Part shown: positions 1 to 64,000 of the stretch, in pieces | How the letters are laid out: every line of letters begins with the position of its first letter | How positions within the stretch are numbered: the stretch's first letter is position 1 | IMG/VR virus record: IMGVR_UViG_3300024182_000001 | Location: 1 to 64,000 of that record | Origin: a virus | Direction: 5' to 3' (one strand) | Length of the DNA stretch: 64,000 nt | Program-made: the position numbers and the translations under genes | The notes under the pieces: generated by a model | Seen by the model: the letters and a program-made list of their open reading frames with translations, nothing else | Told to the model about the DNA's origin: nothing | Databases searched by the model: none

Positions 1-2
1 CC

Positions 3-332
3 CAGATCATCCTGGGGCCCGCGCCCGACGCGGCTTATGGCACCGAGGTGATCGCTACCATCCGGCCCAACCCACTTTCCAGTGGCAATAGCAGCACGTA
101 TCTTACTCAGAACCTGCCCGAGCTGTTTTTCGCGGGCGCCATGGTATTCTATACCGGCTATCAGCGTGATTTCGGCGCTCAAGCGGATAATCCACAGTCG
201 GCGCAATCATGGGAATCCCAATTCCAGAATCTGCTCAAGACCGCTGATGTCGACGCACTGCGTGCTAAATTCCAGTCGCAAGGCTGGACGCCGCAGATTC
301 CCAATCCGATCGCAACACCTTCGAGAGTATGA
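3..332 (+). CDS. hypothetical virion protein, 5' truncated at the window edge
   Basis: The frame is open from nt 3 with no upstream stop, and the gene is co-oriented with the downstream tail genes. Confidence 0.35.
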   Translation, partial: QIILGPAPDAAYGTEVIATIRPNPLSSGNSSTYLTQNLPELFFAGAMVFYTGYQRDFGAQADNPQSAQSWESQFQNLLKTADVDALRAKFQSQGWTPQIPNPIATPSRV

Positions 333-335
333 GCG

Positions 336-524
336 ATGAACTTCATATCCCGCGAACAAGTTATCGCAATTGTAAATGAGTGCGGAGATTGCAAAGAGGA
401 GACAATGCAGAGAGTGAAATCTTTATTTTCGTTTCCTGCACCGAATCCAAATTGGCAGCATAGCGATAAAAACATCATGGGCCAGACTGAGGATGAATTT
501 TGGGCAGCGGTTGATAGAGGATAA
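336..524 (+). CDS. small hypothetical protein (62 aa)
   Basis: Six-frame ORF tightly packed between structural genes. Confidence 0.3.
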   Translation: MNFISREQVIAIVNECGDCKEETMQRVKSLFSFPAPNPNWQHSDKNIMGQTEDEFWAAVDRG

Positions 525-527
525 AAA

Positions 528-2570
528 GTGCCCTTCGCCACCGTCATCCTTCGTCCTGGCGTCAACACGCAGCGTACTTTGGCGGGCAACGAAGCGGGTG
601 TGTCCCAAGCTAATCTCGTTCGCTATAAAGACCAAATCATTCAGAAAATCGGCGGTTGGGACTTATTCTATTCAGGTACATTTGGTTCGACCATCCGCGC
701 CATTCACGCATGGCAGGGCTTGACCGGAACCGGCTATCTCGCAGTCGGCACCACCGGCTCATCTGTTTCCGGCGGAGCCTTAAACGTCATATCCCTTGGA
801 TCCAATACCGATCTTTCTCCACAGACGAATACCTCGAACAACCCGCCTAGCTTCTCGGTTGCGGCGGGAAGCTGTATCGTTACCGTGGTGGACGCTAATT
901 CCAGCGCCTCCATTTATGATTCTGTCTATTTCAACACGCCTGTTGCGGTGGCGGGGCTACTCTTTAATGGAGCGTACCCGATCTATGCGGCTCTCGGCAG
1001 CAGCAGCTACCAAATACTTTCTACGAACATTTCCACTACGACGGTTTCAAGCGTCGGAACGCTGCCAACTTTCACGACAGTCGCCAATGATGCGAATGTT
1101 ACCGTCACGCTGCCGAACAACAATTTCACGGCAACGCCGGGACTGTTTCAGCAGTTCATAGCGCCCACAACTGTAACCGGCCTGTTGATCCAAGGCACCT
1201 ACGCCATCAATTCGGTCATCGATTCCACAACGTTCAAGATTACTGCAGCAAACCAATCGACCGGCGCCGGTACCGCTACGATGAACGGCGGCAACGCTCA
1301 GATTGTCTATTACGTGGCACTTGGACCACCTCCGGGTGCCGGCGGCTACGGTCTCGGAGGCTACGGTCTCGGCGGCTACGGTCTTGGCTCGCCAGTGCCT
1401 GGTGGTACAGGGACGCCCATAAATGCGACCGACTGGACCTTCGATAATTGGGGAGAAGCAATCCTGGCTTGCCCAACGGGCGGCCCGATCTACGTCTGGT
1501 CCCCGCGCTCCGGCTTCACAACAGCTTCCGTCATCCCGACCGCACCGTTTTTCAACGGCGGCATTTTCATCTCGCAGCCACAGCAGATCCTGGTGGCGTG
1601 GAAATCCGTGCAGACGACAGGGGTGCAGGACCCCTTGATCGTCAAATGGTCGGACGCCTTGAACTATAACGAGTGGACCATTTCCAACCAAACCGCGGCC
1701 GGGGCTTTCCATATCCCGACAGGATCAAAGATCGTCGGGGGCCTTCAGGCGCCATCACAGGGTATCATATGGACCGACGTAGACGTCTGGGCAATGCAAT
1801 ATGTCGGTGGAACGGTAATCTTCAACTTTACACGCATAGGTTCTGGATGCGGGTTGATCGGCATGCACGCTGCCGGGGTTATCGCCGGAACCGTGTATTG
1901 GTGCAGCAACAGCTTTCAGTTCTTCCGCCTTGGCCAGAGCGGTGTCGAGCCTATCCCCTGCACGGTCTGGGACTTCATTTTCCAAAACCTGTCGGCCGCC
2001 AATGCCACAAAGATCGTCTGTGCGCCGAACTCGGTTTTCAACGAGATCACCTGGTATTTCCCGTCGGCGGCTTCTACGGGTGAGAACGACTCGTATGTGA
2101 AGTATAATATCGTCGAAGGCGAGTGGGATACCGGCACCCTGGCGCGTAATGCTTGGGTCGACGTCACCGGACAGGGCACTCCGATTGCTGCCGATACCAG
2201 CCTGATCTACCAGCATGAGATCGGCTATGATAATGTCTCGCAGCCGATAAACCCGAACTTCGAGACCGGCTATTGGGCAATTGCCGAAGGCAACGAGATG
2301 GCTTTCGTCGACTGGGTACTTCCAGATATGAAGTTCGGGACTTACTCAGGGGCCAAGACTGCCAGTTTGCAGATCACATTCCTGGTTACGGACTACGCAG
2401 GCGACACCCCGACAGCCTATGGGCCCTATACCTACACGCAGGCGACGGAGTATATCACGGTGCGGTTTCGAGGGCGGTTCATGGCGATGCGGATCGAGAG
2501 CAGCGATACCGGGACATTCTGGCGCATCGGCGCGTTGAAGTACCGCTGGTCGCGGGCGGGGAGGCGCTGA
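528..2570 (+). CDS. virion/tail structural protein (680 aa) with a GYGLG x3 glycine repeat
   Basis: GTG start with an AGAGGA RBS. Large S/T/N/G-rich protein in the tail module; no recognisable enzymatic motif. Confidence 0.5.
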   Translation: MPFATVILRPGVNTQRTLAGNEAGVSQANLVRYKDQIIQKIGGWDLFYSGTFGSTIRAIHAWQGLTGTGYLAVGTTGSSVSGGALNVISLGSNTDLSPQTNTSNNPPSFSVAAGSCIVTVVDANSSASIYDSVYFNTPVAVAGLLFNGAYPIYAALGSSSYQILSTNISTTTVSSVGTLPTFTTVANDANVTVTLPNNNFTATPGLFQQFIAPTTVTGLLIQGTYAINSVIDSTTFKITAANQSTGAGTATMNGGNAQIVYYVALGPPPGAGGYGLGGYGLGGYGLGSPVPGGTGTPINATDWTFDNWGEAILACPTGGPIYVWSPRSGFTTASVIPTAPFFNGGIFISQPQQILVAWKSVQTTGVQDPLIVKWSDALNYNEWTISNQTAAGAFHIPTGSKIVGGLQAPSQGIIWTDVDVWAMQYVGGTVIFNFTRIGSGCGLIGMHAAGVIAGTVYWCSNSFQFFRLGQSGVEPIPCTVWDFIFQNLSAANATKIVCAPNSVFNEITWYFPSAASTGENDSYVKYNIVEGEWDTGTLARNAWVDVTGQGTPIAADTSLIYQHEIGYDNVSQPINPNFETGYWAIAEGNEMAFVDWVLPDMKFGTYSGAKTASLQITFLVTDYAGDTPTAYGPYTYTQATEYITVRFRGRFMAMRIESSDTGTFWRIGALKYRWSRAGRR

Positions 2571-2797
2571 TGGGAGCTTCTCTTACCGATCTGCTTTCGG
2601 CGATGCAGAATGGTGTCACAGCTATTCAAGGGCTTAGCACCAAGCTCGGAACGACATTTCTTCAGTCGGGTACAGTGGTATCATCCGCTGTCGCCACAAC
2701 GGGATCCACCATCACTTTCACGTCGTCACAGGCGGCAGGCTTTATCGCCGTGACGACATCCAGTGGGGCAGCCTATTACCTGCCTGTGTATCGATAA
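2570..2797 (+). CDS. small tail-associated protein (76 aa)
   Basis: ATG overlaps the upstream stop (TGATG) and is preceded by a GGGGAGG RBS. The protein is S/T-rich. Confidence 0.4.
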   Translation: MGASLTDLLSAMQNGVTAIQGLSTKLGTTFLQSGTVVSSAVATTGSTITFTSSQAAGFIAVTTSSGAAYYLPVYR

Positions 2798-2812
2798 AGG
2801 TAGTATAGTACG

Positions 2813-4228
2813 ATGGCTAGTCCCACAACCAACAAGGGATACCAATACGCAGCGCACGCTGGAAGTGTTGGCTCTTGGGATACCCAACTCAATGGAAATA
2901 TCGAGTACCAGGACCTTAACTTGGGCGGCTACTACTCGATCACGGCCAGTTCCTCGATTACAGTCGCTAATACGTTCAACAGTACCTTTGCGACCATCGC
3001 CAGCACCGCACAAAGCATCACGATGTCGGCGTCATTGGCACAAAACCTGTTTTATAATATTCTTGGAACGTTGCAGTCTTCGCTCACTATCAATATGCCG
3101 GCAGCGGGCTCAATTTATACATTTGGCAATAATCTGACCACTGGCACTTCGTATGCGGTTGTGGCGCAGCCGATCGGCGGCAGCGGGGTAACGCTGACTT
3201 CCGGAGGCCAAGAGATTCTCGTCTTTACATCCAGCCAGGCTAACCCGGCACAAAATACTTTCGGCGCGATCACGGCGCAAAGCGTTACGACATCCAGCGG
3301 TATCACAGCTACGGGCCCGATTACCCAGAATTCCAGCCAGTATGGAGCCATGGCGAGTGGCGACACCGCATCTCGCCCAGCCGCGACAGCCTCGTATTTT
3401 CGTTACAACACCACGCTCGGGCAGCCGGAATGGTCTGATGGCGTCTCATGGTACCCGATCGGCGCGCAGCCCATCGCTGCAGGATTCAAAAACCTACGCA
3501 TCACTAATGGAGCAACTCCGAATAGCCAGATTTCGCTTGCAGCCGATGCCGTAACGGTTGAGACAACGAGCGGAACCGCATACCGTTTGCTCACTGTCGC
3601 GTTCACGATTGATTGCACCATTACAGGCGCTAACGGCTTGGATGCCGGTGGATTAGCGAACAATACGTGGTATTCGGTTTGGGTAATCTATAACCCAACA
3701 ACGGCCACGACAGCAGGACTTGCATCCACGTCTGCTACTGCACCCGCAATGCCGGCAGGTTATATAGCAAAAGCCCGGTTGGGCTGGTTTCGAACCGACG
3801 CATCCGCACATTTTCATCGGCTGCTCCAGCTCGGTAAGCGCGCACAGTATGTGGTTACGGCGGGTAGTCCGACAGTAAAATTGCCGAACATCAATACCGG
3901 AGCGGTAGGCACATTTTCAAATACGGCACCTGTGTGGGGTACCGTATTTATAACGAGCGTGGTGCCTACGACAGCAAGCACCATATGGCTGGTTTTGACG
4001 GATGCCTATAATAACGCTACGGCAGCTACTGGAATGTACGCTGCTCCTAATAGCGCTTATGCGGGACGTGCTTCAACGAATCCCCCTCCTGTAGGTCTTG
4101 GCGATGCTTCTACTAGAACCGACGCCATCGTTCCTGCCGCCATAATGTTGGAAAGTACCGTGCTTTCTATCATAGCAAACCAAGCTGGAGGCGGGTTTCT
4201 CTGCCTTGGATGGGAGGACAACATCTGA
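2813..4228 (+). CDS. tail fiber-like protein (471 aa)
   Basis: S/T/N/G/A-rich composition typical of fibers, and it lies in the tail module. Confidence 0.45.
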   Translation: MASPTTNKGYQYAAHAGSVGSWDTQLNGNIEYQDLNLGGYYSITASSSITVANTFNSTFATIASTAQSITMSASLAQNLFYNILGTLQSSLTINMPAAGSIYTFGNNLTTGTSYAVVAQPIGGSGVTLTSGGQEILVFTSSQANPAQNTFGAITAQSVTTSSGITATGPITQNSSQYGAMASGDTASRPAATASYFRYNTTLGQPEWSDGVSWYPIGAQPIAAGFKNLRITNGATPNSQISLAADAVTVETTSGTAYRLLTVAFTIDCTITGANGLDAGGLANNTWYSVWVIYNPTTATTAGLASTSATAPAMPAGYIAKARLGWFRTDASAHFHRLLQLGKRAQYVVTAGSPTVKLPNINTGAVGTFSNTAPVWGTVFITSVVPTTASTIWLVLTDAYNNATAATGMYAAPNSAYAGRASTNPPPVGLGDASTRTDAIVPAAIMLESTVLSIIANQAGGGFLCLGWEDNI

Positions 4229-5055
4229 TGCCCCTCATAAAAAGTGGTTCAAAACAAGCCATCTCTACTAACATTCGAGAAATGGTTCGTGCGGGCCATC
4301 CGCAGGACCAAGCCGTAGCGGCGGCTATGCGGAATGCGCGCAAATACGGTAAAGGTTTTGCGGAAGGTGGTAGATCGTGGTGGCGCGATGATCGATACGA
4401 CTATTTTCCAGAATCGGAAAATATTGAAGACAGGCGCCGCGATCCAGCTCCATGGAAGCAGCGATATATTAAAGCGGCGCGAGAATCGGCGTTGCAGAGT
4501 CAATTGGCAGGAAGGGATACGCCACGCAAACTTGGGTATTTTGAATCTCACCAAGCCGATAAGGATGCTGAAAGCTTCGCTTCCGGTGGATCCTCTCCCT
4601 GGGAAGAACGCGCTTCCGGCCGGGCGCTCTCTCATGAGGGTATGATCAAAAGTCCTGTGCCGGGGCGAACGGATGCTTTGCCTATTACGGTGGGGGGTGG
4701 AGCTTATATCTTGCCGGCCGACCACCTTGCCGCCATTGGCCAAGGTAACTCAATTGCGGGCGGTCAGATCGCCAACCAAGTTCTGGGGCTTTCTAAGAAA
4801 GGCGGCTTGCGCACCCCGCGTGCCATCATCCATAAGCAAGGTCGGCTCAAGATGCCGAAGATCGCTTCTGGCGGCGCAGCGCCTGACGTCGATATCGTCG
4901 CAGCGGGCGGAGAATTCGTAGTTCCACCGGAAGTTGTACGTAGGATCGGTGGCGGCGACATGAAGCGAGGTCATTCCATCCTTGATCATTGGGTACTTTC
5001 TACTCGGAAGAAACATATTAGCACGCTCAAGAACTTGAAGCCGCCGAAGGTCTGA
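4228..5055 (+). CDS. hypothetical virion protein containing an FAEGGR motif
   Basis: ATG overlaps the upstream stop (TGATG) and a GGGAGGA RBS sits 10 nt upstream. Confidence 0.45.
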   Translation: MPLIKSGSKQAISTNIREMVRAGHPQDQAVAAAMRNARKYGKGFAEGGRSWWRDDRYDYFPESENIEDRRRDPAPWKQRYIKAARESALQSQLAGRDTPRKLGYFESHQADKDAESFASGGSSPWEERASGRALSHEGMIKSPVPGRTDALPITVGGGAYILPADHLAAIGQGNSIAGGQIANQVLGLSKKGGLRTPRAIIHKQGRLKMPKIASGGAAPDVDIVAAGGEFVVPPEVVRRIGGGDMKRGHSILDHWVLSTRKKHISTLKNLKPPKV

Positions 5056-5546
5056 TGACATCACCCTCCATCGTTCGCATCGCCGGTCCAACCGATTACG
5101 CCGAAGTGTGGCGCCTATTCCTGCAAGGACACAAGGAAAACGGGCAGTTCTCTTTAGCACCTCAAAAAGTTGAGTTCTTCGTCCGTCGCGCTTTGTGGCC
5201 CGAGCTTATTGATCCAACCGACATCGGCCAGCGCGGGGTGATCGGCGTCATCGGCGATGTCGGAAACCTGGAAGCTCTGGCATTTCTCGTTATCGGCGAG
5301 GTGTGGTACACCAACGACAAGCACCTTGGTGATTGCTTTGTCTTCGTGGATCAAGAGCATCGCAAGTCGCGGCACGCCAAGGCGCTGCTCGAATGGATGT
5401 GTGGGCAAGCAACCCAAACCAAACTGCCGCTGATGAGCGGGGTAGTCTCGTCGGAACGAACGGAAGCCAAGTGCGCACTCTATCGTCGCATGTTTCCGAA
5501 GGTTGGCGAGTTTTTCATGTGGAGCCCGACGGTTCCAAGTACCTGA
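5055..5546 (+). CDS. GNAT-family acetyltransferase-like protein
   Basis: ATGA start/stop overlap. A VFVDQEHRKSRHAKALLEW segment resembles GNAT motif A. Confidence 0.4.
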   Translation: MTSPSIVRIAGPTDYAEVWRLFLQGHKENGQFSLAPQKVEFFVRRALWPELIDPTDIGQRGVIGVIGDVGNLEALAFLVIGEVWYTNDKHLGDCFVFVDQEHRKSRHAKALLEWMCGQATQTKLPLMSGVVSSERTEAKCALYRRMFPKVGEFFMWSPTVPST

Positions 5547-5560
5547 GAAAGCGTTAGGCC

Positions 5561-8500
5561 ATGGGTTCCTTCTGCTCCAGCCCCACGACGGTTAATCAAA
5601 CCCAGACATACACTCCCAACCCCTACGCTGCGGGCGCAATTACTGGGTCCTTGAACCAGGCCCAAAACGTCGCGCAGACGCCATTCCACACCCCGGTGGC
5701 TCCCGTCGCTGGTTTCTCTCCGGATCAGTACAACGCCTTTCAAGGCGTGCGGAATGCACAGGGACAGGCGCAGCCTTATCTTGATCAAGCTCAAAATTAT
5801 TTTGCTGGCAATAACGTCAGCCAGTTCCTCAATCCCTTCGCTTCCAACGTCATGGCCGGCTTGAAGGATGTTTTCGGCCAGCAGCAACAGCAGACGACTG
5901 GAAACCTCACCCAGCAAGCCGGCGGTGTCGGTGCCGATCGCATCGCGGTGGGACAAGCCGATCTGGCCAAGCAGCAGGGACTCGCAGCCGGTCAGACATT
6001 GGCAGGCTTGTATCAACCTGCTCTAGCGGCTTCCCAGAATGCCGGCTTCGGTATCGGGGCGCTCGGGCCCGTCGCCCAGAACGCCGCGCTGCAGGGCTCG
6101 CAAGCGATGCTTGGGACCGGTGGATTACAGCAGCAACTAGCCCAAGCGCAGATGAATGCGCCATATCAGAACCAGCTCGCTGCGATCCAGTGGCCCTACC
6201 AGAATGCCCAGTTCGGCGCCAACATTACTGGAGCGCTCGCGCCAGGGCTGGGAGGAACAACTGCTGGCGGCACGAAATATCCGCCCGCAAGTCCGTGGGG
6301 CACGATCGCCGGGCTCGGGATGGCGGGTGCTGGGGTTTATGGCGTCGGCAATCAGAACGGATGGTGGAGTGGAAGCGGTGGAGGTACGTCGGGAGTCGAT
6401 CCATCGGGGAATCCGTATGCGTCTGGCGGCGTCGTTGGTTATGCCGATGGCGGCGGCGAAGACAGCGTGGATGACCAAATCCATTCCGCCGAGATCAAGG
6501 AATTACAGGATGCTGGGAACCCAGCAGTGGGCGGGATTCACGCGCAACCGATGAGCGGCTCGGCTCCGATCAACGTTGCGGCGCAATCGATGATCCCTAA
6601 CGGGCAAATTCAAGCCATCCAACCGCACATTCCCCAGCTTTCGTCTCCTCAACAAGGCGGGAGTGGAAGCGGTGGCATCGGTATGGGCGACATCGTCAAA
6701 ATGGCGACAGCAGTTGCGCCCTTGCTGCTCAACCGTGGCGGCGCAGTATCCAGCTATGCCGAAGGCGGTGTAGCCAAGGGTGACGAGAACAGCGGCAACT
6801 CGCCCTATTACGATAAGTTCCTGCGCGCCTTGCGCCACATCCGTGAGTCGATGGATCCGGTACCGCAAACCGGCTCGCTTGGCTCCGACATGCTGGCGGC
6901 GCTCCCGTTCGCATCCACGGCCCTGCGTCCAAGCGCTGTGCGCCTGACACCGACCAACCGGCCCGATCCACAATTACAGATGCGCGGACGCTTTACTCGC
7001 CTGCAAGACAGCGGCGCCTATATGCAGCATCCAGCCGTCGGCAAAGCCGGCCCCATCTGGGCCGGGCAACTAGCGGCAAACGCGTATCAGCACCATCCGG
7101 AAGATAGCGCGCCTGAAGTGCGACATGATGACACACCCGAAGTTTCCAACCCATTCGCCGATCGCTTTGGTGAGATGGCGCCTGCTTCCGAGCCGGGACC
7201 GCGACAAGATCCGCTATTCGCACAAAGCGCCATGCACGATATGCCTCCTTCACGTGAGGAAGCGGTATCGAGCCATGTCCCTATTCCGCGCTCCAACCCG
7301 TTTGTGGGACCGGCGCTGCAGCACGAAGCAAGGAAGCGCGCGGCTCTAGCCCCAATAGAAGAATTCCGCGCGCCGCCTTATCGGGCTTCGCACATGGCGG
7401 ACGGAGGTGTTCCGGATGAGGCTCCGGCATGGCCCTTTCTGGAGGGAATAGGACACGACACGCCCGATTTGGCGCCGTCGGTGCCGGAGTATGCGCGTCG
7501 CGGCCCACTACGTAGCATGGCTGCCGGCCGCCCCGTCGCGGATTGGCGCCAGCGCGATCCAGAAGCGGCTGCACAGGAAACCGGAGAGAAATGGCGAGAT
7601 ATCTATAACGATCCAGCAGGATCGGTAGAGGGCTTGGGGCTTACTGGGCAGATTATCGGTTCGGCAATCCGCAACGCTTCTCCGAATGCCGCACAAGCGG
7701 AGCCTGCAGGTGGCAAGAAAACTCAGCCAAAACAGTCAGCAAATATACAGCCTGACCCCGAACTCCTAAAAGAACAAAAGGCGCTTGCCGCAGAAGGATT
7801 TTATGAAGGCGTGCCCGATGGGCTACCCGGCGTTAAAACGCAAAATGCACGCAAGGCATATCGTGAAGCACAAGAAAGGTTGCGGCAGCAAGAACTTGAC
7901 AAGCTAAAGCTCGGCGCCACCACACAAACAGAAACAAATAAAACGCTGGAATTGAAAAACCAGCAAACTTTGCTTGAACAGCAAGGGCAAGAAAACGAGA
8001 GAAAAGAACAAGAGCGAAAAGAAGGCTTGGAACGGCTGCGTGAAGCAGAAAAGAATCTGCCATTTCGCGATCGAATGATGCGCGATTACGGACACCAGAT
8101 AGGTGGTCTTGGTGGAACTATGGCTGGCGCTATTATGCGCTATACAGCAAAAAAAGGAGGCGACTTATTTGCCGCGCGGCAGGCTGCACAAGCGGAAAAA
8201 ATTCTTGGTAATCCTACAGGCCCTGTGACTGCGGAAAATCTCGCCGAGCGTATCGGTAAAACTAATGATTGGTGGCGTAAAGGCGGCGGCAAAGAGCCGT
8301 TTGTCTCAACCCCGTTCAAAAATCCTGGCGCTGCCGTGAATGTTGATAAGAACGGTGTGCCGATTGGTACGCCGATCGGGCAACTATTCCAGCATGGCAA
8401 GATCGCACCGAAAGTCGTTGACACTGGCGCTCTTGGAACCATCGGAGCCACGGGTTACCTTAATGATGATTACGACGCTGCAAGAGAAAGATTTAATAAA

Positions 8501-10252
8501 GCCAAACTTGATGTCGATGAAAAACCATCTGATGTAAATATTGAAGCGTATCTTACTGCAAGACGCCACCTGGATAACGCAGAAGCAAAAAGATACGCAG
8601 TCGGCAGCGCAGCTGGTTCATATGTTGGATCTAGCATCTATAAGCCTCGAAGGCCAATTATACCTCCCACCGATGTGGCGGATAAAACAAAGCTGGAGAT
8701 TGAAAGATTCCTGCGTGAGGGTGAGAGCGCTGCGCAACGAGCGGCAAAAGCAGCGGCTACGCGCCAAGCTCGAAAAATGGCGGAAGCTGCTAAAGTCGAA
8801 TCGGGTGCGGCAGCTAATGAGACCGCGACGGCGCTGCCGTCTAACCCGCTGCGCAAATTTGATAACCAAGGCAATCTTATCAAAAGTAGATCCAAGCCCG
8901 CATCAAAGCAAACGCGCAAAAAGAAAGTGGAAACTCCTCCGATTGAGGAAACGCCTATTTCTGAATCGCCAACCATGCAGGCATCCGGCGGTCGCGTTAA
9001 TCCTTACGCTGGCAAGTTCGAAGCTGCCGGAGCAGTTCCCTTTCTTGACTATGCACGGCCTTCTTATGGTGCATCATTTCAATCTGCTGAAGCGCCGGGC
9101 ATTGCGAAAGAAAACACCTGGCTTGATGATACGCTCGAAGGCATTCGTAGCAGCACGCCTCCTGGAGGCATTCCCATCGGCTATAAGTTTCCAACGCTGG
9201 GCAATGGCAAATCGCCTGTAGCGCCACAAGATGGCGTGTCGCCGATCGCCAGCAGCACGCGTCTGGATGATGAAGGTGATTCATCCAATGACGGCGAACA
9301 TCCATCCTATCTTCGGGCGGATCAAGGAAGCACCAACGGGGCAAATCCTTATGCCGCCAGCATGCCGAAGCGAGGGAAAGATCTGATCGACAATCCGTGG
9401 ATGGCCTTGGTCCAAGCCGGCCTTGGAACCATGGCGGCTGCGGGGACGCGTGACGCACGCGGTTTACCAACAAGCCCAATGGCTGCCATCGGCCAAGGCG
9501 GTATGAAGGGGATGGAGGCGCTCAGGGAGCAGCAGGCAGCCGGGATCAAGCAGCAGTCGATCGAACAGGCGGCTAAGCGGCTTGATCAGCAGGCTCAGTT
9601 TCATCAGGATCAGTTTAAGGCGAATGAGGCTTACCGGCAGCAGCGATTGAAAAATGAGGATCGTAGAAATGCGGAGTTAGAAAACTATCGCGCTGCTGTG
9701 CTTGCTGGAAAAACGCCTGCAAGCGGAAAGCCGCTTCCATCACCGATCCAGAAGGACCTTGGCGAGAAAGCACAAACCTTCCAGACGCTCGATTCACTCT
9801 CCACCGGCTTCAAGCCTGAATACTCAGGATGGGGTTCATCTGGAGTGGGCGATGCTGCCAACTGGGCTGCTCGGCAACTAGGTATGGGCAATAAAGATGC
9901 TGCCGACTGGTGGCAACAGTATCAAGCGTATCGCAATACGGTACGTCACAAGCTGTTTGGTTCAGCGCTGACTCAAACAGAAGCGGCTGAGTGGGAAAAG
10001 CAGGACATTAATCCTGGCACACAGCCGGATGTGATCCAAGGCAATCTAAAGCGACAAACGAAGATCATCGAAAGCGCCATGGAGCGTCGCGCAAAGTCGC
10101 TGACTGCGCAGGGTTACTCGAAGGAAGCAATTGAAGCCGAACTTGGGCGTCCTCTTGGAGGCTCGACAGAACCGAAAGTAGGCGAGCGCAAGCAGTTCAA
10201 ACAAGGTTGGGGTGTTTGGAACGGTAAAGAGTGGGAAGCTGCAAAGGACTAG
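5561..10252 (+). CDS. giant internal virion/ejection-type protein (1563 aa) with a putative peptidoglycan-binding domain
   Basis: Q/G/A-rich low-complexity protein. An EQKALAAEGFYEGVPDGLPGVKTQNARKAYREAQ segment matches the PG_binding_1 consensus. Contains several (Y/F)AxGG(R/V) motifs. Confidence 0.6.
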   Translation: MGSFCSSPTTVNQTQTYTPNPYAAGAITGSLNQAQNVAQTPFHTPVAPVAGFSPDQYNAFQGVRNAQGQAQPYLDQAQNYFAGNNVSQFLNPFASNVMAGLKDVFGQQQQQTTGNLTQQAGGVGADRIAVGQADLAKQQGLAAGQTLAGLYQPALAASQNAGFGIGALGPVAQNAALQGSQAMLGTGGLQQQLAQAQMNAPYQNQLAAIQWPYQNAQFGANITGALAPGLGGTTAGGTKYPPASPWGTIAGLGMAGAGVYGVGNQNGWWSGSGGGTSGVDPSGNPYASGGVVGYADGGGEDSVDDQIHSAEIKELQDAGNPAVGGIHAQPMSGSAPINVAAQSMIPNGQIQAIQPHIPQLSSPQQGGSGSGGIGMGDIVKMATAVAPLLLNRGGAVSSYAEGGVAKGDENSGNSPYYDKFLRALRHIRESMDPVPQTGSLGSDMLAALPFASTALRPSAVRLTPTNRPDPQLQMRGRFTRLQDSGAYMQHPAVGKAGPIWAGQLAANAYQHHPEDSAPEVRHDDTPEVSNPFADRFGEMAPASEPGPRQDPLFAQSAMHDMPPSREEAVSSHVPIPRSNPFVGPALQHEARKRAALAPIEEFRAPPYRASHMADGGVPDEAPAWPFLEGIGHDTPDLAPSVPEYARRGPLRSMAAGRPVADWRQRDPEAAAQETGEKWRDIYNDPAGSVEGLGLTGQIIGSAIRNASPNAAQAEPAGGKKTQPKQSANIQPDPELLKEQKALAAEGFYEGVPDGLPGVKTQNARKAYREAQERLRQQELDKLKLGATTQTETNKTLELKNQQTLLEQQGQENERKEQERKEGLERLREAEKNLPFRDRMMRDYGHQIGGLGGTMAGAIMRYTAKKGGDLFAARQAAQAEKILGNPTGPVTAENLAERIGKTNDWWRKGGGKEPFVSTPFKNPGAAVNVDKNGVPIGTPIGQLFQHGKIAPKVVDTGALGTIGATGYLNDDYDAARERFNKAKLDVDEKPSDVNIEAYLTARRHLDNAEAKRYAVGSAAGSYVGSSIYKPRRPIIPPTDVADKTKLEIERFLREGESAAQRAAKAAATRQARKMAEAAKVESGAAANETATALPSNPLRKFDNQGNLIKSRSKPASKQTRKKKVETPPIEETPISESPTMQASGGRVNPYAGKFEAAGAVPFLDYARPSYGASFQSAEAPGIAKENTWLDDTLEGIRSSTPPGGIPIGYKFPTLGNGKSPVAPQDGVSPIASSTRLDDEGDSSNDGEHPSYLRADQGSTNGANPYAASMPKRGKDLIDNPWMALVQAGLGTMAAAGTRDARGLPTSPMAAIGQGGMKGMEALREQQAAGIKQQSIEQAAKRLDQQAQFHQDQFKANEAYRQQRLKNEDRRNAELENYRAAVLAGKTPASGKPLPSPIQKDLGEKAQTFQTLDSLSTGFKPEYSGWGSSGVGDAANWAARQLGMGNKDAADWWQQYQAYRNTVRHKLFGSALTQTEAAEWEKQDINPGTQPDVIQGNLKRQTKIIESAMERRAKSLTAQGYSKEAIEAELGRPLGGSTEPKVGERKQFKQGWGVWNGKEWEAAKD

Positions 10253-10255
10253 GTT

Positions 10256-11908
10256 ATGGCCGAACTCGAAGATGCTCCATGGTTAACCAAGAGCGAACTT
10301 CCGGATGCTCCATGGGCGACTAGTGCTACGCCACCTCCAGCTAAGGAAGAACCCGCAGCGCCTAAAAACTATTCTTGGTCCGACGTGCCTGGCGCTGCGC
10401 TCTCAAATTCCGGCCACAGCCTTGTCGAGTTCGGCAAAAGCATGGTGCAACCGGTTATCCATCCGATCGACACCGCCACGAACTTGAAGAATCTCGGCTT
10501 GGGCGTACTTGAGAAAGCTGGCAGCTATACCGGACTGACCAATCCAGGCGAACATGAGAAGTATGCCGAAGCCGTTGGGCACCATTTCAAGGAGCGCTAT
10601 GGTGGCTGGGATAATGTCAAGCGCAGCATGGCCGAAGATCCCGTCGGCGTGCTGGCGGATTTGTCGCTTGCCCTGACGGGGGCTGGAGCAGGCGTGCGAG
10701 CTGGAGCTAAGGGCGCAGAGCTTGCCGGTGCGGCCAAGACTGCCGACGTCGCGGGCACCATTGGACGTGGGTTGCAGACGGCAGGCTCTTATACCGATCC
10801 GATCAACCTTGCCGGCAAAACTGTTGCGGCGCCTTTTAAGCTCGGGCCTGAACAAAAGATGCTGGAACAAGCCGGTGTGCAGATGACGCCCGGCCAGATG
10901 ATGATCGGACCCAAAGGAGTGTTCAAGAAGCTGGAAGACGCAGCGAGCAGTATCCCCGTGCTCGGCTCTTTCATGAAATCGGGGCAAGAGCGTTCTATCA
11001 AGAGCTTTAATACTGCGGTCGGCAATCAGGCGCTTGAACCGATCGGGCAAACGGTTGCGAAGGGTGCAGCAGGGCACGAGGTTATTAAAGACGTCGGAAC
11101 CAAGCTTGGTGCTGCTTATGATAGTTTGCTGCCGCAGATAAAATTTGTCCCTGACGCTGGTTTTCACACCGATTGGCGAAATATTCTAGCTACTAAAGTT
11201 GCCACGTTGCCGCCAGCGCTGGCGCAACAGTTTCATACGATCATAAATCAGCATCTTGGACCGCCCGCTCCAATGGCCGGCCCGATGCTGAAGAAAGTGG
11301 AAAGCGAACTCGGCTACTACGCTAAAAACTATAGTGCGTCACCTAATCCAGCACAGCGCCAATTAGGACAAGCCGTCGGCAATGTTGTTACTGCTTTGCG
11401 TACGAATTTGGAGCGAGTAAATCCCGCGCATAGCGCAGAGTTGCAAGCCATCAATAACGGCTGGGCCATGTATGCGCGAATGCGCGATGCGGCCAGCAGA
11501 CGCGCTACAAGTGCCGGCATATTTACTCCTAGCGATCTTCTGCAGGCTGTTAAAAATGGGGATAAAACTGTAGGGCACGGCGCATTTGCCCGCGGGGACG
11601 CTCTCATGCAAACTTTCGGAGAAGCTGCCCAGAAAGTACTTCCCAGCACGTTACCCACCAGTGGAACGTCAGAGCGTATTGCGGCGATGGGTCTATTTGG
11701 TGGAAGCGCGATGGGGGCGGCATGGCTCCATAATCCAGCATTAGCGGCGGGAATTATTGGCGGTGCAGTTCCTTATACAAGAGTGGGGATGTACGCGCTG
11801 AACAAGCCTGCAAGAGCGCTGGTGCGTAATTCGACACCTTGGCGCGCGGGGGCCAATGCTGCCTACCGTGCCGGCCAAAACAACCAAGTGAACCCCTACG
11901 CCCCCTGA
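10256..11908 (+). CDS. hypothetical virion protein (550 aa)
   Basis: Has an AAGGA RBS and is co-linear with the ejection-type protein gene. Confidence 0.5.
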   Translation: MAELEDAPWLTKSELPDAPWATSATPPPAKEEPAAPKNYSWSDVPGAALSNSGHSLVEFGKSMVQPVIHPIDTATNLKNLGLGVLEKAGSYTGLTNPGEHEKYAEAVGHHFKERYGGWDNVKRSMAEDPVGVLADLSLALTGAGAGVRAGAKGAELAGAAKTADVAGTIGRGLQTAGSYTDPINLAGKTVAAPFKLGPEQKMLEQAGVQMTPGQMMIGPKGVFKKLEDAASSIPVLGSFMKSGQERSIKSFNTAVGNQALEPIGQTVAKGAAGHEVIKDVGTKLGAAYDSLLPQIKFVPDAGFHTDWRNILATKVATLPPALAQQFHTIINQHLGPPAPMAGPMLKKVESELGYYAKNYSASPNPAQRQLGQAVGNVVTALRTNLERVNPAHSAELQAINNGWAMYARMRDAASRRATSAGIFTPSDLLQAVKNGDKTVGHGAFARGDALMQTFGEAAQKVLPSTLPTSGTSERIAAMGLFGGSAMGAAWLHNPALAAGIIGGAVPYTRVGMYALNKPARALVRNSTPWRAGANAAYRAGQNNQVNPYAP

Positions 11909-11960
11909 TAGGCAACACGAAAAAAGTGTGGTACGGAAGTAGATGAACCAAGGGGGTTAC

Positions 11961-12290
11961 ATGCTTCGTATCACGCTGTTCACGCTACTTGTCTGTATAA
12001 TCGGAGTTGCCGCCTACGGGCAAGAACATGAACACGGGATAAACGGGCTCCCGACGTGGTACGATCCGGCTTGCTGCTCACAAAAAGACTGCAAGCCTGT
12101 GAATGACGTGGATATCGAGTTTATCACCGATCCCCAGTGGGGTTATGGGGCGCGCTACAAGCCAACCGGCAACGTCTTCTACAAATATCAGTTCAAGCAA
12201 TCCCAGGACGAGCGGTACCACGTGTGCATCAACCCGGCGGCGGACGGGAATAATGGAGCTTTGTGCTTCTACGACAGAACGGGGGCGTAA
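11961..12290 (+). CDS. small secreted protein with an N-terminal signal peptide
   Basis: An AAGGGGG RBS lies 8 nt before ATG 11961. The N-terminus MLRITLFTLLVCIIGVAAYG|QEH looks like a Sec signal. Confidence 0.45.
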   Translation: MLRITLFTLLVCIIGVAAYGQEHEHGINGLPTWYDPACCSQKDCKPVNDVDIEFITDPQWGYGARYKPTGNVFYKYQFKQSQDERYHVCINPAADGNNGALCFYDRTGA

Positions 12291-12292
12291 AC

Positions 12293-13090
12293 ATGAGAGA
12301 GAAGCTTTGGATCCTGGCAGCCTGCACGCTGCTGGGAGTGTTTACCGGTATGGTCATCCATTCCACCAACAAGCATAAGCCCAAACCGGTTCCGATCGTT
12401 CAGAAAGAAGACAAGGCCGAAGTCTATAGCCGCGTGGAACCACAGCGGGATCCGATCCGCGTCACCAAGACGGCGGACGAATATCTCTGTGACGTCTACA
12501 AGCGCACGCCGGAAAAGCGGGATGCTTCAGGCGACTTCACCTGGAAGGACCAGGCTGCCGCCCGCCGGCTCGGGATGGATGTCTGCACTTACGCGATTGG
12601 CGGTATGTCGCCGGAGCTGAAGGAGCGCTTGGTCACGTTCGGACAGGCTGCCGACGAGAAGGGGATTGAGTGGTCCATGCTGGCCGGCTTTCGCGACGAT
12701 TACCGACAATCGATTGCCAGCGGGCTCAAAGCACGTACTGGCAATAGCGTTCACGGCAACTCGCGCGCCACCAAGGGATATGGACATGGCCGCGCTGTGG
12801 ATATCGTGCCGGTCAAGGGCTCGGCGCACTCGCTGTTCTCCTTCCTCGACATCTTCGGGCCCAAGATCGGGCTGGTGCGCCCCTACAAGGGCTTCGATCC
12901 GAACCATGTCCAACTGGCGTCTTATCCGAGATATGAGGCGCCTGAGCGTACGAAAGTTGCGAAAGTAAAGCATAAAGTGCGGTATGCTAAGAAGGTGAAA
13001 CATCGTACGCGCGTGGCCGTATCTGAATATCGAGACGATCGGGCATGGAGTACACGCAGAGCGCCTTCGAACCGAAGGGACCAGCCGTGA
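12293..13090 (+). CDS. peptidase M15 (VanY/L-Ala-D-Glu endopeptidase-like) with an N-terminal membrane/SAR-like anchor
   Basis: The HGNSRATKGYGHGRAVDIV and DPNHVQL segments fit the M15 zinc-binding motifs. The N-terminus LWILAACTLLGVFTGMVI is a weakly hydrophobic TM segment. Confidence 0.55.
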   Translation: MREKLWILAACTLLGVFTGMVIHSTNKHKPKPVPIVQKEDKAEVYSRVEPQRDPIRVTKTADEYLCDVYKRTPEKRDASGDFTWKDQAAARRLGMDVCTYAIGGMSPELKERLVTFGQAADEKGIEWSMLAGFRDDYRQSIASGLKARTGNSVHGNSRATKGYGHGRAVDIVPVKGSAHSLFSFLDIFGPKIGLVRPYKGFDPNHVQLASYPRYEAPERTKVAKVKHKVRYAKKVKHRTRVAVSEYRDDRAWSTRRAPSNRRDQP

Positions 13091-14205
13091 AGAACTTCGA
13101 CGTTTGCATCGGGCCGTTGCTTGAGCACGAAGGTGGCAACGATGATGATCCGCAGGATCCAGGTGGGCGTACCTCGCGCGGGATCACGCAGCGGGAATGG
13201 GACGTCTGGCGTCGATCCAGGCTCGGGCTTCCCTCTGACGTGTGGAACGCCCCACAAACCGAAGTTCTGAAAATCTATAAGCAGAATTATTGGGACAAGA
13301 TGCGCTGCGATGATCTCCCTGCGGGCGTCGACTATGCGGTTTTCGACTATGGGGTCAACTCAGGCGTGGGACGAGCCGCCAAGGTTCTGCAGGGGCTTGT
13401 CGGTGTCGAACAGGATGGCGAGATCGGGCCCCAGACGATCGCGGCAGCATCGACTTCGCCTCCTGTGGGTACGGTCAACTCCATCTCGGTGGAGCGGTTG
13501 AACTTCCTTCGAGGACTGAGCACTTGGCCCCGGTTTGGCCGCGGCTGGACCACCAGGGTGAACGACGTCAAGGCGCTGGCGCTCAAGATGGCGGCTGGCA
13601 GCGTGGGGAAAGCTGCGCCTCCTCCGGTTCTATCCGATAGTTGGCTTTCCCGGCTGATAAAAGCCCTCTTTGGGGGTTCGAAGCCCGTTTCACCCCCTGC
13701 TCCGCAACCGGATGCGCCTGCTGCGAAAACGCCACCATGGATGGCGTGGGCCGCCAAGGAGGTGGGTTTCCATGAGACCGGAGAAAACCGTGACATCACG
13801 CGCTATACCGTCCCGGCCAAGTGCGGATCGGAGGGGGATCCGTGGTGCGCCATATTTGTTAATGCTGCTCTTGAGTCCACTGGCGTTGCTGGATCTCGCT
13901 CTGCCATGGCTCGATCTTTTGAACATCATCCCGGATTTGTGAAGCTGGACGGTCCTGCTTACGGCGCCATCACGACGATGTGGCGCGGCTCGCCCAGTTC
14001 AGGAACCGGCCATTGCTTCTTCTACGTTGGGCATCTCGACGATAGCCACGTGCTCGCTCTTGGCGGCAACCAATCGGACCAAGTTTGCCGGCAGGCCGAG
14101 CCGCTAAATCGCATGGTAGGATTTTATTGGCCGAAAGGCGTAGGGCTGCCCAAGATCGGGCGAATCGATGTAAGGGCCGATGCAGGCGAAGGAACCGAAA
14201 CATGA
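13045..14205 (+). CDS. endolysin with a GH108 muramidase domain, PG_binding_3 and a C-terminal CHAP/NlpC-P60-like (TIGR02594-type) domain
   Basis: An EGGxxDDPQDPGGRTSRGIT hallmark of GH108. The C-terminal half has DPWCAIFVN and GHCFFYVGH Cys/His motifs. Confidence 0.7.
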   Translation: MEYTQSAFEPKGPAVKNFDVCIGPLLEHEGGNDDDPQDPGGRTSRGITQREWDVWRRSRLGLPSDVWNAPQTEVLKIYKQNYWDKMRCDDLPAGVDYAVFDYGVNSGVGRAAKVLQGLVGVEQDGEIGPQTIAAASTSPPVGTVNSISVERLNFLRGLSTWPRFGRGWTTRVNDVKALALKMAAGSVGKAAPPPVLSDSWLSRLIKALFGGSKPVSPPAPQPDAPAAKTPPWMAWAAKEVGFHETGENRDITRYTVPAKCGSEGDPWCAIFVNAALESTGVAGSRSAMARSFEHHPGFVKLDGPAYGAITTMWRGSPSSGTGHCFFYVGHLDDSHVLALGGNQSDQVCRQAEPLNRMVGFYWPKGVGLPKIGRIDVRADAGEGTET

Positions 14206-14378
14206 GCATGCCATCTTCTCCTACCCCGTCACGCTGGCAGAACGCTTGGGACATAGCCGTACGCGACATTGGGACGATCCCGGCAGTCGTAAGCCTGCTT
14301 GCCGCACATCCCAAGACCTTCGGTGCCACGCTTATCGTCGGAGGAATTCTGGGCTTCTGGCTTGGACGCGTGGTGTGA
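14202..14378 (+). CDS. holin-like small membrane protein (58 aa)
   Basis: ATGA overlap with the endolysin stop and a GAAGGAA RBS. Has a hydrophobic core IPAVVSLLAAHPKTFGATLIVGGILGFWLG. Confidence 0.4.
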   Translation: MSMPSSPTPSRWQNAWDIAVRDIGTIPAVVSLLAAHPKTFGATLIVGGILGFWLGRVV

Positions 14379-14836
14379 TTCTCTTTGTCACCATCGCCAT
14401 CCTGGCGCTTCTGATCGCCGCCTATGCGGCCGGCGGCCGGAAGTGGCTGAAGACCAAGCCGTGGATGGCAGGCTTCTTCGCCAAGATCGAGCCGATGGAA
14501 ATCCTGCTATGGCGTAAGTCCGAGTCGATCCTCTGGGCACGCTTTCTGCAGGGATTGGGGCTTCTCCTAACCGCCCTCACGGCTCTCGGCACGTTCGATC
14601 TATCCCCGCTATTCCCCCTGCTCCCAGACAAATACCGCTGGGTGCAACCGATGCTACCGCTCATCATCTCCGCGGCCGGCGCCATGAATGAGGCGCTTCG
14701 CCGCTCGACATCCAAGCCGCTGGAGCTGGTTGAAGTACCTGACGCTGCGCCTCCACGTGTGGCGGCCGCGGTCGCTACGGCAGAAGCGACTAAAGAAATA
14801 GCCGTAGCCGCTGTTAAAGCAGAGGAAAAACCGTGA
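14375..14836 (+). CDS. membrane protein with 2-3 TM segments (lysis accessory candidate)
   Basis: GTGA-coupled start. TM segments include ILFVTIAILALLIAAYAA and LQGLGLLLTALTALGTF. An alternative ATG start at about 14468 is possible. Confidence 0.4.
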   Translation: MILFVTIAILALLIAAYAAGGRKWLKTKPWMAGFFAKIEPMEILLWRKSESILWARFLQGLGLLLTALTALGTFDLSPLFPLLPDKYRWVQPMLPLIISAAGAMNEALRRSTSKPLELVEVPDAAPPRVAAAVATAEATKEIAVAAVKAEEKP

Positions 14837-15153
14837 TCAAGGAGCTTCTCGACTCGGTTCAGCAGCGGATTGTCGATGCTTTCTCAGGGCTCTCCGAGTT
14901 CGTCTACTTGGCAGAATGGTACCTGCTCGGCTTCGTGATCCTCGCCATAGCCTTGGTCGTAGGCTACTTCTTCAACTTCTCCTGGGTTCGCTCTTTTCTC
15001 GGGTTCATCGTGCTGGCATTCGGGGCTTTCTTAGCCGGGCTTCAAGTAATGGCTAACCACGCCAAGAAGGATAACGAGAGTTATCGACAGAAAATCAAGG
15101 AACTCCAAGCCGAGCAGCGTGAAAAAAATACAAACCACAGTTGGTTTTCGTGA
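14833..15153 (+). CDS. two-TM membrane protein (holin/antiholin-like)
   Basis: GTGA-coupled start with an AGAGGAAAAA RBS. Two hydrophobic helices are followed by a charged tail. Confidence 0.45.
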   Translation: MIKELLDSVQQRIVDAFSGLSEFVYLAEWYLLGFVILAIALVVGYFFNFSWVRSFLGFIVLAFGAFLAGLQVMANHAKKDNESYRQKIKELQAEQREKNTNHSWFS

Positions 15154-15174
15154 TATTAGGAGGGAGGGCTCCTT

Positions 15175-15744
15175 GTGCGGCCCCCGAAGAAGGTTGGAAA
15201 TACGAGGCTGGCAATGTCTGCTCCTAAAAATGGGAACGGAAACGGAAATACTACGATTTATATAAGCATTGCGGCGGGAATCATTGTAGCATTGCTTCAG
15301 GCTTTCTGGGGAGTGGCATGGTCGGGCGTCAATGCCAACATAGACCGCCTGGAAAAACAGATCATTGCCCGCACTCGCGAACTGGAAGCCATACGCATAC
15401 GGGAACACGAAAGGATCGAGAACCAACTATCGGCTCGATTGGCGTTGGTCGAAAAGGATTTTCTCAGGCTGCAGGAGCACCGGGAGTTCACCGTCAGGCT
15501 GGATTCGCAGATTTCCAAGATGGAGGCGCGAATCGGGCTTGCGGCAACACATGAGGAAGTGGATACGCGGCTGGGAATAAATTCTACATCCATCATCCAG
15601 GTGCGAAATGAGATCGGAGAACTGAAAAGAGACCTGGGGCAAACATACCCTCTCAAGGAAGTGCTTGGAAATCTCACTTCTCGTATTGATCGTATGGAGC
15701 AATGGAGTCGTGCCCCGCCGCCGCACCAAGCGCCAGCAAAATAG
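15175..15744 (+). CDS. i-spanin-like protein (N-terminal TM plus periplasmic coiled coil)
   Basis: Strong AGGAGGGAGGG RBS before GTG 15175. TM segment IYISIAAGIIVALLQAFWGVAW followed by heptad-rich sequence. Confidence 0.4.
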   Translation: MRPPKKVGNTRLAMSAPKNGNGNGNTTIYISIAAGIIVALLQAFWGVAWSGVNANIDRLEKQIIARTRELEAIRIREHERIENQLSARLALVEKDFLRLQEHREFTVRLDSQISKMEARIGLAATHEEVDTRLGINSTSIIQVRNEIGELKRDLGQTYPLKEVLGNLTSRIDRMEQWSRAPPPHQAPAK

Positions 15745-16114
15745 TGTATCGCTCAAAGAACACTTGCAGGCTATTACGGATGCCAACGACAGGCGCTATT
15801 CTGAAGTCAATGTCGAGCGCGAAAAAGCCCTGAAGATCAAGGAGCGCGCGGATGAAGTGGCGTTGGGACTGGCGCGTGAGATCCAGACCTACAAGGACGA
15901 AAAAGCTAACGAATTGCGTGAACAAATCAACAGTGAACGTGGTATATACGCTACCAGGAACGAGCTGCAGGCAGCCGTACGTGAAATTTTAGCCGGCAGC
16001 GCGAGGAAATCGGAAACATCGACAGCATTCATATTCTCGATGATAGCCGCCGGTGCCGCTATTGCGGCAATTGTTGGTGTCGTGGTCACAGTTCTTACTA
16101 GAACCGGGCAATAG
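15710..16114 (+). CDS. coiled-coil protein with a C-terminal TM anchor (lysis/spanin-like partner candidate)
   Basis: Overlaps the previous gene in another frame. The C-terminus AFIFSMIAAGAAIAAIVGVVVTVL is a TM segment. The start is uncertain (GTG 15710 or TTG 15762). Confidence 0.3.
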   Translation: MPRRRTKRQQNSVSLKEHLQAITDANDRRYSEVNVEREKALKIKERADEVALGLAREIQTYKDEKANELREQINSERGIYATRNELQAAVREILAGSARKSETSTAFIFSMIAAGAAIAAIVGVVVTVLTRTGQ

Positions 16115-16130
16115 CCCCTAGGAGCCTCAA

Positions 16131-16352
16131 ATGGTTGCTCTTGCAGTTTCGATATTATGGCTTCTGATCGGCGTCATCGTTCTCCTGGGTGTCGTCTGGC
16201 TCGCCCTCTACGTGGTCAAGCTTTTCGTCCCGATTCCCGACAAGATCGAGTTGGCCATATGGTGCATCGTTCTTATCCTCTGCCTTATTGGCGCGCTTAC
16301 GCTGCTTTCCGGCGGTGGAGGTAGCTTGCACGTGCCTTCATTGACGCGATAG
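16131..16352 (+). CDS. small two-TM membrane protein (holin-like, 73 aa)
   Basis: AGGAGCC RBS. Two hydrophobic helices, and it is the last gene of the + strand block. Confidence 0.45.
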   Translation: MVALAVSILWLLIGVIVLLGVVWLALYVVKLFVPIPDKIELAIWCIVLILCLIGALTLLSGGGGSLHVPSLTR

Positions 16353-16354
16353 CG

Positions 16355-16654
16355 CTATTTCTGTTTGGATGGCACGCCTTCGGGTTTGTTATTCACGCCT
16401 GACGCACTTTGCTCATGAGCGTCGGCCCATCCGCCCGCAATGCCAGCCTTTCCCGCTGGCAATGTGGCGCAGTACGCCTCCCACTTTCCGATGCTGCCGA
16501 GATATTCATCGCGGCTGTTTAAGCAGAATTGAAGGTGTGCGCACTCATTGCGTAGCCGCTCGATCTCCTGAATAGCTGCGATTATCGTCTGGTCATTCGG
16601 AAAGACGATAACGCGGCCATTCAGCATCAACTTCAGTTGGTCGACGATATCCAT
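16355..16654 (-). CDS. hypothetical early protein (99 aa)
   Basis: First gene of the convergent minus-strand early block. Confidence 0.4.
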   Translation of the reverse strand: MDIVDQLKLMLNGRVIVFPNDQTIIAAIQEIERLRNECAHLQFCLNSRDEYLGSIGKWEAYCATLPAGKAGIAGGWADAHEQSASGVNNKPEGVPSKQK

Positions 16655-16656
16655 AA

Positions 16657-16917
16657 TCAGCGCCGCGCTTCCAAATATTCAATCCGTTTAGCTGGCGACA
16701 TCTGCGGAACCGGAAGCCCGCGCTTCTTCTTGAGCATGTCTTCAAGCTTGGCAAGTGCCACCTCGATCGCGTGCCGATCCAAAGGAGGCCCTCCGACGGA
16801 TCCCCCTTTGGTCCAGCCGCGGACAGTCGGATGCGGACGCTCAAACCAGCGCGCGAGATCGGCAACTGTCAGGTTGCCGTCCCGCATGATGGCGTCAAGG
16901 CGCTGCTTTATTTTCAT
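16657..16917 (-). CDS. putative HTH DNA-binding protein
   Basis: GGAGATAAAA RBS. A TVADLARWFERPHPTVRGW segment is helix-turn-helix-like. Confidence 0.4.
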   Translation of the reverse strand: MKIKQRLDAIMRDGNLTVADLARWFERPHPTVRGWTKGGSVGGPPLDRHAIEVALAKLEDMLKKKRGLPVPQMSPAKRIEYLEARR

Positions 16918-17083
16918 TTTTATCTCCGCGCACGGATTCGGCGTATTCGAGCGCCTTTTTATAGTTCCACTCGCCGTTAGCCACTTTCAAGCGCGCATCG
17001 TGAAACAAACAGTGGAGTGGGTGATCCCCTGGAGGCCACAAACGTTCATTGTGAAAATCGAAATGAGGAATCCAGTTTTTCAT
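16895..17083 (-). CDS. small hypothetical protein (62 aa)
   Basis: Strong GGAGGAAG RBS; overlaps its neighbour by 23 nt. Confidence 0.3.
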   Translation of the reverse strand: MKNWIPHFDFHNERLWPPGDHPLHCLFHDARLKVANGEWNYKKALEYAESVRGDKNENKAAP

Positions 17084-17346
17084 TTTCTGGCTTCCTCCAT
17101 CGCGGCAAGCACCTTTTTAGTGACCCAGCCGGAACCGCAGCACCAGTCGCAATGGCCGTTGGCGTCCTTGCCGTCTTCAGGACAGGGACATTTCACGACG
17201 AAAGTGGTGCAGCAGCCAACGGCAAACTCACCACCTTGCATGTTTTTCTCAGTAAGCTTCTGCCTCCATGCGCGTTGCGCCAAGTGCATCAGGTTGCCAT
17301 ACCCGATGCGCTCTCCAATCCATCGGACGTCGTCGATTTCAGCCAT
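17080..17346 (-). CDS. Cys-rich (zinc-binding) small protein
   Basis: A CCTTFVVKCPCPEDGKDANGHCDWCCGSGW Cys cluster. Confidence 0.4.
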   Translation of the reverse strand: MAEIDDVRWIGERIGYGNLMHLAQRAWRQKLTEKNMQGGEFAVGCCTTFVVKCPCPEDGKDANGHCDWCCGSGWVTKKVLAAMEEARK

Positions 17347-18464
17347 CAGCGATTCCCCGGAAAGAACTGCGCAAGCGTCGCCGTCAGCGCTGGATCCGGA
17401 GCCACACCAGGCTGGATACCGAACGTAGGTTGAGGGCTGGCGGGCGGTGCTGGATTGGCCATGGCCGGAGGTGGGTTGACGGGGAATGGCGCCTGCAGCG
17501 GTAGGTTCTGCTGCGTTGGAGCCGGTGCTGGGTTCGCGGCGTTACGCCGTCGGCGGCCGGGGGCTGGAGCCGATTCAGTAGGAGACACAGTTGCAGCCGT
17601 AGTTTGGATCGATTGGGGAACCGCACCCTCCACAGAAGGGGACTGCCCAACCGGTATATTCAGTGGGGCAGCCGGCACGAACGTCGTCTGCTGCCCCTGC
17701 GTAGGGCCCAGCAAAGCCTGCTGCGCGGCCGGCGCCGCGATCTGAGCCACAGCCTGGTCGCGCCCTACGATCGCATCCGTAGCCTTGGCGGCGAGGGCCT
17801 GGGAGGCCGCCATAGCCGTCTGCTCGCTGATGTAAGACACCGCGGCAAACTTGATCGTGTTCGGCTCATCCGGATCGAACTCGAAGCGCGTCACGACATC
17901 CGAAATGTCGGTTGGCCCTTTCTTGAAAAGCTCAGTGTAGGCTTTCCACTTCTTGAACGAGCCGGGAGTGATCTTATACCGGAAGACAGTATCCACTTCA
18001 GCCTGTGGAACCATCAAGGCCAGCCACTTCTCGTCCCGGCATGCCTTGATCGAGGCGCCGGATTTCTCCGACGTGGCTGAACCACGTTCGTTCCACTTGC
18101 ATTCCGCACAAGTGCGGGCCTGCTTCTGAGCCGAGTCGTTGCTCGGCACGTCGCCGTTGGCGCTGAAACATACTGGTGCGTCGGTAGAGTCCGGATTGTA
18201 CTTCTTGCCGCCATAATAAAGCTTGGAGACCGCAGCGTTGAGGTCGACGACGCAGGCGTCAAGGAAGGGCTGCTGGTACTCGCGCCCATCCTGGGCTTTG
18301 AACGTCAACCGTTTGGGGTTTCCGGCTGCGTCGATAAGGGTAAACACGCCGCCCTCAGTCGAGATGTGCGCCGGGAGAGATGTCCCGAGCCCGGCGGTGG
18401 CGTCGTCGACAAGCCGTCGAGTGCCTCGATTTTGGAGGTAGGTTGGTAAAGCGGGTTGGTTCAT
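17346..18464 (-). CDS. hypothetical phage protein with a CxxC..C zinc ribbon and a P/A/Q-rich C-terminal half (possible DNA-binding/recombination protein)
   Basis: AAGGAG RBS. An RTCAECKWNERGS...KACRDEKW segment, and a low-complexity C-terminus. Confidence 0.5.
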   Translation of the reverse strand: MNQPALPTYLQNRGTRRLVDDATAGLGTSLPAHISTEGGVFTLIDAAGNPKRLTFKAQDGREYQQPFLDACVVDLNAAVSKLYYGGKKYNPDSTDAPVCFSANGDVPSNDSAQKQARTCAECKWNERGSATSEKSGASIKACRDEKWLALMVPQAEVDTVFRYKITPGSFKKWKAYTELFKKGPTDISDVVTRFEFDPDEPNTIKFAAVSYISEQTAMAASQALAAKATDAIVGRDQAVAQIAAPAAQQALLGPTQGQQTTFVPAAPLNIPVGQSPSVEGAVPQSIQTTAATVSPTESAPAPGRRRRNAANPAPAPTQQNLPLQAPFPVNPPPAMANPAPPASPQPTFGIQPGVAPDPALTATLAQFFPGNR

Positions 18465-18646
18465 GTAGACTCCTTTGGAAGTTCACGTTTTTCTTTGGCC
18501 GTAAGATAGCAATTTGCAATATAAATTTCGCGGCTTAATTCTTCATATTCGCGTTTGCTCATAGTATGCGTTTTGCAGCGATAATGTAGCTTGTTGTTTG
18601 ATCGTTTTACCTTGCGGTTCATAATCGCTAAAAACGCGGCATCCAT
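18461..18646 (-). CDS. small basic hypothetical protein (61 aa)
   Basis: AGGAGC RBS; tightly coupled to the upstream small ORF. Confidence 0.35.
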   Translation of the reverse strand: MDAAFLAIMNRKVKRSNNKLHYRCKTHTMSKREYEELSREIYIANCYLTAKEKRELPKEST

Positions 18647-18648
18647 TT

Positions 18649-18828
18649 CTAGCTCCTGTTTTCACATTCGGGGCAAACGTGCTCCCATTCATTGTTAACT
18701 TTCTTCGATCTCCATCCCTCGCGCTTGGCCAAATTCCAAGCCGCAACCCAATCATGGAAGTTGGTATCGAATAATTCGCCGCAAGTATCGCACTCGAAGC
18801 TGATATCGCCGTGGTTGCGATGGATCAT
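18649..18828 (-). CDS. zinc-ribbon small protein (59 aa, below the ORF-track cutoff)
   Basis: My own translation gives MIHRNHGDISFECDTCGELF...EHVCPECENRS with two CxxC pairs. It fills the gap between annotated genes. Confidence 0.35.
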   Translation of the reverse strand: MIHRNHGDISFECDTCGELFDTNFHDWVAAWNLAKREGWRSKKVNNEWEHVCPECENRS

Positions 18829-18922
18829 TTTGGATTTCTCTTACGATCGTATTTGTGGTTACACTTTCTTTGGTATGCGTTTTCACAAATACGACACCTC
18901 CTATGGCCTTTCTTACTTAAAA

Positions 18923-19255
18923 TCAGGTTTGCTCCTTCAAGCAAATGTCCGTGCTGGCAGTGTGTTTGTCGCATCCTATGCCCGACCATCCATCACCACG
19001 TCGTAGATTTTCACGCCGCGTAACAGGCTCCAAATGATCAGGATTTACGCACGATCTATTACGACAAAGATGATCTAAGTCTAGCCTTAGCGCTATTTCT
19101 CCACGCAAAAAGATGTAAACAATTCTATGTGCTTGGATAGCTTTTCCTTTCCAAGACGATTTTCCATAACCAGTCCAATAGTGTGCTGCATCCCATAACC
19201 AGCAGCCTGACATTGGTTCTGGAAAAATGTGTCGCTCTATGTAGGCAGGAAGCAT
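18923..19255 (-). CDS. HNH homing endonuclease
   Basis: A DLDHLCRNRSCVNPDHLEPVTRRENLRR segment carries the H-N-H motif. The start shares a nucleotide with the upstream stop. Confidence 0.7.
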   Translation of the reverse strand: MLPAYIERHIFPEPMSGCWLWDAAHYWTGYGKSSWKGKAIQAHRIVYIFLRGEIALRLDLDHLCRNRSCVNPDHLEPVTRRENLRRGDGWSGIGCDKHTASTDICLKEQT

Positions 19256-19719
19256 TATGCACGCCTCACATTAACTCGCGTAAAGTGTGATACTTCAACG
19301 CCAGTTGGCGGATGCCCCTCATGCGATTCCATCCAAGACTTGACGGCATCTTTCTGGGCAGAAATTATAAGCATATCCCCGCCGATTTCTGCCCAATTAT
19401 CGAGGCATAAATCGAGAAGCTTGTCGCGATCGGTAATTTTTACATTCATGAGCACGGATTTATACGCCGTTCCATGCTCCGTCGGCGACGCATCTTGGCC
19501 ACGCTCGTTGAAGCGCTTGAGAAACTCGCCCTCGATCGCATCCATCTCACCCTTATGGGGTTCGAGATAGGCGTCAAAGCGCTTCTTCTCCCCTTCGATC
19601 CACGCCTTCAAAGCCAGATAGCGCGCCACCATATTCTCATCAGTATCGGCGATGATTGCCGGCGGTTGGGGCTGGGCAGCTTCAGCAGGGACTTCGGCTT
19701 CTGCTTTTTTGCGGGGCAT
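19255..19719 (-). CDS. hypothetical protein (possibly Gp157-like)
   Basis: 154 aa with a charged, helical N-terminal half. The family assignment is tentative. Confidence 0.4.
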   Translation of the reverse strand: MPRKKAEAEVPAEAAQPQPPAIIADTDENMVARYLALKAWIEGEKKRFDAYLEPHKGEMDAIEGEFLKRFNERGQDASPTEHGTAYKSVLMNVKITDRDKLLDLCLDNWAEIGGDMLIISAQKDAVKSWMESHEGHPPTGVEVSHFTRVNVRRA

Positions 19720-19726
19720 GAATATC

Positions 19727-20914
19727 TCACTGTTGGGGTGCCGGTTGTTTGGCTAAGCCGATAAGTGCGTCAATCATGCCTGGTGTAACCACGATCGGCG
19801 GGCCTTTTTCGCTAAGCCCCTTGCCGAGACCTTCCTGCACTTTCAGGTTAGCAAGAGCTTGCAGGACGACAAGAGCAGGACCAAGCTTGGTTGCCGCATA
19901 CGCGTCGTTAACGGCTTTTTGGACATCCTTGTCGAATTCGAAAGTGTCACCCCAGCCGATAAAATCAAGGGTCACGCCGACTGAACTGAAATACTCACGT
20001 GCTTTTGCTTCAACGGCTTCCATGATCTTGTTGGTATCTTCATTGGCCTGATCGAAGGTACGTGATGCAATCTCGGAACAAACGAGCGTCTGCACTTTCT
20101 TGCGACCTACATCATCCATGACTTCACGTACGGAACGGCCATAATAAACTGATGTAAAGATGACCTCACCAGATGTCCGCTCGCCCTTCGGTGGGGTCAC
20201 GCCAAATCGATAGAGAAACTTAGCTGCGTCGCGTTCAGCTACAGATGCGCCAATCGAAACGCCTGCAACAATGTTCAGTCCTTCTTTGCTCTGACAGGGG
20301 AAGCCTTCCTTGGTATGCGACGTACCGCGGTCAGCGGCATCAACCCACTCACGCGAATAAGGGGTACGGTCAAGAATGATCAGGCGCCCGGTTGGAACGT
20401 AGTAATCCCATGCGAGATAGCCGCCGGAATTCGTCAGCTTCTGGTGGGGGATAAGAAAGCGCTTTACTGCGAGCTTGTTCTGGTTGAGGTAGGCTTCACT
20501 TTCGAGCTGAGCCTGGCTATCCTTGTTCGCGCCAACATCAGGGATCCAGAACGCTGATTCGTTCGGCATAATGGTATAGGCTTCAGTGCGTTCCGTCTTC
20601 TCGAAGAACGCATATGAATGCTGGTTCGCTGCGAGCAGCAAGACCAAAATCAGCGCTACCAGCGTTTTAACCCAGCGCTTTATCGGCCCAAACCAGATAG
20701 CGACAACAGCTAGCAAAAACGAAAAAAGCAGCACGATCCCACCTCCTGACATAAGAGAAAAAGTATAGGACGTTACTAGAAACGCCCCATCATCATTGGC
20801 AAATTGCTGCCCGGCGGCTTTGCCGGTCACAAGTGCGGCGATCGGACCGAAAGCCGCAGCAAGTACCAGATAGATTGCCAAAATCAAGCCTGTTGCGATG
20901 ATTCTTCCAAACAT
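19727..20914 (-). CDS. membrane protein with an SPFH/band-7-like domain
   Basis: Several N-terminal TM helices. The C-terminal region (VREVMDDVGRKKVQTLV...GVTLDFIGWGDTFEFDKDVQKA) resembles stomatin/HflC SPFH domains. Confidence 0.4.
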   Translation of the reverse strand: MFGRIIATGLILAIYLVLAAAFGPIAALVTGKAAGQQFANDDGAFLVTSYTFSLMSGGGIVLLFSFLLAVVAIWFGPIKRWVKTLVALILVLLLAANQHSYAFFEKTERTEAYTIMPNESAFWIPDVGANKDSQAQLESEAYLNQNKLAVKRFLIPHQKLTNSGGYLAWDYYVPTGRLIILDRTPYSREWVDAADRGTSHTKEGFPCQSKEGLNIVAGVSIGASVAERDAAKFLYRFGVTPPKGERTSGEVIFTSVYYGRSVREVMDDVGRKKVQTLVCSEIASRTFDQANEDTNKIMEAVEAKAREYFSSVGVTLDFIGWGDTFEFDKDVQKAVNDAYAATKLGPALVVLQALANLKVQEGLGKGLSEKGPPIVVTPGMIDALIGLAKQPAPQQ

Positions 20915-22527
20915 TAGAATTCATCCTCCTTGATCAAATCTAAGAGAAAATTCTGGTTGAGCGTGTTTGTTTCAAGCGTCTGGAAAATGCCTGCTTCCAG
21001 TTTATTAGAGACGAGTTGCACCACTGTTACAGGGTACTTTTGCCCTGGCCGATGTGCCCTTTTATTGGCCTGCAAATATAGCTCGGTCTTGTCGCAAGGT
21101 CCGTACCAGATAACGGCCGTAGCCATCCAAAGGTTGAGCCCATGTGCCATCGTGCCGGGATCAGCAATGAGAACTCTCGGCTCGGGTTCTTGCTGGAAAG
21201 CTTGAAATATCCGGGCTCGATCCTTCTGACTGGTATTTCCATTCACGATCTCGCAGGTTGTCGTCCCTTTAAGCTCCTTATACAACATCTCCACCACACT
21301 TGTCAAGGGCGCAAAGATCAATATTTTTCCTGGTGCCTGCTCCATTACATTCTTGAGTTCGGCCACGCGCGGGGAGGCGTCGATCAGATGGACTTTGTGG
21401 TTACCGTCATAGATGGCGCCAAGGGCGATCTGGATAAATTTGGTGCGCGCCGCCGCGGCGTTGATCGCCGTGATGGCCTTGCCCGACTTGGCAACCACGA
21501 TCATGTCGCGCTTGAGATCGGCCATGTGCTTCTTCTGCTCGGGTGTCAGCTCCACATGCCGCTGCTCGGTGGTCATCTCGGGACCATCCCAAATGTCCTT
21601 TATGTCGAAGCGGATGGAGGGATGAAGCAATTGGCGGGCTTTCTCGTAGCCGTCGGGGCGTGGATCCCACCCCCAAGTCGAGAACGGCTTCTTGACCATG
21701 GTTTCCATTTGGAAGGCGGTGAACGACTTGCCTTGCGCGTTATTCACCATCTTCGCCAAGCCATAGGCGTCGGTAGGCTCGTTGGGGGTAGGGGTGCCCG
21801 TCATGAGCCATAGATAATCGCGCCAGCCGATGATCAGTCGCGCCAAGCGGTGGCGCTTGGTCTGCGCGTCCTTATAGGCGGACGCTTCGTCGGCAATCAC
21901 AAGCTTGATATCCTTGCGATCGGCCAGCGCCTTGGAGAAGCCGTCCAGTTCGATCTTCTTGCGGGTATGCGCACCCACCCCGATGCCGTCGTAATTGCAG
22001 AGATAGAAGTCCGCCGGCTTTTTGAGCAGTTCCAGCCGCTTCTGAGCGGATCCATGCAGGATCACGGCGGTGCGCTTGCCCAGAAAATGCTCGAAGATGC
22101 CGTTGCTCCACTGCTGGAGGATGGAAAGCGGGCAGACAATGAGGGCGCGGAATTCACCGGGCCGGTGCCATTTCATAAGATTGTCAGCCGCCCACATTGC
22201 AGCAAGGCTTTTTCCCCCGCCCATGTCGGTCAGGCAAAAGCAGCGTGGGTGCAGGATCAGAAAGTTGGTTGTGATCTTCTGCGACTCATAGGGATGCGGC
22301 ACCGTTCTGGTATTGCGCGGCCAATCGTAGTTGGTATCATCTATTACCGGCGTCACCGGAAAATTATAGTGGCGCAAAACCTGCAGGTTATGCAGGTTCC
22401 TAGGGACCGCAACATATTGCCCGTTGATCTCCTGCGCCTCTGGGATCGTTTGCGTGATCAACGCGTGGCGGGGGTAGATCAAGGTGTTGGATTGGGGGTC
22501 ATGGTAGAAAGCGCTCATGCAATCCAC
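20914..22527 (-). CDS. SNF2-family (SF2) DNA helicase/ATPase
   Basis: Motifs GGGKS (I), DEAS (II), MTGTP (III) and HRPGQ (VI). Confidence 0.8.
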   Translation of the reverse strand: MDCMSAFYHDPQSNTLIYPRHALITQTIPEAQEINGQYVAVPRNLHNLQVLRHYNFPVTPVIDDTNYDWPRNTRTVPHPYESQKITTNFLILHPRCFCLTDMGGGKSLAAMWAADNLMKWHRPGEFRALIVCPLSILQQWSNGIFEHFLGKRTAVILHGSAQKRLELLKKPADFYLCNYDGIGVGAHTRKKIELDGFSKALADRKDIKLVIADEASAYKDAQTKRHRLARLIIGWRDYLWLMTGTPTPNEPTDAYGLAKMVNNAQGKSFTAFQMETMVKKPFSTWGWDPRPDGYEKARQLLHPSIRFDIKDIWDGPEMTTEQRHVELTPEQKKHMADLKRDMIVVAKSGKAITAINAAAARTKFIQIALGAIYDGNHKVHLIDASPRVAELKNVMEQAPGKILIFAPLTSVVEMLYKELKGTTTCEIVNGNTSQKDRARIFQAFQQEPEPRVLIADPGTMAHGLNLWMATAVIWYGPCDKTELYLQANKRAHRPGQKYPVTVVQLVSNKLEAGIFQTLETNTLNQNFLLDLIKEDEF

Positions 22528-22799
22528 TGCTTTATTAATTGGATAGCTCTCTCAGCGGTTCCCCAACAAGCGAAACCGCCCGCAAGTTCTACCTCATCTA
22601 TTCGCTTTACCTGGAGCTTAGTCGGCTGTTTACCTTCCCGCTTTACTTCAACTGAAAAAAAGCGCCCACGGTAGCATCCCACAATATCCGCCACGCCGGA
22701 TTTGCCGAACCCCATCGTGGTCGGCTTGAAGTACCAAGCTCCGATCGAGTCGAGGTAGGCGCAGATTTCTTTTTTCTCATATGATTCGGGGGTTTTCAT
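22515..22799 (-). CDS. VRR-NUC domain nuclease
   Basis: A GKSGVADIVGCYRGRFFSVEVKREGKQPTKLQ segment fits the VRR-NUC consensus; the gene is adjacent to the SNF2 helicase, as is typical. Confidence 0.7.
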   Translation of the reverse strand: MKTPESYEKKEICAYLDSIGAWYFKPTTMGFGKSGVADIVGCYRGRFFSVEVKREGKQPTKLQVKRIDEVELAGGFACWGTAERAIQLIKQWIA

Positions 22800-22809
22800 T
22801 TCGGCCTCA

Positions 22810-23559
22810 CTACTCTGCCGCCAACGCTATTGGATCGGCATCGCCACATTCAACGCAAATTGATGCCTCTTTTGCAGATTTTTTACGAGGCTGATTCCAT
22901 CCCCAGCCCCATTTACAGCGAGTAGGATGTTTGTTTTTTATTTCATTTTCTAGAGAGTGAAAACGTTCTGCGATTCCTGGATAATGCAGGCTCATAATTT
23001 CAGCTTCGCCCTGTCTGGCGAATGCCCCACATAGGCAATCTCCGCTTACAGTTAGTGTATCATAAGCCGGCGCTCGTGTGAATCCGCATTCCCAAAAAAA
23101 CTCCCAAGTTTGTTCTGTTGACCAGTTATATATTGGGGTTAAAATCGGCACGTTTTCCCAAACACTCACGGGCTTGGTGTTAATCAGCCGTCTATTGCTT
23201 TCATTAAGCCGCGTACCCGAAGCCAACACACCGCGTGGGTGGGCTTTTTTGAATTTTCGCACTCCACGGCCCTTGAGATAGTTCATAAAAATTCCATGCT
23301 TGCCGGGACCGGGGAAGCCATATTTTATAACCAGATCGTCGTAACTCGAATCGGTCGCATAAAATTCTAACGGCCATCCACGATCCGCGCAAGTCTTGAT
23401 GACGAAGGCTTTCCAATCTGGAGTGCTGACTCCTGTTTCAAACGACACGCACGCAACTAATTTTCCAGCACGTGATAAAACTTCAGCGGCAGAAAGGCTA
23501 TCTTTGCCGCCACTTACCAAAGCGTAACATTCTGGATAGAATAGTTTTGCGTTCATCAT
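22810..23559 (-). CDS. PP-loop ATP pyrophosphatase of the PAPS reductase/DndC-like family
   Basis: SGGKDS PP-loop motif and C-terminal Cys residues. The start was chosen at MMNAK (GAGGAAA RBS) rather than the long 23679 extension. Confidence 0.7.
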   Translation of the reverse strand: MMNAKLFYPECYALVSGGKDSLSAAEVLSRAGKLVACVSFETGVSTPDWKAFVIKTCADRGWPLEFYATDSSYDDLVIKYGFPGPGKHGIFMNYLKGRGVRKFKKAHPRGVLASGTRLNESNRRLINTKPVSVWENVPILTPIYNWSTEQTWEFFWECGFTRAPAYDTLTVSGDCLCGAFARQGEAEIMSLHYPGIAERFHSLENEIKNKHPTRCKWGWGWNQPRKKSAKEASICVECGDADPIALAAE

Positions 23560-24236
23560 TTCCTCGCTACAAACCTGTGCTGACAATCTTCCACGGAACA
23601 ATATCCACAGAGCCCCGACTTGTGCTTCGCAAAATCGCCCGTTTTTGTTTTGGCCTCGATCTGCCCCATCAGGGCGCAAATGCGCTTCCAGGTCCCGTCG
23701 AAGTCGGACAGGTCGTAGAGCTGGCCCATCCGGTTTTCCTTGAGCCAGCAGTATGAGCCGGCGATCTTCTTCAACCCCGGCTTCTTCGCCTTGAGCAAGA
23801 GGGCGTTAGTCTCAAGCTCGAACGGGTCTTCATAGTTCGATTTTCCTGTCTTAAAGTCGCACAGGTACGCGGTATCGCCTTGAATGACCGTGACGTCGTT
23901 CTTGCCGCGAAACCATACATCCTTATCCCAGAAGCCGGTTGAGGCTCGGGTTCTCGTCATTCCCAGTTTCTGCTCCACTTGGGGAAGCAGTCCGTCGAAG
24001 GGGGCCGCAAAACATTCCCACTGGCGCAAGTCGACGACGTTCCCTTTTCCATCCGGAACGCCGTCGGGGAGAGGCTCGCAAGAACCTATCCGACGCTCGA
24101 AAGCCTTGTGAACGTCCTCTCCGAATTTAGCCTCGGGCGACTGCACATAGGGCCCAAGGTCTTTCTTGATATACCTGCGATACATCGCGTGTTCGCAGCT
24201 GAGGAATGCCGCCAGCTGGGTAAATGTGCCCGCCAC
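23556..24236 (-). CDS. PD-(D/E)xK nuclease, Cas4/RecB-like, with a probable Fe-S cluster
   Basis: A GDTAYLCDFKTGK core motif. Four Cys residues (N-terminal C plus C-terminal CGYCSVEDC) are typical of Cas4/AddB. Confidence 0.65.
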   Translation of the reverse strand: MAGTFTQLAAFLSCEHAMYRRYIKKDLGPYVQSPEAKFGEDVHKAFERRIGSCEPLPDGVPDGKGNVVDLRQWECFAAPFDGLLPQVEQKLGMTRTRASTGFWDKDVWFRGKNDVTVIQGDTAYLCDFKTGKSNYEDPFELETNALLLKAKKPGLKKIAGSYCWLKENRMGQLYDLSDFDGTWKRICALMGQIEAKTKTGDFAKHKSGLCGYCSVEDCQHRFVARK

Positions 24237-24237
24237 T

Positions 24238-24579
24238 TTACGAAAGCACCTGGTTCAAAACCGCAAGCACCCGGCCCCGGCCTTCGTAGGGACGCAAAAG
24301 CTCGTACGCTTTCGCAAATACCTCCATGTCAGGCGCCTGCAACGTTCGAAAGATGCACTGGATGTCGTCCGGTGGCTCGACGGTTTCGGGCTCAGCTTTA
24401 CGCGCCTTGCGCTTCTGCGGGGCTTCAGCGGCTTGTACGTTGGGATCGCGCTTCGGCCGACCGCGGCGCTTGGGTTCTTCAGCTAGTACAACCGGCGAAT
24501 AGCCATGTGGAACTTGTCCGTCGAGCGGATTGCCCGGTGCGTTATGGATCGAAAAGTTTTGGAAATCCTGGTTGCTCAT
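24238..24579 (-). CDS. hypothetical protein with an AT-hook-like RRGRPKR segment
   Basis: ATGA-coupled to the upstream small ORF. Confidence 0.4.
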   Translation of the reverse strand: MSNQDFQNFSIHNAPGNPLDGQVPHGYSPVVLAEEPKRRGRPKRDPNVQAAEAPQKRKARKAEPETVEPPDDIQCIFRTLQAPDMEVFAKAYELLRPYEGRGRVLAVLNQVLS

Positions 24580-24734
24580 TTCTTCTCATCCTTCTGTGGG
24601 TAGTGTTCATCTCGATAGGTAAAGAGCTTGCCTATCAGTTTGTCGAAATCTTCGCGGGTAGAAAGCTCAGCGCGAACCACAACCGCATTCATGCCGTCTC
24701 GATCTTGGTCGAAGTTGGTTATTGTGTAGTTCAT
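24576..24734 (-). CDS. small hypothetical protein (52 aa)
   Basis: My own translation gives MNYTITNFDQDRDGMNAVVVRAELSTREDFDKLIGKLFTYRDEHYPQKDEKK. It exactly fills the gap, with ATGA coupling. Confidence 0.3.
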   Translation of the reverse strand: MNYTITNFDQDRDGMNAVVVRAELSTREDFDKLIGKLFTYRDEHYPQKDEKK

Positions 24735-25085
24735 TTACAGGCCATCCGCAGCGCGAGGTTTCATAGCCATATGAAGCATCTCTAGCGCCATCACCCCCCC
24801 ACCCGTGTTGAATCCGGAATCAAACGCGCTTTGCAAAAGCATCTTCAGCGCATCGTCTTTTTCACCGGCAGGAATCATGCTCATACCAAGCCGTACCATC
24901 GGTTCTTCCAACCACTTTTCAAACGCAGTTTTTCTGGCTTTTTGTCGTTCTTGTTCGCGCGCATCATTCTGCATTATCTTCCTCTTTTGCAAGAATTTCG
25001 GCCACGTCTCTTTTGGCCGTTTTCGAAGTTCTTCGTAGCAAGCCTGAATTGATTTAGCGAAGTCGTCGCGGGGGTTGTAGGTCAT
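24735..25085 (-). CDS. hypothetical protein
   Basis: Start chosen at MTYNPRDDF, which overlaps the DNA polymerase stop. Confidence 0.4.
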   Translation of the reverse strand: MTYNPRDDFAKSIQACYEELRKRPKETWPKFLQKRKIMQNDAREQERQKARKTAFEKWLEEPMVRLGMSMIPAGEKDDALKMLLQSAFDSGFNTGGGVMALEMLHMAMKPRAADGL

Positions 25086-26947
25086 CCATAACGTTCTCGC
25101 AGCTCGCCATCGCAGCCTAAAGGAAGATTGGGAAGCCATGGCGGCGGCTTCGTCATCTCATCCTTGCACCTTTGCAGATGTTGAGCCTCTTGTCCATCGC
25201 GAGGTATGAGAATTAACAGTTCATCATACGGGCAGTTGAGCGTTCGATAGCCCAGCCGGTTGATCCGTACCATTGCGTCGGAAACGAGATTCCAGGCCAA
25301 TCCCTGAATTAGGTTTTCGACAGCTTTCGCGCCGTATGTTTTTTCCCATCCTTTGCGAGTTTTTAGACGCCAGTAATGCTCGCCTGATTCCTCATCGTGG
25401 TGCCACTGGAGTGTATCGAAGATGATCGGGGATCCATTCGGCAGCCACATACGCCCATCACGAATTTCCACTGGGCCCCAGCTGCATGATTCCCTGTTTG
25501 CCAGGCGCTCCAGCATCCGGCCGCCTTCCCACCAGAGTTTCACGACGGCGGGGTGTGTATTGCGGTAAGCGTCTCGCAGGTCGTTGCCGCGTTCGGGCGG
25601 AAGGATGATCTTAGCCTTGTTGCGGAGCGTGGCGAGGATCTTGGCGCCACCGGAGCCATAGCCGGCCTGTAGCTCCACGACTTTGCCGACCTGGCGTTCG
25701 GTTTTATGGTCGTTCTTGTTAACGGGATAGCCGTAGAACGCTGACGCCACGGTGGAATAGACGTCTTCCCCGTTGCGGAATTTCTCGATAACATCGTGCT
25801 GGCCCGCTACCTCATTCAACAGGCGGCACTCGATCTGTGATGAGTCGATCGGTGCCAGCAGGTAGCCTTCAGGCGCGCAGATGCCTCCTTTGAGATTGGT
25901 GTTCGTATCATCCGGCGGCATGTCGGGATCGGCTTTCTTCATGTTCAAAAAGTTACTGCCATCCCCACCACTTGGGCGCGTTGTTCTTGCACCGTACGCG
26001 CGGATATAGACCGGCAAAGCGCCTCGTGAAGACATCCACCCGAGCGTGGCGGCACGCGTCTGCTGGATCGTGGATTTCACGCCCAGGCGCGCTTGGGCCA
26101 GCAGCGATACCGTCTCGTTCTCATGTTCCGGCAGGTTCTTGAGAAAGCCGTCGTTCTTGGCAAAGGCATAGATAGGACCGTTCTTGCCTTCCTTCATTTC
26201 CGGCTCGACGCCTTGTTGGCGAAGTAAGTCAGCAAAACGATCTCCTGACTGAAGGTCAGCTTCGGTAAGACTGAGTTTCTGGAGCAGCTCCTGCTTCTTG
26301 CGCGCTTCCGCTTCCCATACCTTACCAAAGAAAGCCGAATCGCCTTGTAGTACCGGATTAACGAACATGCGTATGAGGATGTCAACGACTTCAAATTGAG
26401 CCGACGGAAAGGTTTTTGTCATCTCGCCAAATACCCGCCAGATGCTTTCAACCTCGTCGCACGCTCCATCTCCAATAAGCTCCTGGGTTGACGAATCCAG
26501 CTCATACCAATGCTTTCCTCGAAAGAGGTTGTAGGGGGTCTTCTTCAGCGGGATTCCGAATTGTTCGCGTACTGAATCCAGAGAGACTCCAATATGATTG
26601 CCGAGTAGCAGCCGAGCCATATTGAGAGTACAGCCATAAAGCTTGGGTATAACGCCGTAGCGATGAGAAAGAATGAAACCGTCAAAATTAGCGTGATGGT
26701 TAATAAGAAAAGTGTTCGACCAGTCGTGCTCCTTGAGAACATATCTCAGCTCCTTTTCCGGATACCAACGCGCGGGGACGGATGGGCTCCACTTGATGGC
26801 GGCGCCATGGGCTTCGAACCACGGGTGCCGCACGTAAGCTTCCGTTGGATACCCGGTGCCGCCACGTCCTTGTAGTTTGTAGGCAATACCGCGCTCATCC
26901 TGCGCATCTGTAAAAAACGTCTCGAAATCAAGTACTACAACGTCCAT
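25082..26947 (-). CDS. family A DNA polymerase with an N-terminal 3'-5' exonuclease
   Basis: Exo I motif in DFETFF; motif A in IDSSQIECRLL; motif B in RQVGKVVELQAGYG; motif C in PYDELL. Confidence 0.85.
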   Translation of the reverse strand: MDVVVLDFETFFTDAQDERGIAYKLQGRGGTGYPTEAYVRHPWFEAHGAAIKWSPSVPARWYPEKELRYVLKEHDWSNTFLINHHANFDGFILSHRYGVIPKLYGCTLNMARLLLGNHIGVSLDSVREQFGIPLKKTPYNLFRGKHWYELDSSTQELIGDGACDEVESIWRVFGEMTKTFPSAQFEVVDILIRMFVNPVLQGDSAFFGKVWEAEARKKQELLQKLSLTEADLQSGDRFADLLRQQGVEPEMKEGKNGPIYAFAKNDGFLKNLPEHENETVSLLAQARLGVKSTIQQTRAATLGWMSSRGALPVYIRAYGARTTRPSGGDGSNFLNMKKADPDMPPDDTNTNLKGGICAPEGYLLAPIDSSQIECRLLNEVAGQHDVIEKFRNGEDVYSTVASAFYGYPVNKNDHKTERQVGKVVELQAGYGSGGAKILATLRNKAKIILPPERGNDLRDAYRNTHPAVVKLWWEGGRMLERLANRESCSWGPVEIRDGRMWLPNGSPIIFDTLQWHHDEESGEHYWRLKTRKGWEKTYGAKAVENLIQGLAWNLVSDAMVRINRLGYRTLNCPYDELLILIPRDGQEAQHLQRCKDEMTKPPPWLPNLPLGCDGELRERYG

Positions 26948-27359
26948 ATTTCTTCCTCAAATTATAAACCGTCTGCCGCGAAATTCCGTACGCTTGCGCG
27001 ATCTCCCCAGCAAGTCGACGGTCGCGCGCCACTTCCAGGCGCTGCTCTGGAGAGAGATGAAGCCCCCGCGCGCTTTCATGAACAATCCGGTAAACCCCTC
27101 CGGGGCCGCCTGTTGCCCGGATCCGGAACTCACTGTTGCTATTTTTAAGCTTCTCGTTGGCGATATAAACCATTACAGCCACACCGTGACGACAATCGGG
27201 ACCTCCATTCGGATCATCGGCGTAGACATGGTTGATAATCTGCTCGTACGTGGCTCCTTCCGGCCGGCGCGAGATGAAATCGACGATTGCCTGGCGTCTT
27301 AATCCTCCAACTTGGATCTTGGGAGGATAGGGCCGATTACAGGTTGGGCAACATTTCAT
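26928..27359 (-). CDS. putative transcriptional regulator (N-terminal CxxC zinc ribbon, winged-helix-like core, C-terminal HTH)
   Basis: Begins MKCCPTCNRP and ends with an ISRQTVYNLRKKYG HTH. Confidence 0.45.
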   Translation of the reverse strand: MKCCPTCNRPYPPKIQVGGLRRQAIVDFISRRPEGATYEQIINHVYADDPNGGPDCRHGVAVMVYIANEKLKNSNSEFRIRATGGPGGVYRIVHESARGLHLSPEQRLEVARDRRLAGEIAQAYGISRQTVYNLRKKYGRCST

Positions 27360-27775
27360 TGCTGCTTCCCACTGCCGCGATAGCGCTTCAACCCGGCTTC
27401 ATGCTCCACAATCGAGACAAGTGCGACCGAGCAATTACATTCCTTCGCGATCTGCACCTGACTCATGCCTCCTTGTTTCGAGAGTTTTATAATCTTAGCC
27501 CTTCGCTCCGGATCATCCGTCTTTGGGCGCTTGGGAAGCCCGGCCATGCGAGCGTAGCGCAATACCGTGTTATTCGAGCAGCCGTATTCCTGCACGATAT
27601 CGCGTACCGGCTTACCATTCCGGTACGCACGCACAACACGCAGAAAGCGCACCGGTCGGTTAGCTCGCTCTTGCGCGAAATCAAAGATGCGCTTGACGCT
27701 CATAATCACGGCCAGAAAAGCGCGCGATGCTTTTGACGTCTGGACGTATTCGGCGGCTACCTTCAAGGTTATCAT
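27356..27775 (-). CDS. HTH-domain DNA-binding protein (two HTH-like segments)
   Basis: Segments VRDIVQEYGCSNNTVLRYAR and MSQVQIAKECNCSVALVSIV. Confidence 0.45.
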   Translation of the reverse strand: MITLKVAAEYVQTSKASRAFLAVIMSVKRIFDFAQERANRPVRFLRVVRAYRNGKPVRDIVQEYGCSNNTVLRYARMAGLPKRPKTDDPERRAKIIKLSKQGGMSQVQIAKECNCSVALVSIVEHEAGLKRYRGSGKQQ

Positions 27776-28248
27776 TCCTTCGGCTCCAGAATGAAGCAGG
27801 CAATATGACGCCCTGTGCCTTTTCCCGCAGTTCCATCTTCGGTCGCCAGCCAGCGCACGTCACCAAGATTACGGACCTTAGCGCCTGCCGCCAAGAGCAT
27901 GAGTACCCACTTGTCGATCGGGTAAACAAGAACAACGCGCTTACCCTTTTGGTTTTCCGCTATGGCCTTGCGCGCCCAAGCCGTCGGGCCCTTTTTCTTG
28001 CCTTGGTGCAGGATCGAGCCGAACGGGGGATTGACGTAGTTCGATTTCCCCCATTCAGATGTTAATCCATCGAAGCCGGCAGGAAGGGGAAACGGAGCAG
28101 GATCGAAGTCAAAATCGAATTCTGCATTCAGCTTTTGATAAACATCTGGAGGCGTGATCCAATAATGCTTTTGGTCTTCCCCATTTCCCTTGTGGAATTT
28201 GTTATTGGCTGGGGGCAGTTGCGATTGGTGTTTCATCGCGACGACCAC
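27772..28248 (-). CDS. phage-type DNA N6-adenine methyltransferase (Dam-like)
   Basis: YVNPPFG (NPPF) catalytic motif, with an N-terminal region like phage Dam proteins. Confidence 0.65.
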   Translation of the reverse strand: MVVAMKHQSQLPPANNKFHKGNGEDQKHYWITPPDVYQKLNAEFDFDFDPAPFPLPAGFDGLTSEWGKSNYVNPPFGSILHQGKKKGPTAWARKAIAENQKGKRVVLVYPIDKWVLMLLAAGAKVRNLGDVRWLATEDGTAGKGTGRHIACFILEPKE

Positions 28249-28317
28249 ATAACCACTGGGCGTCTTGGATCGTTTTTGTTCATCTCGTCTGGAATGGTTA
28301 TTGTTATAGCAGGCATC

Positions 28318-28569
28318 TTACTCTGCCCCTACGTTCCAATCCCAACCATTGGGCGCTTTATCACGAAGCAGCGTGTCCAGGCCAAAACACGCCAAGCGAT
28401 AGCGCTGCCATACCCACGGCTTGATCCTTCGATCCCTGGCGCCATGCGGCATCATCCCGGATTCGAACGAGTTTATGGACTCGCGCGAGTATCCGAGCGC
28501 CTCACCCAAGGCTTTCTGGGTGAGGTTGAGGGATTGGCGCCAGACTTTTGCTTTTTCGTATTCGGTCAT
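28318..28569 (-). CDS. XRE-family HTH regulator
   Basis: An LTQKALGEALGYSRESINSFESG segment is an HTH_3-like motif. Confidence 0.5.
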   Translation of the reverse strand: MTEYEKAKVWRQSLNLTQKALGEALGYSRESINSFESGMMPHGARDRRIKPWVWQRYRLACFGLDTLLRDKAPNGWDWNVGAE

Positions 28570-29072
28570 GCCGGCGGAAATCCATCTTTTGGCGTGTATA
28601 TTTTACCGCCAGCGATGATCAATGAAGGCGCGTAACCATCAGCGACAAACTTTTCAGCATTTGCGCGTGGCCACGGCCCGTCACCTTGTTGCTGATCCCA
28701 GAAATCTCCATGGATTGCGAGATAGTCGATCAATTCTTCCGGGGTGGCGAAAGGCGGTGTTACCGGAGTTCCCTCACTGACTGTTTCCCACACCTGGATC
28801 CAGGTAGCTTCTTCGTCCGAATAGGTACGATAATATTCGCGATCGGGCGGCGGGTTGTTGCTCCATTCCCAATACTGGAGGTCAGCTGGATAGTTATCGG
28901 CTTTGAAATAGCTCGGGCGTTCGCCTCGCTCCCACGCCGCATATTCAGCTTTCCATTTCGCAGCGGCTTCAGCAAATGTCTGTTTATACATCGGCTGCAA
29001 ACGGCCGTCGCTCCATTCTTCCTGCTTAGGGTGATCCCAATTCGGCGGTACTTTGCGAATCTCGCGTCCCAT
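28566..29072 (-). CDS. hypothetical W/Y-rich protein
   Basis: Start chosen at MGREIRK; the upstream 30 codons of the ORF-track model are probably not translated. Confidence 0.4.
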   Translation of the reverse strand: MGREIRKVPPNWDHPKQEEWSDGRLQPMYKQTFAEAAAKWKAEYAAWERGERPSYFKADNYPADLQYWEWSNNPPPDREYYRTYSDEEATWIQVWETVSEGTPVTPPFATPEELIDYLAIHGDFWDQQQGDGPWPRANAEKFVADGYAPSLIIAGGKIYTPKDGFPPA

Positions 29073-29253
29073 TCGTTTCCCTCTTTCTGACGTACAAACC
29101 TTGGGTGTATTTCTTAACCCGCCTGAAAACCGTCGAATGTTCCACACCAAAGCGCATGGCAATCCGCCGGTAGGATTTCCCGCGCCGGCGCATTTCCACC
29201 ATCTCGATGGTTTGCGCCCAGCGAAGAGCGAAGACGCCTTTGTTTGTGCTCAT
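29026..29253 (-). CDS. small HTH protein (resolvase-type HTH); candidate early regulator
   Basis: A KSYRRIAMRFGVEHSTVFRRVKK segment. It is the first minus-strand gene next to the divergent control region. Confidence 0.4.
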   Translation of the reverse strand: MSTNKGVFALRWAQTIEMVEMRRRGKSYRRIAMRFGVEHSTVFRRVKKYTQGLYVRKRETNGTRDSQSTAELGSP

Positions 29254-29413
29254 TTCTCGTGCGCCCACACATAACATAGCCCGAGAAACGCAACTAAAAC
29301 CCCAATACCAGTAGCGTGGGTATCCACAAACTGAATCAGTTGATCCATTTGCCCCTCGTTTCCAACTATCGTAACCATTACACTAGTGTATTACCAAAGT
29401 CAACAGATTCAAG

Positions 29414-29429
29414 ATCACGAACTCGTGAT
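29414..29429. promoter_or_regulatory. palindromic operator-like site ATCACGAACTCGTGAT in the divergent early control region
   Basis: Perfect half-sites ATCACGA/TCGTGAT. It is one member of a family of nine similar sites, all in intergenic DNA. Confidence 0.5.
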
Positions 29430-29614
29430 CTCATTTACAGCTTGACTATGACAAGGGGGTTGGCGCAGCCTTGGCGCCCCAGGGGGCAAAAAAGATACGG
29501 CCCCGATGGGGGAGCACCGGGGCCGCGCACGCATAAGGGAAGTGTGGGGTAGTTGGAAGCCTCATACCTATCACTGGCGCGGCTGGTTGTCAATAGTTCG
29601 CAAGGGATAGGTTC

Positions 29615-31954
29615 ATGGATCGCTCGACCACGCCACTGCTAGACGCTGCTTTGCAATATGCGGGTCGGGGGTGGCGAGTCTTTCCGCTCCATTCCGTGTG
29701 GTTCCGCTCGGCAGGGGAACCTGTCTGCACTTGCAGACGCGGGGCCGAATGCCCGAACGCGGGGAAGCACCCGCGCACCGCCAACGGCTTCAAGGACGCG
29801 ACAACCGATCCGAAGCAGATCGAAGCCTGGTGGGACAAATGGCCACAGGCTAATATCGGGATCGCCACAGGCAACGGCCTCACCGTCATGGATATCGACG
29901 GTGAGGCCGGTCGGAAAGAGCTTATCGATCTCGTTTCGAATGATCCTGCTCCATTCCCAATAACACTCGCCGCGCGCACCGGCAACGGCGGGCATCTATA
30001 TTTCTCATGCGAAGGGCCCGGCTCTGCCGCCAAAGGACATCTGCACGTCCGCGGCGAGGGTGGGTATGTGGTGGCGCCGCCTAGTATTCACAGGAGCGGG
30101 CGCTATTACGAGTGGATCGATTCGCGCGTAGGGGCTGCGGTTCCACCGGACTGGTTGCGAAGCTGGCTGCTGGCGGGCGGAGATGGGGCCAGAGCCTCGC
30201 AGCAACGTCCGATGGGCGGTGTCGAAGCGGGAATTGCCGGTACGGCTTTAGCGCTCGGGCCCGTGCCAGCCTACCTTCAGAAGGGTAGCGCCTCGCGCCT
30301 GGTCGATAAGGCTGCGATCGGGGTGCCGTGCACGTTACACGAACAGGCACGACTGTGGAGCGCGCTCAAGGCCATTCCACCGTCAATAGACGGCAAGACC
30401 TGGGTAAGCATCGGGCGGGCGCTCCATGACCTCGATTGGACTGAAGCCCCTGGGGAAGACCTCGGGCTGGATATGTGGGACGAGTGGTCCAAGGGCTCGC
30501 AGGGGCGCGGGGATGGGCTCGGGCTCTATCGTGGCAGGGAGGATCTGGAGAAGCGATGGGCGAGCTTCGAGCGGGCACCTGGAGGAGGTCGGACGTTCAC
30601 CATCGCGTCGGTGTTCCACCTTGCTGCGGAGCATGGATGGGACGGCAAGGTGGAAGCGCCGCATGGAACCAACGGACATAAGGTCGAAGAAATCAACGGC
30701 TTCAATTTCGCGGGAGCGACGTCGGCAGGCGGTGGGCCCATTTTCGTTGATACCTACAAGAATGGCGATCCAAAGCCGACTTGCGCCAATTCACGTATAG
30801 CCATTCGGGCGCTTGGAATCACGTGCAAGCACGATCAGTTCCACGACAAGCTGGAAGTCGGCGGGCAAATTCTAGGCCGATGGGCGGGCGAGCTTACCGA
30901 CAACGCCATCCACATGCTGCGGGTAGCCATCGACAGCGCCTACCAGTTCGATCCGGGGACGGTTCCGGCGCACGATGCGGCGGTACAAGAATGCTTATTG
31001 CACGCCTACGATCCAGTAGCAGAATACCTTGACGGTCTGGAGTGGGATAGAAAGCCGCGGCTGGAAAACTGGATGTCCACCTATCTCGGGGCCGAACTAT
31101 CGCGCCTTAACAGTACCATAGGTATTCTTGGCTTGGTCGCAGCTTGCCGCAGGGTCCGAATGCCTGGCGCCAAGTTCGACGCAATCACGGTTCTGGTTGG
31201 GGACGAGGGGCGGGGAAAGTCGCAAGCAATCGAGATTCTCGCGGGCGAATCCAATTTCTCGGACCAGCCTATTTTGAATATCGACGAACGCGCGCAGCAG
31301 GAAGCTATGCAAGGCGTATGGCTGTACGAAATAGCCGACTTGGCGGGGATGGGGAAGGCGGACGTGGATAAGGTCAAGGCATTTGCCTCGCGGCGCATAG
31401 ACCGGGCCCGACCCGCATACGCGCGAACCCGAATAGATCGGCCACGACGTTGCGTGTTCTTTGCCACCACCAACCTACACACGTTCTTGAAATCACAGAC
31501 AGGCAACCGACGCTTTTGGCCTGTTCAGGTCGGACATCGGATAAGAATCGACGAGCTTGTGCGGGATCGAGACCAACTGTGGGCGGAAGCCAATGCGCTG
31601 GAACGCGCTGGAATTCCATTAGGGCTGCCGGAGGCGCTTTGGAGCGAAGCGGCGGCGATCCAATTGGAACGTATGGAAATCGATCCTTGGGACGACATTT
31701 TAGCGCACATAAAACCAGGGGATCCGCACGAGACGTGGGCGCAAGGATTCAAAGACGCCGGAGCGTGGAAGGAATACCGGATAACCACCCGTGACCTATT
31801 CGAGATACACTTAAAGATTCCTGCCGACCGTCAACACGATGGAAACTATAAGCGTCTGGCGTATGCCATGCGCCGACTAGGGTGGGATGGGCCCAAAAAG
31901 ATGCGAATCGGCAACGGCGTGGCGCGCGGTTTCGCGAAAGCCTGTTCCACGTGA
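29615..31954 (+). CDS. DNA primase-polymerase (PrimPol N-terminus) fused to a VirE/P4-type P-loop C-terminal domain
   Basis: N-terminal PrimPol motifs (RVFPLH..., GKHP, MDIDGE). C-terminal Walker A in VLVGDEGRGKSQ. Confidence 0.8.
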   Translation: MDRSTTPLLDAALQYAGRGWRVFPLHSVWFRSAGEPVCTCRRGAECPNAGKHPRTANGFKDATTDPKQIEAWWDKWPQANIGIATGNGLTVMDIDGEAGRKELIDLVSNDPAPFPITLAARTGNGGHLYFSCEGPGSAAKGHLHVRGEGGYVVAPPSIHRSGRYYEWIDSRVGAAVPPDWLRSWLLAGGDGARASQQRPMGGVEAGIAGTALALGPVPAYLQKGSASRLVDKAAIGVPCTLHEQARLWSALKAIPPSIDGKTWVSIGRALHDLDWTEAPGEDLGLDMWDEWSKGSQGRGDGLGLYRGREDLEKRWASFERAPGGGRTFTIASVFHLAAEHGWDGKVEAPHGTNGHKVEEINGFNFAGATSAGGGPIFVDTYKNGDPKPTCANSRIAIRALGITCKHDQFHDKLEVGGQILGRWAGELTDNAIHMLRVAIDSAYQFDPGTVPAHDAAVQECLLHAYDPVAEYLDGLEWDRKPRLENWMSTYLGAELSRLNSTIGILGLVAACRRVRMPGAKFDAITVLVGDEGRGKSQAIEILAGESNFSDQPILNIDERAQQEAMQGVWLYEIADLAGMGKADVDKVKAFASRRIDRARPAYARTRIDRPRRCVFFATTNLHTFLKSQTGNRRFWPVQVGHRIRIDELVRDRDQLWAEANALERAGIPLGLPEALWSEAAAIQLERMEIDPWDDILAHIKPGDPHETWAQGFKDAGAWKEYRITTRDLFEIHLKIPADRQHDGNYKRLAYAMRRLGWDGPKKMRIGNGVARGFAKACST

Positions 31955-32215
31955 GGTGGAACAGGGTGGAACAGAAATGGCATTGAAAAACCACGATATT
32001 TCCATCTGTTCCATCTGTTCCACCTTTTATATAAGTTTATACAATAGAAAAAAGGGGGGAGGGGGGACACGTAATAATTACATATAGGGGGTATAGAAAT
32101 ATTATAAGGCTATAGAGGCGAAGGCGGGACTCGCGGGAACGCGCGGCACGCCATTGATATATAAGGATAAATCGCGTTTTTTGACGTGGAACAGGATGGA
32201 ACAGGATGGAACGGG
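31942..32215. repeat. putative replication origin with eight copies of a TGGAACAG iteron (direct and inverted) flanking an AT-rich segment and two G6 tracts
   Basis: Copies start near 31942 (inverted), 31957, 31967, 32006 (inverted), 32015 (inverted), 32187, 32196 and 32206. The AT-rich TTTTATATAAGTTTATACAATAG segment and AAAAAAGGGGGGAGGGGGG lie between them, directly downstream of the primase gene. Confidence 0.6.
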
Positions 32216-32236
32216 AAACCGTAACCATTAAACATA

Positions 32237-32252
32237 AGTGTAATGATTGCGA
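32237..32252. repeat. copy of the AGTGTAAnGATTnCG direct-repeat family
   Basis: AGTGTAATGATTGCGA. Related copies lie at 33699, 33741 and 33763, and a variant at 36368. Confidence 0.4.
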
Positions 32253-32361
32253 TTTTTAAACCTTCGCGCCTGCCTCCGAAGGTATCCGGCTTGCGTCTTC
32301 GCCCATGGTTTTCGGTGCTGGCGCCAAGTCCTGGCGCAGAGCAGTTGCGCCAAGACGAGGT

Positions 32362-32607
32362 TCAGGCGGTAGCAGGACTTGAACCGCCAGGGATGGAACG
32401 CGCGGGAGCTATAGTGTCTCCTGGCGCGGGCTGTACGGTTTCCACACTGTCGTACCCATCGACGCTATCTTCGATTTCAGTCATGATGGGATCAGCGTGT
32501 TCGCCCGCGTAATATTTTTCTATTGCGGCGTCCTCGCTTTCGGCTTCGATTATGTAGGTCCATTTTACGAAACTGGCTTGGGTCGAAGTGACTTGGAATT
32601 TAGACAT
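32362..32607 (-). CDS. small highly acidic protein (81 aa); DNA-mimic/anti-restriction candidate
   Basis: AGGGAG RBS. About 13 D/E residues against about 4 K/R, in an early position next to the origin. Confidence 0.4.
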   Translation of the reverse strand: MSKFQVTSTQASFVKWTYIIEAESEDAAIEKYYAGEHADPIMTEIEDSVDGYDSVETVQPAPGDTIAPARSIPGGSSPATA

Positions 32608-32620
32608 GGTCCGAATCTCC

Positions 32621-33268
32621 CTATCTGTGAACCGCAACCCCACGCGAATAATAGCCGGAAACGTCCTCCCCCGATGGAACATCGCCCGGCCGCAAGACGT
32701 ACAGCGCGCAGCCTCTAGGATCGCTCTGGATGTAGGTTCTAAGATTTGGGTACTTGGCCATGATTTTTGCCAAATGCTTACGGGCGCCCTTTTCTCGGTC
32801 CGGGATAGGGGTGTAGCGAGGCTGTGGCGGTCCCTGGTGGGGGTGGAATTTGATGAAGGGCGTTCCATCGTCGTTATGGACGAAATCGCGCCTACAGGCC
32901 GCGCAATCGATCCATTCAGCGGTTTCGAAGGTATCGTCAGGGATGCCGAATGCCTCGAAAGCAGCCTTTTCGGTGCTGGTGTATAGTTTCAGGGGATGTT
33001 TAGGCGTGTTAGCCGTCCACATCTCGCCGTCCCACCATGCGCCAGATGCGTTTTTGATAGCCCATTCGGCTGGCGCCTTGTGCTGCGCGCCTCGCACGAT
33101 GCACCAAGACCCATATATGTCCGAATTGCCACACTCGCCTTCAAACCAGCGTTGCAGGGTCATGGAAATCTTGCGCAGCGCCCAGGCGTCCTCGTAGGTG
33201 ACGCCGGCTTGGGTCAGGGCGTTGACCATGCGGGAAGTTGCTTCCCATTCGGCTTTTGTGCGGCTCAT
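32621..33268 (-). CDS. hypothetical Trp-rich early protein (215 aa)
   Basis: Start chosen at MSRTKAEW. The 19-bp palindrome TCGCGAATTAAATTCGCGA lies 43 nt upstream. Confidence 0.45.
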   Translation of the reverse strand: MSRTKAEWEATSRMVNALTQAGVTYEDAWALRKISMTLQRWFEGECGNSDIYGSWCIVRGAQHKAPAEWAIKNASGAWWDGEMWTANTPKHPLKLYTSTEKAAFEAFGIPDDTFETAEWIDCAACRRDFVHNDDGTPFIKFHPHQGPPQPRYTPIPDREKGARKHLAKIMAKYPNLRTYIQSDPRGCALYVLRPGDVPSGEDVSGYYSRGVAVHR

Positions 33269-33310
33269 GGCTTTTTGCTTTCTGTGACGTGGCAAATGTC
33301 GGTGGTGTTT

Positions 33311-33329
33311 TCGCGAATTAAATTCGCGA
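33311..33329. promoter_or_regulatory. perfect 19-bp palindrome TCGCGAATTAAATTCGCGA
   Basis: Located in the divergent region upstream of the minus-strand gene at 33268. Confidence 0.45.
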
Positions 33330-33698
33330 TTTCATACGCCAAGTGCCGAGCTTGTGCTTCGGTCGTAGCGTGCAGGATAGTGTCGCCGACGTGTACGTTG
33401 AAAGCCATCAGGCTGTGGAAATACGAATTGGGACTGGATCGTGATTTTGATCATTTTCCACCTTGCTCCGGACTCTTGGCGCCGGGAAGCCGTTTTAGGG
33501 TTAGCGTTGCCAGTCGGTGGGCAGAAAGCCCCCTTTTGAGAGCCAGGCGTCTAGCCCTGTTATGAGGTCTGCTAATTCGAGACAGAGCGCTCCGAAATCC
33601 TGCGAATCTACAGTTTCGGTTTCTGCGCATTTGGCACGAATTAATTCTAGCGTTGCGTTTGGGTCCATCTGCTTTCCTCTCGTTTCGAACAATTCACA

Positions 33699-33778
33699 GT
33701 GTAATGATTACGCATAAAATGTCCAATCACGAACGCGTGAAGTGTAACGATTGCGGTATTGGAGTGTAAGGATTACGG
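33699..33778. repeat. three direct repeats AGTGTAA(T/C/G)GATT(A/G)CG(C/G) interleaved with an operator-like palindrome
   Basis: Copies at 33699-33714, 33741-33756 and 33763-33778. The palindrome ATCACGAACGCGTGA lies at 33726-33740. Confidence 0.5.
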
Positions 33779-33827
33779 TAACGCGTTTGTGATTGGGGGC
33801 TGACTATTTTTTCCTTGCGTGCTGGAA

Positions 33828-33842
33828 GTGGAAGCATTACAC
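33828..33842 (+). promoter_or_regulatory. conserved promoter-like box GTGGAAGCATTACAC, followed by the conserved leader GAAACAAGGGGAGTTGAGAAATG
   Basis: One of three copies of GTGGAA-N3-TTACAC, each 30-45 nt upstream of an early ORF start. Confidence 0.45.
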
Positions 33843-33872
33843 TTGGGAAATCGAAACAAGGGGAGTTGAGAA

Positions 33873-34124
33873 ATGTCTAAGCTTACTAAATTGCAGCGGC
33901 GGGCAATCGAGCGGGCGCTATATCATGCGCAGCGAGCGCAGAAATATATTGCGGATAATCGGACGGCTGTTGCGCGCGTCGATAATACTGCGACCACGAC
34001 GTTGCACTATACGCGGCAAGATGGGCGTATTTTGTACGAGGTAGCGAAAGATATAGGAAGTGATTTATGCGGCTTGCCTGACGCGATTCGGGAATTGGAA
34101 CAGCTACTAATCACGAAAGCGTGA
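33873..34124 (+). CDS. hypothetical early protein (83 aa)
   Basis: Has the conserved leader and RBS (AAGGGGAG). Confidence 0.45.
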   Translation: MSKLTKLQRRAIERALYHAQRAQKYIADNRTAVARVDNTATTTLHYTRQDGRILYEVAKDIGSDLCGLPDAIRELEQLLITKA

Positions 34125-34125
34125 C
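34110..34125. promoter_or_regulatory. palindromic operator-like site ATCACGAAAGCGTGAC
   Basis: Overlaps the stop of the previous ORF and immediately precedes the promoter box at 34137. Confidence 0.45.
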
Positions 34126-34136
34126 TTGAATTCCGC

Positions 34137-34153
34137 TAGTGGAAAGGTTACAC
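34137..34153 (+). promoter_or_regulatory. promoter-like box TAGTGGAAAGGTTACAC with the conserved leader GGAAACAAGGGGAGAGAGAAATG
   Basis: The 17-mer is identical to the copy at 34944. Confidence 0.45.
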
Positions 34154-34184
34154 GTTTAGGCGTTGGAAACAAGGGGAGAGAGAA

Positions 34185-34787
34185 ATGCTTAGGACGCAAG
34201 GTTTATTCGAGCGAATCGCCAAACACGTGCCGTATGAGGAATTGGACTGGGCGAACCATTACGGCGAACCTGGTTACACCGATCCGGAGCGTGGCATTTT
34301 ATTTGCCAATTGGAACAAGGTTCCGCAACCCGTGCAGGATGTGCTAGAACGCAATGGTTTCGCGCTCGAATGGTCGGATGAATGGATCATAGATCATGAG
34401 AGTGACAAGGCATACCGTTGCTCGCCTGATTGTTATTCATGGGTGCCTTCCTACGTTATGACGGAGGATTGTGAGATTATCGGCAAGGATGATTTGGACG
34501 ATCATATTGATTCGTATATTGAAATCTATTTGAACGACTCGAATCGCGCGGCAACGTTCGATAACTTCGATCCGGCTCAATACGGTTTCGAGAAATACAA
34601 TGGCACGTTCGAGTCGGGGGTTCATCCTGGTCAAACGGACGATCCGAAGAAGGTTGCAGAGAAGATTGAATCCATGCACCCGAATCACGACTATCTGTTT
34701 ACGATTGATGAGCAATCACAATTCTATACCAAATGGTGCGCTTGGATTCGGCCGCAAGATTATGACCAGCAGGAAAGTGCAGCATGA
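34185..34787 (+). CDS. hypothetical acidic early protein (200 aa)
   Basis: Has the conserved leader and RBS. Confidence 0.45.
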   Translation: MLRTQGLFERIAKHVPYEELDWANHYGEPGYTDPERGILFANWNKVPQPVQDVLERNGFALEWSDEWIIDHESDKAYRCSPDCYSWVPSYVMTEDCEIIGKDDLDDHIDSYIEIYLNDSNRAATFDNFDPAQYGFEKYNGTFESGVHPGQTDDPKKVAEKIESMHPNHDYLFTIDEQSQFYTKWCAWIRPQDYDQQESAA

Positions 34788-34882
34788 TCACAGCCAAGGA
34801 TATATTCTGGACTTGCGCCCTTACATGCTTGTTGTGGGGCTTGTTGTACCTTTGGAGCTTGAGCCTCACACCTCCCGTCTAA
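34784..34882 (+). CDS. very small hydrophobic peptide (32 aa)
   Basis: ATGA-coupled to the upstream gene and ends just before a rho-independent terminator. Sequence MITAKDIFWTCALTCLLWGLLYLWSLSLTPPV. Confidence 0.25.
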   Translation: MITAKDIFWTCALTCLLWGLLYLWSLSLTPPV

Positions 34883-34887
34883 TGCCT

Positions 34888-34914
34888 AGCCCCGGTCAAT
34901 CCGGGGCTTTTTTA
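34888..34914 (+). terminator. rho-independent terminator
   Basis: A GCCCCGG-tcaat-CCGGGGC hairpin followed by TTTTTT. Confidence 0.6.
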
Positions 34915-34916
34915 TT

Positions 34917-34932
34917 ATCACGCGTTTGTGAT
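34917..34932. promoter_or_regulatory. palindromic operator-like site ATCACGCGTTTGTGAT
   Basis: Lies between the terminator and the promoter box at 34944. Confidence 0.5.
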
Positions 34933-34943
34933 TAGATTCTTGA

Positions 34944-34960
34944 TAGTGGAAAGGTTACAC
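34944..34960 (+). promoter_or_regulatory. promoter-like box TAGTGGAAAGGTTACAC
   Basis: Third copy; it sits 33 nt upstream of ATG 34993. Confidence 0.45.
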
Positions 34961-34992
34961 ATAGAAATCGGCAACGCAATGGAGCAACTAAA

Positions 34993-35241
34993 ATGAGTAT
35001 GTGCAAGGCGACTTTATTGGATGATAATGCTGTACCAGCGGCAAAGCCTGAAAGTCTCTGCGAGCAACTGGAAGCGATGATTGATCGCGCTAGCCTGCTC
35101 GACGTGTTGACGGCGCTAGAGTGTGTATGCGGTGAAAAGGCGGATCACATCCGGGCTAACTGGCAAGATAAGACGACGGCGCGGCCATGGGCTACGGCAT
35201 CCAAGCGGATCGGAGTGGTGGCGCGACAAACTGAGATTTAG
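34993..35241 (+). CDS. hypothetical early protein (82 aa)
   Basis: Follows the promoter box and is followed by a terminator. Confidence 0.45.
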   Translation: MSMCKATLLDDNAVPAAKPESLCEQLEAMIDRASLLDVLTALECVCGEKADHIRANWQDKTTARPWATASKRIGVVARQTEI

Positions 35242-35269
35242 CGTTTCGCGCCTAGCGTCTGATCCCAAA

Positions 35270-35294
35270 GGCCCGCATTGACTGCGGGCCTTTT
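35270..35294 (+). terminator. rho-independent terminator
   Basis: A GGCCCGC-attgact-GCGGGCC hairpin followed by TTTT. Confidence 0.6.
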
Positions 35295-35336
35295 CATTTG
35301 TTATGATAGCGCGAATATTAATGAGGCATACAATCC

Positions 35337-35894
35337 ATGGGCGTGTTACGCAATGCGAAGTGGGAAGCGTTCGCACAAGCCTTATCAAAAGGACAACCCG
35401 TCTTATCATCGTATGTGCTTGTAGGATATAGAGAAAATGCGCCTAACGCCACGCGCCTAGCAAAAAATGATAAGATTCAGACAAGAATTGACGAATTGAT
35501 AGCAAGAAAAGACGAATCATTGATAAGAGCGGAAACGCGGGCGATTAGTGCCGCAGCCGTTGACAAGAAATGGGTATTGCAACGTCTTGTTTATGAAGCG
35601 GAAAAAGGTGAGCAATCATCAGCCAGATGCAAGGCCTTAGAGCTAGTCGGCAAGGAAATGGGGATGTTTATCCAGCGCCAAGAGATAGGCACGCCAGGAT
35701 CATTCGAGACGCTAGACACCACGCAAGCCATCCTTGACGCCGTGCGCCAACAGCTCGGAGACGAAGCATACAACGCAATGAGGGCGCTAGTCGATAAAAA
35801 GACCAACGCCCCCAAGGTAATAGAGCATCGCGAAAACGAATCAGAGCAGGACTCGGAGATCATCGACGCTGAGCCGATCCGGGGCTTCGACTAG
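35337..35894 (+). CDS. terS: terminase small subunit (Terminase_2-like)
   Basis: The N-terminus KWEAFAQAL...VGYRENAPNATRLAKNDKIQTRIDEL matches the TerS family pattern KQExFxQEY...AGYS..A...A..L...N..IQ.RI.EL, as does a later R.KALELVGKEMGMF segment. Confidence 0.65.
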   Translation: MGVLRNAKWEAFAQALSKGQPVLSSYVLVGYRENAPNATRLAKNDKIQTRIDELIARKDESLIRAETRAISAAAVDKKWVLQRLVYEAEKGEQSSARCKALELVGKEMGMFIQRQEIGTPGSFETLDTTQAILDAVRQQLGDEAYNAMRALVDKKTNAPKVIEHRENESEQDSEIIDAEPIRGFD

Positions 35895-36056
35895 CTCACG
35901 CGCCAGCAACTCGATAGTCTGCATCCAATCCGCTGCGCTCTCGCCCCGCATGATTAGTGCGTCGACTTGGTAGCGCTTGCTAGGCGTTGCCGGCTTCGCC
36001 GTCACGTCTTGGACAACTGCATTCCCCTTGCGATCAAACACCAATTGCTTTGCCAT
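35841..36056 (-). CDS. hypothetical protein overlapping the terS 3' end on the opposite strand
   Basis: ORF only; the convergent 54-nt overlap makes it doubtful. Confidence 0.2.
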   Translation of the reverse strand: MAKQLVFDRKGNAVVQDVTAKPATPSKRYQVDALIMRGESAADWMQTIELLARELVEAPDRLSVDDLRVLL

Positions 36057-36060
36057 GGTC

Positions 36061-36243
36061 TTAGCCTCCCATGACTTGGCAAGTGTTCATTGCGGCTGCG
36101 ATTTCTTCCGCGAGTTCAGCGCCGTCGGTATGATCACTGTGTGGGTCTACTATCGCAACCACTGCGTTGCTGTGCGCGTCAACGATGTGATACTCCGCAT
36201 CCCCTGAGTCGTGCGGGATGTGAGCTTTAACGAAATAGCGCAT
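36061..36243 (-). CDS. small hypothetical His/Asp-rich protein (60 aa)
   Basis: The palindrome at 36313 lies 70 nt upstream. Confidence 0.35.
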   Translation of the reverse strand: MRYFVKAHIPHDSGDAEYHIVDAHSNAVVAIVDPHSDHTDGAELAEEIAAAMNTCQVMGG

Positions 36244-36312
36244 TGACTAATCTCCCCTAAGCCGCACCATCGCGGCAAGCACACGATAGCAGTGCAACCA
36301 TTCCACTTCCTA

Positions 36313-36328
36313 ATCACAATGTCGTGAT
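36313..36328. promoter_or_regulatory. palindromic operator-like site ATCACAATGTCGTGAT
   Basis: Upstream of the minus-strand gene that starts at 36243. Confidence 0.45.
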
Positions 36329-36648
36329 AATGCAAACCTCTCAACGTCCGTTGATAGGATCGTAATGGTGTAAGGTATTGCCGCAAGTGTTGCGCGCCAG
36401 CAACAGTATAGACAAAGGCAAGGCTTAGGGAGGAGGATAGGAGCAGGGCAGGGCCAAAGGCTGGCGGCTCAGGGCCACGCGCCGATCGCCAACTGGGTCC
36501 GGTGCATACCCGAGCCCCCCGCTAATCGAGCCGCGCTGCGATGACGGTTCCCCTCCGCCCCTCACGCAAAGCTCTGAAAAATATAAAAATTTTCTATAAA
36601 CTTTTAGTCCACTTCTATACCAAGTTGCCAAACGCGAGACACTTCGCC

Positions 36649-37500
36649 CTAAGCCCCAAGGGTCCCATCCACCCGCTTTTGCGCCATCTCCGCGTACGTC
36701 GGGTTCAACTCCACTAAGATACAATGTCGCCCCAACTTCTTCGCCACCACCCCGACGGTCCCACTCCCTCCGAATGGATCCAGAACAACTCCGCCCACAG
36801 GACTTCCCGCCAGCATGCACGGTTCGACCAGCTTCGTCGGGAACGTGGCGAAGTGCGCTTCGCGAAACGGTTCCGGCGCTATACTCCAGACGCTTCGCTT
36901 GTTGCGTGTCTCTCTTGCGCCGATCTCCGTGAACCCGACTTTCGTACGCATCTTCTCGTCGCCGGCCTCGTAGGCGGTCTTACCTTTATGGGTCTTATTG
37001 CCTGGCGGCCGGTTCGTGGCTTCTTCCTTGATCGCATCTGCATCAAACCAATATTTCTCACTCTTGCTCAGCAGGAACAGATACTCATGCGCCTTGGTAC
37101 ATCGATCTCTCACGCTTTCCGGCATCGGGTTCGGCTTTGACCAGATGATGTCTTGCCGCAAGTACCAGCCGTCGGCCTGCAGCGCGAACGCGAGGCGCCA
37201 GGGAATACCTAGCAAGTCCTTAGGCTTGCAGCCTTGTTCCGCGCCGTTCGCGTAACTGTCCCCCACGTTCAGCCACAACGTCCCATCCGGCCGCAGCACT
37301 CTTCGCACTTCCCGAAACACTTCAACCAATTTACCCAGGTATTCATCGAATGTTTTTTCCAGCCCGATCTGACCGTCGGCGCCGTAGTTTCGCAAACCAA
37401 AATAGGGAGGGGACGTGATGGTACAGTTGATGCAGTCGGAAGCCATCTGCTTTAGCCAATGGAGTGCGTCGCCTGTGCAAATCCGAAGTTCTGGTTTCAT
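36649..37500 (-). CDS. DNA methyltransferase (N4-C/N6-A, beta class)
   Basis: Motif IV in TSPPYF and motif I in VVLDPFGGSGTVGVVA. Confidence 0.75.
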   Translation of the reverse strand: MKPELRICTGDALHWLKQMASDCINCTITSPPYFGLRNYGADGQIGLEKTFDEYLGKLVEVFREVRRVLRPDGTLWLNVGDSYANGAEQGCKPKDLLGIPWRLAFALQADGWYLRQDIIWSKPNPMPESVRDRCTKAHEYLFLLSKSEKYWFDADAIKEEATNRPPGNKTHKGKTAYEAGDEKMRTKVGFTEIGARETRNKRSVWSIAPEPFREAHFATFPTKLVEPCMLAGSPVGGVVLDPFGGSGTVGVVAKKLGRHCILVELNPTYAEMAQKRVDGTLGA

Positions 37501-37753
37501 AGTCTGAATATATACCTTCTACCCCAAAAGAAAAAGGGCCCCCTAAACCAAGACCCCTACCGCGCGCCAGGCGCTAAACCCACAGCCTCTTTAAGTTCTT
37601 CTAAACTCTCAGCTCCAAGCGGTTTCCACCACTTGCAGTCTCGGCCCTTCCAACCTGTTCGTAAACACCCGTCCCATGCGCCCTACGCGTTTTTGCCCCA
37701 ATAACAGTCTGCTTCGCGCTCGCAGCTTCCGTAGTTGTCGAGCAGATATTCTC

Positions 37754-37936
37754 TCACCTCAACCCCTTCAAAGTCTTCGCCAAATTCGCCTCTTTCCGAA
37801 CCTTCGGGCTCCCGCTCGACGCCGCCTTCTCGATTTTCTTCTCGGGGATCTTCTGCCCCTGTGGAACCCCCAGGCTCCGGTGCAAGCCACCCTTATTCTT
37901 AGTGGCTCCAGCGATCCAGTTCTTGGCCATCTCCAC
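37754..37936 (-). CDS. small basic hypothetical protein (60 aa)
   Basis: GTG start; sequence MEMAKNWIAGATKNKGGLHRSLGVPQGQKIP... Confidence 0.3.
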   Translation of the reverse strand: MEMAKNWIAGATKNKGGLHRSLGVPQGQKIPEKKIEKAASSGSPKVRKEANLAKTLKGLR

Positions 37937-37987
37937 ACTCCTTATAAGTAGCCTGGGAACAAGCGACGACGGGCTCTTACTACCATT

Positions 37988-38041
37988 GCTCTACCAGCTG
38001 AGCTACCGGCTTTCACCGGGTTGGACTCGAACCAACGACCC
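37988..38041 (-). other. tRNA-gene fragments: a T-arm plus acceptor 3' half next to a D-arm 5' fragment, not a functional tRNA
   Basis: On the minus strand, GGTCGTTGGTTCGAGTCCAACCCGGTGA (T-stem/loop plus 3' acceptor) is followed by GGTAGCTCAGCTGGTAGAGC (D-arm). No matching acceptor 5' strand or anticodon arm is present. Confidence 0.4.
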
Positions 38042-38097
38042 ACGGTTCCATTGCGAAGTATCCGTTGTCTACGCCACAGGCTATTTTCAGACTACCA

Positions 38098-38376
38098 CTA
38101 AACACTTACCCACGCAATCCGTATCGAATCGATTTCTCGAAATGCGACGGATGACCATCGGCCGAATTCGACGCGTTCAACCCTCTGCCGGCCGTAGGCA
38201 TCCCAACCTGTTACGAGATACGCAGCTGTTTCTGTTCTCGCTGGATCCGCTAAATTCCATGCCAAGTACAGCGGTGGATCCAACGCTCTGACCTTCATCA
38301 AACTCTCAACCCGCACAATAGCCGGAGCCGCGACTAAACCCGCCAGCCCGGTGATCAGCCCTCGTCTTGAGATCAT
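38098..38376 (-). CDS. hypothetical protein with a twin-arginine-like N-terminus (MISRRGLITGLAGLVAAPAI)
   Basis: ORF between the tRNA fragment and the recombinase gene. Confidence 0.3.
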   Translation of the reverse strand: MISRRGLITGLAGLVAAPAIVRVESLMKVRALDPPLYLAWNLADPARTETAAYLVTGWDAYGRQRVERVEFGRWSSVAFREIDSIRIAWVSV

Positions 38377-38384
38377 AGATCACC

Positions 38385-38642
38385 TCAGTTAGTCATCTGC
38401 GGATTTTCTTCTCGTCGCCGCTTGATCAAAGCATCTAGCTGCTCGATAAGCCATATCGATGTCTCGATCGTCATCTTGCAGTGTGCGATCAGGTGGTTCG
38501 GTTCATAGTAAACCCGGAGGTGGACCGCCTGACACGTAGGATCGTCGCAGGAGGTTACGGCGATGGTCTGGCCCATCACGACTTCCGGCGGTTCAAAATC
38601 TACTGACATTGCAAAACCCTGCCTACTTGCGAGCTGCTCCAT
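38385..38642 (-). CDS. hypothetical protein
   Basis: ORF; the start is uncertain. Confidence 0.3.
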   Translation of the reverse strand: MEQLASRQGFAMSVDFEPPEVVMGQTIAVTSCDDPTCQAVHLRVYYEPNHLIAHCKMTIETSIWLIEQLDALIKRRREENPQMTN

Positions 38643-39277
38643 CCCCCAACCCCGCGCGCGGTTGGAACCCCGCGCTGGGTGAGATCAGCAGCGATTTCCG
38701 TAAGGGATGGAACCCTGCCTCCTTTTCTCTCTATGATGTCTACGATCGTCGGGTACACATCCTTGGCTCTTGCCCGAGCCCGCTCCCTCACTACCCGCGC
38801 TCCCTCCAGCTGCGCCTCCCGGCTCACCACAACCCCCCGATTTCCTCCGAGCTTCACGCCTCGGGCCTTCGCCGCCGCCAGCGCCGCCTTGGTTCTCGCA
38901 CTTATAAGTCCAGCCTCCAGCTCCGCCACTGCCGCCATTTGCTGGAGCATAAACCGTCCCGTCGGCCCCTCGATCATCGGCAGATCGGCAAATCGCACCT
39001 CTACCCCAGCTTCCAGCAATCTCGATAAAAACGCCACGCTTCTCGTCAGCCGGTCCACCTTCGCGACCACCACCGGGATCCGATGGAGTCTCCCGACCGC
39101 CAGAGCCTTGTCCAGCTCTGGACGATCGCTTCGCTTGCCCGTCTCCACCTCGGTAAACTCTGAATGGATCCGACCGCCTCCGAGATACCCGAGCACCGCA
39201 GCCCTTTGCGCTTCGAGCCCGAGCCCGCTCAGCCCCTGCTTCTTAGTGCTGACCCTGTAATAAGCCACGAACTGCAT
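38600..39277 (-). CDS. small serine recombinase (resolvase/invertase family)
   Basis: The N-terminal AYYRVSTKKQ carries the catalytic Ser. A C-terminal HTH is present. The length of 225 aa is far too short for a large serine integrase. Confidence 0.8.
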   Translation of the reverse strand: MQFVAYYRVSTKKQGLSGLGLEAQRAAVLGYLGGGRIHSEFTEVETGKRSDRPELDKALAVGRLHRIPVVVAKVDRLTRSVAFLSRLLEAGVEVRFADLPMIEGPTGRFMLQQMAAVAELEAGLISARTKAALAAAKARGVKLGGNRGVVVSREAQLEGARVVRERARARAKDVYPTIVDIIERKGGRVPSLTEIAADLTQRGVPTARGVGGWSSSQVGRVLQCQ

Positions 39278-39335
39278 CTTCCATCTCCCTCTCTAGTCCA
39301 TAACAAGACTATCAACCCTACCCCTTCTTGTCAAG

Positions 39336-39365
39336 AAAAACCGCCCGGTGTTTCCACAGGGCGGT
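39336..39365 (-). terminator. rho-independent terminator (minus strand)
   Basis: On the minus strand, a CCGCCC-N12-GGGCGG hairpin followed by TTTTT, between the Ig-like gene and the recombinase gene. Confidence 0.5.
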
Positions 39366-39430
39366 AAGTTTCTAGGGAGGAAGTTGCCCTTCTCAGAGCC
39401 CCTCCCTTATGGCACGTCCAGACCTGGACC

Positions 39431-39748
39431 TCAAGCGTTAAGCGCTGCCGTCAAGTCTGCTACCGGGTTCGGCGCTGCGAGCGTAGCCGCTACTGTCACG
39501 GTTGCGGTATTACTTGCTGCCGACACGTGCCCGGTCGTATCCGTCACCACGACCGTGAAGGTATGGGTTCCGACCGTCAGAGCGTCGGTGGTGAAAGTCT
39601 GAACCCCACCCAGGACGCTGCCGATGGCACGCGATGGATCCGGAGCTGCGGTATCGAATATGTCGACGCGGGCGATATCGGATGGGGCAAGCGCCGATCC
39701 GTCGGTACGGCTTGTCGGGTCAGTCCACTTCAGGGTCGCAGTTGTCAT
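39431..39748 (-). CDS. Ig-like/FN3-like domain protein (105 aa)
   Basis: AGGAGA RBS. T/V/D-rich beta-strand pattern TDALTVGTHTFTVVVTDTTGHV. It is the last gene of the island operon. Confidence 0.45.
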   Translation of the reverse strand: MTTATLKWTDPTSRTDGSALAPSDIARVDIFDTAAPDPSRAIGSVLGGVQTFTTDALTVGTHTFTVVVTDTTGHVSAASNTATVTVAATLAAPNPVADLTAALNA

Positions 39749-39910
39749 ACAGTGTCTCCTGTGGAGTTGGGCGCGCAGATGCCGCGCAGGCCGCGGTGGC
39801 GCACGACGGTGGTGCTTGTGGTGATGGTGTCGCATCGCTTTTCATATAGGGTGGGATTGTGACGGCGCTATTGCTTACCGCGTGTCATGAACCACATCTC
39901 GCAAAGAGCC

Positions 39911-39924
39911 ATCACGCACGTGAT
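39911..39924. promoter_or_regulatory. palindromic site ATCACGCACGTGAT (14-bp variant)
   Basis: Same half-sites as the operator family; it lies between the island biosynthetic operon and the Ig-like gene. Confidence 0.4.
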
Positions 39925-39959
39925 AGTTCCAGCGACCATAAGAAGAAATTGTGATTCGG

Positions 39960-40139
39960 TCATGGCACCCTCATGAATGGATAAGCTTCCTGGCAATGTT
40001 CGGCGCAGTAGGCCGCGCGTGCTCCTTGCCTCTGCAGCGCCGGCTTCCCGCAGAACAGATGCCGGTACTCGTCTTCACCCGTCGGGTACCTGCATCCGCT
40101 CTCGGGTACCTCCCAGATGGGAATTCCTTCATTTTCCAT
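39960..40139 (-). CDS. small Cys/His-containing protein (59 aa, zinc-binding candidate)
   Basis: My own translation gives MENEGIPIWEVPESGCRYPTGEDEYRHLFCGKPALQRQGARAAYCAEHCQEAYPFMRVP. It overlaps the PseI stop by 11 nt. Confidence 0.3.
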   Translation of the reverse strand: MENEGIPIWEVPESGCRYPTGEDEYRHLFCGKPALQRQGARAAYCAEHCQEAYPFMRVP

Positions 40140-41208
40140 CAGCGTTCTCCATCGGGCGAAGTACGCGCTCGAACATTTCCAGCTTTAATGGCTCTCCACG
40201 CTCGATATCACGCGTGGCTTTATTCCCTACAATCTTGTCGATCGTATCCGGCGGCCAGCCGTGCCCCGGCCGGATGCTTCTCACATTCTCGTAGCTGAAT
40301 ACTTCCCCTTTCTTGATATCCTGCACGACGAACAGCGAGCGTCGATACGCTTTATGCACGCTCTCGGTCGTCACTTCCTCACTCTCTTGCATCGCCGACC
40401 ACGTCTCGTAGACCGCCTTGACCATCCGGGCGAACGCCGCCGGCTGCAAACTAAAAGCCTCATCCTCGCTATTCACACCCTCCAGTCTGAAATGCTTCTC
40501 GACCATGCACGCCCCAAGCGCTGTCGCAGCAATTGGAACCTCAAGCCCGAGCGTATGGTCTGACACGCCGTAGAGCGGGGAGTATCTCCGCATCTTGCCG
40601 AGGTTATAATCGCTTGTCTTGGCGGGGTATCCGGAGACGCAGTGGAGCACCACAGGTCCTGTCCCTACATCGCCCAGCCAACTTCCATCCGCGTACACGT
40701 TCGCCACGGCCCCGAGCGCTTTCAGTATGTCGTGCTGGTTCGCCATCCCGGTGGATAAAATAACGGGCTTCCCGGTTCGCGCCGCGTACCTGATCAGTGG
40801 GATATCCGTGATCTCGAACGAGGCAATCTTATATGCCGGGCACTTCAGCTTTTCCAGCATGTCGACGCTCGACGGGTCAAAAACGGAGGCAAACCACTCG
40901 ATCCCTATTGCCTTGGCATGCTCGGCGATCCAGGGGAACCACTCGAACGGCGTCTCACACTTCTTATACAGGTCCCACAGCCGCTTCCCCTTCCAGGGCC
41001 CATCCTTGATAAAAAACTCGTCCCGATCGCAATTCAGCGTGATCGTCTCGGCCGTATATGCCTGCAATTTACAAGCATCGGCTCCGCTCCGCTTGGCGGC
41101 TTCCATCGTTTCCAGGCACCGGTCCAAGCTCCCCATATGGTTCGCGCCTATCTCACAAACGATATAGGGGGCTTCCCCGCCTCCGATTTCTCTACTTCCG
41201 ATTTTCAC
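40129..41208 (-). CDS. pseI: pseudaminic/N-acetylneuraminic acid synthase family protein (NeuB/PseI-like, with SAF domain)
   Basis: N-terminus IGGGEAPYIVCEIGANHMGSLDRCLETMEAAKRSGADACKLQ. The family identification is confident; the exact sugar product is inferred. Confidence 0.8.
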   Translation of the reverse strand: MKIGSREIGGGEAPYIVCEIGANHMGSLDRCLETMEAAKRSGADACKLQAYTAETITLNCDRDEFFIKDGPWKGKRLWDLYKKCETPFEWFPWIAEHAKAIGIEWFASVFDPSSVDMLEKLKCPAYKIASFEITDIPLIRYAARTGKPVILSTGMANQHDILKALGAVANVYADGSWLGDVGTGPVVLHCVSGYPAKTSDYNLGKMRRYSPLYGVSDHTLGLEVPIAATALGACMVEKHFRLEGVNSEDEAFSLQPAAFARMVKAVYETWSAMQESEEVTTESVHKAYRRSLFVVQDIKKGEVFSYENVRSIRPGHGWPPDTIDKIVGNKATRDIERGEPLKLEMFERVLRPMENADGK

Positions 41209-41446
41209 TCAGTACCTCCCTTGGATCATACGTCCCGTTTGTATCTGGTATCCAGCCGGGGCACGTCATGAGCCCGTCGACATACCACACGGCTCCTTCC
41301 TTCTTATGGTCCCGGAAGCACTTGCCTGTGGTCTCGTCTTCTCCCGAGAACGTTTTGAACGAATAGTATCCACACATCCAGCATCGGTGTGGATCATCCT
41401 TGGTCGTAAGCTTCGCATCCGGCGGTGCGGCGTCGAAGATGCTCAT
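41192..41446 (-). CDS. small Cys-containing hypothetical protein (84 aa)
   Basis: ATGA-coupled to the PseC stop. Start chosen at MSIFDAAPPD. Confidence 0.35.
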   Translation of the reverse strand: MSIFDAAPPDAKLTTKDDPHRCWMCGYYSFKTFSGEDETTGKCFRDHKKEGAVWYVDGLMTCPGWIPDTNGTYDPREVLSENRK

Positions 41447-42585
41447 AGCTTCATCTCCTCCGCTACTTTCTTGAAAGCGTTTCCGATCTGCTTGATCTGT
41501 TCTCGCGTTGGCGACCACGCGCAATTCTCGAACAAAAAGAGCCTGCGGTCGTGAAGGTCTTCTGCCACCGGGCACTCTCTTGCATACTTCGAGAACGCCG
41601 GCAGCCGGTACAGCGGCGCCACATATCCCTGGCTCACCGGCACGCCTTCCATGAACAGCCGGCTGGTGAACTCGGCCCGCGCTCCTGACGTTTCGTTCTT
41701 CATGAGAAACGGGATGGCATAATAAACATGCTTGCATCCTTCCCGCACCGCGGGCCCTCGTATTCCAGGAATATCCCCGATCGCCTCGATGATCGCTTCT
41801 GCTTGCTCGATCCTTCCGCCAATCAGCTCGTCCGCCCTTTGGAGCTGCGAGAGCGCAATGGCCGCGGATACCTCGGTAAGTCGGAGGTTGAGGCCAATAG
41901 CCTTTCCCGCCATCTCCCCATGGTTAACGAATCTCCGTATTTTTTCCGCAAGCTCGTCGTTATCCGTGACGCATATACCTCCCTCACCACATTGCAAATG
42001 CTTATGTACGTTGAGGCTGAAAACTCCGATGTCTCCGAATGTTCCGGCATATTCACCTCGCTCCATTGCAAAGGGGGATTGGGAATTGTCTTCGATCACC
42101 GTGATATAGTTGGGTAGTTGTATCATTAAATCCTGTACTGCGGATGGATGCCCGAACAAGTTTGTTATTATAAGAGTTTGGCACCTATCTTCGTTGAAGT
42201 CGATATCGGCTGCGTGCTCAGGATTCATACAGAAGGTTGCATCTTCCACGTCAATAAAATGGGGACGGGATCCGGTGAACATTGGGGCTGCGACAGTAGC
42301 CGACATGGTGTAAGGTGAGACGGCAAACCTATTGAAGGTGGAAAGCCCGACCGCAAACGCCGCCGCCAGCAGCCCCGACGTTGCCGAATTGCATGCAACG
42401 GCGTGTTTGACGTCAAATCGCGCAGCCCACTTTTCCTCCAATTCGCAGACGTAATATCCATTCGATCTCAGCTTGCCGCCGATAAAGCCTGACAGGGTAT
42501 GACCACGCAGCATATTGTACGCGTTATATTTATCGGCGTGACTAACAGCTTCGTACGGCGCAATAGCCCCTTTCACTTCCGGCAT
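41443..42585 (-). CDS. pseC: DegT/DnrJ/EryC1-family PLP aminotransferase (PseC-like sugar aminotransferase)
   Basis: 380 aa of the DegT family, co-operonic with PseB- and PseI-like genes. Confidence 0.8.
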   Translation of the reverse strand: MPEVKGAIAPYEAVSHADKYNAYNMLRGHTLSGFIGGKLRSNGYYVCELEEKWAARFDVKHAVACNSATSGLLAAAFAVGLSTFNRFAVSPYTMSATVAAPMFTGSRPHFIDVEDATFCMNPEHAADIDFNEDRCQTLIITNLFGHPSAVQDLMIQLPNYITVIEDNSQSPFAMERGEYAGTFGDIGVFSLNVHKHLQCGEGGICVTDNDELAEKIRRFVNHGEMAGKAIGLNLRLTEVSAAIALSQLQRADELIGGRIEQAEAIIEAIGDIPGIRGPAVREGCKHVYYAIPFLMKNETSGARAEFTSRLFMEGVPVSQGYVAPLYRLPAFSKYARECPVAEDLHDRRLFLFENCAWSPTREQIKQIGNAFKKVAEEMKL

Positions 42586-43463
42586 AATTCCTCCCTCAAT
42601 TCCTCAACCGACATTCTTCGTGCGTCTTTGCTGCAGTTTGTTTCGTCCATGCTTTCGTGCAGCTTTTCCCAGCGCGGCAACCCGATTACGCGCATCTGCG
42701 CTTGGAATGCCTCAACGAGATCGCCCAGCCGATAGGCCGGCAACCGCGGGATTGCCAGTTCGCCACCTCGCATATCCTTGGCGGTATTGAGCACAAGGTC
42801 GACGGCTTGCTCCATCCGCATGAAGAAGCGCGTGCAGTTGGGATCGGTGACGTTGAGCCACGCGGGGTTCGGGTAGTACTTCTCGCATTCGGCTTTCCAC
42901 AATGGAACCACTGATCCTGTGGAACCCCAGACGTTGCCGTACCGGCAGACTGCAAACCGTGGGCCCTCTGCCCCGGTCGTATTATTTGCCGCGAGAAACA
43001 ACGACTCCATCATCGCTTTGCTGCACCCATATGGCGAGATTGGCTGGAACGCCTTGTCGCTCGATACTCCCACCACTTTCCTGACGCCTGCGTCTTGCGC
43101 CGCTTCTACCACGTTCATGGCCCCGAACACGTTGGTCTTCACCATCTCGATCGGGTTGTAGTGTCCCACCTCGATCCGCTTAAGCGCCGCGGCGTGGATC
43201 ACCACGTCGATACCGCGCATGGCGCGCACCAGTCGATCTCGATCCCGCACGTCGCCGATGAAGAAGCGTAACCGCTTATGTGGATCTAACCCTGCAAGCT
43301 CTTGGGACATCTGGTGCTGGCGGAATTCGTTGCGCGAGAATATGACTATCTTGCTAATATTTTCATATAAGGCGAGCGACGCGAAACGCGTAGTTTCTAG
43401 TAGCTGCTTCGCCAGCGCGGTTCCAAGCGCCCCTGAGCCTCCGGTTATTAAATACGACGTCAC
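42573..43463 (-). CDS. pseB: UDP-GlcNAc 4,6-dehydratase of the PseB/FlaA1/CapD type (short-chain dehydrogenase)
   Basis: ITGGSGALG Rossmann motif. Segments KIVIFSRNEFRQHQM, RFFIGDVRD and HAAALKRIE resemble PseB. Confidence 0.8.
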   Translation of the reverse strand: MTSYLITGGSGALGTALAKQLLETTRFASLALYENISKIVIFSRNEFRQHQMSQELAGLDPHKRLRFFIGDVRDRDRLVRAMRGIDVVIHAAALKRIEVGHYNPIEMVKTNVFGAMNVVEAAQDAGVRKVVGVSSDKAFQPISPYGCSKAMMESLFLAANNTTGAEGPRFAVCRYGNVWGSTGSVVPLWKAECEKYYPNPAWLNVTDPNCTRFFMRMEQAVDLVLNTAKDMRGGELAIPRLPAYRLGDLVEAFQAQMRVIGLPRWEKLHESMDETNCSKDARRMSVEELREELCRK

Positions 43464-45481
43464 GCTCTCACCATCGGTTCAACGCTTCCCCCTTCCAACC
43501 TCTTTTCCACGTCCCCCTTCCTTACCGCTTCCTCGATCACGCCCAGGGTGTGGTCGTACGATTTCAGCACGCGCTTGATCTCGCTCATTCCATGCGCCGC
43601 GCAAATGTTGTGTGAAGCGATGATCAGCGTCCCGGTCGCGATCATTTCCTTCCGGAATAGCGCGGCGATGGAACCGGCGGCAGGCATGCTTGTGTGATCC
43701 TTGAACTTCAGTCGAATGAGTGGCTCTGCACCATACAGCGAGATGTATTCAGTGAGTTCGGCGTCTTCTATTTTCAGGGCTACTTGTGCGCCAAGGTCTG
43801 CGCCTTTGAACCATAATCCGTCGATCACATTATCTCGCTCCAGCTTCTTGATCGTCGCAATCCCGGCCGCCAGGCTTAAAGCCTCTCCGAAGAACGTTCC
43901 GGAATAGAAGATATTATCTGGCGGCTCCATCCGCTTCATAATATCCCTTCGGCCGACGATTGCCGACAGCGGCATCCCGTTGGCCATCGCCTTGCCGAAG
44001 CACGCGAGATCGGGTGTCACGCCATAGAGCTTTTGCGCTCCTCCTAGGTCGAAGCGGAAGCCGGTTATGACTTCGTCGAATATAAGGACGGTGCCGGTCT
44101 CGTCGCAGTATTCGCGCAACGATTTCAGATAAGCTGGATTGCTTTCTGGTTCGACGATAACAGCGGCAAACCGTTCGATACCTGCGAGCCAGGGGTTCCA
44201 TCCAAAAGCTTCGCGCCTGCTGAATACCTGTATTCCTCCTGGGATGCCGATAGTTCGCTCGCAACTCCAGTCTGCCCACCCGTGGTACCCTCCGCATATA
44301 AGTACCCGGTTCCTGCCGGTATAAGCCCGCGCCAACCGCACCGCGCACGTGGTTGCATCCGTCCCGGTCTTGCCGAAGCGCACCATCTCGGCGCAAGGGA
44401 TCAGTCTTACCAGAAGTTCGGCTAATTCAGCTTCGAGTTCGGTGGCAAGGGAAAATGAGATGCCTCGGGAGAGTTGATCTCGGATTGCTCCATCGACGTT
44501 AGGATCACAGTAGCCCAGGATGTTTGGGAGCAGGCCGGACACAAGATCAGTGTATGAGTTACCGTTGACATCCCAGACTGTTCCTCCTTGCCCGTGGGTG
44601 AGGAAGAGTGGGGAGGGTTGGGGGAATTGGAGTTTTGACTTGCTGAATGTTTGTGTGCCCAGCGGAATGACAGCTTCAGCGCTTCCCAAAAGACTTTGGG
44701 AGCGATCATAGCTGCGGCGATATACGGGCTCCTCCACCAACGCATCGTAATACCTCTGATTTATTTCGTGATCAGTATTCAGTTTTCGCAGCGCCGGGCT
44801 TTTGTCCAGAATATCGAGGATAGCCAGTTGTGACGGCGGCCCTTTTTCCCACGGCCAGTTGGTGGCGATTGCCTTGCAGAATTCGTAATCTGCCGCAGTG
44901 TCGAGAACGTATCTTTCTTTATGTTGGTTTGAAATAGGGTTGATAATGGTTCTGGCGGAAAACCGCGACTGGTTGGCCTGTATCCACGTCGTTACGCATT
45001 CCCGATCGATGGGGCGGATGGCTTCTTTGTCGGCGGCACGTAGCGCGTCGATCGTAACCGCCTCACAATCTTGCCCGTCAGCGAAGGTGCGCGGGCTGAC
45101 ATTGCTAGCGTAATCGCAGCCAGTATCTTTTTGGAGCCTGACGACTTCCCCGATAATATTTGGATCAATTAGCGGACAGTCACAGGTGACCCTTATTGCA
45201 ACACTGGCGTTTGCCGCTTCGGCAGCACCGAGAAAGCGAGAGAGCACATCGGTCTCCGAGCCGCGGAAGACATTGACAGCGTGACTGTGGCACCAATCTT
45301 CAACAGTGTCGTCTGCAGGCAGCGTAGACGTAGCGATCCATACTTCATCCACTCCGATTGCAGCTTTCGCGGCGCGCGTAACCCATGCTATGACGGGCTG
45401 GCCGCCAAGATCCATCATCACTTTCCCCCTGAGCCGCGTAGACCCCATTCGGGCAATGCCGATAAAAACTGTTTTCACCAT
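43460..45481 (-). CDS. bifunctional protein: N-terminal cytidylyltransferase (CMP-nonulosonate synthetase/SpsF-like) fused to a class-III (GSA-aminomutase-like) aminotransferase
   Basis: N-terminus VFIGIARMGSTRLRGKVM. C-terminal DEVITGFR, FGKAMANGMP (Lys) and SGTFFGEALS motifs are typical of PLP class-III aminotransferases. Confidence 0.7.
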   Translation of the reverse strand: MVKTVFIGIARMGSTRLRGKVMMDLGGQPVIAWVTRAAKAAIGVDEVWIATSTLPADDTVEDWCHSHAVNVFRGSETDVLSRFLGAAEAANASVAIRVTCDCPLIDPNIIGEVVRLQKDTGCDYASNVSPRTFADGQDCEAVTIDALRAADKEAIRPIDRECVTTWIQANQSRFSARTIINPISNQHKERYVLDTAADYEFCKAIATNWPWEKGPPSQLAILDILDKSPALRKLNTDHEINQRYYDALVEEPVYRRSYDRSQSLLGSAEAVIPLGTQTFSKSKLQFPQPSPLFLTHGQGGTVWDVNGNSYTDLVSGLLPNILGYCDPNVDGAIRDQLSRGISFSLATELEAELAELLVRLIPCAEMVRFGKTGTDATTCAVRLARAYTGRNRVLICGGYHGWADWSCERTIGIPGGIQVFSRREAFGWNPWLAGIERFAAVIVEPESNPAYLKSLREYCDETGTVLIFDEVITGFRFDLGGAQKLYGVTPDLACFGKAMANGMPLSAIVGRRDIMKRMEPPDNIFYSGTFFGEALSLAAGIATIKKLERDNVIDGLWFKGADLGAQVALKIEDAELTEYISLYGAEPLIRLKFKDHTSMPAAGSIAALFRKEMIATGTLIIASHNICAAHGMSEIKRVLKSYDHTLGVIEEAVRKGDVEKRLEGGSVEPMVRA

Positions 45482-45990
45482 CGTGCAAATTCTCCATGAT
45501 ATTTTTTAGCGGCTTTTTGGTATGCTGTGGCTGCGTCGCTGATGTTGTTAAAATAGCCTAAAAATTTGCGCTGTTTATTGGTTGTTATTTGTGCCAGCCA
45601 TTTTTTCATATCCGGATGCCAGCATACGCCTTTAACGCCGCTTGTGTTTCGGATCGATGGTTTTTTATTATATGTATTTTGAGGCCGCGTGGCATCTCGC
45701 AGATTGGAAATTCGGTTGTCACTTCTATTTAAATTTCTATGATCTAGATCATTGATAGGCCAGCGACCACGTTCGTAGAACCAAGCTACTCTAGCAGCTT
45801 GAAAAAGCGTACCATCAACTCTTATCTGTATGTATCCGTCAGCTTTTAGGGAGCCGGCTACGTCACCTGTTTTACTGTTTCCGCGTGATATAAGGCGCGT
45901 AAATACGCCGGTGGCACGATCATAGTGAAGTACTTCTAAAAGCCGCGCGTGGAGTAGTTGCTTTTCTTTTTTCCTGTTTATTGCGGTCAT
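45475..45990 (-). CDS. HNH-AP2 homing endonuclease
   Basis: HNH_3 motifs in ARVAWFYERGRWP and DLDHRNLNRSDNRISNLR. AP2 DNA-binding domain in GVKGVCWHPDMKKWLAQITTNKQRKFLGYF. ATGA-coupled at both ends within the operon. Confidence 0.75.
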   Translation of the reverse strand: MTAINRKKEKQLLHARLLEVLHYDRATGVFTRLISRGNSKTGDVAGSLKADGYIQIRVDGTLFQAARVAWFYERGRWPINDLDHRNLNRSDNRISNLRDATRPQNTYNKKPSIRNTSGVKGVCWHPDMKKWLAQITTNKQRKFLGYFNNISDAATAYQKAAKKYHGEFARW

Positions 45991-46868
45991 CCCAACCCCA
46001 CCTTTTCCTTAACTTGCCGGCAAATCTCCAGCACTCGAAGCCCATCTTCACCCGTGGCCCATTGAACTGGCGGTTCTGCCGCGGTTCTAGTTGGGGCTAT
46101 GCCACCTATGAACGCCTGCATCTCATCGATATAGTCGTCATTCCACTCCCCACCGAACTGCTGCGTCATCTTGCCGAACGACACTTGCCGTCCGAGCATA
46201 TCCAGCCCGATGTTCTTCTCGGTACCGACGATCCAGCCTTCCCGGATTTCGTTCCGGGTCACATAATCCAGGTGGATGGTACTTCGGGCGCCGCTGTCGT
46301 GTTCAAGCACAATGTCGGCAATGTCATCCTTGCCGTCCACGACATGCACGGACGCCGCCACCACCTTCGCTGGCCCCAGCAGATAAAGCGCCAAGTCGAT
46401 CTCGTGCGACCAGTTCAGCACGACTCCATCACGCAGATAATCCGGCTTGTCGTTGTATTGCCCGCAGATGAAGGTAGCCCACAGCGGCGTGCCGATATGC
46501 CCGGCGTCGATCCAATTCTTGGCCGCTTTGATGCAGGGATGGAACCTGAGAAAATAGCCGAGAAATAGTTCTTTAAGCAGGTCTTCTTGCCAGAACTGTG
46601 CGATCTGGGCGCAAGTTCCTAGCGGCTTTTCCATAAAGATTTTGGCTCTTGCGGACATGGTAGCCCAGTCGTCGTAGTGACGGTTGGTGGGAGTGCATAT
46701 GAGAATAGCGTCGCTTTCAATTACTTCATCTCGATCCCAGAGTACGCCGCTGAGCGCCAACCTTTTTTTCATATCAGTGTCATACCCAATAACCTGGTGC
46801 CCCATCATTTTAAGATTACGCGCATGTCGCATCCCGATCGAGCCCAGCCCAAGAATCCCTATCTTCAT
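45987..46868 (-). CDS. Gfo/Idh/MocA-family NAD(P)-dependent oxidoreductase
   Basis: MKIGILGLGSIGMRHA Rossmann motif. The start was moved to M17, which is ATGA-coupled. Confidence 0.65.
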   Translation of the reverse strand: MKIGILGLGSIGMRHARNLKMMGHQVIGYDTDMKKRLALSGVLWDRDEVIESDAILICTPTNRHYDDWATMSARAKIFMEKPLGTCAQIAQFWQEDLLKELFLGYFLRFHPCIKAAKNWIDAGHIGTPLWATFICGQYNDKPDYLRDGVVLNWSHEIDLALYLLGPAKVVAASVHVVDGKDDIADIVLEHDSGARSTIHLDYVTRNEIREGWIVGTEKNIGLDMLGRQVSFGKMTQQFGGEWNDDYIDEMQAFIGGIAPTRTAAEPPVQWATGEDGLRVLEICRQVKEKVGLG

Positions 46869-47482
46869 GTTCTCACCGGTATTGCGTTTGTTCGTTTTTG
46901 CAGGATGGTTATGCACTCATCTTCCACATATAGGCGCGACCTATCCTGTACGTGATACCAAGGGTGTGCCGTCCACAATTCCGAGAAATCGAGATGGTAC
47001 GCGAGTAAACCTTCTTTCGGACTGTATGGAACGGCGTATGCAGGCTGGAGCGTGTTGAAATCATGAATAACCAGCCACCCTCCATCCGCCAGCAGCCTGT
47101 CCGCTTCCGCCACGATCCGGAACCATTCACGTGGCTCCGTAACATACAAGCAGAACCCGAAGATGATCATGTCGAACGTGCCGCCAAGCCATGGCTCGCT
47201 GTATCCGAACTTGCCCCAGCAGACATCATCCAGCCCGCTCGTAATAGCGACTGCCACGGCATCCTGGCTGGTATCAATCCCCGACACCCGGCAGCCGTAT
47301 TTATCTCGCATCTTGCGCAGTCGCCAGCCGTTGGAACATCCGACTTCGAGCACCCGCTTCGGGCGGATCAGCGGCAATAGCCCGAGTAGATCGCCGACCG
47401 GATCGCGCTTGCCGAGCTTCTCCTTGTTGCGATGGTACCAGGCATCGCCCTCGCCATTTAGGAATGTGTCGCTCTGGCTCAT
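46865..47482 (-). CDS. class I SAM-dependent methyltransferase
   Basis: Motif I in VLEVGCSNG, with an acidic residue at the end of beta-2 (GID). Confidence 0.65.
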   Translation of the reverse strand: MSQSDTFLNGEGDAWYHRNKEKLGKRDPVGDLLGLLPLIRPKRVLEVGCSNGWRLRKMRDKYGCRVSGIDTSQDAVAVAITSGLDDVCWGKFGYSEPWLGGTFDMIIFGFCLYVTEPREWFRIVAEADRLLADGGWLVIHDFNTLQPAYAVPYSPKEGLLAYHLDFSELWTAHPWYHVQDRSRLYVEDECITILQKRTNAIPVRT

Positions 47483-48240
47483 TTGTTTCCTAGTACGTAG
47501 AGGAAGTTGGGGGAGTAGAATTCTGGGCTAAATCCGAGTGATGGCAGTTGCGAGGCGACTTTATTGATCAGGTGCCCATAAGCCGGCTCTTTATCATCAG
47601 CCTTGCAGAGAGCGGCGTACACGGCGCGCGAGATTATATAGTAGAGGTTGCCGATATTCTCGCGACCGATGATATCGAAATGCGTGCTGGCGAACGGCTC
47701 GAATTCTCCTATCCACATATAGCGGTTATGCCAGCGTTCTTCGATCTTATGCAGGTCGAATTGAGCGCGTAGGTAGTTTAGGCTATGCAAGCCGTCTTTG
47801 AAGTTTTCAACGAGTATGATCGTTCCGCCCGGCTTCAGGCACTTCTTCATTTCCAGCAGCGCCACCTGCTGTTCTTCCCAACTCGCGAGATTGATCAGGC
47901 AACGTCCGGAGATGATGATATCTTGGTTATGCGCGTGCTTCGATAGTTCCCGCACGTCGCCGACAATAAAAGCGATATCGGAGTACGTTTTTCGCGCTTC
48001 ATGAATCATCTTCTCTGAGTAATCAACTCCGACGAAATCCGAGTCACAGGCTTCCCAGAACTTCTGGGTCGAATACCCGTTCCCACACCCGACGTCCAAT
48101 ATCTTTCTTCCTGGCTCCAGGTGCTCGATAATCTTCCTGATTTCCAGGTCCCGATAGAAATGATCCGGAGCGGTGGCGAGATCGGACGCGCCATGTTCTT
48201 GCGCTTGGGCGTCCCAGAATTCTTTTACTTTATCATTCAT
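47479..48240 (-). CDS. class I SAM-dependent methyltransferase
   Basis: Motif I in ILDVGCGNG. Start chosen at MNDKVKEF, which is ATGA-coupled. Confidence 0.65.
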   Translation of the reverse strand: MNDKVKEFWDAQAQEHGASDLATAPDHFYRDLEIRKIIEHLEPGRKILDVGCGNGYSTQKFWEACDSDFVGVDYSEKMIHEARKTYSDIAFIVGDVRELSKHAHNQDIIISGRCLINLASWEEQQVALLEMKKCLKPGGTIILVENFKDGLHSLNYLRAQFDLHKIEERWHNRYMWIGEFEPFASTHFDIIGRENIGNLYYIISRAVYAALCKADDKEPAYGHLINKVASQLPSLGFSPEFYSPNFLYVLGNK

Positions 48241-48416
48241 TCTGGAAGCTCCACTTTGATCCAATGGGTAAAACCAGCTTTTTCTGGTTCTAGATAATGA
48301 GTAGCGCTGCTGGTAAACCACGCCACCGGATGTGGAGCATCTTTATTCCATACAAGTATGATGGATCCATCACGTGGAGCCGCGCAGTATTCCAGATTTT
48401 CCCATTCCCACTTCAT
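48237..48416 (-). CDS. small hypothetical protein (59 aa)
   Basis: My own translation gives MKWEWENLEYCAAPRDGSIILVWNKDAPHPVAWFTSSATHYLEPEKAGFTHWIKVELPE. ATGA-coupled on both sides. Confidence 0.3.
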   Translation of the reverse strand: MKWEWENLEYCAAPRDGSIILVWNKDAPHPVAWFTSSATHYLEPEKAGFTHWIKVELPE

Positions 48417-48928
48417 TTAAACCTCCCATAAAGCAAAGCCCCAACCGGGGCGTGATCGATGATGAATTTATTCTTCCGTTCCCCCTCAAGTACGAACCTC
48501 GATTTCTCAAGGATACGCTTCATCGGGATATTAGCTGCCGCGCACCCGGCTTCCAGTTTCCGTATCTGGCCGCCATCTCGTTGATCAAGTAGCCAGTTGG
48601 TAGCAGCCAGCCAAGCCTCGAAGCCATAGCCCTGCCCCCACACGTTCATGAACCCGATCATGATCCCGACGTCGGCGACGTTGTTCGGATGATCCACTTC
48701 TGCCGAGATATTGCCGATATGCTCGCCGCTCTTGACGGTGTATATGCCCCACAGGTATCCACAAAATCCGCTTACGTAGCGGTTCTGGGTACTGAGCGTG
48801 TGTTCCTTATGGCGTTGCTCCGAGAACTTTGTGACTTCCTTATCCCGGAGCCAGTCTACTTGACGTTGGGTGGCTTTGGTTAGGGGGCGTAGCGTTAGCC
48901 TTTGGGTAGAGATGGTGGGGACGATCAT
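48413..48928 (-). CDS. GNAT N-acetyltransferase (RimL/PseH-like)
   Basis: GNAT core GIMIGFMNVWGQGYGFEA. In the context of PseB, PseC and PseI it suggests a PseH-like role. Confidence 0.6.
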   Translation of the reverse strand: MIVPTISTQRLTLRPLTKATQRQVDWLRDKEVTKFSEQRHKEHTLSTQNRYVSGFCGYLWGIYTVKSGEHIGNISAEVDHPNNVADVGIMIGFMNVWGQGYGFEAWLAATNWLLDQRDGGQIRKLEAGCAAANIPMKRILEKSRFVLEGERKNKFIIDHAPVGALLYGRFK

Positions 48929-49413
48929 CAGAACGACGCGACGTTGACCACAACCATCTTGAGATCGCGGATTTTAGCCGGCTCCAGATACTCAGTGCGT
49001 TCCTTCACCTTCTTGTCGACGATCTTGACGCGCTTGGCGTTGTGGGCTTCCAGGATCGTCTTGATATCGATCTCGAAGAATAGTTCCTGGTCGGTCGCAT
49101 CGGTAAGTTTCTGCTCGCCGCTATAGAGCAGCGCTATATCGAGCGGCACATTTTCGTTCGGGTCGGCGATGAACACTTGCACGAGGCGGCGAGTGGTTAC
49201 GGCCATAAGATTTTCCTTCAATGGTGGTGGAATAGGGTGGGTAGCGTGTCTGTCTAGCGCATTTTTATATTGTTGAGCGAGGTTGCCATGATTTTGTGCG
49301 AGAGGGGAACCTACAATTTGCCCAGCTTGTGCTTGCCCAAAGCAAGCCAAGTTCATAGGAGTGCTGGCGTAGGTACTTGACGCGATGTGCGGGATATCAC
49401 CGGTTGCCATCAT
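48928..49413 (-). CDS. hypothetical protein (161 aa)
   Basis: GAGGCGAGGAAA RBS with ATGA coupling. An internal start at 49206 (also with a strong RBS) is an alternative. Confidence 0.4.
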   Translation of the reverse strand: MMATGDIPHIASSTYASTPMNLACFGQAQAGQIVGSPLAQNHGNLAQQYKNALDRHATHPIPPPLKENLMAVTTRRLVQVFIADPNENVPLDIALLYSGEQKLTDATDQELFFEIDIKTILEAHNAKRVKIVDKKVKERTEYLEPAKIRDLKMVVVNVASF

Positions 49414-49571
49414 TTCCTCGCCTTCTCAAGCGCATGGTCCGTCAGCTTTAACAGGCTCTCGATCGCCAGCCGTATGGTGGCGGCCGAAGCGTCGAAGTCG
49501 CCGATGATTTTGAGCCTGTCGCGTTCCAGCAGGAGCGTATTTCTAAGTTCAACGATTTCGTCGCGGGTCAT
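49410..49571 (-). CDS. small hypothetical protein (53 aa)
   Basis: My own translation gives MTRDEIVELRNTLLLERDRLKIIGDFDASAATIRLAIESLLKLTDHALEKARK. ATGA-coupled on both sides. Confidence 0.3.
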   Translation of the reverse strand: MTRDEIVELRNTLLLERDRLKIIGDFDASAATIRLAIESLLKLTDHALEKARK

Positions 49572-49906
49572 GGTTTACTTTCTGGGGTCGAATCGCTAGT
49601 TTTTGGTTCGTCGTCTTCGACAGCTATTTCAAGCGCATCGACGATAACTTTAGCAATACGATCGGATGCGCCAAGAAGAAATTTTTCCATCTGGATGGCA
49701 GTTTCAAAAACATGATCGAGATGTAGTGTTGTTATATTTCTGCCCTCCAGCTTATATTGCTGGTACAAGGCGCCATCATGGATGGTGTTCATATTGTGGT
49801 ATTGAATCGCCATGTTTAGAGCTAGAGCGGCGATACCATGCGCTGGCGCGATCGGCGCGTCTTTGAGGGCTTCCAGTTCTTTAAAAGGACGTTCTTCAGG
49901 GTTCAT
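49568..49906 (-). CDS. hypothetical protein (112 aa), first gene of the island operon
   Basis: AAGGAG RBS before MNPEERPF. The Arg-rich 42-aa extension in the ORF track is probably untranslated. Confidence 0.4.
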   Translation of the reverse strand: MNPEERPFKELEALKDAPIAPAHGIAALALNMAIQYHNMNTIHDGALYQQYKLEGRNITTLHLDHVFETAIQMEKFLLGASDRIAKVIVDALEIAVEDDEPKTSDSTPESKP

Positions 49907-50150
49907 GTTGAACTCCTTGCCGAAATTTCTTGCCGCCAATCGACGTGGATACCTTCTCGCTTCTCGTCCACGATGCGCCTTACGACCTCCGAAACCGACA
50001 CGCTGTATTCGCGCGCCCGCTTTTCCAGCCATTGCATCTGGGATTTTGTAAAAACGATGCCGCGTTGTATGCCTGTCACCCGAATTCTCCCGTCAATGTT
50101 AGGTTAGTCTATATACGGACTAGTCATCTGTCAAGCGGTTTGTTCCAAAA

Positions 50151-51818
50151 ATGAACGTTCCCCTTACTCCAAAGCAGCTCGCCCAGTTCGCTCAAGCCTT
50201 AGAGCGCCAGAAAATCGTCGATGAAGCCGAAAAACTGGAGGGATCACTCTACGAATTCGTCAAAGCAGCGTGGCCATTCTTCGATCCAGCCGATTTTCAG
50301 GGAAATTGGCACCTGGAAGATGCCTGCAGGCACTTGGAAGCCGTTGCCAGGGGGCATATCAACCGGCTTTTGATCAATGTTCCGCCACGGACGGCAAAAT
50401 CCAGCCTGGCATCAGTCTGTTTTATTCCTTGGATATGGGCGCAACGTGAAGAAGGCCCCCTCTTGGGGCCGAAAGTGTCGGCTTTTTACGCTTCCTACGC
50501 TGAATCGCTTGCCCTGGAGCATTCTCTTAAGTGCCGACGCCTCATCGAATCCAAGTGGTACCAGCGCCGATGGGGGAATCGCTTCAAATTGGTCTCTGAT
50601 CGCAATAAAATCGGGCATTTCGAGAATGATAAGGGCGGCTATCGCATGGCGTCATCCGTTGGCGCGCGGGCGACGGGCTGGGGCGCCTCACTTATCCTTG
50701 CCGATGACCCTCACCTTGTTCAGGAAGCCGAATCCGAGGTGGTGCGGGAAAGTGTGATCAAGTGGTGGTCGGAATCGATGCCCTCGCGCCTCAATGACCG
50801 GCGCACCGGGGCCATGATCGTCATCATGCAGCGTGTCCATGCTGGTGACGTAGCCGGCTACGTGCTCTCCGGCGAGATGGGCTACGTCCATTATTGCGTC
50901 CCCATGTGCTATATGCCTTGCCGGCACGTGAATGCGTGGGTCGGCGACCAGGTCCAAACGTTTTTGGGCGATGACGTCGACAAAGTGAAGGAAGAAGACA
51001 TTTTCTGGGTCGATCAACGTACCGAAGACGGCCAATTGCTGTGGCCCGAGCGCTTTCCGGCCAAGGACGTGGCCAAATTAGAGACGGAATTGGGGCCTTA
51101 CGGCTTTGCCGGGCAGTACCAGCAGAATCCAGCCCCCCGCGGCGGCGGGATCATTCGGGAGGAATGGTGGAAGGAGTACGACGACGAGTCTGGCGCTGAA
51201 TTCGGCGCCAAGCCGGGGCAATATCCGGCCTGCGAGTACATTCTGGCATCTCTCGATACGGCTTACACTGAGAAAGAGGAAAATGACCCGTCAGCACTTT
51301 CTATTTGGGGTGTTTTCCGGGATAAAATGTCCAACCCGCAGATCATTCTCATGTTCTGCTGGCAAGAGCGTATGGTGATCCACGAGTTGGTCTCGCGGGT
51401 GGGGGCGGACTGTAAACGCTTCAAGGTTGACCGGTTGATCATTGAAGACAAGGCGGCTGGGCACTCGGTTTCCCAGGAAATAGCACGTCTGTTTGGCAAT
51501 TTCGATTTTGGCATCGAACTCGTCAACCCGCGCACTGGCTTTATCGCTTCTCCGGATAAAGTGGCTCGTGTGCAGACGGTGGTGCACTTGTTCGCGGAAG
51601 GAATGATCTGGGCGCCGGATAAGAAGTGGGCCGATGAGATGATCAACCAGTGTTCGCTATTTCCGCGCGCTACTCATGATGACCTGGTCGACACTCTTTC
51701 CCAAGGGCTTATCTATCTCCGCCGTGCCGGCTGGGCGGTAAAGAAGGAGGAACGCACTCTTGAGATCGAGGATGAGCTGCGTTATCGCCCGAAATTTCAG
51801 CCGCTTTATCCAGCGTAA
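50151..51818 (+). CDS. terL: terminase large subunit
   Basis: ATPase Walker A-like VPPRTAKSS and Walker B LILADDPH. The C-terminal region is nuclease-like and rich in acidic residues. Confidence 0.8.
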   Translation: MNVPLTPKQLAQFAQALERQKIVDEAEKLEGSLYEFVKAAWPFFDPADFQGNWHLEDACRHLEAVARGHINRLLINVPPRTAKSSLASVCFIPWIWAQREEGPLLGPKVSAFYASYAESLALEHSLKCRRLIESKWYQRRWGNRFKLVSDRNKIGHFENDKGGYRMASSVGARATGWGASLILADDPHLVQEAESEVVRESVIKWWSESMPSRLNDRRTGAMIVIMQRVHAGDVAGYVLSGEMGYVHYCVPMCYMPCRHVNAWVGDQVQTFLGDDVDKVKEEDIFWVDQRTEDGQLLWPERFPAKDVAKLETELGPYGFAGQYQQNPAPRGGGIIREEWWKEYDDESGAEFGAKPGQYPACEYILASLDTAYTEKEENDPSALSIWGVFRDKMSNPQIILMFCWQERMVIHELVSRVGADCKRFKVDRLIIEDKAAGHSVSQEIARLFGNFDFGIELVNPRTGFIASPDKVARVQTVVHLFAEGMIWAPDKKWADEMINQCSLFPRATHDDLVDTLSQGLIYLRRAGWAVKKEERTLEIEDELRYRPKFQPLYPA

Positions 51819-51977
51819 AGGGTGTGAGGGTCCTTAGCGTCACGCCGTCCGCGCAAGGCATGCTTATGCGCGTCGTGGATTCCAACCACCACCCTCACAT
51901 TGGCCCGGACGCGGGCAACCTGATGGTACATTGCCTGCCTCCTAGCGCCAATCACTTTCTCGTGATAAACCCTTGAT

Positions 51978-54515
51978 ATGCCCGCGCCGCTTACCCTCCC
52001 CTTTAACGGCCAGATGCCGATTCCCATCGGCTCCGAGCCTATCGGGGGGCCCTTTGCCCCGGCTACGGTCGAAGTCCCCCACGATGATCCTGCGGTTTCC
52101 TTCAAGGACGGCGTGCTTAAGATCGACCATCCGGATGGGTCGACGACTATCGATTTCAACCCGGATATGTCCGACGCCAAGGTTGATACCAAGGACTTTT
52201 ACCGCAATATCGCCAACGAAATTCCGTCGGAAGACCTGGCCAAGATTGCCAACGATCTCCTGACCGGGATTGAATACGACGAGCAATCGCGTAAAGAGTG
52301 GCTCGATATGCGCGCTCGGGGGATCAAGCTCTTGGGCTTGAAGCTGGAAGATCCTCGCGGGGATCTTGGGACATCCTCTGCCCCCCTTGAAGGGATGTCC
52401 GTCTTTAACCACCCGCTCTTGCTGGAAGCGACCGTTCGGTTTCAGGCTTCAGCTTGTGGCGAACTCATGCCGGCGGCGGGTCCGGTCAAGGTGCGTTCCG
52501 ATGCCGTCATGCCGCCCGAGCAAGCGCCTCCCGCCATGGGCCACAACGGTGGTCCACCGCTAAATCCCATCGAACCCCCGATCGACGATCTGGCCGAAGC
52601 GCTGCAGAAAGACCTCAACCACTACCTTACCGTGGTGGCGACTGAATGGGTTCCGGATACCGACCGGATGCTGTTCTACATCGGCTTCGGCGGCGACGGC
52701 TTCAAGAAAGTCTACAACTGCCCGCTCAAGCGCCGGCCGGTTTCCGAGTCGGTGGATGCCGAGAACATCATCGTTTCCAACGCCGCGACGGATATCCAGA
52801 ACTGCGGGCGCGTGACGCATAAATCCAAGATGCGCCCCAGCACCCTAAAGCGTATGCAGATCGCTGGGGCGTATCGGGATGTGTCACTGGCACCTCCACA
52901 AGCCGAAGCTCAAACCAATCAGGTCGACTTGAAGAAAGCGGAAATAGCAGGCGTAAAGCCGCAGCCGCTGGATAATAAGGATAACGACTACACGGTTTTC
53001 GAGACGTATTGCGAACTCGACATCGACAAGTTCGCGCCCAAGCAATTCAAGGGCAAAGCGCTGCCGTTGCCTTATGTGGTGACGATGGAGAAGGAAAGCC
53101 GCCAGGTTCTGGCCGTGCGGAGGAATTGGGATGAGAAAGACCCACAGTGCCTTGCCAAGCAATTCTTCGTTCACTTCCCCTTTATCCGGGGCCTCGGTTT
53201 TTATGCTATCGGTCTCGTACATCTCCTCGGAAACATCACTATCGCCCTTACCGCTATATTTCGAGAATTCATCGATAAAGGAATGTTTGCCAATTTCCCC
53301 GGCTTTCTCTACGCCAAAGGAGCCGGGCGACAATTAAGCAATCAAATTCGCGTTCCTCCAGGTGGGGGAATGGCGATAGACGTACCTCCTGGCATGAGCA
53401 TCAAAGATGCGATCATGCCCATCCCATATCAGGATATCTCGGCTAATTTTGCTGCCTTTGTGAAGCAAGTTGAGGATATGGGACAGCGGCTAGGACAAAC
53501 AGCCGAAATCCAGGTTGGTGAGGGCAAGCAGGAAATGCCGGTTGGCACCACCATGGCGCTGATCGAGCAGGCGACCAAGATGCTTGATTCGGTGCATAAG
53601 CGCCTGTGTCGCGCCATGGCTGAAGAATTCGGGCTGCTCAAGGAGCGCTTCAAAGAAAACCCAGATGCGTTCGTTAAGTCGCTGAAACAGCCGACCAAGC
53701 CGTGGACGGGAGAAACGTTCAAGCAGGCACTGGAGAAATACGAGCTGGTGCCAGTGGCCGATCCGAACAATCCGACGTCGCTGCACCGGACCATGAAGGC
53801 TAACATCATCGATGGGCTGATTACTAAATACCCGCAACTGATGAACGCAATGAATGGGCTCAAGCGTATCCTGCGTACTGCGGGCATCGACTCGGAAGGG
53901 CTGCTCAATACCCAACCGGCACCGCCTCCGCCTGATCCCAGGATGGAAGCGATTGCTGCCAAGGAGCGGTCGGAGCAAGCCAAGAACCAGATCGCTCAGG
54001 TGCAAACCCAGATCAAGATGCTGGAAGCCCAGCACAATATGCAGGATTCGGCTGCTGAACGTCAGGTCAAGGAAAAGATCGAGATGCTCAAGCTGGAGGA
54101 AGGGCGTTTACGCCTCCAGCAGGAAATGATCATCCACGCCCATGAGATTAACCGTGACAATACGTCCGCCCAGGCCGATATAGAGAAGGATGCAATCAAG
54201 ACCGCGCACACTGTCATGATGGAGCGGGTCAAGGGCGAGAACGAACTGCAGATGGCTGGGCAGCGGCATCAGCAAGAGGTACAGACGCAAGGGGCGAAAA
54301 CCGCTATACAGCTGGCGGCAGAAGAAGCGCGGCACGGCCAGAAGATTCAATCCGAGCACGAAGCGCATGTGCAGCAAACGCAAAAAGACCGCGAGACTCA
54401 CGAGCAAACCCTGCGACATAAAGACGCAGCCCATGAAGCCGACCTGGAGCATAAGCGCGCTCTGGCAAAGGTCGCGGCAGCTGCTGCGCGGGCTAAGCCC
54501 AAGGAGAAAAAGTGA
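51978..54515 (+). CDS. portal protein candidate (845 aa) with a long C-terminal coiled-coil barrel-like region
   Basis: Lies immediately after terL. The size and a charged, helical C-terminal 230 aa recall P22-type portals. Confidence 0.5.
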   Translation: MPAPLTLPFNGQMPIPIGSEPIGGPFAPATVEVPHDDPAVSFKDGVLKIDHPDGSTTIDFNPDMSDAKVDTKDFYRNIANEIPSEDLAKIANDLLTGIEYDEQSRKEWLDMRARGIKLLGLKLEDPRGDLGTSSAPLEGMSVFNHPLLLEATVRFQASACGELMPAAGPVKVRSDAVMPPEQAPPAMGHNGGPPLNPIEPPIDDLAEALQKDLNHYLTVVATEWVPDTDRMLFYIGFGGDGFKKVYNCPLKRRPVSESVDAENIIVSNAATDIQNCGRVTHKSKMRPSTLKRMQIAGAYRDVSLAPPQAEAQTNQVDLKKAEIAGVKPQPLDNKDNDYTVFETYCELDIDKFAPKQFKGKALPLPYVVTMEKESRQVLAVRRNWDEKDPQCLAKQFFVHFPFIRGLGFYAIGLVHLLGNITIALTAIFREFIDKGMFANFPGFLYAKGAGRQLSNQIRVPPGGGMAIDVPPGMSIKDAIMPIPYQDISANFAAFVKQVEDMGQRLGQTAEIQVGEGKQEMPVGTTMALIEQATKMLDSVHKRLCRAMAEEFGLLKERFKENPDAFVKSLKQPTKPWTGETFKQALEKYELVPVADPNNPTSLHRTMKANIIDGLITKYPQLMNAMNGLKRILRTAGIDSEGLLNTQPAPPPPDPRMEAIAAKERSEQAKNQIAQVQTQIKMLEAQHNMQDSAAERQVKEKIEMLKLEEGRLRLQQEMIIHAHEINRDNTSAQADIEKDAIKTAHTVMMERVKGENELQMAGQRHQQEVQTQGAKTAIQLAAEEARHGQKIQSEHEAHVQQTQKDRETHEQTLRHKDAAHEADLEHKRALAKVAAAAARAKPKEKK

Positions 54516-54733
54516 TGCCCCACGAATTTCGCTCTGAAGCCAAGAAGTCACTTGGCGACAAGCTTGACGCCATGACCGGCAAGCGCGGGGAATACCCGCC
54601 CGATCGTGCCGCGCGCATCGTCGGGCCTAATCCTGGTGGCGGTCAGGGCGATGCTTCCAAGGAGCCGGAGGAAGTGTTCGCGGGCGGGGCTTCGGCGCGA
54701 CAGGTTTCGAACTATGGGACGGTTCGGAAATGA
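54515..54733 (+). CDS. small hypothetical protein (73 aa)
   Basis: ATGA-coupled to the portal gene. Confidence 0.3.
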   Translation: MPHEFRSEAKKSLGDKLDAMTGKRGEYPPDRAARIVGPNPGGGQGDASKEPEEVFAGGASARQVSNYGTVRK

Positions 54734-54889
54734 TAGAATTTCTTCGGACTCGAACCAAGATGCAGTGGGCGCTGGCTAGTGCTTGGGCGGTAGGAATAGC
54801 ACTGCTGGGTATTTCGGACCCCGTTTTCGCGCTTGCTCAAGTACCGCTTTTCTGCGCTGCAGCGTATCTCGGACACGTAGGAGGCTAAT

Positions 54890-55423
54890 GTGCACCCCTT
54901 CCATCAGCACAGCGAACACAAAAAGGGCCATGAGCGCGTCAAGCACATCATGAAATCGGGCGGTGTGCCCCATTCGGACGCGGCGGCCGACAAGAAGCTT
55001 TTCAGCAAGCTCATCTCTGAGCATGAGCGCAGCGAGTCAAAAGTTGAGGGTGAGAAAAGCCGGGGCCGTTTCGCTCGCGGCGGGCGTACCAAGCACAAGG
55101 GTTCTCAAACCAATATCGCGATTGTGGTCCCTCAAAAAGGATCCTCCAGCCCTTCCGAGGCTCCACAGGCAGGACCGGCCCCACCTCTCCCCAGCCCAAT
55201 GGCCGGTCCTGCACCTCCTATGCCCGGCGGACCCCCCGGCGGACCCCCCGGCGGACCTCCTCCGATGCGTGCCAGCGGCGGACGTGTCGGCGGCGACTCG
55301 TCAAAATCCAATCTCGACGGATGGAGTGCACGCGCTAAGGCGAATTCTTATGCGCGTGGCGGCCGGCTGCCGACGGCCGGCGCTGAGAGCGGGGTGGGTC
55401 GGTTACAGAAGGCGAAGAAGTGA
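54890..55423 (+). CDS. basic, Pro/Gly-rich virion-associated protein with three ARGGR-type motifs
   Basis: RFARGGRT, ASGGRVGGD and YARGGRLPT motifs, plus a PGGPPGGPPGGPPP tract. Confidence 0.45.
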   Translation: MHPFHQHSEHKKGHERVKHIMKSGGVPHSDAAADKKLFSKLISEHERSESKVEGEKSRGRFARGGRTKHKGSQTNIAIVVPQKGSSSPSEAPQAGPAPPLPSPMAGPAPPMPGGPPGGPPGGPPPMRASGGRVGGDSSKSNLDGWSARAKANSYARGGRLPTAGAESGVGRLQKAKK

Positions 55424-55605
55424 TCGAGAGCCGGCATTCTGGCGTCTTCAAGCGACTGCTTGCGGAGTATCGGCAAACGTTGCTCGAAGCAATGGTAGGC
55501 ACTGGAGATGTCGATACGTTTAAGAATTTGCGAGGCCGCATCCAAGGGCTGGCCGATGCAGTAAACCTATCTGATGCCGCTGACGAAGAAATCAATGGAG
55601 GATAA
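55420..55605 (+). CDS. small hypothetical protein (61 aa)
   Basis: ATGA-coupled. Confidence 0.3.
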   Translation: MIESRHSGVFKRLLAEYRQTLLEAMVGTGDVDTFKNLRGRIQGLADAVNLSDAADEEINGG

Positions 55606-56016
55606 ATGTCGATTGCGGTTGCCAAGAAGCTTGAACTTTTAAGCCAGGCTGATGATCCCCGAATGGCTATCGTCAAGGCGGTCGGTGACCTGGAAGACGT
55701 CGAGGTGTTTTCCGACATGGTGCTGGTCGGCACTTTTATCCGTCATGAGAAGACGGCCGGCGGCATCATCATGACTAAAGATCATATCGCCGAAGACATC
55801 TGGCAGGGCAAGGTTGGGCTCGTTTTGAAAACCGGCCCGCTCGCATATGCGGATTGGGAACCACCCGAAGATCGCGGCAAAGCCGCCGAACTCGGCTCGT
55901 GGATCGTCTACGCGATCAAGGACGGATGGGGCATTACGTTGAACGACGTCCCCTGCCGCCTTATTCCGTACGATAAGATCCGGATGCGGGTCAGCGATCC
56001 CAAGAAGGTGTTTTAA
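55606..56016 (+). CDS. GroES/Cpn10-like co-chaperonin homolog
   Basis: DMVLVGTFIRHEKTAGGIIM aligns with GroES [20 protein letters not shown]. A later GKVGLVLKTGP...GSWIVY segment matches GEVLAVGNG...GDIVIF. Confidence 0.5.
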   Translation: MSIAVAKKLELLSQADDPRMAIVKAVGDLEDVEVFSDMVLVGTFIRHEKTAGGIIMTKDHIAEDIWQGKVGLVLKTGPLAYADWEPPEDRGKAAELGSWIVYAIKDGWGITLNDVPCRLIPYDKIRMRVSDPKKVF

Positions 56017-57017
56017 TGCCTAGACTTCGCCCTATGCGAACTGCGGAAGAAGCGCTCGCGGTGCCGGCCGACGAGCCGGTGTTGATCGAGCTGACTTCCG
56101 AATCGAGCGTCGTCACGGCGCCAGGCGCCGAACCCGAGATCAAAGCGGCTGAAGTCACGGTCGGCTCGTCCGAGCCTGTCGTCGAAAAGACTGAGCCCGC
56201 TGAGGAGTCGCCTCTCCAGAAGCAGCTTGACGACATGCGCAAGGCGGAAGCCGAAGCGCGTCGCCAGCTTGCTGAATCACAAGCGCGTGAAGCAGCGGCT
56301 ATCCAGGCTGCCAATCAGCGCGGTGAAGCCCTCTATCAAGCCGAAGGCGCAAGGGAGCAGGCGCAATATGACGCGGTTCTCAACGCGATCGGGGCGGCAG
56401 AGTCGGAAGCGAGCCGAGCGGAAAACGACTACGCTGCCGCTATGGCCGCTTCCGACTTTGTGGCAGCCGCGGCCGCGCAACGGCGCCTCTCCATTGCCAC
56501 GACTAGATTGGTTCAGCTCGAAGATGGTAAAGCCGCCTTTGAGGCTCGAACGGAACCCGCCAAGCACGAACCATTAAGGCCGCAAGCTGTTGATCCGATC
56601 GATGCCAACCCCAATCTGTCGGGGAGGCAGAAGGAATGGCTTAAGGGGCATCGCGATGCGCAGTCAAACCCAGCGCAGCTTGCTCGGCTGGGAGCAGCAC
56701 ACTGGGACGCGCTTGCGGCCAAGCACCAACAGGATAGTGATGGCTATTTCCAATTTCTTGAAGAACGTCTGGGTTATCGGCAAGCTGCCAAACAAGATCC
56801 AGAGCCGGAACCATACAGGAGCATGCCGATGAGCGCCCCCGTTACCCGAGAATCACCCAGCATCAATGGTGGCTCCGTTCGTCCCACCCAGATTACGCTG
56901 AGTCCTGCCCAACGGGAAGCAGCGCGTATTTCCGGCGTTTCCGACGTGGAATACGCTAAGAACTATATGCGGCTGCAAGCGCTTAAGCGTGACGGCCACT
57001 ACCAGGAGCGCGGATAA
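56016..57017 (+). CDS. scaffolding-like protein (A/E/Q-rich coiled coil)
   Basis: Composition and helical character, and a position between the portal/GroES-like genes and the capsid genes. Confidence 0.5.
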   Translation: MPRLRPMRTAEEALAVPADEPVLIELTSESSVVTAPGAEPEIKAAEVTVGSSEPVVEKTEPAEESPLQKQLDDMRKAEAEARRQLAESQAREAAAIQAANQRGEALYQAEGAREQAQYDAVLNAIGAAESEASRAENDYAAAMAASDFVAAAAAQRRLSIATTRLVQLEDGKAAFEARTEPAKHEPLRPQAVDPIDANPNLSGRQKEWLKGHRDAQSNPAQLARLGAAHWDALAAKHQQDSDGYFQFLEERLGYRQAAKQDPEPEPYRSMPMSAPVTRESPSINGGSVRPTQITLSPAQREAARISGVSDVEYAKNYMRLQALKRDGHYQERG

Positions 57018-57631
57018 TGACTGAAGAAACCCCCAAAGGCGCGTGGCCGGGCCGACGCCCCAATCGCGAAGCCGTAAAGGAAATCGCCGACCGCGCGGAG
57101 GCAATGCCGCGGGCGCACTCGCTGCTTTCCAAAATGAAAGCGCGCCCCAATTGGGACGACGATACTGCCAATGAGGTGGGTGACGAAAGCGCTGATCGCC
57201 TCAAGATCCCGCGGGATATCATCGACAAATTCGCTCGCGACGGCGTCGCGCTGCAATGGATCACGCGGTCGGTGCGCGGCCAAGACGCTCCCCAGGAGAT
57301 ATCCAAATTCGTCAAGGGCGGCTGGACACCGGTGCATGCTTCCGACTTCGACGGGGCTTTTGACGGCATGTTCATGCCCAAGGGGTCGGATGACGTCGTC
57401 GGTGTGGATGACTGCATGCTGGTTGCTCGCCCAATGGAAATCCAGCGGCGCTCCAAGGAGCGCGAGCGCATGCAGGCGGCCGAACCGCTTCGGATCAAGA
57501 TGGCGGAGCTGGGCGCCGGGCTCAATATTCCTGGCGGCAACCATCCGACGGCTGTTCGACAGAATCACATCACAGTCACGCGCGAAGGGATTGCTGTTCC
57601 CGTCGATGCGCTTGGGCAACAGGATCATTAA
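57017..57631 (+). CDS. hypothetical head-assembly-region protein
   Basis: ATGA-coupled to the scaffold gene. Confidence 0.45.
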   Translation: MTEETPKGAWPGRRPNREAVKEIADRAEAMPRAHSLLSKMKARPNWDDDTANEVGDESADRLKIPRDIIDKFARDGVALQWITRSVRGQDAPQEISKFVKGGWTPVHASDFDGAFDGMFMPKGSDDVVGVDDCMLVARPMEIQRRSKERERMQAAEPLRIKMAELGAGLNIPGGNHPTAVRQNHITVTREGIAVPVDALGQQDH

Positions 57632-57632
57632 A

Positions 57633-57809
57633 GTGGATTCGGAAGATACCATATGTTCTGAAACTGGTTATTGCCAAGCAAGTCCTGGCGAGCGCGATAT
57701 AACCAACTGCGAGTTTTGTGGTAAGGAATTGCATGAACGTAATGGCCAATGGTGGACGTGGGATGCCGATCAATATGATAATCCATACCCACAATGCTTC
57801 GTATGTTGA
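57633..57809 (+). CDS. small Cys-rich (zinc-binding) protein, 58 aa, GTG start
   Basis: Sequence DSEDTICSETGYCQASPGERDITNCEFCGKELHERNGQWWTWDADQYDNPYPQCFVC. The RBS is weak. Confidence 0.25.
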   Translation: MDSEDTICSETGYCQASPGERDITNCEFCGKELHERNGQWWTWDADQYDNPYPQCFVC

Positions 57810-57961
57810 AGCTATTGCGCCTACTGAAAAAGTGGTGTAATTGAGTTCCATCAGCAGAGCGGCGCCCGCCTGCCGATCCCTACCTCCATCACGTGCCGTG
57901 ATGGTTCCACGCAGCCAAATCAGCGGAGTTCGCTGAAGCGGTTGGCAGCAGGAGCCGTCAT

Positions 57962-58633
57962 ATGGCTAACGTGTTGGAAAGCCCAACCAGGGGATTTCAA
58001 GAATTCGGCCGCGCTGAAGGTGGGTCCCCGACTGCGGGTATGACCCCGGTTTGGATTGGTTCGACCGATCCGGCACTGATCTTCCGCGGCGATACCGTCA
58101 TTCGATCGTCCAACAATACCGGCACTTCCGGCCAATACATCACCGCAGCGATCAACTCCACGGGCGGCCCGGTGCGTGGCGTGTTCATGGGCTGCGAGCA
58201 GTATATCCCGACTGCCGGCCGTGTTGTCTGGTCCAACTACTACAACGGTGTGGTCACGGGCTCGACCGGTGACGTCAGGGCATGGGTCATCGACGATCCC
58301 GCTCGGCTCTTTCTCGTACAGTGCTCGACCATCAACACGGTCACATCCTCGTATGTCGGCCTGAACGCAGGCTTTACGTCCTCGCTGTCGAGCTTAGGCA
58401 ACACCACCGTCGGCCTGTCGGCCCAGCAACTCACTTCTTCGCTCGTCGGGTCGACTGGCGGCCTACCATGGCGTATCGTCGACTTCTACTCGAATTACGC
58501 CCCGCCCGGCGTGCCTGGTATTGGCACCAACGCTTTCATCAATGGCACTGACAATACGACCGCAGCCAACATGGTGATCGTGCGACTCAACAACTGCGAG
58601 CGTCTCAATCTGACTGCTCCTAGCTCGGCATAA
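57962..58633 (+). CDS. virion structural protein (223 aa, S/T/G-rich)
   Basis: AGGAGC RBS; lies in the head/structural module. Confidence 0.45.
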   Translation: MANVLESPTRGFQEFGRAEGGSPTAGMTPVWIGSTDPALIFRGDTVIRSSNNTGTSGQYITAAINSTGGPVRGVFMGCEQYIPTAGRVVWSNYYNGVVTGSTGDVRAWVIDDPARLFLVQCSTINTVTSSYVGLNAGFTSSLSSLGNTTVGLSAQQLTSSLVGSTGGLPWRIVDFYSNYAPPGVPGIGTNAFINGTDNTTAANMVIVRLNNCERLNLTAPSSA

Positions 58634-58644
58634 GGGAGTTCGTG

Positions 58645-59043
58645 ATGGATATCCTTTCGCACGACAAGAAAGCCGAAGATAAGTGGCACGATCATCGGCA
58701 TCCACCGGTCGGCATCGGTTCGAGCGAGGCGATGGTCGTTACCAGGGCGTCGTCATATACGCTTCTGGTTTTGTCGCCGACGGTCGGCGCCATGGCGCTC
58801 CAGCTTCCCATCACAAATCCGTCTACGACAGTTACGGAGGGCTCGACGGTTCCGATCCCTCCGGCAGTCGTTGTGGGCGACGTGGTTGAAGTCTGCGTCG
58901 AGCCGGATAGCGCCGCCAGCGCGTATGTCTGGTACGGCGCGACTACCGCCGATTCCATGCACGGCAACTATGATGAAGTCAGCCCCGGAAAGTGTCGCGT
59001 TTACCGCTACGTGTCCGGGGCTGTTTGGAATCGGTATTCCTAG
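58645..59043 (+). CDS. virion structural protein (132 aa)
   Basis: AAGGGAG RBS placed 6 nt before ATG 58645. Confidence 0.4.
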   Translation: MDILSHDKKAEDKWHDHRHPPVGIGSSEAMVVTRASSYTLLVLSPTVGAMALQLPITNPSTTVTEGSTVPIPPAVVVGDVVEVCVEPDSAASAYVWYGATTADSMHGNYDEVSPGKCRVYRYVSGAVWNRYS

Positions 59044-59061
59044 ATGTTGAACGCCGGCAAC

Positions 59062-59892
59062 TCAGCTTTTTCTTGGTTTGCGCTTTTTGGGAAGCGCAGT
59101 CAGGATTTCGCTTGGGGTTTTGCCGGTAGCGGTTTCTCGGGTAATATGTTCAATAAGTTTGGCGTCAACTCTATGGTTTCTAGCGTCAAACCAGTCTTGA
59201 ATATTTCCCGCATTCGTAACCCATTCGAGGTTATTCGAGCGGCAGTTTGTCTTGTCTTCGTCTATGTGGTTAACAACCGGCAGGTTATCAGGATTTGGAA
59301 CGAAAGCTGCTGCAACAAGTCGATGTACAAGCAGGGTTTTTATAATACCAGCCTTGCTCAATTCGACTTTAGGGTACCCGCTTCCATCACTCCCGTTGGT
59401 GGTGATTCTAGCGCTCCAGAAACGCTTACGCCCAAGGGTATCTTCAAGGTGTCTTCCAACGCTGTGGATTCGCCCCAGGTTGCTGATTTGGTAAAATCCT
59501 TCGTATCCAGAGACGTCTTTCCATTCTTCTCCGGGAAGGCTGTCGGGGCGTTCTATCATTTTTGGAAAAAGCTCCATCACCGCTTTATCGACATAGAAAG
59601 CCCGTGCGCGCGGCTTTCCAGCAGGTTGATTAGGGATGGCCAAGTAGGCGACTCTAAATCCTTCGTTGATGGAGATTTTAAGCATGCGGCTACGTACGGT
59701 TCGTCCGGAACAATCCAGACGATTGAGTCGAAATACTCTCCCGAGGTTCGATACTTCGTAAATCCCCTCGTAGTTAGGAATAGGTTTCCATTCTTCACCG
59801 GGGCGATCATTGCGTGGTTCTCCCGGTTCAGTCGTTCTCTTTGTCAAAAGAGTCTCCCTTTCATGTCGATGATAGTATCGCTGCACTATCAT
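59062..59892 (-). CDS. HNH homing endonuclease with two NUMOD4 motifs
   Basis: GEEWKPIPNYEGIYEVSNLGRV and GEEWKDVSGYEGFYQISNLGRI match NUMOD4. HRLVAAAFVPNPDNLPVVNHIDEDKTNCRSNNLEWVT matches HNH_3. Confidence 0.75.
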   Translation of the reverse strand: MIVQRYYHRHERETLLTKRTTEPGEPRNDRPGEEWKPIPNYEGIYEVSNLGRVFRLNRLDCSGRTVRSRMLKISINEGFRVAYLAIPNQPAGKPRARAFYVDKAVMELFPKMIERPDSLPGEEWKDVSGYEGFYQISNLGRIHSVGRHLEDTLGRKRFWSARITTNGSDGSGYPKVELSKAGIIKTLLVHRLVAAAFVPNPDNLPVVNHIDEDKTNCRSNNLEWVTNAGNIQDWFDARNHRVDAKLIEHITRETATGKTPSEILTALPKKRKPRKS

Positions 59893-59965
59893 AGATACGT
59901 TATTGACGAAGCATCGTCAAGCACCAGCGCAGTGAGAAAGGGTGGATTCCTGTGCCAGTAGCATT

Positions 59966-59981
59966 ATCACAAATTCGTGAT
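59966..59981. promoter_or_regulatory. palindromic operator-like site ATCACAAATTCGTGAT just upstream of a TTGACT/TAAATA-like promoter for the capsid gene
   Basis: Same half-sites as the operator family; it precedes ATG 60030 by about 50 nt. Confidence 0.5.
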
Positions 59982-60029
59982 TTGTTGTTGCCAGGGCTTT
60001 GACTCTGGGGCATAGATGGTAAATACAAG

Positions 60030-60872
60030 ATGATCGAACGGCAGTGGCCGCAGATCTTCAAGTCCGTCGACTCGAACATGGCGCTCGAACGTCGTGTCGC
60101 GGTGCGCTTCCTAGGCTACGCGCAGCTCAAGAACGAAGGCGCTCCGACCGCCGCGGACAATAACGCCGGCCAGCGCTACGTGTACAATGCCGAACACTTT
60201 GAAATCGGTCTTATGTACGCGATCACTCGCAAGGCGATCGACGACAACCTCTACAAATCCGAGTTCGGCCCCAACAACGACGGCCTTATGGAGTCGTTCA
60301 AGGAAACCGAAGAAGTCTACGCCGGCAACGTGCTCAACAACGGCTCCGTCTATAACCCGGCCGTTCAGGGCGACGGTGTTGCGCTTATCTCGACCGCGCA
60401 TCCGATCGACGGAGCGACAATTGCCAACCAGCCTTCTCCGGATGTTTCTCTGAATGAGACTTCGCTGCTCAATTCGGCGATTGTCATCCGATCGACCTGG
60501 AAGAACAACGCTGGCCTGAAAATCCATGCGCGTGGGCAGAAGCTGATCGTGCCTCCGAACCTGGAGCCGATCGCCGCGCGCTTGTTTCGATCTGAGTTGC
60601 GAGTGGGTACTGGTCAGAACGACGTTAACGCCGTGCGCGAGATGGAGCAGTCCTTCAAGGAAGGCTACATGGTGTACGACTATCTCACGTCGTCTTTTGC
60701 CTGGTTCGTGCTGACGAATATTCAGGGACTTGTGTTCTTCCAGCGTAAGGCGTTCGAGAGTGACATGAGCGTCGAGTTTACTACTGATAACCTTTTAGTC
60801 AAGGGTTATCAACGCTACATTCCAACATATTTTGACTGGAGGAGAATTTTTGGAACCTACCCTACGTCGTAA
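60030..60872 (+). CDS. putative major capsid protein (280 aa), assigned by position
   Basis: Follows the scaffold/assembly genes and has its own promoter. It shows no clear similarity to T7 or lambda capsid proteins, so this is tentative. Confidence 0.4.
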   Translation: MIERQWPQIFKSVDSNMALERRVAVRFLGYAQLKNEGAPTAADNNAGQRYVYNAEHFEIGLMYAITRKAIDDNLYKSEFGPNNDGLMESFKETEEVYAGNVLNNGSVYNPAVQGDGVALISTAHPIDGATIANQPSPDVSLNETSLLNSAIVIRSTWKNNAGLKIHARGQKLIVPPNLEPIAARLFRSELRVGTGQNDVNAVREMEQSFKEGYMVYDYLTSSFAWFVLTNIQGLVFFQRKAFESDMSVEFTTDNLLVKGYQRYIPTYFDWRRIFGTYPTS

Positions 60873-60939
60873 TATCCTCTATTGACAGTGGGGTACATAA
60901 AGGGTATGTTGTCTGCATCCAGCAACGGAGGCGGACAAT

Positions 60940-61872
60940 ATGGAAACGAAAGCTCCTATTACTCATGCACGCGTTCGAGCACTTCTTGAGTATGATGCGG
61001 AAACAGGCGTTTTTCGTCGCAATCTTAGGAAATCAGATTTGCGCGAAGATGAGCCGCTTTCGCATGAGCGTTTGCTTCAAGTTCTCGAATATGATCCTCT
61101 TACGGGCATCTTTATCTGGAAAGAAAAAACAGGTCATAGATCGGTCATTGGAACTGAAGCCGGAACAAATAAAATTGTCACTAGCGGCGTGTATCGATAT
61201 ATCGCTGTCGACGGTGTCAGGTACCTTGCCCATCGACTTGCATGGTTCTGGGTCCGAAAAACGTGGCCCCGACTTCTTAAATTCAAAGACGGTGACTCCC
61301 TTAATTGTGCATTTGAAAACCTCGAAGATGCCGGAGAAGCTGTTGGAAGTGGTAAAACTAGTGAAGGATACGTCTACATTAGACTTGATGGCTCTGACTA
61401 TCCCGCAGCGCGACTCGCATGGTTTTGGACGTATGGAGAATGGCCGGGACTTCTTCGTTTTCGAGACGGTAATAAAGAAAATCTTCGGTTGGGTAATTTG
61501 CGAGATTCTGCAGCGGAGCCAGCGTACGCCAAAAGCGATCAAGAGCGGTATGAAGATCGAAAATCAGTGTACGCAAGAGATCGTGAACGGTCTCGAAATC
61601 TTGCATTCAAAAACAAGTATGGAATCTCACTGGCAGATTTCCGACGCATGGAAGCCGAGCAAAACGGCGTCTGTTCTATCTGCGGCCAACCGGAAACTAT
61701 CGAGCGTAACGGAAAAGCTCGGCTGCTCGCTGTTGACCACTGCCATGACACCGGCAAGGTTCGAGGGCTGCTTTGCGGGAAATGTAATCCGATGATCGGG
61801 TACGCAGATCACAGTATTGACATCCTCACGCGCGCTATTGATTATCTGAAGCGCACGAACGGAGCTGACTAA
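60940..61872 (+). CDS. composite homing-endonuclease-like protein: two degenerate HNH_3-type repeats plus a C-terminal endonuclease VII-type nuclease
   Basis: The repeats YRYIAVDGVRYLAHRLAWFW...DGDSLNCAFENL and YVYIRLDGSDYPAARLAWFW...DGNKENLRLGNLR parallel the HNH-AP2 protein at 45475. The C-terminus CSICGQPE...LAVDHCHDTGKVRGLLCGKCN is EndoVII-like. Confidence 0.6.
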   Translation: METKAPITHARVRALLEYDAETGVFRRNLRKSDLREDEPLSHERLLQVLEYDPLTGIFIWKEKTGHRSVIGTEAGTNKIVTSGVYRYIAVDGVRYLAHRLAWFWVRKTWPRLLKFKDGDSLNCAFENLEDAGEAVGSGKTSEGYVYIRLDGSDYPAARLAWFWTYGEWPGLLRFRDGNKENLRLGNLRDSAAEPAYAKSDQERYEDRKSVYARDRERSRNLAFKNKYGISLADFRRMEAEQNGVCSICGQPETIERNGKARLLAVDHCHDTGKVRGLLCGKCNPMIGYADHSIDILTRAIDYLKRTNGAD

Positions 61873-62891
61873 TGGGTATCACCGCAGTCTCGGGTCCGAG
61901 CATCACCTACGGATCAGTATCAACCTCGTCCGCCGGGACGGGGCTGCTCGGCAACGACATGGAGCATAACGATCAGCGCGCACCGGATTTCTCTGATCTT
62001 GGTTTTGCTATGCTCGATCCGCGGCAAGCCTATGCTTACAATCCAGGCTCTGGCGTCACGGACCAGTTTGTAGGCTTCTACGGCAGTGTCGGCTTTGTCG
62101 ACTTTGTTCCAGCCACGCGCTCGGATTCGTCCGCGACCGGCTCTCTAGTGCAATCCAGTCGCACCAATGCGGCAGCAGGAGCTGCGCTCACGCTCACGGC
62201 GGCTTCCACCGCACTCGGCACTTACGCGACAACGATCATCGCCCCGGAAACCGGCAAAGTAACAGGTACGCTCCTGGCGATTGATTCGACCGCAGCTACA
62301 GTCAGCTTTGGCCCGACCGGAACCGCAACGGTATGGAACCCCGGTGCCGGCACCGGTCGCTGCATTGCAATCACTACGTCCTCGTCAGGTGACGTCGGCA
62401 CGTTTACGATCATCGGCCGCGATATGTACGGCTATAAGATGACTGAGAACGTTACCGCCAACGTCGGCACCACCAACTCGTCGGGGTACACGGTTACGAG
62501 CCAGAAGGCGTTCAAGTACGTTTCGTCGATCATCAATACGACTACAACGACGTCGACGAGCATTTACGCCGGCTTTACCGACACCTTCGGCTTCCCGCTT
62601 TTCGTGCCGTATCTCGGGTTCAACGCACAAGTTCGGCTGATGCCGACTGCCTATTCGAGCGTCACTTATGTGGCGCTAATGTCTTCGGCTGCAGTGGTTC
62701 TTGGACAATCGAGCATTGCCACCCAGACATCGACCACGCCGGATGTGCGCGGTACCTACACATCCAGCACGGCCTCGAATGGCACGCTTCGGCTGCAGAT
62801 GCTGGTGACGCCTTGCGCTTCGGCAGTCGCCACGGTGACTTCCACCAATTTGTCGCCGCTGTTCGGGTATCCCCAATTCTCGTCCGTCTAA
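61872..62891 (+). CDS. S/T-rich virion structural protein (339 aa)
   Basis: ATGA-coupled. Long Ser/Thr tracts (TTTTTSTS, SSTASN...). Confidence 0.5.
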   Translation: MGITAVSGPSITYGSVSTSSAGTGLLGNDMEHNDQRAPDFSDLGFAMLDPRQAYAYNPGSGVTDQFVGFYGSVGFVDFVPATRSDSSATGSLVQSSRTNAAAGAALTLTAASTALGTYATTIIAPETGKVTGTLLAIDSTAATVSFGPTGTATVWNPGAGTGRCIAITTSSSGDVGTFTIIGRDMYGYKMTENVTANVGTTNSSGYTVTSQKAFKYVSSIINTTTTTSTSIYAGFTDTFGFPLFVPYLGFNAQVRLMPTAYSSVTYVALMSSAAVVLGQSSIATQTSTTPDVRGTYTSSTASNGTLRLQMLVTPCASAVATVTSTNLSPLFGYPQFSSV

Positions 62892-62902
62892 GGAGTGTAT
62901 CT

Positions 62903-63130
62903 ATGGCTAATCGACACAAGTTCGCCAAGGGCGGGCGCACGGTCTATTCCGGTAGCGGCTCGAATGTCGTCAAGGAAGCCGACAGCGACGCCAACTTCAA
63001 GAAGGGCGGCAAGGTGGCCAAGATGGAAGGCCACAAGGGTAAGCACCGGTTTGCTCGCGGCGGCCGGGCTGGCTGCGACAAAGAACCCTATAGCTCGGCT
63101 CATACCGGCCCATCCGGGGGCGGCAAATAA
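62903..63130 (+). CDS. small basic protein with FAKGGR/FARGGR motifs (75 aa); paralog of the 54890 protein
   Basis: AAGGAG RBS. Motifs HKFAKGGRT, FKKGGKV and HRFARGGRA. Confidence 0.4.
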   Translation: MANRHKFAKGGRTVYSGSGSNVVKEADSDANFKKGGKVAKMEGHKGKHRFARGGRAGCDKEPYSSAHTGPSGGGK

Positions 63131-63139
63131 GGCGCCGCG

Positions 63140-63475
63140 ATGCAGCCGGTTTACCTCGTCCGAACGTCTACGGGATCTTCCCCCTGGAAGCAGACTAATT
63201 GGCACTGCACCGGGCCGATGAATATCGGCGTGGCAGTTGCCTGCAATTCCACGTCCACGTGGCAGATCGACTATACGGTTGATGATCCAACCAATAACTT
63301 CCCCAATCCGACCTTGGGGTCCTCTGCGGTTACGATCTTCAGTTCCACAAGTGGTTCGTCATCGACATATGCCAGCTTCAGTACGCCCGTAGCGGCTATC
63401 CGACTGACGATGAATGCGCTGTCCAGTGCTGGCGGCAACGTGACAGCCACGATCTTACAGGCTGGCATCGGTTGA
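63140..63475 (+). CDS. virion structural protein (111 aa)
   Basis: ORF in the structural block; S/T-rich. Confidence 0.4.
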   Translation: MQPVYLVRTSTGSSPWKQTNWHCTGPMNIGVAVACNSTSTWQIDYTVDDPTNNFPNPTLGSSAVTIFSSTSGSSSTYASFSTPVAAIRLTMNALSSAGGNVTATILQAGIG

Positions 63476-63478
63476 TCG

Positions 63479-63494
63479 ATCACGATTTCGTGAT
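63479..63494. promoter_or_regulatory. palindromic operator-like site ATCACGATTTCGTGAT followed by a GGTGGAAC-TTCCACC palindrome
   Basis: Nearly identical to the site at 29414. The second palindrome (63500-63516) contains the origin iteron core GGTGGAAC. Confidence 0.5.
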
Positions 63495-63526
63495 ATAAGG
63501 GTGGAACTTCCACCGGGCCCGCGCCG

Positions 63527-63907
63527 ATGAGCGTCAACTATAACACTCCGACCATTTCCAACCGGCTTACGCAGGTTATCAACGGTATGGATGGGGGTGG
63601 GGCGGCAGGGGCGCTCAAGCTGCTGGATTCGGGCGGTAACGTGCTTTCCACCATGCCGCTGGCATTCCCAAGTGGGACGGTTGCGGGCAACACGTTGCAG
63701 TTCAACGGGCTCTCGCTCATCGACCCTTCGATTGCTGCAAGTGGGACCGCAACGGCTGCCCGGATCGATGATTCGAGCGGGACGACCATAATCAGCGGGC
63801 TTACGGTCGACAGCGTGAGCGGGGCCGATATCATCCTTTCACCCACGAATGTGCTGGTTGCCGGCCAAGTGTTGGCGATCCAAGCCGCAACAATTACAGG
63901 AGTTTGA
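63527..63907 (+). CDS. virion structural protein (126 aa)
   Basis: ORF downstream of the operator/promoter region; the structural block continues to the window end. Confidence 0.4.
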   Translation: MSVNYNTPTISNRLTQVINGMDGGGAAGALKLLDSGGNVLSTMPLAFPSGTVAGNTLQFNGLSLIDPSIAASGTATAARIDDSSGTTIISGLTVDSVSGADIILSPTNVLVAGQVLAIQAATITGV

Positions 63908-64000
63908 GGTTGGGAAAGCTGACACCGACATTTGCCGATCAAATGGCCGCCAACGGAAATGGAGCCGGCGTCGTTCCAGTTCACGCTATTGCACCACATG

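Follow-up and report, generated by a model that had tools for sequence, protein, structure and literature searches.

A candidate mosaic lysis cassette with two peptidoglycan hydrolases and six small membrane proteins at the late-operon end of an uncultured SU10-like phage

The window analysed here (64,000 nucleotides; positions 1–64,000 of IMG/VR record IMGVR_UViG_3300024182_000001) comes from an uncultured, metagenomic SU10-like phage with a genome of ~71.6 kb, the host of which, we infer, is most likely an alphaproteobacterium. Nine co-oriented genes on the plus strand, designated A to I, close the late operon of this phage, with B to I at positions 12293–16352 and A at 11943–12290. The operon reads terminase, SU10-type portal, adaptors, a phrog_3287 structural protein, ejection proteins and then A to I, after which convergent genes follow. 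Our gene calls agree with those that a second, independent program made for the source contig (ENA ERZ27256733 k141_280774); every element that an earlier note on this DNA had listed was recovered where it had been placed, including two different hydrolases (B and C) and six small membrane proteins (D to I). Four consecutive 4-nt overlaps, B/C (GTGA), C/D (ATGA), D/E (GTGA) and E/F (GTGA), account for the coupling that the note had described, and through them C is translationally coupled to B upstream and to D, E and F downstream. A 21-nt gap with its own Shine-Dalgarno sequence lies between F and G and separates G-H-I from the tightly overlapped B–F block, and G, H and I form a second membrane-protein set after D–F. 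The B–C block contains the only recognisable muralytic domains; none was found elsewhere in the genome.

Gene C (13087–14205) encodes a signal-less cytoplasmic endolysin of three modules: a GH108 muramidase (Pfam, 88.8 bits, 3.4e-25), PG_binding_3 (Pfam, 22.6 bits, 1.2e-4, just below the 24.6 cut-off) and TIGR02594, a putative Cys/His peptidase domain (81.2 bits, above the 70.55 cut-off). GH108 proteins in the PDB (7dnp, 2ikb and 2is5) match it from residue 4 or 11 to residue 170, and the protein matches the phrog_315 endolysin at 1e-47. Of the three modules proposed earlier, GH108 and PG-binding stood, while "CHAP/NlpC-like" holds by TIGR02594 membership only, with Pfam CHAP and NLPC_P60 both unmatched in C. 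An alternative ATG start is present at 13045; GTG 13087 is the most likely start, because the ortholog in the related locus L009 (66% identity, and overlapping the B ortholog by 4 nt) begins at the equivalent MKNF.

The product of B (12293–13090; 265 aa) combines an N-terminal transmembrane (TM) segment (residues 5–23 by hydropathy), a LAS/M15 fold and a strongly cationic C-terminal tail, suggesting a putative exported, membrane-anchored zinc peptidoglycan peptidase. Its AF2 model has a confident core, and Foldseek indicates a common fold with the LAS/MEROPS M15 enzymes (Ply500 L-Ala-D-Glu endopeptidase 2vo9, LdcB, VanY, LysB4 and LysECD7), the top 32 PDB matches all being LAS/M15 (Ply500, LdcB, VanY, VanXYc, LysB4, VanX and Shh-N). 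The motifs FRDDYRQ, S152-x-H154-G, G-x-A-x-D170 and D202-P-x-H205 are invariant among 41 family sequences; the conserved His, Asp and His of LAS/M15 enzymes (H154/D170/H205 in B) and their Arg and Asp/Glu-x-x-His signatures are thus retained across the family. In contrast to these references, B falls under every Pfam M15 threshold (VanY, 15.7 bits, E 0.014; cut-off 25), has at least 8 inserted residues that separate S-x-H-G from G-x-A-x-D and possesses conserved N-terminal helices of its own (YL..VY.R.P.K.D..GDFTWKD) as well as the cationic tail, for which phage-type homologs share the motif (T/V)RYAKRxKHxTR(V/I)A. None of its homologs, which number at least 1,718, has a Pfam domain across this region.

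The M15-type peptidase of the earlier note was borne out in fold and membrane segment, while its "SAR-like" anchor was not established. As in SAR endolysin and pinholin systems (P1 Lyz, phage 21 R21/S21, and Mu gp22 with releasin gp25), a membrane segment lies ahead of a periplasmic wall-degrading domain in B, and holin-triggered release is therefore conceivable. However, the B segment is moderately hydrophobic and homolog N-termini vary widely, some carrying cleavable Sec signals, such that export is conserved and N-terminus type is not; moreover, B would be a metallopeptidase coexisting with a classical cytoplasmic endolysin, C. Many B homologs are chromosomal, and these together with the cleavable signals would be more in keeping with an enzyme of non-lytic wall remodelling than with a lethal lysin, which counts against a lysis role of B.

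An infection role of B is possible, because B-like domains are embedded in giant internal-virion-like proteins (1,073–1,640 aa, L002–L004) with lysozyme-like sequence and B itself comes just after the ejection genes, which encode a 1563-aa DNA-ejection-like and a 550-aa internal-virion-like protein. By this account B, possibly with A and C, would be a virion-associated wall-penetration enzyme packaged with the upstream-encoded ejection proteins, to act at infection and not at lysis, and it gains from a further match between TIGR02594 of C and a PHROG whose annotation is baseplate hub/tail lysozyme. We consider it unlikely. In L009/L010, B and C keep the same 4-nt overlap and stand with F and G upstream of the structural genes, apart from any ejection gene; a packaged protein would have no need of the Sec-type N-terminus of B; C is overlap-coupled to three membrane proteins; and the genome contains no alternative endolysin.

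Gene A, 2 nt upstream of B in the same operon and just outside the piece of the window that the note had covered, encodes a small secreted protein (115 aa). The protein begins with a signal peptide (hydrophobic residues 6–24, then AYG|Q) and contains six cysteines. It has no match in Pfam, PHROG or GenBank phages. Homologs immediately precede an unrelated Amidase_2 endolysin in L012 (48% identity) and lie upstream of the lysin in L107 (26% identity).

Topology calls for the remaining proteins, as throughout, are from Kyte-Doolittle hydropathy only, by which D, E, F, G, H and I each contain at least one predicted hydrophobic helix. No small protein of the cassette matched a characterised holin, antiholin, spanin or XhlA family, and thus their individual roles are proposed from architecture and position alone. 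D (14202–14378; 58 aa), which is hydrophobic and would form either a hairpin or a single TM, is coupled to C by ATGA and to E by GTGA and is a candidate holin or antiholin; it is supported by hydropathy, its junctions and the independent gene call, and, with no homologs in the fetched related loci, is the least supported gene of the cassette. E (14375–14836; 153 aa) has an N-terminal TM, one or two more hydrophobic segments and an Ala/Glu-rich tail; it has no family match, and its orthologs in L007 and L107 (68–69% identity) both lie within a G-containing cassette. F (14833–15153; 106 aa) contains two TM helices (residues 31–49 and 55–73) and a charged C-terminal tail ending in WFS, an architecture that makes it the best holin candidate, and matches neither known holin families nor GenBank phages. 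In each of L007 (75% identity), L009/L010 (56%, where the two genes abut) and L107 (32%), an ortholog of F precedes G. I (16131–16352; 73 aa), the last gene of the operon, encodes two TM helices and takes the position of the small two-TM proteins that come after G/H in related cassettes. Those of L007 (75 aa) and L107 (71 aa) are mutually homologous (49% identity, E 3e-15); I shares 30–33% identity and the motif LGVxW…P…G-x-HV with them, and BLASTP run directly between I and the L007 protein gave no significant match. These data are compatible with a candidate holin/antiholin set among the small proteins.

G (15175–15744; 189 aa) is a predicted type II membrane protein with a conserved cytoplasmic PKNGNGNGN motif, one TM (residues 30–48), a helical periplasmic domain of roughly 140 residues and a Pro-rich C-terminus. 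Judged from its sequence, it resembles an i-spanin in architecture, and the genome encodes no recognisable o-spanin partner for it. The family is small (25 homologs; 130 representatives at E<=1e-3, only 18 at <=1e-10), with the conserved core TRLGINSxSIIQVR…LKRDLGQTY. Among remote relatives, 4/61 match the Rz-like spanin phrog_739 and 5/61 match phrog_462. In related loci G always resides within or at the end of a cassette containing a peptidoglycan hydrolase.

H (15710–16114; 134 aa) consists of a long charged helix (residues 15–99, 85 residues, in the AF2 model) and a C-terminal TM helix (104–133), with no signal peptide or lipobox. It has no match in Pfam, PHROG, the PDB or GenBank phages. 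At least 1,476 homologs with identities of 50–80% were found, and the family has a near-invariant core (DRRYxEVNxEREKALKIKExADxxALxLAREIQTYKDEKANELREQI). Members occur on contigs of MAGs from Alphaproteobacteria, Acidobacteriota, Gemmatimonadales and Actinomycetota. The IMG/VR loci of H bear markers of actinophage type, namely Rv2525c-like lysins no more than 1.5 kb from H and, on the same contigs at a distance of at least 2.5 kb, domains of the WhiB and Rpf-like transglycosylase types. By counts built on a crude ORF caller, peptidoglycan hydrolase domains occur in at least 12/150 ORFs within 1.5 kb of H across 80 IMG/VR loci compared to 2/131 among those at least 2.5 kb away (Fisher p=0.013), and 66/80 H loci, compared to 18/48 background anchors, have a small TM protein no more than 1.5 kb distant. 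H also stands alone beside glmU/prs in two actinobacterial MAGs (L020 and L021), indicating that the family need not be lysis-specific.

A described counterpart of H in organisation is the membrane protein XhlA of Bacillus subtilis PBSX, which acts with the holin XhlB and the amidase XlyA, all three being needed for PBSX lysis (PMC5589764). Like XhlA, H is small, has an N-terminal helical/coiled-coil region and a single C-terminal TM, and is encoded next to a small two-TM protein near an endolysin. Unlike XhlA, it is longer, with an almost invariant charged core, and is found in phages of several phyla; no sequence similarity was detected, Pfam XhlA being matched by 0/25 H family members.

The end of G overlaps H in a different frame, and in both proteins hydrophobic residues recur with a heptad-type period more strongly than in shuffled sequences (p about 0.04 for G and 0.02 for H), consistent with the overlapping coiled-coil pair noted earlier; the overlap is however terminal, at 35 nt (11 codons), with no embedded gene. 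The note had suggested that such a pair could form a non-canonical spanin. In such an arrangement, G would span the periplasm from the inner membrane and H would replace the lipoprotein o-spanin, with its C-terminal hydrophobic helix directed to the outer membrane. The i-spanin architecture of G, the few remote relatives matching the Rz-like spanin PHROG and the G/H gene overlap (35 nt here and 26 nt in L007), which resembles that of "overlapped" spanin genes, all point this way. So does the lack of any lipoprotein o-spanin, none of which the note had recognised: no credible lipobox ORF was found in the cassette, in the whole window on both strands or in the 7.6 kb of the genome outside it. 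Moreover, non-canonical topologies could act as spanins according to Kongari et al. (PMC6139136). Yet we regard a G–H spanin as very improbable. H lacks a signal sequence, and the model suggests that export of its 100-residue, highly charged N-terminal helix is unlikely. Its family is also present on Actinomycetota-assigned contigs with actinophage-type neighbours, which argues that H is not an o-spanin. Nor do the two proteins always travel together: L009/L010, L012 and L107 have G but lack H, while most of the 80 IMG/VR loci have H without G, with an N-terminal-TM neighbour directly upstream in only 14/80. Finally, G in L012 is preceded by a canonical Rz/Rz1-like pair of the overlapped kind (Rz-like plus lipoprotein).

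Comparison of related contigs revealed the gene orders B-C-107aa-F-G (L009/L010), TIGR02594 lysin…E-F…G-H-I' (L007), A'-lysin-…E-…F-G-…I' (L107), A-Amidase_2 endolysin…G (L012) and PG_binding_1 protein…G, H-like, two-TM protein (L008). Hence, the B-C-F-G, E-F-G-H-I and A-endolysin…G sets recur beside different endolysins. Temperate relatives carry G, H and I beside integrases at the end of the operon, a position where morons also accumulate. This location, the 21-nt gap with its own Shine-Dalgarno and the occurrence of single H genes in actinobacterial chromosomal loci would suit a non-lysis accessory membrane module (e.g. for superinfection exclusion or host-envelope modification) in which G, H and I merely adjoin the lysis genes. 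This possibility is doubtful, however, given that peptidoglycan hydrolases and small TM proteins are enriched around H in 80 unrelated viral contigs, that G directly abuts F in L009, mid late operon before the structural genes, and that G comes after different endolysin types in five independent contexts.

The data instead support the block being a lysis cassette, as the note had proposed, based on its location at the late-operon end, its containing the genome's only recognisable muralytic enzymes, the translational coupling of the endolysin to small membrane proteins and recombination with other endolysins in relatives. It resembles the canonical lambda S-R-Rz/Rz1-type cassettes of phages of Gram-negative hosts in its clustering at the late-operon end, a signal-less muralytic enzyme beside small membrane proteins, gene overlaps and mosaicism between related phages. 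It differs in having two hydrolases instead of one, six membrane proteins of which none belongs to a described holin or spanin family, and neither a lipoprotein o-spanin nor a u-spanin anywhere in the genome. "Spanin-less" phages, including Rhizobium phage 16-3 and RcapMu, were catalogued by Kongari et al. in 2018, and cationic endolysin tails or non-canonical membrane anchors have been proposed as spanin alternatives (PMC6139136). The present phage is similar in its presumably diderm host and absence of an identifiable spanin, although its sequences showed no relationship to them. Candidate alternatives here are the conserved cationic tail of B, which by its sequence would sit on a secreted LAS-fold peptidase and not on a muramidase, and G as an orphan i-spanin-like protein.

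We consider it fairly probable that the cassette is a holin-dependent, dual-hydrolase lysis module with an XhlA-like accessory protein, H, and an orphan i-spanin-like protein, G. Late in infection, C would build up in the cytoplasm while B would be exported by Sec and retained on the periplasmic side of the inner membrane. At least one of D, E and F, with F the best candidate, would then form the holin lesion, through which C would escape and attack both glycan strands and peptide stems; the lesion would also free or activate B to cut peptide links. At the cytoplasmic membrane, H may serve as a holin accessory or timing factor, probably paired with the two-TM protein I in a manner analogous to XhlA and the holin XhlB in PBSX. 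G would be periplasm-spanning with a partner that is not phage-encoded; for the outer-membrane step, G acting on a host component and the cationic tail of B are the candidates. The cassette is a probable mosaic lysis module, of a modularity typical of lysis cassettes, and H is a member of a large, unannotated, lysis-cassette-associated family that extends across phages of very different bacteria.

The nine genes A–I lie tightly packed on the plus strand at 11943-16352, and an independent gene caller run on the source contig (ENA ERZ27256733 k141_280774, 71,657 bp) returned the identical set, encoding proteins of 115, 265, 386, 58, 153, 106, 189, 134 and 73 aa, respectively. The phage genome is complete or nearly complete. 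Located 5´ of the cassette are a terminase (Terminase_6C), an SU10-type portal, a phrog_3287 structural protein, a 1563-aa DNA-ejection-like protein and a 550-aa protein whose gene has a short stretch of nucleotide similarity to an internal virion gene of phiM5; SU10-type adaptors are encoded in the 7.6 kb beyond the window, on the upstream side of the cassette. Directly 3´ of the cassette the coding strand switches, which, together with the late genes on the 5´ side, places the cassette at the 3´ end of the late operon. Elsewhere in the genome, an HNH_3 and Endonuclease VII fusion gene (60940-61872) is inserted amid head/structural genes and a GIY-YIG gene lies between both SU10_adaptor genes (locus L105, 7354-8250, in the part of the genome beyond the window). 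The minus strand carries a phage sugar-biosynthesis cluster of the nonulosonic-acid type (40129-46916), composed of NeuB+SAF, a DegT/DnrJ/EryC1 aminotransferase, a Polysacc_synt_2-type dehydratase/epimerase, a CTP_transf_3+Aminotran_3 fusion and a GFO/IDH/MocA oxidoreductase. A methyltransferase is encoded at 47479-48321.

The junctions within the cassette are short. B/C, D/E and E/F overlap by 4 nt as GTGA and C/D by 4 nt as ATGA, F and G are separated by a 21-nt gap containing GGAGGGAGGG, G and H overlap by 35 nt, and the 16-nt H-I gap contains AGGAG. The recorded gene calls place the start of the endolysin gene C at ATG 13045, where it would overlap B by 46 nt. The true start is most likely GTG 13087, which gives the GTGA overlap, since the 66%-identical ortholog in the related locus L009 starts at the equivalent MKNF with an identical 4-nt overlap. 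A promoter and terminator scan gave counts no higher than expected from shuffled sequence. When the cassette region was compared by blastn with GenBank phages, the sole match was 67 nt, in the phiM5 internal virion gene, and none of A, B, F, G and H had a relative in 50,697 GenBank phage genomes by tblastn.

Protein C (13087-14205) is, as judged from profile matches, a GH108 endolysin with a PG_binding_3 module. The GH108 match is strong (PF05838, 88.8 bits, cut-off 21.2, 3.4e-25) and the PG_binding_3 match (PF09374, 22.6 bits) falls slightly under the 24.6 cut-off; among PDB entries, the GH108 structure 7dnp aligns with residues 11-170 (E 5.8e-38), and solved GH108 proteins span 4-170. C also matches the endolysin family phrog_315. 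Its residues 217-348 match NCBIfam TIGR02594 above the cut-off (81.2 bits, 70.55), a family that we take to belong to the CHAP/NlpC superfamily, and contain a Cys in PWCA and a His in GHCFF. This C-terminal module had no match to Pfam CHAP or NLPC_P60 at E ≤ 0.1 and no relative in the PDB by sequence; a CHAP-like module is plausible. C has no hydrophobic segment and would therefore need a holin.

The second hydrolase, B (12293-13090), had been called M15-type in the earlier note. Its fold and active-site motifs bear this out, but membership in a curated M15 family does not hold, as the profiles stay below threshold: the best Pfam match is VanY at 15.7 bits (cut-off 25, E 0.014), NCBIfam gave no match and a PDB search by sequence returned nothing usable. 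The AlphaFold (AF2) model (mean pLDDT 71.7, core >90) retrieved only LAS members among its top 32 Foldseek matches in the PDB, the best being 2vo9 (E 2.7e-4, probability 1.0); the matches included Ply500, LdcB, VanY, VanXYc, LysB4, LysECD7, VanX and the Sonic hedgehog N-domain. The low TM-scores (0.27/0.46) reflect disordered termini and loops. In a 41-sequence alignment of the B family, the motifs FRDDYRQ, S152-x-H154-G, G-Y-G-x-G-x-A-x-D170 and D202-P-x-H205-x-Q are invariant, as are residues H154, D170, H205, D202, R134 and Q139. By analogy to LAS enzymes, H154, D170 and H205 are putative Zn ligands, accompanied by a putative catalytic acid. B shares the LAS/M15 signature, with extra residues inserted between its His and Asp motifs. 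The family comprises at least 1,718 clusters; among the 120 homologs listed, none had a precomputed Pfam domain over the B region. Many members lie on large chromosomal contigs, a number of which are named Xanthobacteraceae, and fusions to DPBB_1/RlpA also occur. We consider the B family to be a branch of the LAS peptidoglycan peptidases that had gone unrecognised.

The N-terminus of B forms a hydrophobic helix (residues 5-23) containing LAAC (residues 8-11); the segment LWILAACTLLGVFTGMVIH has a Kyte-Doolittle value of 1.95 and 7 small residues among its 19. LAAC, and VAGC in L009, raised the possibility that B is a lipoprotein or o-spanin, which we rejected: the Cys is absent in most homologs, LAAS stands in place of LAAC in the closest of them (78% identity), and the Cys of B lies within an 18-residue hydrophobic (TM) helix. 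Homolog N-termini vary, with different anchors and some cleavable Sec signal peptides, indicating that export is conserved and that a lipoprotein mechanism is not; a SAR mechanism is probably not conserved either. At the other end, a cationic tail motif, (T/V)RYAKRxKHxTR(V/I)A, is common to phage-type B homologs, whose last 45 residues contain 13-22 K/R/H. B-type domains also occur inside 1,073-1,640-aa internal-virion-like proteins, near lysozyme-like sequence (L002/L003:2956-7875 and L004:2840-6058), and in a secreted protein (L001:5320-6585) behind a canonical M15-like domain (SKHAFGNALD…GHFE).

Directly 5´ of B, gene A (11943-12290) encodes a small secreted Cys-rich protein with the motif WYDPxCCxQxDCxPV…RYHxC…LCFY. 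Genes of this type (also L012:4137-4451 and L107:620-997) lie directly 5´ of three different wall hydrolases, and no database annotation for the A-type protein was found. A was considered as a non-lipoprotein partner of G and rejected, as the two co-occur only in the window, in L012 and, weakly, in L107, and A is always beside the hydrolase, not beside G.

The remaining six genes encode predicted small membrane proteins, all topology calls resting on Kyte-Doolittle hydropathy. D (14202-14378) has a hairpin or one TM segment, E (14375-14836) an N-terminal TM and one or two weaker segments, F (14833-15153) two TM segments and a charged tail, G (15175-15744) one N-terminal TM, H (15710-16114) one C-terminal TM, and I (16131-16352) two. 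Searches of Pfam, PHROGs and NCBIfam placed none of D-I in a known holin, antiholin, spanin or XhlA family. D, E, F and I, and F most clearly, resemble holins in predicted architecture and position (small, with one or more TMDs and a charged C-terminal end, encoded beside the endolysin), although these are permissive indicators and no proof of function. Two-TM proteins like I occur at related loci: a 75-aa protein (L007) and a 71-aa protein (L107) are homologous to each other (49% identity, E 3e-15) and align with I at 30-33% identity. Among the small two-TM proteins of several loci, the only Pfam match was DUF3309, in a 55-aa protein of L008. Assignment of I to PF28077, the family reported for the neighbour of H in L017, was not reproduced by our Pfam search.

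G has the predicted architecture of an i-spanin, namely a type-II inner-membrane anchor followed by a helical, charged periplasmic domain with heptad periodicity (p about 0.04) and a Pro-rich end. It has 25 homologs. A HMMER search of 1.84 billion representatives returned only 18 relatives at E ≤ 1e-10, surrounded by a halo of TM-plus-helix proteins of similar length; peptide patterns found no G relatives in IMG/VR. Among 61 remote relatives compared with PHROGs, four match the Rz-like spanin family phrog_739 and five match phrog_462, a link to spanins that is suggestive at best. The earlier note had recognised no lipoprotein-type o-spanin, and this observation stands: whichever frame was examined, no ORF with a lipobox was found in the cassette, the window or the remainder of the genome, and the cassettes of L007, L008 and L009 had none either. 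An o-spanin embedded out of frame in G was also rejected, as neither of the ORFs in other frames (15318-15554 and 15365-15580) encodes a signal peptide. Two G-bearing loci do carry lipoprotein genes. In L012 (6355-6736) a canonical lipoprotein ORF of 79 aa, MQKKLWLRLMLCLILPLMTAC…, absent from the recorded gene calls, overlaps the gene for an 82-aa Rz-like protein (phrog_1026, E 0.008); together they resemble overlapped i- and o-spanin genes, and G is part of this cassette too. In L112, a G-like gene (26% identity) has a lipoprotein gene 250 nt upstream. We describe G as an orphan protein with i-spanin-like architecture.

The contigs of G homologs, together with loci found via B and G, form a mosaic. 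L009/L010 have the order B (56% identity to the window gene), C (66%), a 107-aa protein, F (56%) and G (54%), and the phrog_3287 structural gene follows immediately. In L007, a 450-aa lysin with a TIGR02594 module is followed, after an interval, by E (68%), F (75%), 60- and 118-aa proteins, G (40%), H (74%) and the 75-aa protein, then an integrase, and L107/L108 carry an A-like gene, a 491-aa lysin, a 61-aa protein, E (69%), a TolB-like gene, F (32%), G (69%) and 76- and 71-aa proteins, again followed by an integrase. The TolB-like gene (L107:3299-4183), between the E and F homologs, encodes a 294-aa beta-propeller protein. L012 combines A (48%), an Amidase_2/SH3 endolysin, 65- and 127-aa proteins, the Rz-like gene with its overlapping lipoprotein ORF and, farther on, a 55-aa two-TM protein and G (45%). 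In L008, a PG_binding_1 protein precedes, at some remove, G (47%), a 199-aa coiled-coil protein with a C-terminal TM and the 55-aa DUF3309 protein. The endolysins preceding G are of three different types. Such interchangeable parts recombining around a muralytic enzyme are the pattern of a lysis cassette. Alternatively, B, and C with it, might be virion-associated penetration enzymes, for which the ejection-like gene 5´ of the cassette would be a fitting neighbour; the B-C-F-G set travels independently of ejection genes, and we consider this improbable.

H belongs to a much larger family, with at least 1,476 homologs (clusters at 90% identity) that are 50-80% identical to it and share a nearly invariant core of ~50 residues, DRRYxEVNxEREKALKIKExADxxALxLAREIQTYKDEKANELREQI. 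No family match was found in Pfam, PHROGs, the PDB (by profile) or the 50,697 GenBank phage genomes. The AlphaFold model shows a single unbroken helix from residue 15 to 99 (core pLDDT >90), then a TM helix. GTDB genomes yielded just seven members, all in MAGs, assigned to Alphaproteobacteria, Acidobacteriota, Gemmatimonadales and, in four cases, Actinomycetota, where one member sits on a 552-kb contig; for short MAG contigs such host assignments can be wrong. The Acidobacteriota copy lies on a 5.2-Mb chromosome in prophage context. In two Actinomycetota MAGs, H-family genes (L020:5010-5468 and L021:5929-6408) occupy the identical chromosomal position, just 3´ of glmU/prs-like genes and 5´ of a ~1,000-aa SARP-type regulator, with no obvious phage genes nearby.

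From IMG/VR, 80 H loci were retrieved, ranging from 37% to 73% GC. Within 1.5 kb of H, the commonest Pfam families in ORFs of 130-520 aa on its strand (150 ORFs, 68 loci) are all wall-related (PG_binding_1, Peptidase_M23, Phage_lysozyme, Rv2525c-like, GH25, SLT_2 and SLT), and GH108, DPBB_1 and Amidase_2 also occur. At 2.5 kb or more from H (131 ORFs), two Rpf-like transglycosylase matches were the only wall-related ones, the remainder being portal, protease, capsid, recombination and WhiB. Counted conservatively, peptidoglycan hydrolases make up at least 12 of the 150 near ORFs versus 2 of the 131 far ones (Fisher p=0.013). Small TM proteins lie within 1.5 kb at 66 of the 80 H loci, compared with 18 of 48 background anchors, and two or more of them at 43 of 80 compared with 8 of 48; these neighbourhood statistics rest on a simple ORF caller. 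Individual arrangements include a GH19-like endolysin, a TM protein, a lipoprotein and then H (L018); tail, Amidase_2 and H (L023); and a GH25-like gene followed, after an interval, by a 127-aa N-TM protein overlapping H and a two-TM protein (L014). The enrichment of hydrolases and small TM proteins indicates that H is lysis-cassette-associated, in phages of diderm and apparently also monoderm hosts. That G, H and I instead form an unrelated accessory module is accordingly unlikely in our judgement.

The possibility, raised in the earlier note as one of two, that overlapping G and H constitute a non-canonical spanin fares worse. G has the i-spanin-like architecture, but H has no N-terminal hydrophobic segment or lipoprotein signal by hydropathy, and hence neither export signal nor lipobox, and its family is not restricted to diderms, as it occurs on Actinomycetota MAG contigs and beside actinophage-type neighbours. 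H is not an o-spanin, and we regard a G/H spanin as very improbable. Lacking an export signal, H would be expected to work at the cytoplasmic membrane. The closest analogue of H in function may be XhlA of the Bacillus subtilis prophage PBSX, whose lysis needs XhlA alongside the holin XhlB and the amidase XlyA (PMC5589764). This would be a likeness of role, as 0 of 25 H-family members match Pfam XhlA at E ≤ 0.01 and homology is not detectable. The unrelated H-like 199-aa protein of L008 is alone in weakly matching 'hemolysin' PHROGs.

We favour, with moderate confidence, a holin-dependent dual-hydrolase cassette. C would be held in the cytoplasm and B tethered in the periplasm until D, E and F, of which F is the most holin-like, permeabilise the inner membrane, a step that H, together with I, would modulate; candidates for the outer-membrane step are G and the cationic tail of B. 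A broader reading, which we offer tentatively and think rather doubtful, is that H and a two-TM neighbour, often with a type-II coiled-coil protein such as G, represent an unrecognised, phyla-spanning class of lysis-cassette membrane proteins, a new holin-control or membrane-disruption component that would bind a universal bacterial target through its nearly invariant charged helix; in this phage, the outer membrane would be breached without a spanin by B and its cationic tail and/or by G acting on host envelope tethers.

To our knowledge, lysis genes in uncultured soil phages have hardly been annotated. Should none of these readings hold, the cassette would be another mosaic lysis cassette. 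Phage lysis cassettes are known as a kind, and phages without spanins are already known (PMC6139136). The novelty lies in the composition, namely a LAS-fold peptidase family without annotation together with an orphan i-spanin-like family, and a very large, highly conserved, unannotated tail-anchored family tied to lysis genes across phyla. Outer-membrane breach without spanins concerns ~1/7 of diderm-host phages (PMC6139136), and the cassette offers a clean test case for it. The H family, in turn, offers a specific candidate for a lysis component that would be new and in wide use.

Follow-up and report, generated by a model that had tools for sequence, protein, structure and literature searches.

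Homing endonucleases are modular enzymes that usually find their targets by means of small, dedicated DNA-binding motifs, for example NUMODs, AP2 domains and zinc fingers. F-CphI is the experimentally characterised founder of the DHHRN (EndoVII-motif) family of homing endonucleases (Fang et al. 2018, Mob DNA, PMC6083498); in the available passages of that paper the EndoVII motif is C-terminal in the endonuclease clade and N-terminal in resolvases, and those passages neither analyse N-terminal targeting domains nor contain the terms 'DNA-binding' and 'AP2'. Inactivated His-Me fingers are themselves known as DNA-binding domains, those of Smad MH1 and NFI (Jablonska et al. 2017, PMC5714182), although these belong to eukaryotic transcription factors and are unrelated in sequence to the phage protein described here, where the dead finger forms part of a nuclease and where we infer that it binds DNA.

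The window, by which we mean the whole 64,000-nucleotide stretch analysed, belongs to an uncultured tailed phage of ~72 kb. The phage has four free-standing homing-endonuclease genes (HEGs), of which one is decaying (Table 1). All four open reading frames lie at the coordinates and on the strands first reported for them, and the original prediction of four homing-endonuclease genes is borne out by Pfam matches in each (HNH_3; HNH_3 and AP2; NUMOD4 and HNH_3; HNH_3 and Endonuclease_7), with which PHROGs agrees. In a comparison with about 100 related contigs, three of the four show presence/absence polymorphism, which strengthens their reading as homing endonucleases. No further HNH_3 or EndoVII gene turned up when all 919 ORFs of 40 aa or longer were scanned locally with HMMs and phmmer; the search for GIY-YIG and LAGLIDADG used crude regular expressions only.

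Table 1. Nuclease genes of the window, their domains and adjoining features
Feature	Coordinates	Strand	Remarks
Displaced C-terminal tail of the 18923 HNH gene	18825..18989	-	Other reading frame; CxHGH...GxRxCxxC motif
HNH_3 / zf-His_Me core ORF, 110 aa	18923..19255	-	Front part of frameshift-split HEG; H62 intact
HNH_3-AP2 HEG	45475..45990	-	Between two sugar-pathway genes, overlaps of 4 and 7 nt
Accessory ORF, 133 aa	58642..59043	+	Same variable spot as NUMOD4-HNH gene; not a nuclease
Free-standing 2xNUMOD4-HNH_3 HEG	59062..59892	-	Just upstream of capsid start, facing away from capsid gene
Major capsid gene	59952..60872	+	PF25209 in homologs, phrog_371; HEGs on both sides
6 extra nt, CTT TGA CTC with in-frame stop	59997..60005	+	Capsid N-terminus, flanked by matched Leu codons
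Sigma-70-like promoter candidate, TTGACA-17-TATGTT	60882..60910	+	10/12 matches; inside inserted DNA, 30 nt upstream of composite gene
Composite free-standing HEG, 310 aa	60940..61872	+	Partial repeat followed by two dead HNH_3 modules, a long helix and the EndoVII (DHHRN) nuclease
Partial repeat 0, residues 6-30	60955..61029	+	Helix and beta-hairpin; duplicates start of repeat 1
Dead HNH_3 module 1, residues 38-131	61051..61332	+	K114-F115 in place of catalytic Asp-His; final metal-binding Asn absent
Dead HNH_3 module 2, residues 140-190	61357..61509	+	R173-F174 in place of catalytic Asp-His
EndoVII / DHHRN catalytic domain, residues 223-304 of 310	61606..61851	+	Pfam Endonuclease_7 3.5e-22
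Conserved downstream gene, 339 aa	61872..62891	+	Abuts capsid gene (8-36 nt spacer) where HEG is missing

The composite protein matches Pfam HNH_3 in two stretches (3.4e-8) in addition to Endonuclease_7, and it matches phrog_99 (3.4e-41) as well as endoVII PHROGs; the stop codon of its gene overlaps the ATG of the next (TAATG). The ~195 N-terminal residues comprise 2.3 I-HmuI-like HNH_3 modules. An AF2 model of the protein has a pLDDT of 91.7, but because the full-length pTM is only 0.50 it does not fix the relative arrangement of the domains. Partial repeat 0 resembles the start of repeat 1 (LEYDAETGVF against LEYDPLTGIF), is modelled as a helix at residues 9–15 with strands at 16–19 and 24–27, and has Y18, D19 and G23 invariant in A1.

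We think it likely that the composite gene is a DHHRN-type HEG in which the EndoVII domain cuts, the array of dead HNH_3 modules reads the target, and the gene homes into the spacer between the capsid gene and the gene downstream. Cutting would be the task of the C-terminal Zn-stabilised beta-beta-alpha-metal domain, while the target would be recognised by the N-terminal I-HmuI-like array, which is without the general-base His and metal ligands and has its fold kept; dead nuclease domains would in this way have taken on the new role of binding DNA and reading its sequence, comparable to Smad MH1. During co-infection the enzyme would cleave the empty capsid/downstream-gene junction of related phages, or conserved coding sequence adjacent to it, and recombinational repair would copy the composite gene into the 8–36-nt spacer.

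That site is free of any HEG in 39 of 46 relatives, among them the closest, L003, with a 96% identical capsid, and the composite gene is therefore dispensable. Against the 39 empty sites stand four occupied by a gene of the dead-HNH_3/EndoVII type and two by an HNH-AP2 gene; the double-repeat form with EndoVII is found in the window, L001 and L002, a gene with a single dead repeat and EndoVII in L012, and an intact HNH-AP2 gene in L052 and L055. Among syntenic relatives the composite gene is thus present or absent at one fixed intergenic position flanked by conserved genes, as is characteristic of a free-standing HEG; the F-CphI gene, too, is described in the available passages on it as free-standing, with a conserved phage gene on either side. 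The flanking coding sequence yielded no HEG-specific substitutions of the kind expected at an immunity site.

The composite gene might instead be a domesticated, immobile remnant that is vertically inherited and kept for some benefit to the phage, such as regulation or the exclusion of co-infecting relatives, and that no longer homes. The genes of the window, L001 and L002 occupy one position in three lineages and are only ~60% identical, which is also compatible with old vertical inheritance and repeated loss; in addition, the whole protein is strongly conserved, and promoter-like sites precede both the composite gene and the downstream gene, although the promoter candidate of Table 1 is weak evidence because the region has no more sigma-70-like sites than chance would give. 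We nevertheless regard such a remnant as unlikely, since the gene is patchy relative to the capsid phylogeny (mostly missing at 84–96% capsid identity and present at 73–78%), and different HEG types occupy the same site, which is typical of active homing hot-spots; moreover, exclusion by cleaving relatives would be mechanistically the same activity.

The nuclease itself fits a homing DHHRN enzyme well. It had been predicted that the catalytic module differs from that of the HNH-AP2 protein and is of EndoVII type, and the C-terminal domain does align to EndoVII and retains every Zn-binding and catalytic residue: the Zn ligands form two Cys pairs flanking DHxH (C245-x2-C248 and C279-x2-C282), the catalytic residues are D266, H267, H269, R275 and N283, and all of these are invariant in 17 relatives. 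The D, H, H, R and N align with those of F-CphI, Hpy99I and T4 EndoVII (D40, H41, H43, R54 and N62 in T4), in the context DHxH ... R ... CxxCN. Identity to F-CphI is 46% over 98 residues (BLASTP, E=3e-25), and both Hpy99I (3.6e-7) and T4 EndoVII (5.5e-6) are recovered by sequence and also by fold, the latter with a Foldseek probability of 1.0. F-CphI and the composite protein thus share a C-terminal EndoVII domain with the arrangement CX2C...DHxH...R...CX2C-N; F-CphI differs in its length of 142 aa and in its N-terminus, a Cys-rich stretch of ~45 residues that does not match HNH_3, where the composite protein has its inactivated I-HmuI-like modules.

The recovery of T4 EndoVII, and the fact that some database records call relatives 'Recombination endonuclease VII', would also suit a phage Holliday-junction resolvase or packaging endonuclease like T4 gp49, as opposed to a selfish homing enzyme. 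However, this seems very unlikely: the protein matches F-CphI and the restriction enzyme Hpy99I better than gp49; the match covers only residues 11–73 of T4 EndoVII and not its C-terminal part; the motif has the C-terminal position of the endonuclease clade and not the N-terminal position that the available passages of PMC6083498 give for resolvases; the N-terminal modules are of the sequence-reader type; and the gene is dispensable. A resolvase of the T4 EndoVII type has N-terminal catalysis and C-terminal helical dimerisation and is a core gene, whereas here the catalytic domain is C-terminal and the gene patchy.

The N-terminal repeats were predicted to be related to the HNH-AP2 protein of the window, and BLASTP agrees (36% identity and E=5e-12 for repeat 1, 38% and E=3e-13 for repeat 2), aligning LDHRN of HNH-AP2 with LKFKD and LRFRD of the two repeats. 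The catalytic His is gone from both repeats and from every relative examined, including both repeats in 17 of 17 close relatives (55–72% identical), and yet residues of the fold are invariant across the family (A97, R99, L100–W102, W109–P110, N127–L128, A160–W161, W168–P169, N181 and N186), indicating purifying selection and not decay. In module 2 the best Pfam HNH_3 stretch spans residues 157–188, and A160, W161, W168, P169, R173, N181 and N186 are invariant in A1. The repeats have the N-terminal beta-sheet and beta-beta-alpha finger of the I-HmuI-like fold, but they are without the DH of ..LDH[RIK][DN]G.. and without the terminal Asn; since these are lost and the His occurs in 0 of 102 HNH_3-like modules of 80 fusion proteins, the repeats are HNH_3-derived and not HNH nucleases. 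Compared with I-HmuI and the HNH_3 homing endonucleases, HNH-AP2 included, the composite protein has other residues in place of the catalytic Asp-His and of the last metal-binding Asn, its modules are tandemly duplicated, and cutting is assigned to another, appended nuclease. That the protein is a tandem active HNH and EndoVII enzyme whose N-terminal modules cut or nick through non-canonical residues is extremely unlikely, for although Pfam scores the repeats as HNH_3, the structural N127, N181 and N186 are kept, and in two relatives (repeat 1 of P0015 and repeat 2 of P0061) a His follows one residue after the canonical position, the general-base His is a Phe in both repeats, the preceding Asp is a Lys or an Arg, the final metal-binding Asn is missing, and the related intact HNH_3 genes in Si3, L052, L055 and P0095 all keep the DH.

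The DHHRN-type enzyme with a dead HNH_3 array is no singleton, as the fusion with EndoVII is common to at least 80 metagenomic proteins and constitutes a recurrent family; relatives elsewhere combine a dead module, AP2 and EndoVII. P0095 is the only retrieved protein with an intact VDHIDGN, and it is without an EndoVII domain; given the shifted His residues of P0015 and P0061, residual activity in some fusion members is possible. The fusion was found in none of 50,697 deposited phage genomes and none of 185,579 prokaryotic genomes. The suggestion that a dead HNH scaffold with EndoVII may be a new architecture holds in part: the combination is real and the targeting module is new, but the nuclease belongs to the known DHHRN family, and EndoVII-motif homing endonucleases have already been named (PMC6083498). 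As judged from sequence, what is new is the targeting module and not the nuclease, and the composite protein is a recurring, undescribed variant of a known enzyme family.

The HNH-AP2 gene, lying between genes for a GFO/IDH/MocA oxidoreductase and a cytidylyltransferase-aminotransferase fusion, has the predicted domains (Pfam HNH_3 1.4e-11, AP2 8.2e-8), with catalytic D83-H84, N96 and N105 intact and an AP2 domain that matches plant AP2/ERF structures. It is missing in 19 of 19 relatives, in 12 of which the neighbours directly abut. At the 18923 locus, the ORF and its HNH_3 domain (Pfam 9.8e-11) are as described, but a frameshift has split the gene and the ORF represents no more than its front part: it covers phrog_826 positions 82–160, the Zn-ribbon-like displaced tail covers positions 163–209 (6e-8), and a conceptual fusion of the two matches positions 82–208 in one stretch (1e-39). 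No syntenic relatives were found for this locus. The double-NUMOD4 HNH gene in the capsid block, on the opposite strand as predicted, matches NUMOD4 in two stretches (3e-26) and HNH_3 (5.9e-9) and has an intact catalytic motif (VNHIDED...NLEWVTNAGN). It is present in the window and in three of ~78 relatives (L036, L052 and L062, at the identical site and strand) and missing from most, where the upstream gap is ~88 nt. Neither Pfam nor PHROGs gives the adjoining 133-aa ORF a match above threshold, and L003 (tblastn 62%) and L022 (35%) have this ORF but not the HNH gene.

The capsid gene is likely to be the target region of both flanking HEGs. Its N-terminus, MPVALSQI[RK]DLLLPGLWGI..., is near-invariant in ~80 relatives, and we note that in the window this conserved 24-codon segment is interrupted by an in-frame TGA, adjoining the NUMOD4-HNH gene at a distance of 60–110 bp. 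The take-off and landing codons match, and a skip of 6 nt (CUU-UGA before CUC) would give back the very PGLWGI of those relatives; a hairpin CCAGGG[CUUUGA]CUCUGG in the MFE fold is not significant (z=-1.43). Among the contigs examined the insert is present in this one alone (ENA assembly), and a second record with the same 280-aa capsid product may not be independent of it. It may represent a stop-hop, or else a scar of target immunity. A comparable case is T4 gene 60, whose 50-nt insert gives self-immunity against MobA according to the available part of a preprint (bioRxiv 10.1101/2022.08.31.505936, citing Bonocora 2011): there too an HNH HEG adjoins an essential gene with conserved coding sequence interrupted near the HEG, and the short insert opens with a take-off codon and then a stop, with a matching landing codon at its end. 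The capsid insert differs in being 6 nt and not 50 nt, and any bypass, nascent-peptide or stem-loop signals or protection associated with it are hypothetical. We consider it quite doubtful that the insert is functional, breaking the HNH target so as to confer self-immunity and being tolerated through a hop of peptidyl-tRNA-Leu from CUU over UGA to CUC; if it were, it would be a natural 'stop-hop', which a 2016 recoding review describes as not found in nature.

The composite gene does not represent a new kind of system, nor does it overturn current understanding. What distinguishes it is the inactivation and duplication of an entire rival nuclease domain, HNH_3, which selection has maintained and which presumably acts as EndoVII's reader. 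The recently defined DHHRN family is thereby extended beyond cultured phages, and the compact I-HmuI-like modules, putatively DNA-reading and separated from catalysis, could serve enzyme engineering. An active HNH-AP2 gene, one dead module with EndoVII, and two dead modules with EndoVII all occur as stages at a single site, and this series offers a rare natural view of how nuclease swapping and domain exaptation possibly create new homing enzymes.

All four homing-endonuclease genes (HEGs) of the original prediction are present in the window at the positions and on the strands proposed. Pfam and PHROGs agree on their domains: an HNH protein, an HNH-AP2 protein, a double-NUMOD4 HNH protein, and a composite protein of 310 amino acids in which HNH_3 modules precede an endonuclease VII (EndoVII) domain. 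In the composite protein, phrog_99 ('HNH endonuclease'; likewise the top-scoring family of the HNH-AP2 protein) matches the N-terminal two thirds in two stretches (3.4e-41), and several 'endonuclease VII' PHROGs match the C-terminal third. Local HMM and phmmer searches of all 919 window ORFs of at least 40 amino acids identified no additional HNH_3 or EndoVII genes; other HEG families were screened for with crude regular expressions only.

Coordinates and Pfam domains of the four homing-endonuclease ORFs
ORF	Position	Strand	Pfam domains
First HNH	18923-19255	-	HNH_3; weak zf-His_Me_endon match
HNH-AP2	45475-45990	-	HNH_3; AP2
NUMOD4-HNH	59062-59892	-	NUMOD4 in two stretches; HNH_3
Composite	60940-61872	+	HNH_3 in two stretches (3.4e-8); Endonuclease_7 (3.5e-22)

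The first HNH gene (18825-19255, minus strand) appears to be split by a frameshift, which could be genuine, the HEG then being in decay, or an error of sequencing. Its 110-amino-acid ORF has the extent of phrog_826 positions 82-160, an overlapping ORF in a different frame (18825-18989, minus strand) matches positions 163-209 (6e-8), and a conceptual fusion of both gives a single stretch, positions 82-208, at 1e-39; the displaced C-terminal tail bears CxHGH...GxRxCxxC. The HNH-AP2 gene has an overlap of a few bases with the sugar-pathway gene on either side. We note that these two genes belong to a sugar-modification block (41443-48321, minus strand) that is kept in relatives and includes a GFO/IDH/MocA oxidoreductase and a fused cytidylyltransferase/class-III aminotransferase of 673 amino acids; the block may encode a nucleotide-sugar or nonulosonic-acid-type pathway.

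The N-terminal repeats of the composite protein had been proposed to be related to the HNH-AP2 protein, and BLASTP bears this out, with 36% identity for residues 35-131 (E=5e-12) and 38% for residues 111-190 (E=3e-13); the helix-hairpin that opens module 1 is also duplicated at residues 6-30. In these alignments the HNH-AP2 catalytic motif L-D-H-R-N corresponds to L-K-F-K-D in module 1 (K114, F115) and L-R-F-R-D in module 2 (R173, F174), such that the histidine is gone from both repeats. Among 17 relatives with 55-72% identity, not one has a histidine at either position; module 1 has F, Y, A or P, and module 2 has F or Y. The fold-defining residues are nonetheless invariant in the same 17 proteins (A97, R99, L100-W102, W109-P110 and N127-L128 in module 1; A160-W161, W168-P169, N181 and N186 in module 2), as are the EndoVII zinc site (C245, C248, C279, C282) and residues D266, H267, H269, R275 and N283. 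With all three catalytic positions lost, a tandem of active HNH nucleases is disfavoured, and the proposal of a dead HNH scaffold joined to an EndoVII nuclease is upheld. There is a textbook precedent for a His-Me finger that has lost catalysis and kept DNA binding, the Smad MH1 domain, as noted in passages of PMC5714182.

An AlphaFold2 model of the composite protein built from 79 sequences is confident, with a mean pLDDT of 91.7, and its pTM of 0.50 indicates flexibly linked domains. With this model Foldseek returns T4 EndoVII (probability 1.00) and I-HmuI (0.93). A PDB-sequence profile search with the C-terminal domain yields Hpy99I (3.6e-7) and residues 11-73 of T4 EndoVII (5.5e-6). The kinship of the repeats with I-HmuI is visible solely through structure and the Pfam and PHROG profiles; the sequence-only PDB search instead offered Mre11 as a repeat homologue, at an E-value of about 0.01, a weak match that we take as spurious.

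The catalytic module can be placed in a described family. Residues 208-305 are 46% identical to residues 47-140 of F-CphI (E=3e-25), a homing endonuclease of cyanophage S-PM2 with an EndoVII motif for which passages of Fang et al. (2018, PMC6083498) name the DHHRN family, and because of this identity we assign the module to that family. The same passages place the EndoVII motif at the C-terminus of putative endonucleases and at the N-terminus of resolvases. A resolvase role for the composite protein is disfavoured, since its motif is C-terminal, it matches F-CphI and Hpy99I best, and the gene is dispensable. F-CphI differs, however, in having a short cysteine-rich N-terminus with no HNH_3 signal, whereas the composite protein carries HNH_3-derived modules there.

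The composite of dead HNH_3 modules with EndoVII is a family rather than a one-off. Among 5.8 billion proteins searched there were 252 homologues, and in 80 of the best 120 an EndoVII motif follows either one HNH_3-like module (58 proteins) or two (22 proteins). None of the 102 modules in the 80 fusion proteins has a histidine at the aligned catalytic position, and in two it lies one residue downstream. The sole retrieved protein with an intact motif (VDHIDGN), P0095, has no EndoVII domain. The architecture also varies, as in P0088, with a dead module, AP2 and EndoVII. A distant member of 512 amino acids, P0050, has two dead HNH_3-like modules and EndoVII, and its C-terminus weakly resembles Mom proteins (Pfam PF25680, E=0.0026, under the curated cut-off).

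Neither the double- nor the single-repeat query detected an HNH_3/EndoVII fusion among 50,697 deposited phage genomes, and 185,579 species-representative prokaryotic genomes gave matches to the EndoVII part alone. The query for the prokaryotic search was an alignment of the composite protein with its close relatives, a broader alignment having no conserved block. Two candidates among cultured phages were rejected. In Klebsiella T7-like phages, an apparent single repeat with EndoVII arises from a tblastn alignment that crosses stop codons, the annotated product being a 101-amino-acid protein of EndoVII only; Salmonella phage Si3 (Felixounavirus) has an EndoVII-type ORF in the DNA-polymerase gap and, as a gene of its own, an HNH_3 nuclease with an intact IDHKDG.

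Comparison with related phages, comprising 80 viral contigs recovered through the capsid protein, two through composite homologues and 19 relatives for the HNH-AP2 locus, reveals presence/absence polymorphism at the composite, NUMOD4-HNH and HNH-AP2 sites. At the site 3' of the capsid gene, the spacer before the downstream gene is empty and only 8-36 nt long in 39 of the 46 relatives that are informative, including the closest relative (L003, capsid 96% identical, spacer 27 nt). The double-repeat gene occupies this site in the window (999 nt) and in contigs L001 and L002; directly 3' of the capsid gene, L012 has a 239-amino-acid single-dead-repeat EndoVII gene (6856-7575), L052 (6915-7427) and L055 (3404-3868) have intact HNH_3(-AP2) genes, and two other relatives carry insertions (97 and 137 nt). 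Because differing HEG types share one site, the composite gene appears to occupy a hot-spot for homing next to the capsid gene, and these forms possibly trace how one nuclease was swapped for another in evolution.

On the 5' side of the capsid gene, the gap is usually about 88 nt and in the window is 1.4 kb, containing a 133-amino-acid ORF and the opposite-strand NUMOD4-HNH gene, homologues of which have the same place and orientation in L036, L052 and L062. The 133-amino-acid ORF, to which no function is assigned (58642-59043, plus strand), is present without the HNH gene in L003 (5531-5914) and L022 (1955-2236), and is thus an accessory gene in its own right rather than cargo of the HEG. The HNH-AP2 gene is missing from all 19 relatives recovered with its 673-amino-acid neighbour as query (the 309-amino-acid neighbour found none); 12 of these 19 have nothing between the two flanking genes. 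Neighbour-based searches for the first HNH locus gave nothing or non-syntenic contigs. Substitutions that would mark HEG-specific 'immunity' gave no clear signal in the opening 84 nt or the 3' end of the capsid gene, or in the 5' end of the downstream gene.

The 24-codon N-terminus of the capsid gene (59952-60032 in the window) is near-invariant, reading MPVALSQI[RK]DLLLPGLWGI... in about 80 relatives, and the window has six extra nucleotides (...CCA GGG CTT TGA CTC TGG GGC...) that introduce an in-frame TGA at 60000-60002, flanked by matched leucine codons and 60-110 bp from the NUMOD4-HNH gene. If ribosomes hopped from CUU to the matching CUC, the exact PGLWGI would be regained; reading through the stop would yield PGLWLWGI, and re-initiation at ATG 60030 would delete the conserved N-terminus. 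Synthetic stop-hops built on this pattern function in E. coli, natural ones being said to be unknown (PMC5009743), and passages of a preprint (bioRxiv 10.1101/2022.08.31.505936) describe the T4 gene 60 bypass insert as belonging to the MobA HNH cassette and as guarding against MobA nicking. The insert is known from the DNA of one contig (k141_280774 of ENA ERZ27256733), a second record with an identical 280-amino-acid capsid product being possibly not independent; searches of other contigs, including the JGI metagenome collection, in which the window's phage is absent, gave chance matches or none. A suppressor tRNA for the in-frame TGA was looked for, and no tRNA genes occur in the window; a small hairpin looping out the insert is without statistical support. 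The insert could reflect a stop-hop, read-through, re-initiation, an assembly error, or a scar of target immunity tied to the neighbouring HNH gene. We also note that the capsid start codon is not ATG in two of the four genomes with an upstream NUMOD4-HNH gene (GTG at 59952 in the window, TTG at 5929 in L052), and is ATG in L036, L062 and roughly 76 genomes lacking the HEG, which hints that HEG insertion or a co-conversion tract reaches the start codon.

We propose that the tandem dead I-HmuI-like modules would form an extended, asymmetric recognition surface and that the EndoVII domain would cut DNA at or near the empty junction of the capsid and downstream genes in related phages, with the HEG-bearing genome serving as the repair template by which the composite gene is copied in. 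Alternatively, the composite protein is possibly a domesticated nuclease that is no longer mobile. A promoter-like TTGACA-17-TATGTT precedes the composite gene within the inserted DNA, in a region where sites of this kind are no more numerous than chance would give. The same holds for a second, TTGACA-17-GATTAT (61817-61845, plus strand; 10/12 matches), within the 3' end of the composite gene and just upstream of the conserved downstream gene, which could compensate for the insertion.

The original prediction thus holds in both observation and interpretation, with homing activity, target and mobility as predictions. Term-search passages of PMC6083498 contain no analysis of N-terminal domains, and the His-Me finger classification passages of PMC5714182 do not mention a fusion of dead HNH_3 with Endonuclease_7; from this and the identity to F-CphI, we regard the nuclease as known and the proposed targeting part as an undescribed variant within the limits of the searchable literature. 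The composite gene is a member of the DHHRN/EndoVII family of HEGs with a recurrent, putative targeting architecture made of inactivated HNH_3 modules.

Follow-up and report, generated by a model that had tools for sequence, protein, structure and literature searches.

The segment between positions 31942 and 32214 of the 64-kb stretch of viral DNA analyzed here (the window) is in all probability a phage replication origin, at which a self-loading primase-helicase recognizes short iterons located 3' of its own gene. An iteron origin beside its initiator had been proposed in the initial annotation, and this reading is now supported by the homology of the protein to Rep of Staphylococcus aureus pathogenicity islands (SaPIs) and by the recurrence of the array in 89 of 207 homologous loci; regarding its function, we infer origin activity, binding of the C-terminal domain of the protein to the repeats, and melting.

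RESULTS

The array comprises eight copies of the motif (G/A)TGGAAC(A/G)G, direct as well as inverted, in agreement with the number annotated initially: five of GTGGAACAG, two of ATGGAACAG, and a single degenerate ATGGAACGG (32206-32214). Read from the end of the gene, one minus-strand copy is followed by two plus-strand copies, two minus-strand copies, a spacer of 162 bp, and three plus-strand copies, with a spacing of 9 to 10 bp inside the clusters. Iteron 1 (GTGGAACAG, minus strand, 31942-31950) extends over the final four codons of the primase gene, where an inverted copy had indeed been placed, and the stop codon of the gene (TGA) is found at 31952-31954. Behind this stop lie the two expected direct copies, iterons 2 and 3 (plus strand, 31956-31974), which read GTGGAACAG, G, GTGGAACAG, with a 10-bp spacing. 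The inverted pair, iterons 4 and 5 (minus strand, 32006-32023; ATGGAACAG and GTGGAACAG, 9-bp spacing), is present as described, but the gap before it measures 31 bp, the 40 bp originally given being approximately the start-to-start distance; a partial third copy, ATTTCCAT, precedes it at 31998-32005. Iterons 6 to 8 (plus strand, 32186-32214; GTGGAACAG, ATGGAACAG, and ATGGAACGG, 10-bp spacing) start 162 bp after this pair, close to the 160 bp reported earlier, and are opposed in orientation to iterons 4 and 5 across the spacer.

The exact 8-mer TGGAACAG has eight matches in the window, against 1.38 expected (mean of the shuffles, with a maximum of 4). Seven of these, at 31942(-), 31957(+), 31967(+), 32006(-), 32015(-), 32187(+), and 32197(+), fall inside 263 bp, a clustering that was reached by seven of eight random positions in none of 200,000 simulated trials. 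Likewise, all five exact occurrences of the 9-mer GTGGAACAG in the window belong to the array region, and no comparably repeated 8-mer was found in any other 500-bp stretch of the window. The motif is not scattered over the genome; a similar density throughout had been named in the initial annotation as grounds for refutation. A reading of the cluster as an artifact of chance or composition could draw on the hexamer TGGAAC, which is overrepresented window-wide (69 copies observed versus 29 expected), but it has to be regarded as already refuted, given the concentration of the exact 8-mers, the failure of all 100 shuffles to reach eight copies, and the related motifs found at the same position in relatives. 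Elsewhere in the window, the eighth exact match is a lone copy at 34096, consistent with chance, and four one-mismatch copies of the motif are found on the minus strand between 29137 and 30844.

Between the copies, the AT-rich stretch and the G6AG6 tract noted initially are both in place. The former, CTTTTATATAAGTTTATACAATAGAAAAAA (32024-32053), is 87% AT compared to a window mean of 45% and is a candidate DNA-unwinding element. It borders on the tract itself, GGGGGGAGGGGGG (plus strand, 32054-32066), whose 3' part, GGGGGGACAC, is similar to iterons of the GTGGGACA type known from other lineages; the two closest relatives, L001 and L085, have conserved a GGGGGGAC block. Composition alternates over the rest of the spacer (32067-32185): 32067-32117 is AT-rich (71% AT), 32118-32151 is GC-rich, and 32152-32185 forms an AT-rich box that is conserved. 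Within this box, TTGATATATAAGGATAAA (32154-32171) recurs unchanged in L001 and almost unchanged in L085, and with it a TGnTATATA-like conserved element is present at 32155-32163. With its 162 bp of mixed composition, the spacer differs from a plain AT-rich stretch of ~80 bp, and this counts against the origin reading.

The gene that ends in the array (29615-31954, plus strand) encodes a PriRep-type primase-helicase initiator of 779 amino acids. It carries a PrimPol domain (aa 12-180, nt 29648-30154; Pfam Prim-Pol, PF09250, 3e-41), a PriCT_2 domain (aa 249-337, nt 30359-30625; Pfam, 9e-11), and a VapE/SF3 helicase domain (aa 472-686, nt 31028-31672; Pfam VapE-like, 4e-64), while the protein gave no Pfam match to a Toprim domain or to the Rep_3 family. 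Its PHROGs matches are DNA helicase/primase families, and a PDB profile search matched SaPI1 Rep (7pds) with an E value of 1e-57. A model of the helicase plus C-terminal domain likewise had 7pds as its best match (E, 5e-19; TMq, 0.71 to 0.72 over some 390 alignment columns; 24% identity) and also matched PriRep5 of SaPI5 (7ola; E, 2e-6). The C-terminal domain is predicted to include a winged-helix part at aa ~718 to 776 (31766-31942, plus strand), with the modeled order strand, helix, short helix, helix (aa 742-754), and beta-hairpin (aa 758-776). In this model, the helix at aa 742-754 is presumed to be the recognition helix and the beta-hairpin the wing, and we propose that this domain reads the iterons.

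Arrays of this kind recur among relatives of the gene. Of 207 homologous primase-helicase loci, 89 have a 7-mer, specific to the lineage, that is present in five or more exact copies in the 520 bp past the stop codon, and in those 89 loci this 7-mer was almost absent from the remaining 5 to 12 kb. The other 118 loci had fewer than five exact copies, so that by this crude exact-copy measure the arrangement is common, not universal. Among the loci of viral and metagenome origin, at least four copies of the top 8-mer were counted in 37% of the downstream regions versus 3% of the control regions; in an independent set of genome loci, a 7-mer reached at least five copies in 42% versus 3%. The layout across the 89 loci is similar to that described above, with a spacing that peaks at 9 bp, a largest gap between copies of 96 bp (median), a flip in orientation across this gap in 69 loci, and a first copy no more than 20 nt from the stop codon in 46. 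The gap between the iteron clusters is AT-rich in the homologous loci, and the arrays of relatives, in which both orientations occur, comprise as many as 11 copies, also where the next gene is codirectional.

The motifs themselves differ between lineages (GTGGGACA, TGGTGACA, GGTTACA, CCGTCACA, GGTGTAACAG, and others) under a layout that is kept, which is the pattern expected of initiator/iteron specificity pairs. L001 and L085, with 67 to 72% protein identity, retain GGAAC iterons and the order of elements. Anecdotally, loci with GTGGGACA have KWTK-G and ERY-R/K in the winged helix, and those with TGGTGACA have KWTK-L/T/I/A and (E/N)R(Y/I)-Q. Family-wide, a Mantel-type comparison of C-terminal sequence and motif gave a Spearman coefficient of 0.11 and a partial r of 0.07, reached by 6 of 500 permutations. 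Since this covariation is weak and no stronger than that with the helicase domain, our claim of specificity covariation goes no further than the anecdotal residue pairs.

Might the repeats serve a protein other than the initiator, for instance, as the operators of a transcriptional repressor, as a partition centromere, or as a packaging signal, and simply be carried along with the primase gene? Phased short repeats around an AT-rich region are also found in plasmid centromeres and operator arrays, the spacer carries the TGnTATATA-like element, and the neighboring 81-aa and 224-aa proteins lack an assigned function. Nevertheless, we consider this unlikely. What stays constant next to the array across the 207 loci is the stop codon of the primase-helicase, which the first copy often overlaps; the downstream genes vary. 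Moreover, the genes beside the array showed no match to a ParA/ParB-type or repressor family, the gene for the small terminase lies at a distance of 3 kb, an iteron cluster is missing from 29163-29614, the promoter region of the primase, and binding to exactly such repeats has been documented for the homologous SaPI Rep (PMC9371898). Being located in a 407-bp noncoding gap between convergent genes, the array is also at a site where no promoter or operator is needed. The right boundary of this gap is the 81-aa gene of no known function (32362-32607, minus strand), the first of a convergent minus-strand block, which presumably does not belong to the origin. An autoregulatory operator was considered and rejected, as the region upstream of the primase contains neither iterons nor notable repeats.

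Inverted copies can also pair. Iterons 1 and 2 form a perfect 10-bp inverted repeat, CCTGTTCCAC/GTGGAACAGG (31941-31965), with the stop codon TGA inside its 5-nt loop, and iterons 2 and 3 can pair with iterons 4 and 5 in a long hairpin or cruciform of 74 nt (31953-32026, plus strand), followed by TTTTATAT. As RNA, this hairpin folds with -38.2 kcal/mol (z = -5.2 versus shuffles), and UUUUAUAU lies behind it. These features, together with the convergence of the genes on either side, would suit an intrinsic, possibly bidirectional terminator of which the repeats are just the arms, devoid of any role in replication. Such a reading, however, leaves unexplained the three direct copies 162 bp downstream, the 9- to 10-bp phasing, and the large arrays of relatives, some of which precede codirectional genes. 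In addition, a scan for promoters and terminators gave nothing above expectation and did not call the hairpin. We therefore judge a terminator alone to be very improbable. The left inverted copies may well, on the other hand, double as a transcription terminator of the primase gene, a dual role that is compatible with an origin. An Rfam scan of 29000 to 34500 returned just a meaningless miRNA match on the hairpin, and no tRNAs were found.

A switch in GC skew near 32 kb, which the initial annotation had anticipated, did not materialize. The skew changes sign at ~29.5, 36, and 49 to 50 kb, in each case coinciding with a switch in gene strand, the nearest change (~29.5 kb) being at a flip in gene orientation. 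Since skew tracks the direction of transcription in this window, the test is not diagnostic for an origin, and it was set aside as uninformative, not as counterevidence.

Among the genes of the window are those for a virion structural protein, an endolysin/tail lysozyme, a small terminase, a family-A polymerase, and an SNF2-type helicase. A blastn search in distant mode with 29000 to 36000 against the phage collection gave no match, and tblastn yielded only relatives below 60% identity. The hosts are likely Gram-negative or soil bacteria, given that relatives occur in assemblies of Alphaproteobacteria and Acidobacteriota.

DISCUSSION

Taken as an origin, the array suggests the following course of initiation. 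The winged-helix C-terminal domain would bind the 9-bp iterons, (G/A)TGGAACAG, which succeed one another at one helical turn and are oppositely oriented on the two sides of the spacer. Hexamers might then assemble on either side and melt the AT-rich stretch at 32024-32053, from which the SF3 motors would travel outward. The N-terminal PrimPol domain would make primers, to be extended by the family-A polymerase of the phage (25082-26947).

For an uncultured phage lineage of ~72 kb that lacks a close cultured relative, this provides a precise and testable candidate for both the origin and the sequence recognized by the initiator. It also suggests that complete phages with a polymerase of their own use the SaPI-type design of a self-loading initiator and its origin, a design known from a Gram-positive satellite that appears to be widespread in prophages of Alphaproteobacteria. 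From a practical point of view, 9-bp phased repeats just past the stop codon of a VapE-type primase-helicase could serve as an annotation rule to locate origins in many viral contigs, and the natural diversity of pairs of motif and C-terminal domain is a resource on the evolution of initiator specificity. Current understanding is not overturned, and the locus, as a probable origin, is a good yet unsurprising example of a type known from SaPIs.

More speculatively, the primase-helicase gene and its 3' iteron origin could constitute a general, portable replicon cassette of large phages, prophages, and islands in Alphaproteobacteria and other phyla, a generalization that we put forward with some hesitation. 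The geometry of such a cassette may be fixed, with a 9-bp phasing, a ~96-bp gap, and arms that oppose each other, and it may be combined with dozens of fast-diverging iteron specificities set by a few winged-helix residues. The conserved G-tract and TTGATATATAAGGATAAA box may represent additional, hitherto undescribed origin elements, for instance, a start site for priming or a site for a host factor. Finally, what has been described as the "stem-loop origin" of pRN1 and BIP-1 may be one and the same as the iteron arms; if true, this would unify two published models. The region downstream of the BIP-1 gene has an inverted GGCGTCAGC pair and one more copy; as this is not a rich iteron array, the unification can be partial only.

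These elements resemble the phage locus in several respects. For ORF904 of pRN1 and the replication proteins of Bordetella phage BIP-1/BPP-1, an essential or putative origin with a stem-loop of ~100 nt has been located directly downstream of the gene, and in phage BIP-1 a small stem-loop has the end of the gene in its loop (PMC4234260). Our phage has a stem-loop (74 nt) in the same position and, as in BIP-1, its stop codon in the loop of a small hairpin. The order of domains, PrimPol, helical domain, SF3 helicase, and winged helix, is also shared, the helical domain being PriCT_2 in both BIP-1 and the phage protein. The authors of the pRN1 work, however, stress that the pRN1 origin is without iterons (PMC4234260), whereas in the phage the arms of the stem are the iterons themselves and three more direct copies lie beyond the stem.

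Two other systems lend themselves to comparison. Classical iteron plasmids encode Rep_3-type initiators (RepE of F, Pi of R6K, and RepA of pPS10) that lack helicase and primase activity and recruit host DnaB and DnaG; their iterons measure ~17 to 22 bp and are usually accompanied by DnaA boxes. In contrast, the phage units are 9 bp and occur in both orientations, and the initiator is, judging from its domains, its own helicase and primase; no DnaA box with up to one mismatch was found in 31955 to 32361. Satellite phage P4 has type I repeats with the octamer sequence TGTTCACC, which in both length and sequence comes near CTGTTCCAC of our phage. As in the present case, a single multifunctional initiator is combined with short repeated motifs at the origin: P4 alpha unites a primase, an SF3 helicase, and an origin-binding part of the winged-helix type in one protein that reads short repeated ori motifs (PMC4234260). 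Its primase is of the bacterial Toprim type (PMC4234260), whereas that of the phage protein is an archaeo-eukaryotic PrimPol. P4 also has a second cis-acting repeat region, crr, at some kilobases from ori; outside the array, our window has one isolated exact copy, at 34096, besides the four one-mismatch copies between 29137 and 30844.

A close parallel is with SaPI Rep, a documented self-loading initiator that binds iterons via a C-terminal winged helix (PMC9371898). SaPI origins contain 6 to 12 iterons immediately 3' of the rep ORF around an AT-rich center, with at least two iterons on each side in opposite directions (PMC9371898), and origins of this type have been demonstrated experimentally in SaPIs (PMC9371898, with Ubeda et al. 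2007 and 2012 cited therein). The phage matches this in its homologous VapE-like SF3 helicase core (7pds), its predicted C-terminal winged-helix domain, and its fusion of primase and helicase, as in PriRep5 of SaPI5 (7ola), as well as in the position and number of its iterons, the eight copies being inside the range of SaPIs, and in an AT-rich center flanked by two (-) and three (+) opposed copies. Differences concern the length of the iterons (9 bp versus 5 to 6 bp in SaPIs), the longer, composite spacer of 162 bp with its G-tract and conserved box, the presence of one iteron inside the coding sequence, and the likely Gram-negative or soil hosts. Furthermore, the host element is a large phage (71.7-kb contig), not a satellite island; SaPIs and other PICIs are small phage-inducible chromosomal islands without virion and DNA polymerase genes of their own, and the window carries both. 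What is shared with SaPIs is hence the type of replicon, not the type of element.

Results

The exact 8-mer TGGAACAG occurs eight times in the 64-kb window, compared with 1.4 times in dinucleotide-preserving shuffles (maximum, 4), and seven of the eight copies lie between 31942 and 32204, so that the motif is not dispersed through the genome. The exact 9-mer GTGGAACAG is found five times, always inside the iteron region, which also holds two copies of ATGGAACAG and a degenerate copy, ATGGAACGG, at 32206-32214. These counts bear out the eight copies of (G/A)TGGAAC(A/G)G described in the initial annotation. Simulated random placement never put seven of eight sites inside 263 bp in 200,000 trials, which excludes a chance cluster.

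As read from the sequence, iteron 1 (31942-31950, minus strand) overlaps the final four codons of the primase ORF, whose plus-strand TGA stop codon is at 31952-31954. Iterons 2 and 3 follow on the plus strand (starts, 31956 and 31966; 10-bp spacing), and iterons 4 and 5, preceded by a partial copy, lie on the minus strand (starts, 32006 and 32015; 9-bp spacing). A spacer of 162 bp then separates iteron 5 from the plus-strand iterons 6, 7, and 8 (starts, 32186, 32196, and 32206; 10-bp spacing). The copies, strands, and order are thus as first annotated, while the distances need small corrections; the AT-rich stretch (32024-32053, 87% AT) and the G6AG6 tract (32054-32066) claimed alongside them were both found.

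The primase gene terminates in the loop of a small stem-loop (31941-31965), and the left iteron arm can be folded as a 74-nt hairpin (-38 kcal/mol; z, -5.2) with a short T-run after it. This hairpin probably doubles as the primase terminator and, by analogy with what has been proposed for pRN1, may aid assembly. If the repeats were a transcription terminator only, however, there would be no explanation for their phasing, for the three direct copies lying 162 bp away, or for the arrays of 6 to 11 copies in relatives.

Elsewhere in the window, four minus-strand 9-mers with one mismatch to the iteron, GTGGAACAT at 29137, GTGGAACCG at 30138, GTGGAACAC at 30611, and GTGGAACTG at 30836, lie just upstream of or within the primase gene (29137-30844) and account for 4 of the 17 one-mismatch matches listed for the window; they could be codon driven or weak secondary sites. 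The sole other locally repeated 8-mer, CGGCGGAC or its complement, occurs four times in 500 bp at about 54800-55700, probably inside coding sequence.

Genes for a virion structural protein, an endolysin/tail lysozyme, a small terminase, an SNF2-type helicase, and methyltransferases mark the window as phage DNA. No cultured phage is a close match, with no blastn hit to 29000-36000 and no tblastn hit above 60% identity; a 71.7-kb contig on record carries an identical primase. The primase-helicase ORF (29615-31954, plus strand, 779 amino acids) is a lone plus-strand gene, with a minus-strand block including a Dam-like methyltransferase and a family-A DNA polymerase upstream and a convergent minus-strand block (32362-33692) downstream. 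The 407-bp noncoding region that holds the repeats is thus bounded by convergent genes and needs no promoter or operator. Binding of the repeats by another protein, as an operator, centromere, or pac site, is disfavored, because the primase-helicase stop codon is the one neighbor that stays constant, the vicinity of the array encodes no partition or repressor family, iteron copies are missing from the primase promoter region, and 3 kb separate the array from the terminase gene.

Several further features of this neighborhood were observed. Just beyond the 3' end of the convergent 81-amino-acid gene, an inverted repeat, CCTTCG...CGAAGG (32261-32282), precedes TTTAAAAAT as read on the minus strand. 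A terminator scan did not call this repeat; judged by its sequence, it may be the terminator of the 81-amino-acid gene, in which case hairpins would bracket the origin region on both sides. About 1.6 kb separate a small HNH-endonuclease-like ORF (33501-33692, minus strand; phrog_865; E, 3e-18) from the small-terminase-like gene (35337-35894, plus strand; phrog_51), and such pairs are common in cos-type packaging modules. A PAPS-reductase-like gene (22810-23679, minus strand; phrog_424; E, 9e-21) adjoins the SNF2-type helicase in the replication/nucleotide-metabolism block, and its product may be related to DNA modification. Two Dam-like or other DNA methyltransferases are encoded on the minus strand (27772-28248 and 36649-37500); in raw counts, GATC occurs 453 times in the 64 kb and not once in the 407-bp origin region.

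The GC-skew switch expected near 32 kb is absent, the sign changing only at about 29.5, 36, and 49 to 50 kb, each time where gene orientation flips. We regard GC skew as uninformative for this phage and not as a refutation of the origin. The minus-strand block at 32362-33692 has a positive skew (about +0.10), whereas all other minus-strand blocks in the window are negative.

Pfam places a Prim-Pol domain at amino acids 12 to 180 of the primase-helicase, a PriCT_2 domain at 249 to 337, and a VapE-like SF3 helicase domain at 472 to 686, beyond which some 90 residues remain. Among solved structures, the family profile has one strong match (E, 1e-57), 7pds, which is entitled "similar to D. nodosus vapE" and is the Rep of Staphylococcus aureus pathogenicity island (SaPI) 1 bound to DNA. 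An AlphaFold model of amino acids 425 to 779 (pLDDT, 81.5) matches all six 7pds chains (E, about 5e-19; TM, 0.71 to 0.72; about 390 alignment columns) and, more weakly, the NrS-1 primase-helicase, SaPI5 PriRep5 (7ola), poxvirus D5/E5, and ASFV PrimPol.

Loci with relatives of the primase-helicase (n = 243) were retrieved from viral, metagenome, and genome collections; those in genome assemblies are mostly from Alphaproteobacteria (Hyphomicrobiales and Rhodobacterales), with some from Acidobacteriota. Of the 243, 207 included the stop codon together with at least 300 bp of downstream sequence, and a locus was scored positive when the 520 bp after the stop codon held at least five exact copies of one 7-mer, counting both strands. 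This was the case for 89 of the 207, the same 7-mer usually occurring zero to two times in the remaining 5 to 12 kb, and 118 fell below the exact-copy threshold. For the viral and metagenome loci, the top 8-mer reached at least four copies in 37% of downstream windows versus 3% of control windows taken from those same loci; for the genome loci, an independent set, 42% of downstream windows versus 3% of controls held five or more copies of a 7-mer. Neighboring same-strand copies were most commonly 9 bp apart (106 cases; 8 bp in 24 and 10 bp in 25). Across the 89 positive loci, the largest gap had a median of 96 bp, orientation flipped across it in 69, and 46 had their first copy no more than 20 nt from the stop codon. 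The motif itself is lineage specific (for example, GTGGGACA, TGGTGACA, GGTTACA, CCGTCACA, GGTGTAACAG, CCTGGAAC, and CAAGACGG). An initiator and its binding sites would be expected to leave this pattern, in which the architecture stays constant and linked to one gene's 3' end while the motif varies.

The two closest relatives (loci L001 and L085; 67 to 72% protein identity) keep GGAAC-type iterons and the element order and share two extra blocks, GGGGGGAC and TTGATATATAAGGATAAA. Both blocks are non-iteron sequences conserved in the three closest relatives: GGGGGGAC(A)C (32059-32069) resembles the GTGGGACA iterons of other lineages, and TTGATATATAAGGATAAA (32154-32171), just left of the right-hand iterons, includes a TGnTATATA element resembling an extended -10. 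Four loci with GTGGGACA iterons (L027, L020, L039, and L040) and four with TGGTGACA iterons (L030, L047, L055, and L158) have nearly the same map of 10 to 11 sites, but two positions in the C-terminal domain consistently distinguish them: KWTK-G and ERY-R/K in the former group and, at the same positions, L/T/I/A and Q, respectively, in the latter. This comparison is suggestive of the KWTK-x and ERY-x positions as candidate specificity residues. A test for covariation of the C-terminal sequence with the motif gave a weak signal (partial r, 0.07; reached by 6 of 500 permutations).

Discussion

The established repeat array, with its phasing, orientation, and AT-rich segment, the domains and homology of the protein, and the family-wide association support the initial annotation of a putative iteron origin beside its initiator and point to a large uncultured phage with a SaPI-type Rep/ori replicon. 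In such a replicon, the predicted C-terminal winged helix would bind the iterons along one helical face, and hexamers would form on the two opposed iteron arms. The 30-bp 87% AT segment, and perhaps 32067-32117 too, would melt, followed by outward translocation by the SF3 motors, priming by the PrimPol domain, and extension by the phage family-A polymerase. Follow-up would be most rewarding for the conserved accessory boxes and for the regularity that extends over hundreds of elements.

Among known systems, the P4 alpha protein is likewise a winged-helix, repeat-binding primase-helicase, with a Toprim primase, and in pRN1 a stem-loop immediately 3' of a PrimPol-SF3-winged-helix gene serves as the origin (PMC4234260). 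The same stem-loop origin has been proposed for Bordetella phage BIP-1, whose PriCT_2-containing protein is encoded by a gene ending within the loop of a small stem-loop (PMC4234260). Our phage has the same PriCT_2-containing domain order and a matching gene end at 31941-31965; in BIP-1, we found only the stem of inverted GGCGTCAGC and one extra copy. SaPI Reps are self-loading helicases and initiators that recognize iterons through a C-terminal winged-helix domain, with primase and Rep fused in SaPI5, and their origins comprise 6 to 12 iterons immediately downstream of the rep ORF, at least two per side in opposed directions, with an AT-rich region near the center (PMC9371898). The phage shares every sequence-level feature of the SaPI Rep/ori in that account but differs in its 9-bp iterons, its longer composite spacer, and the placement of one iteron within coding sequence.
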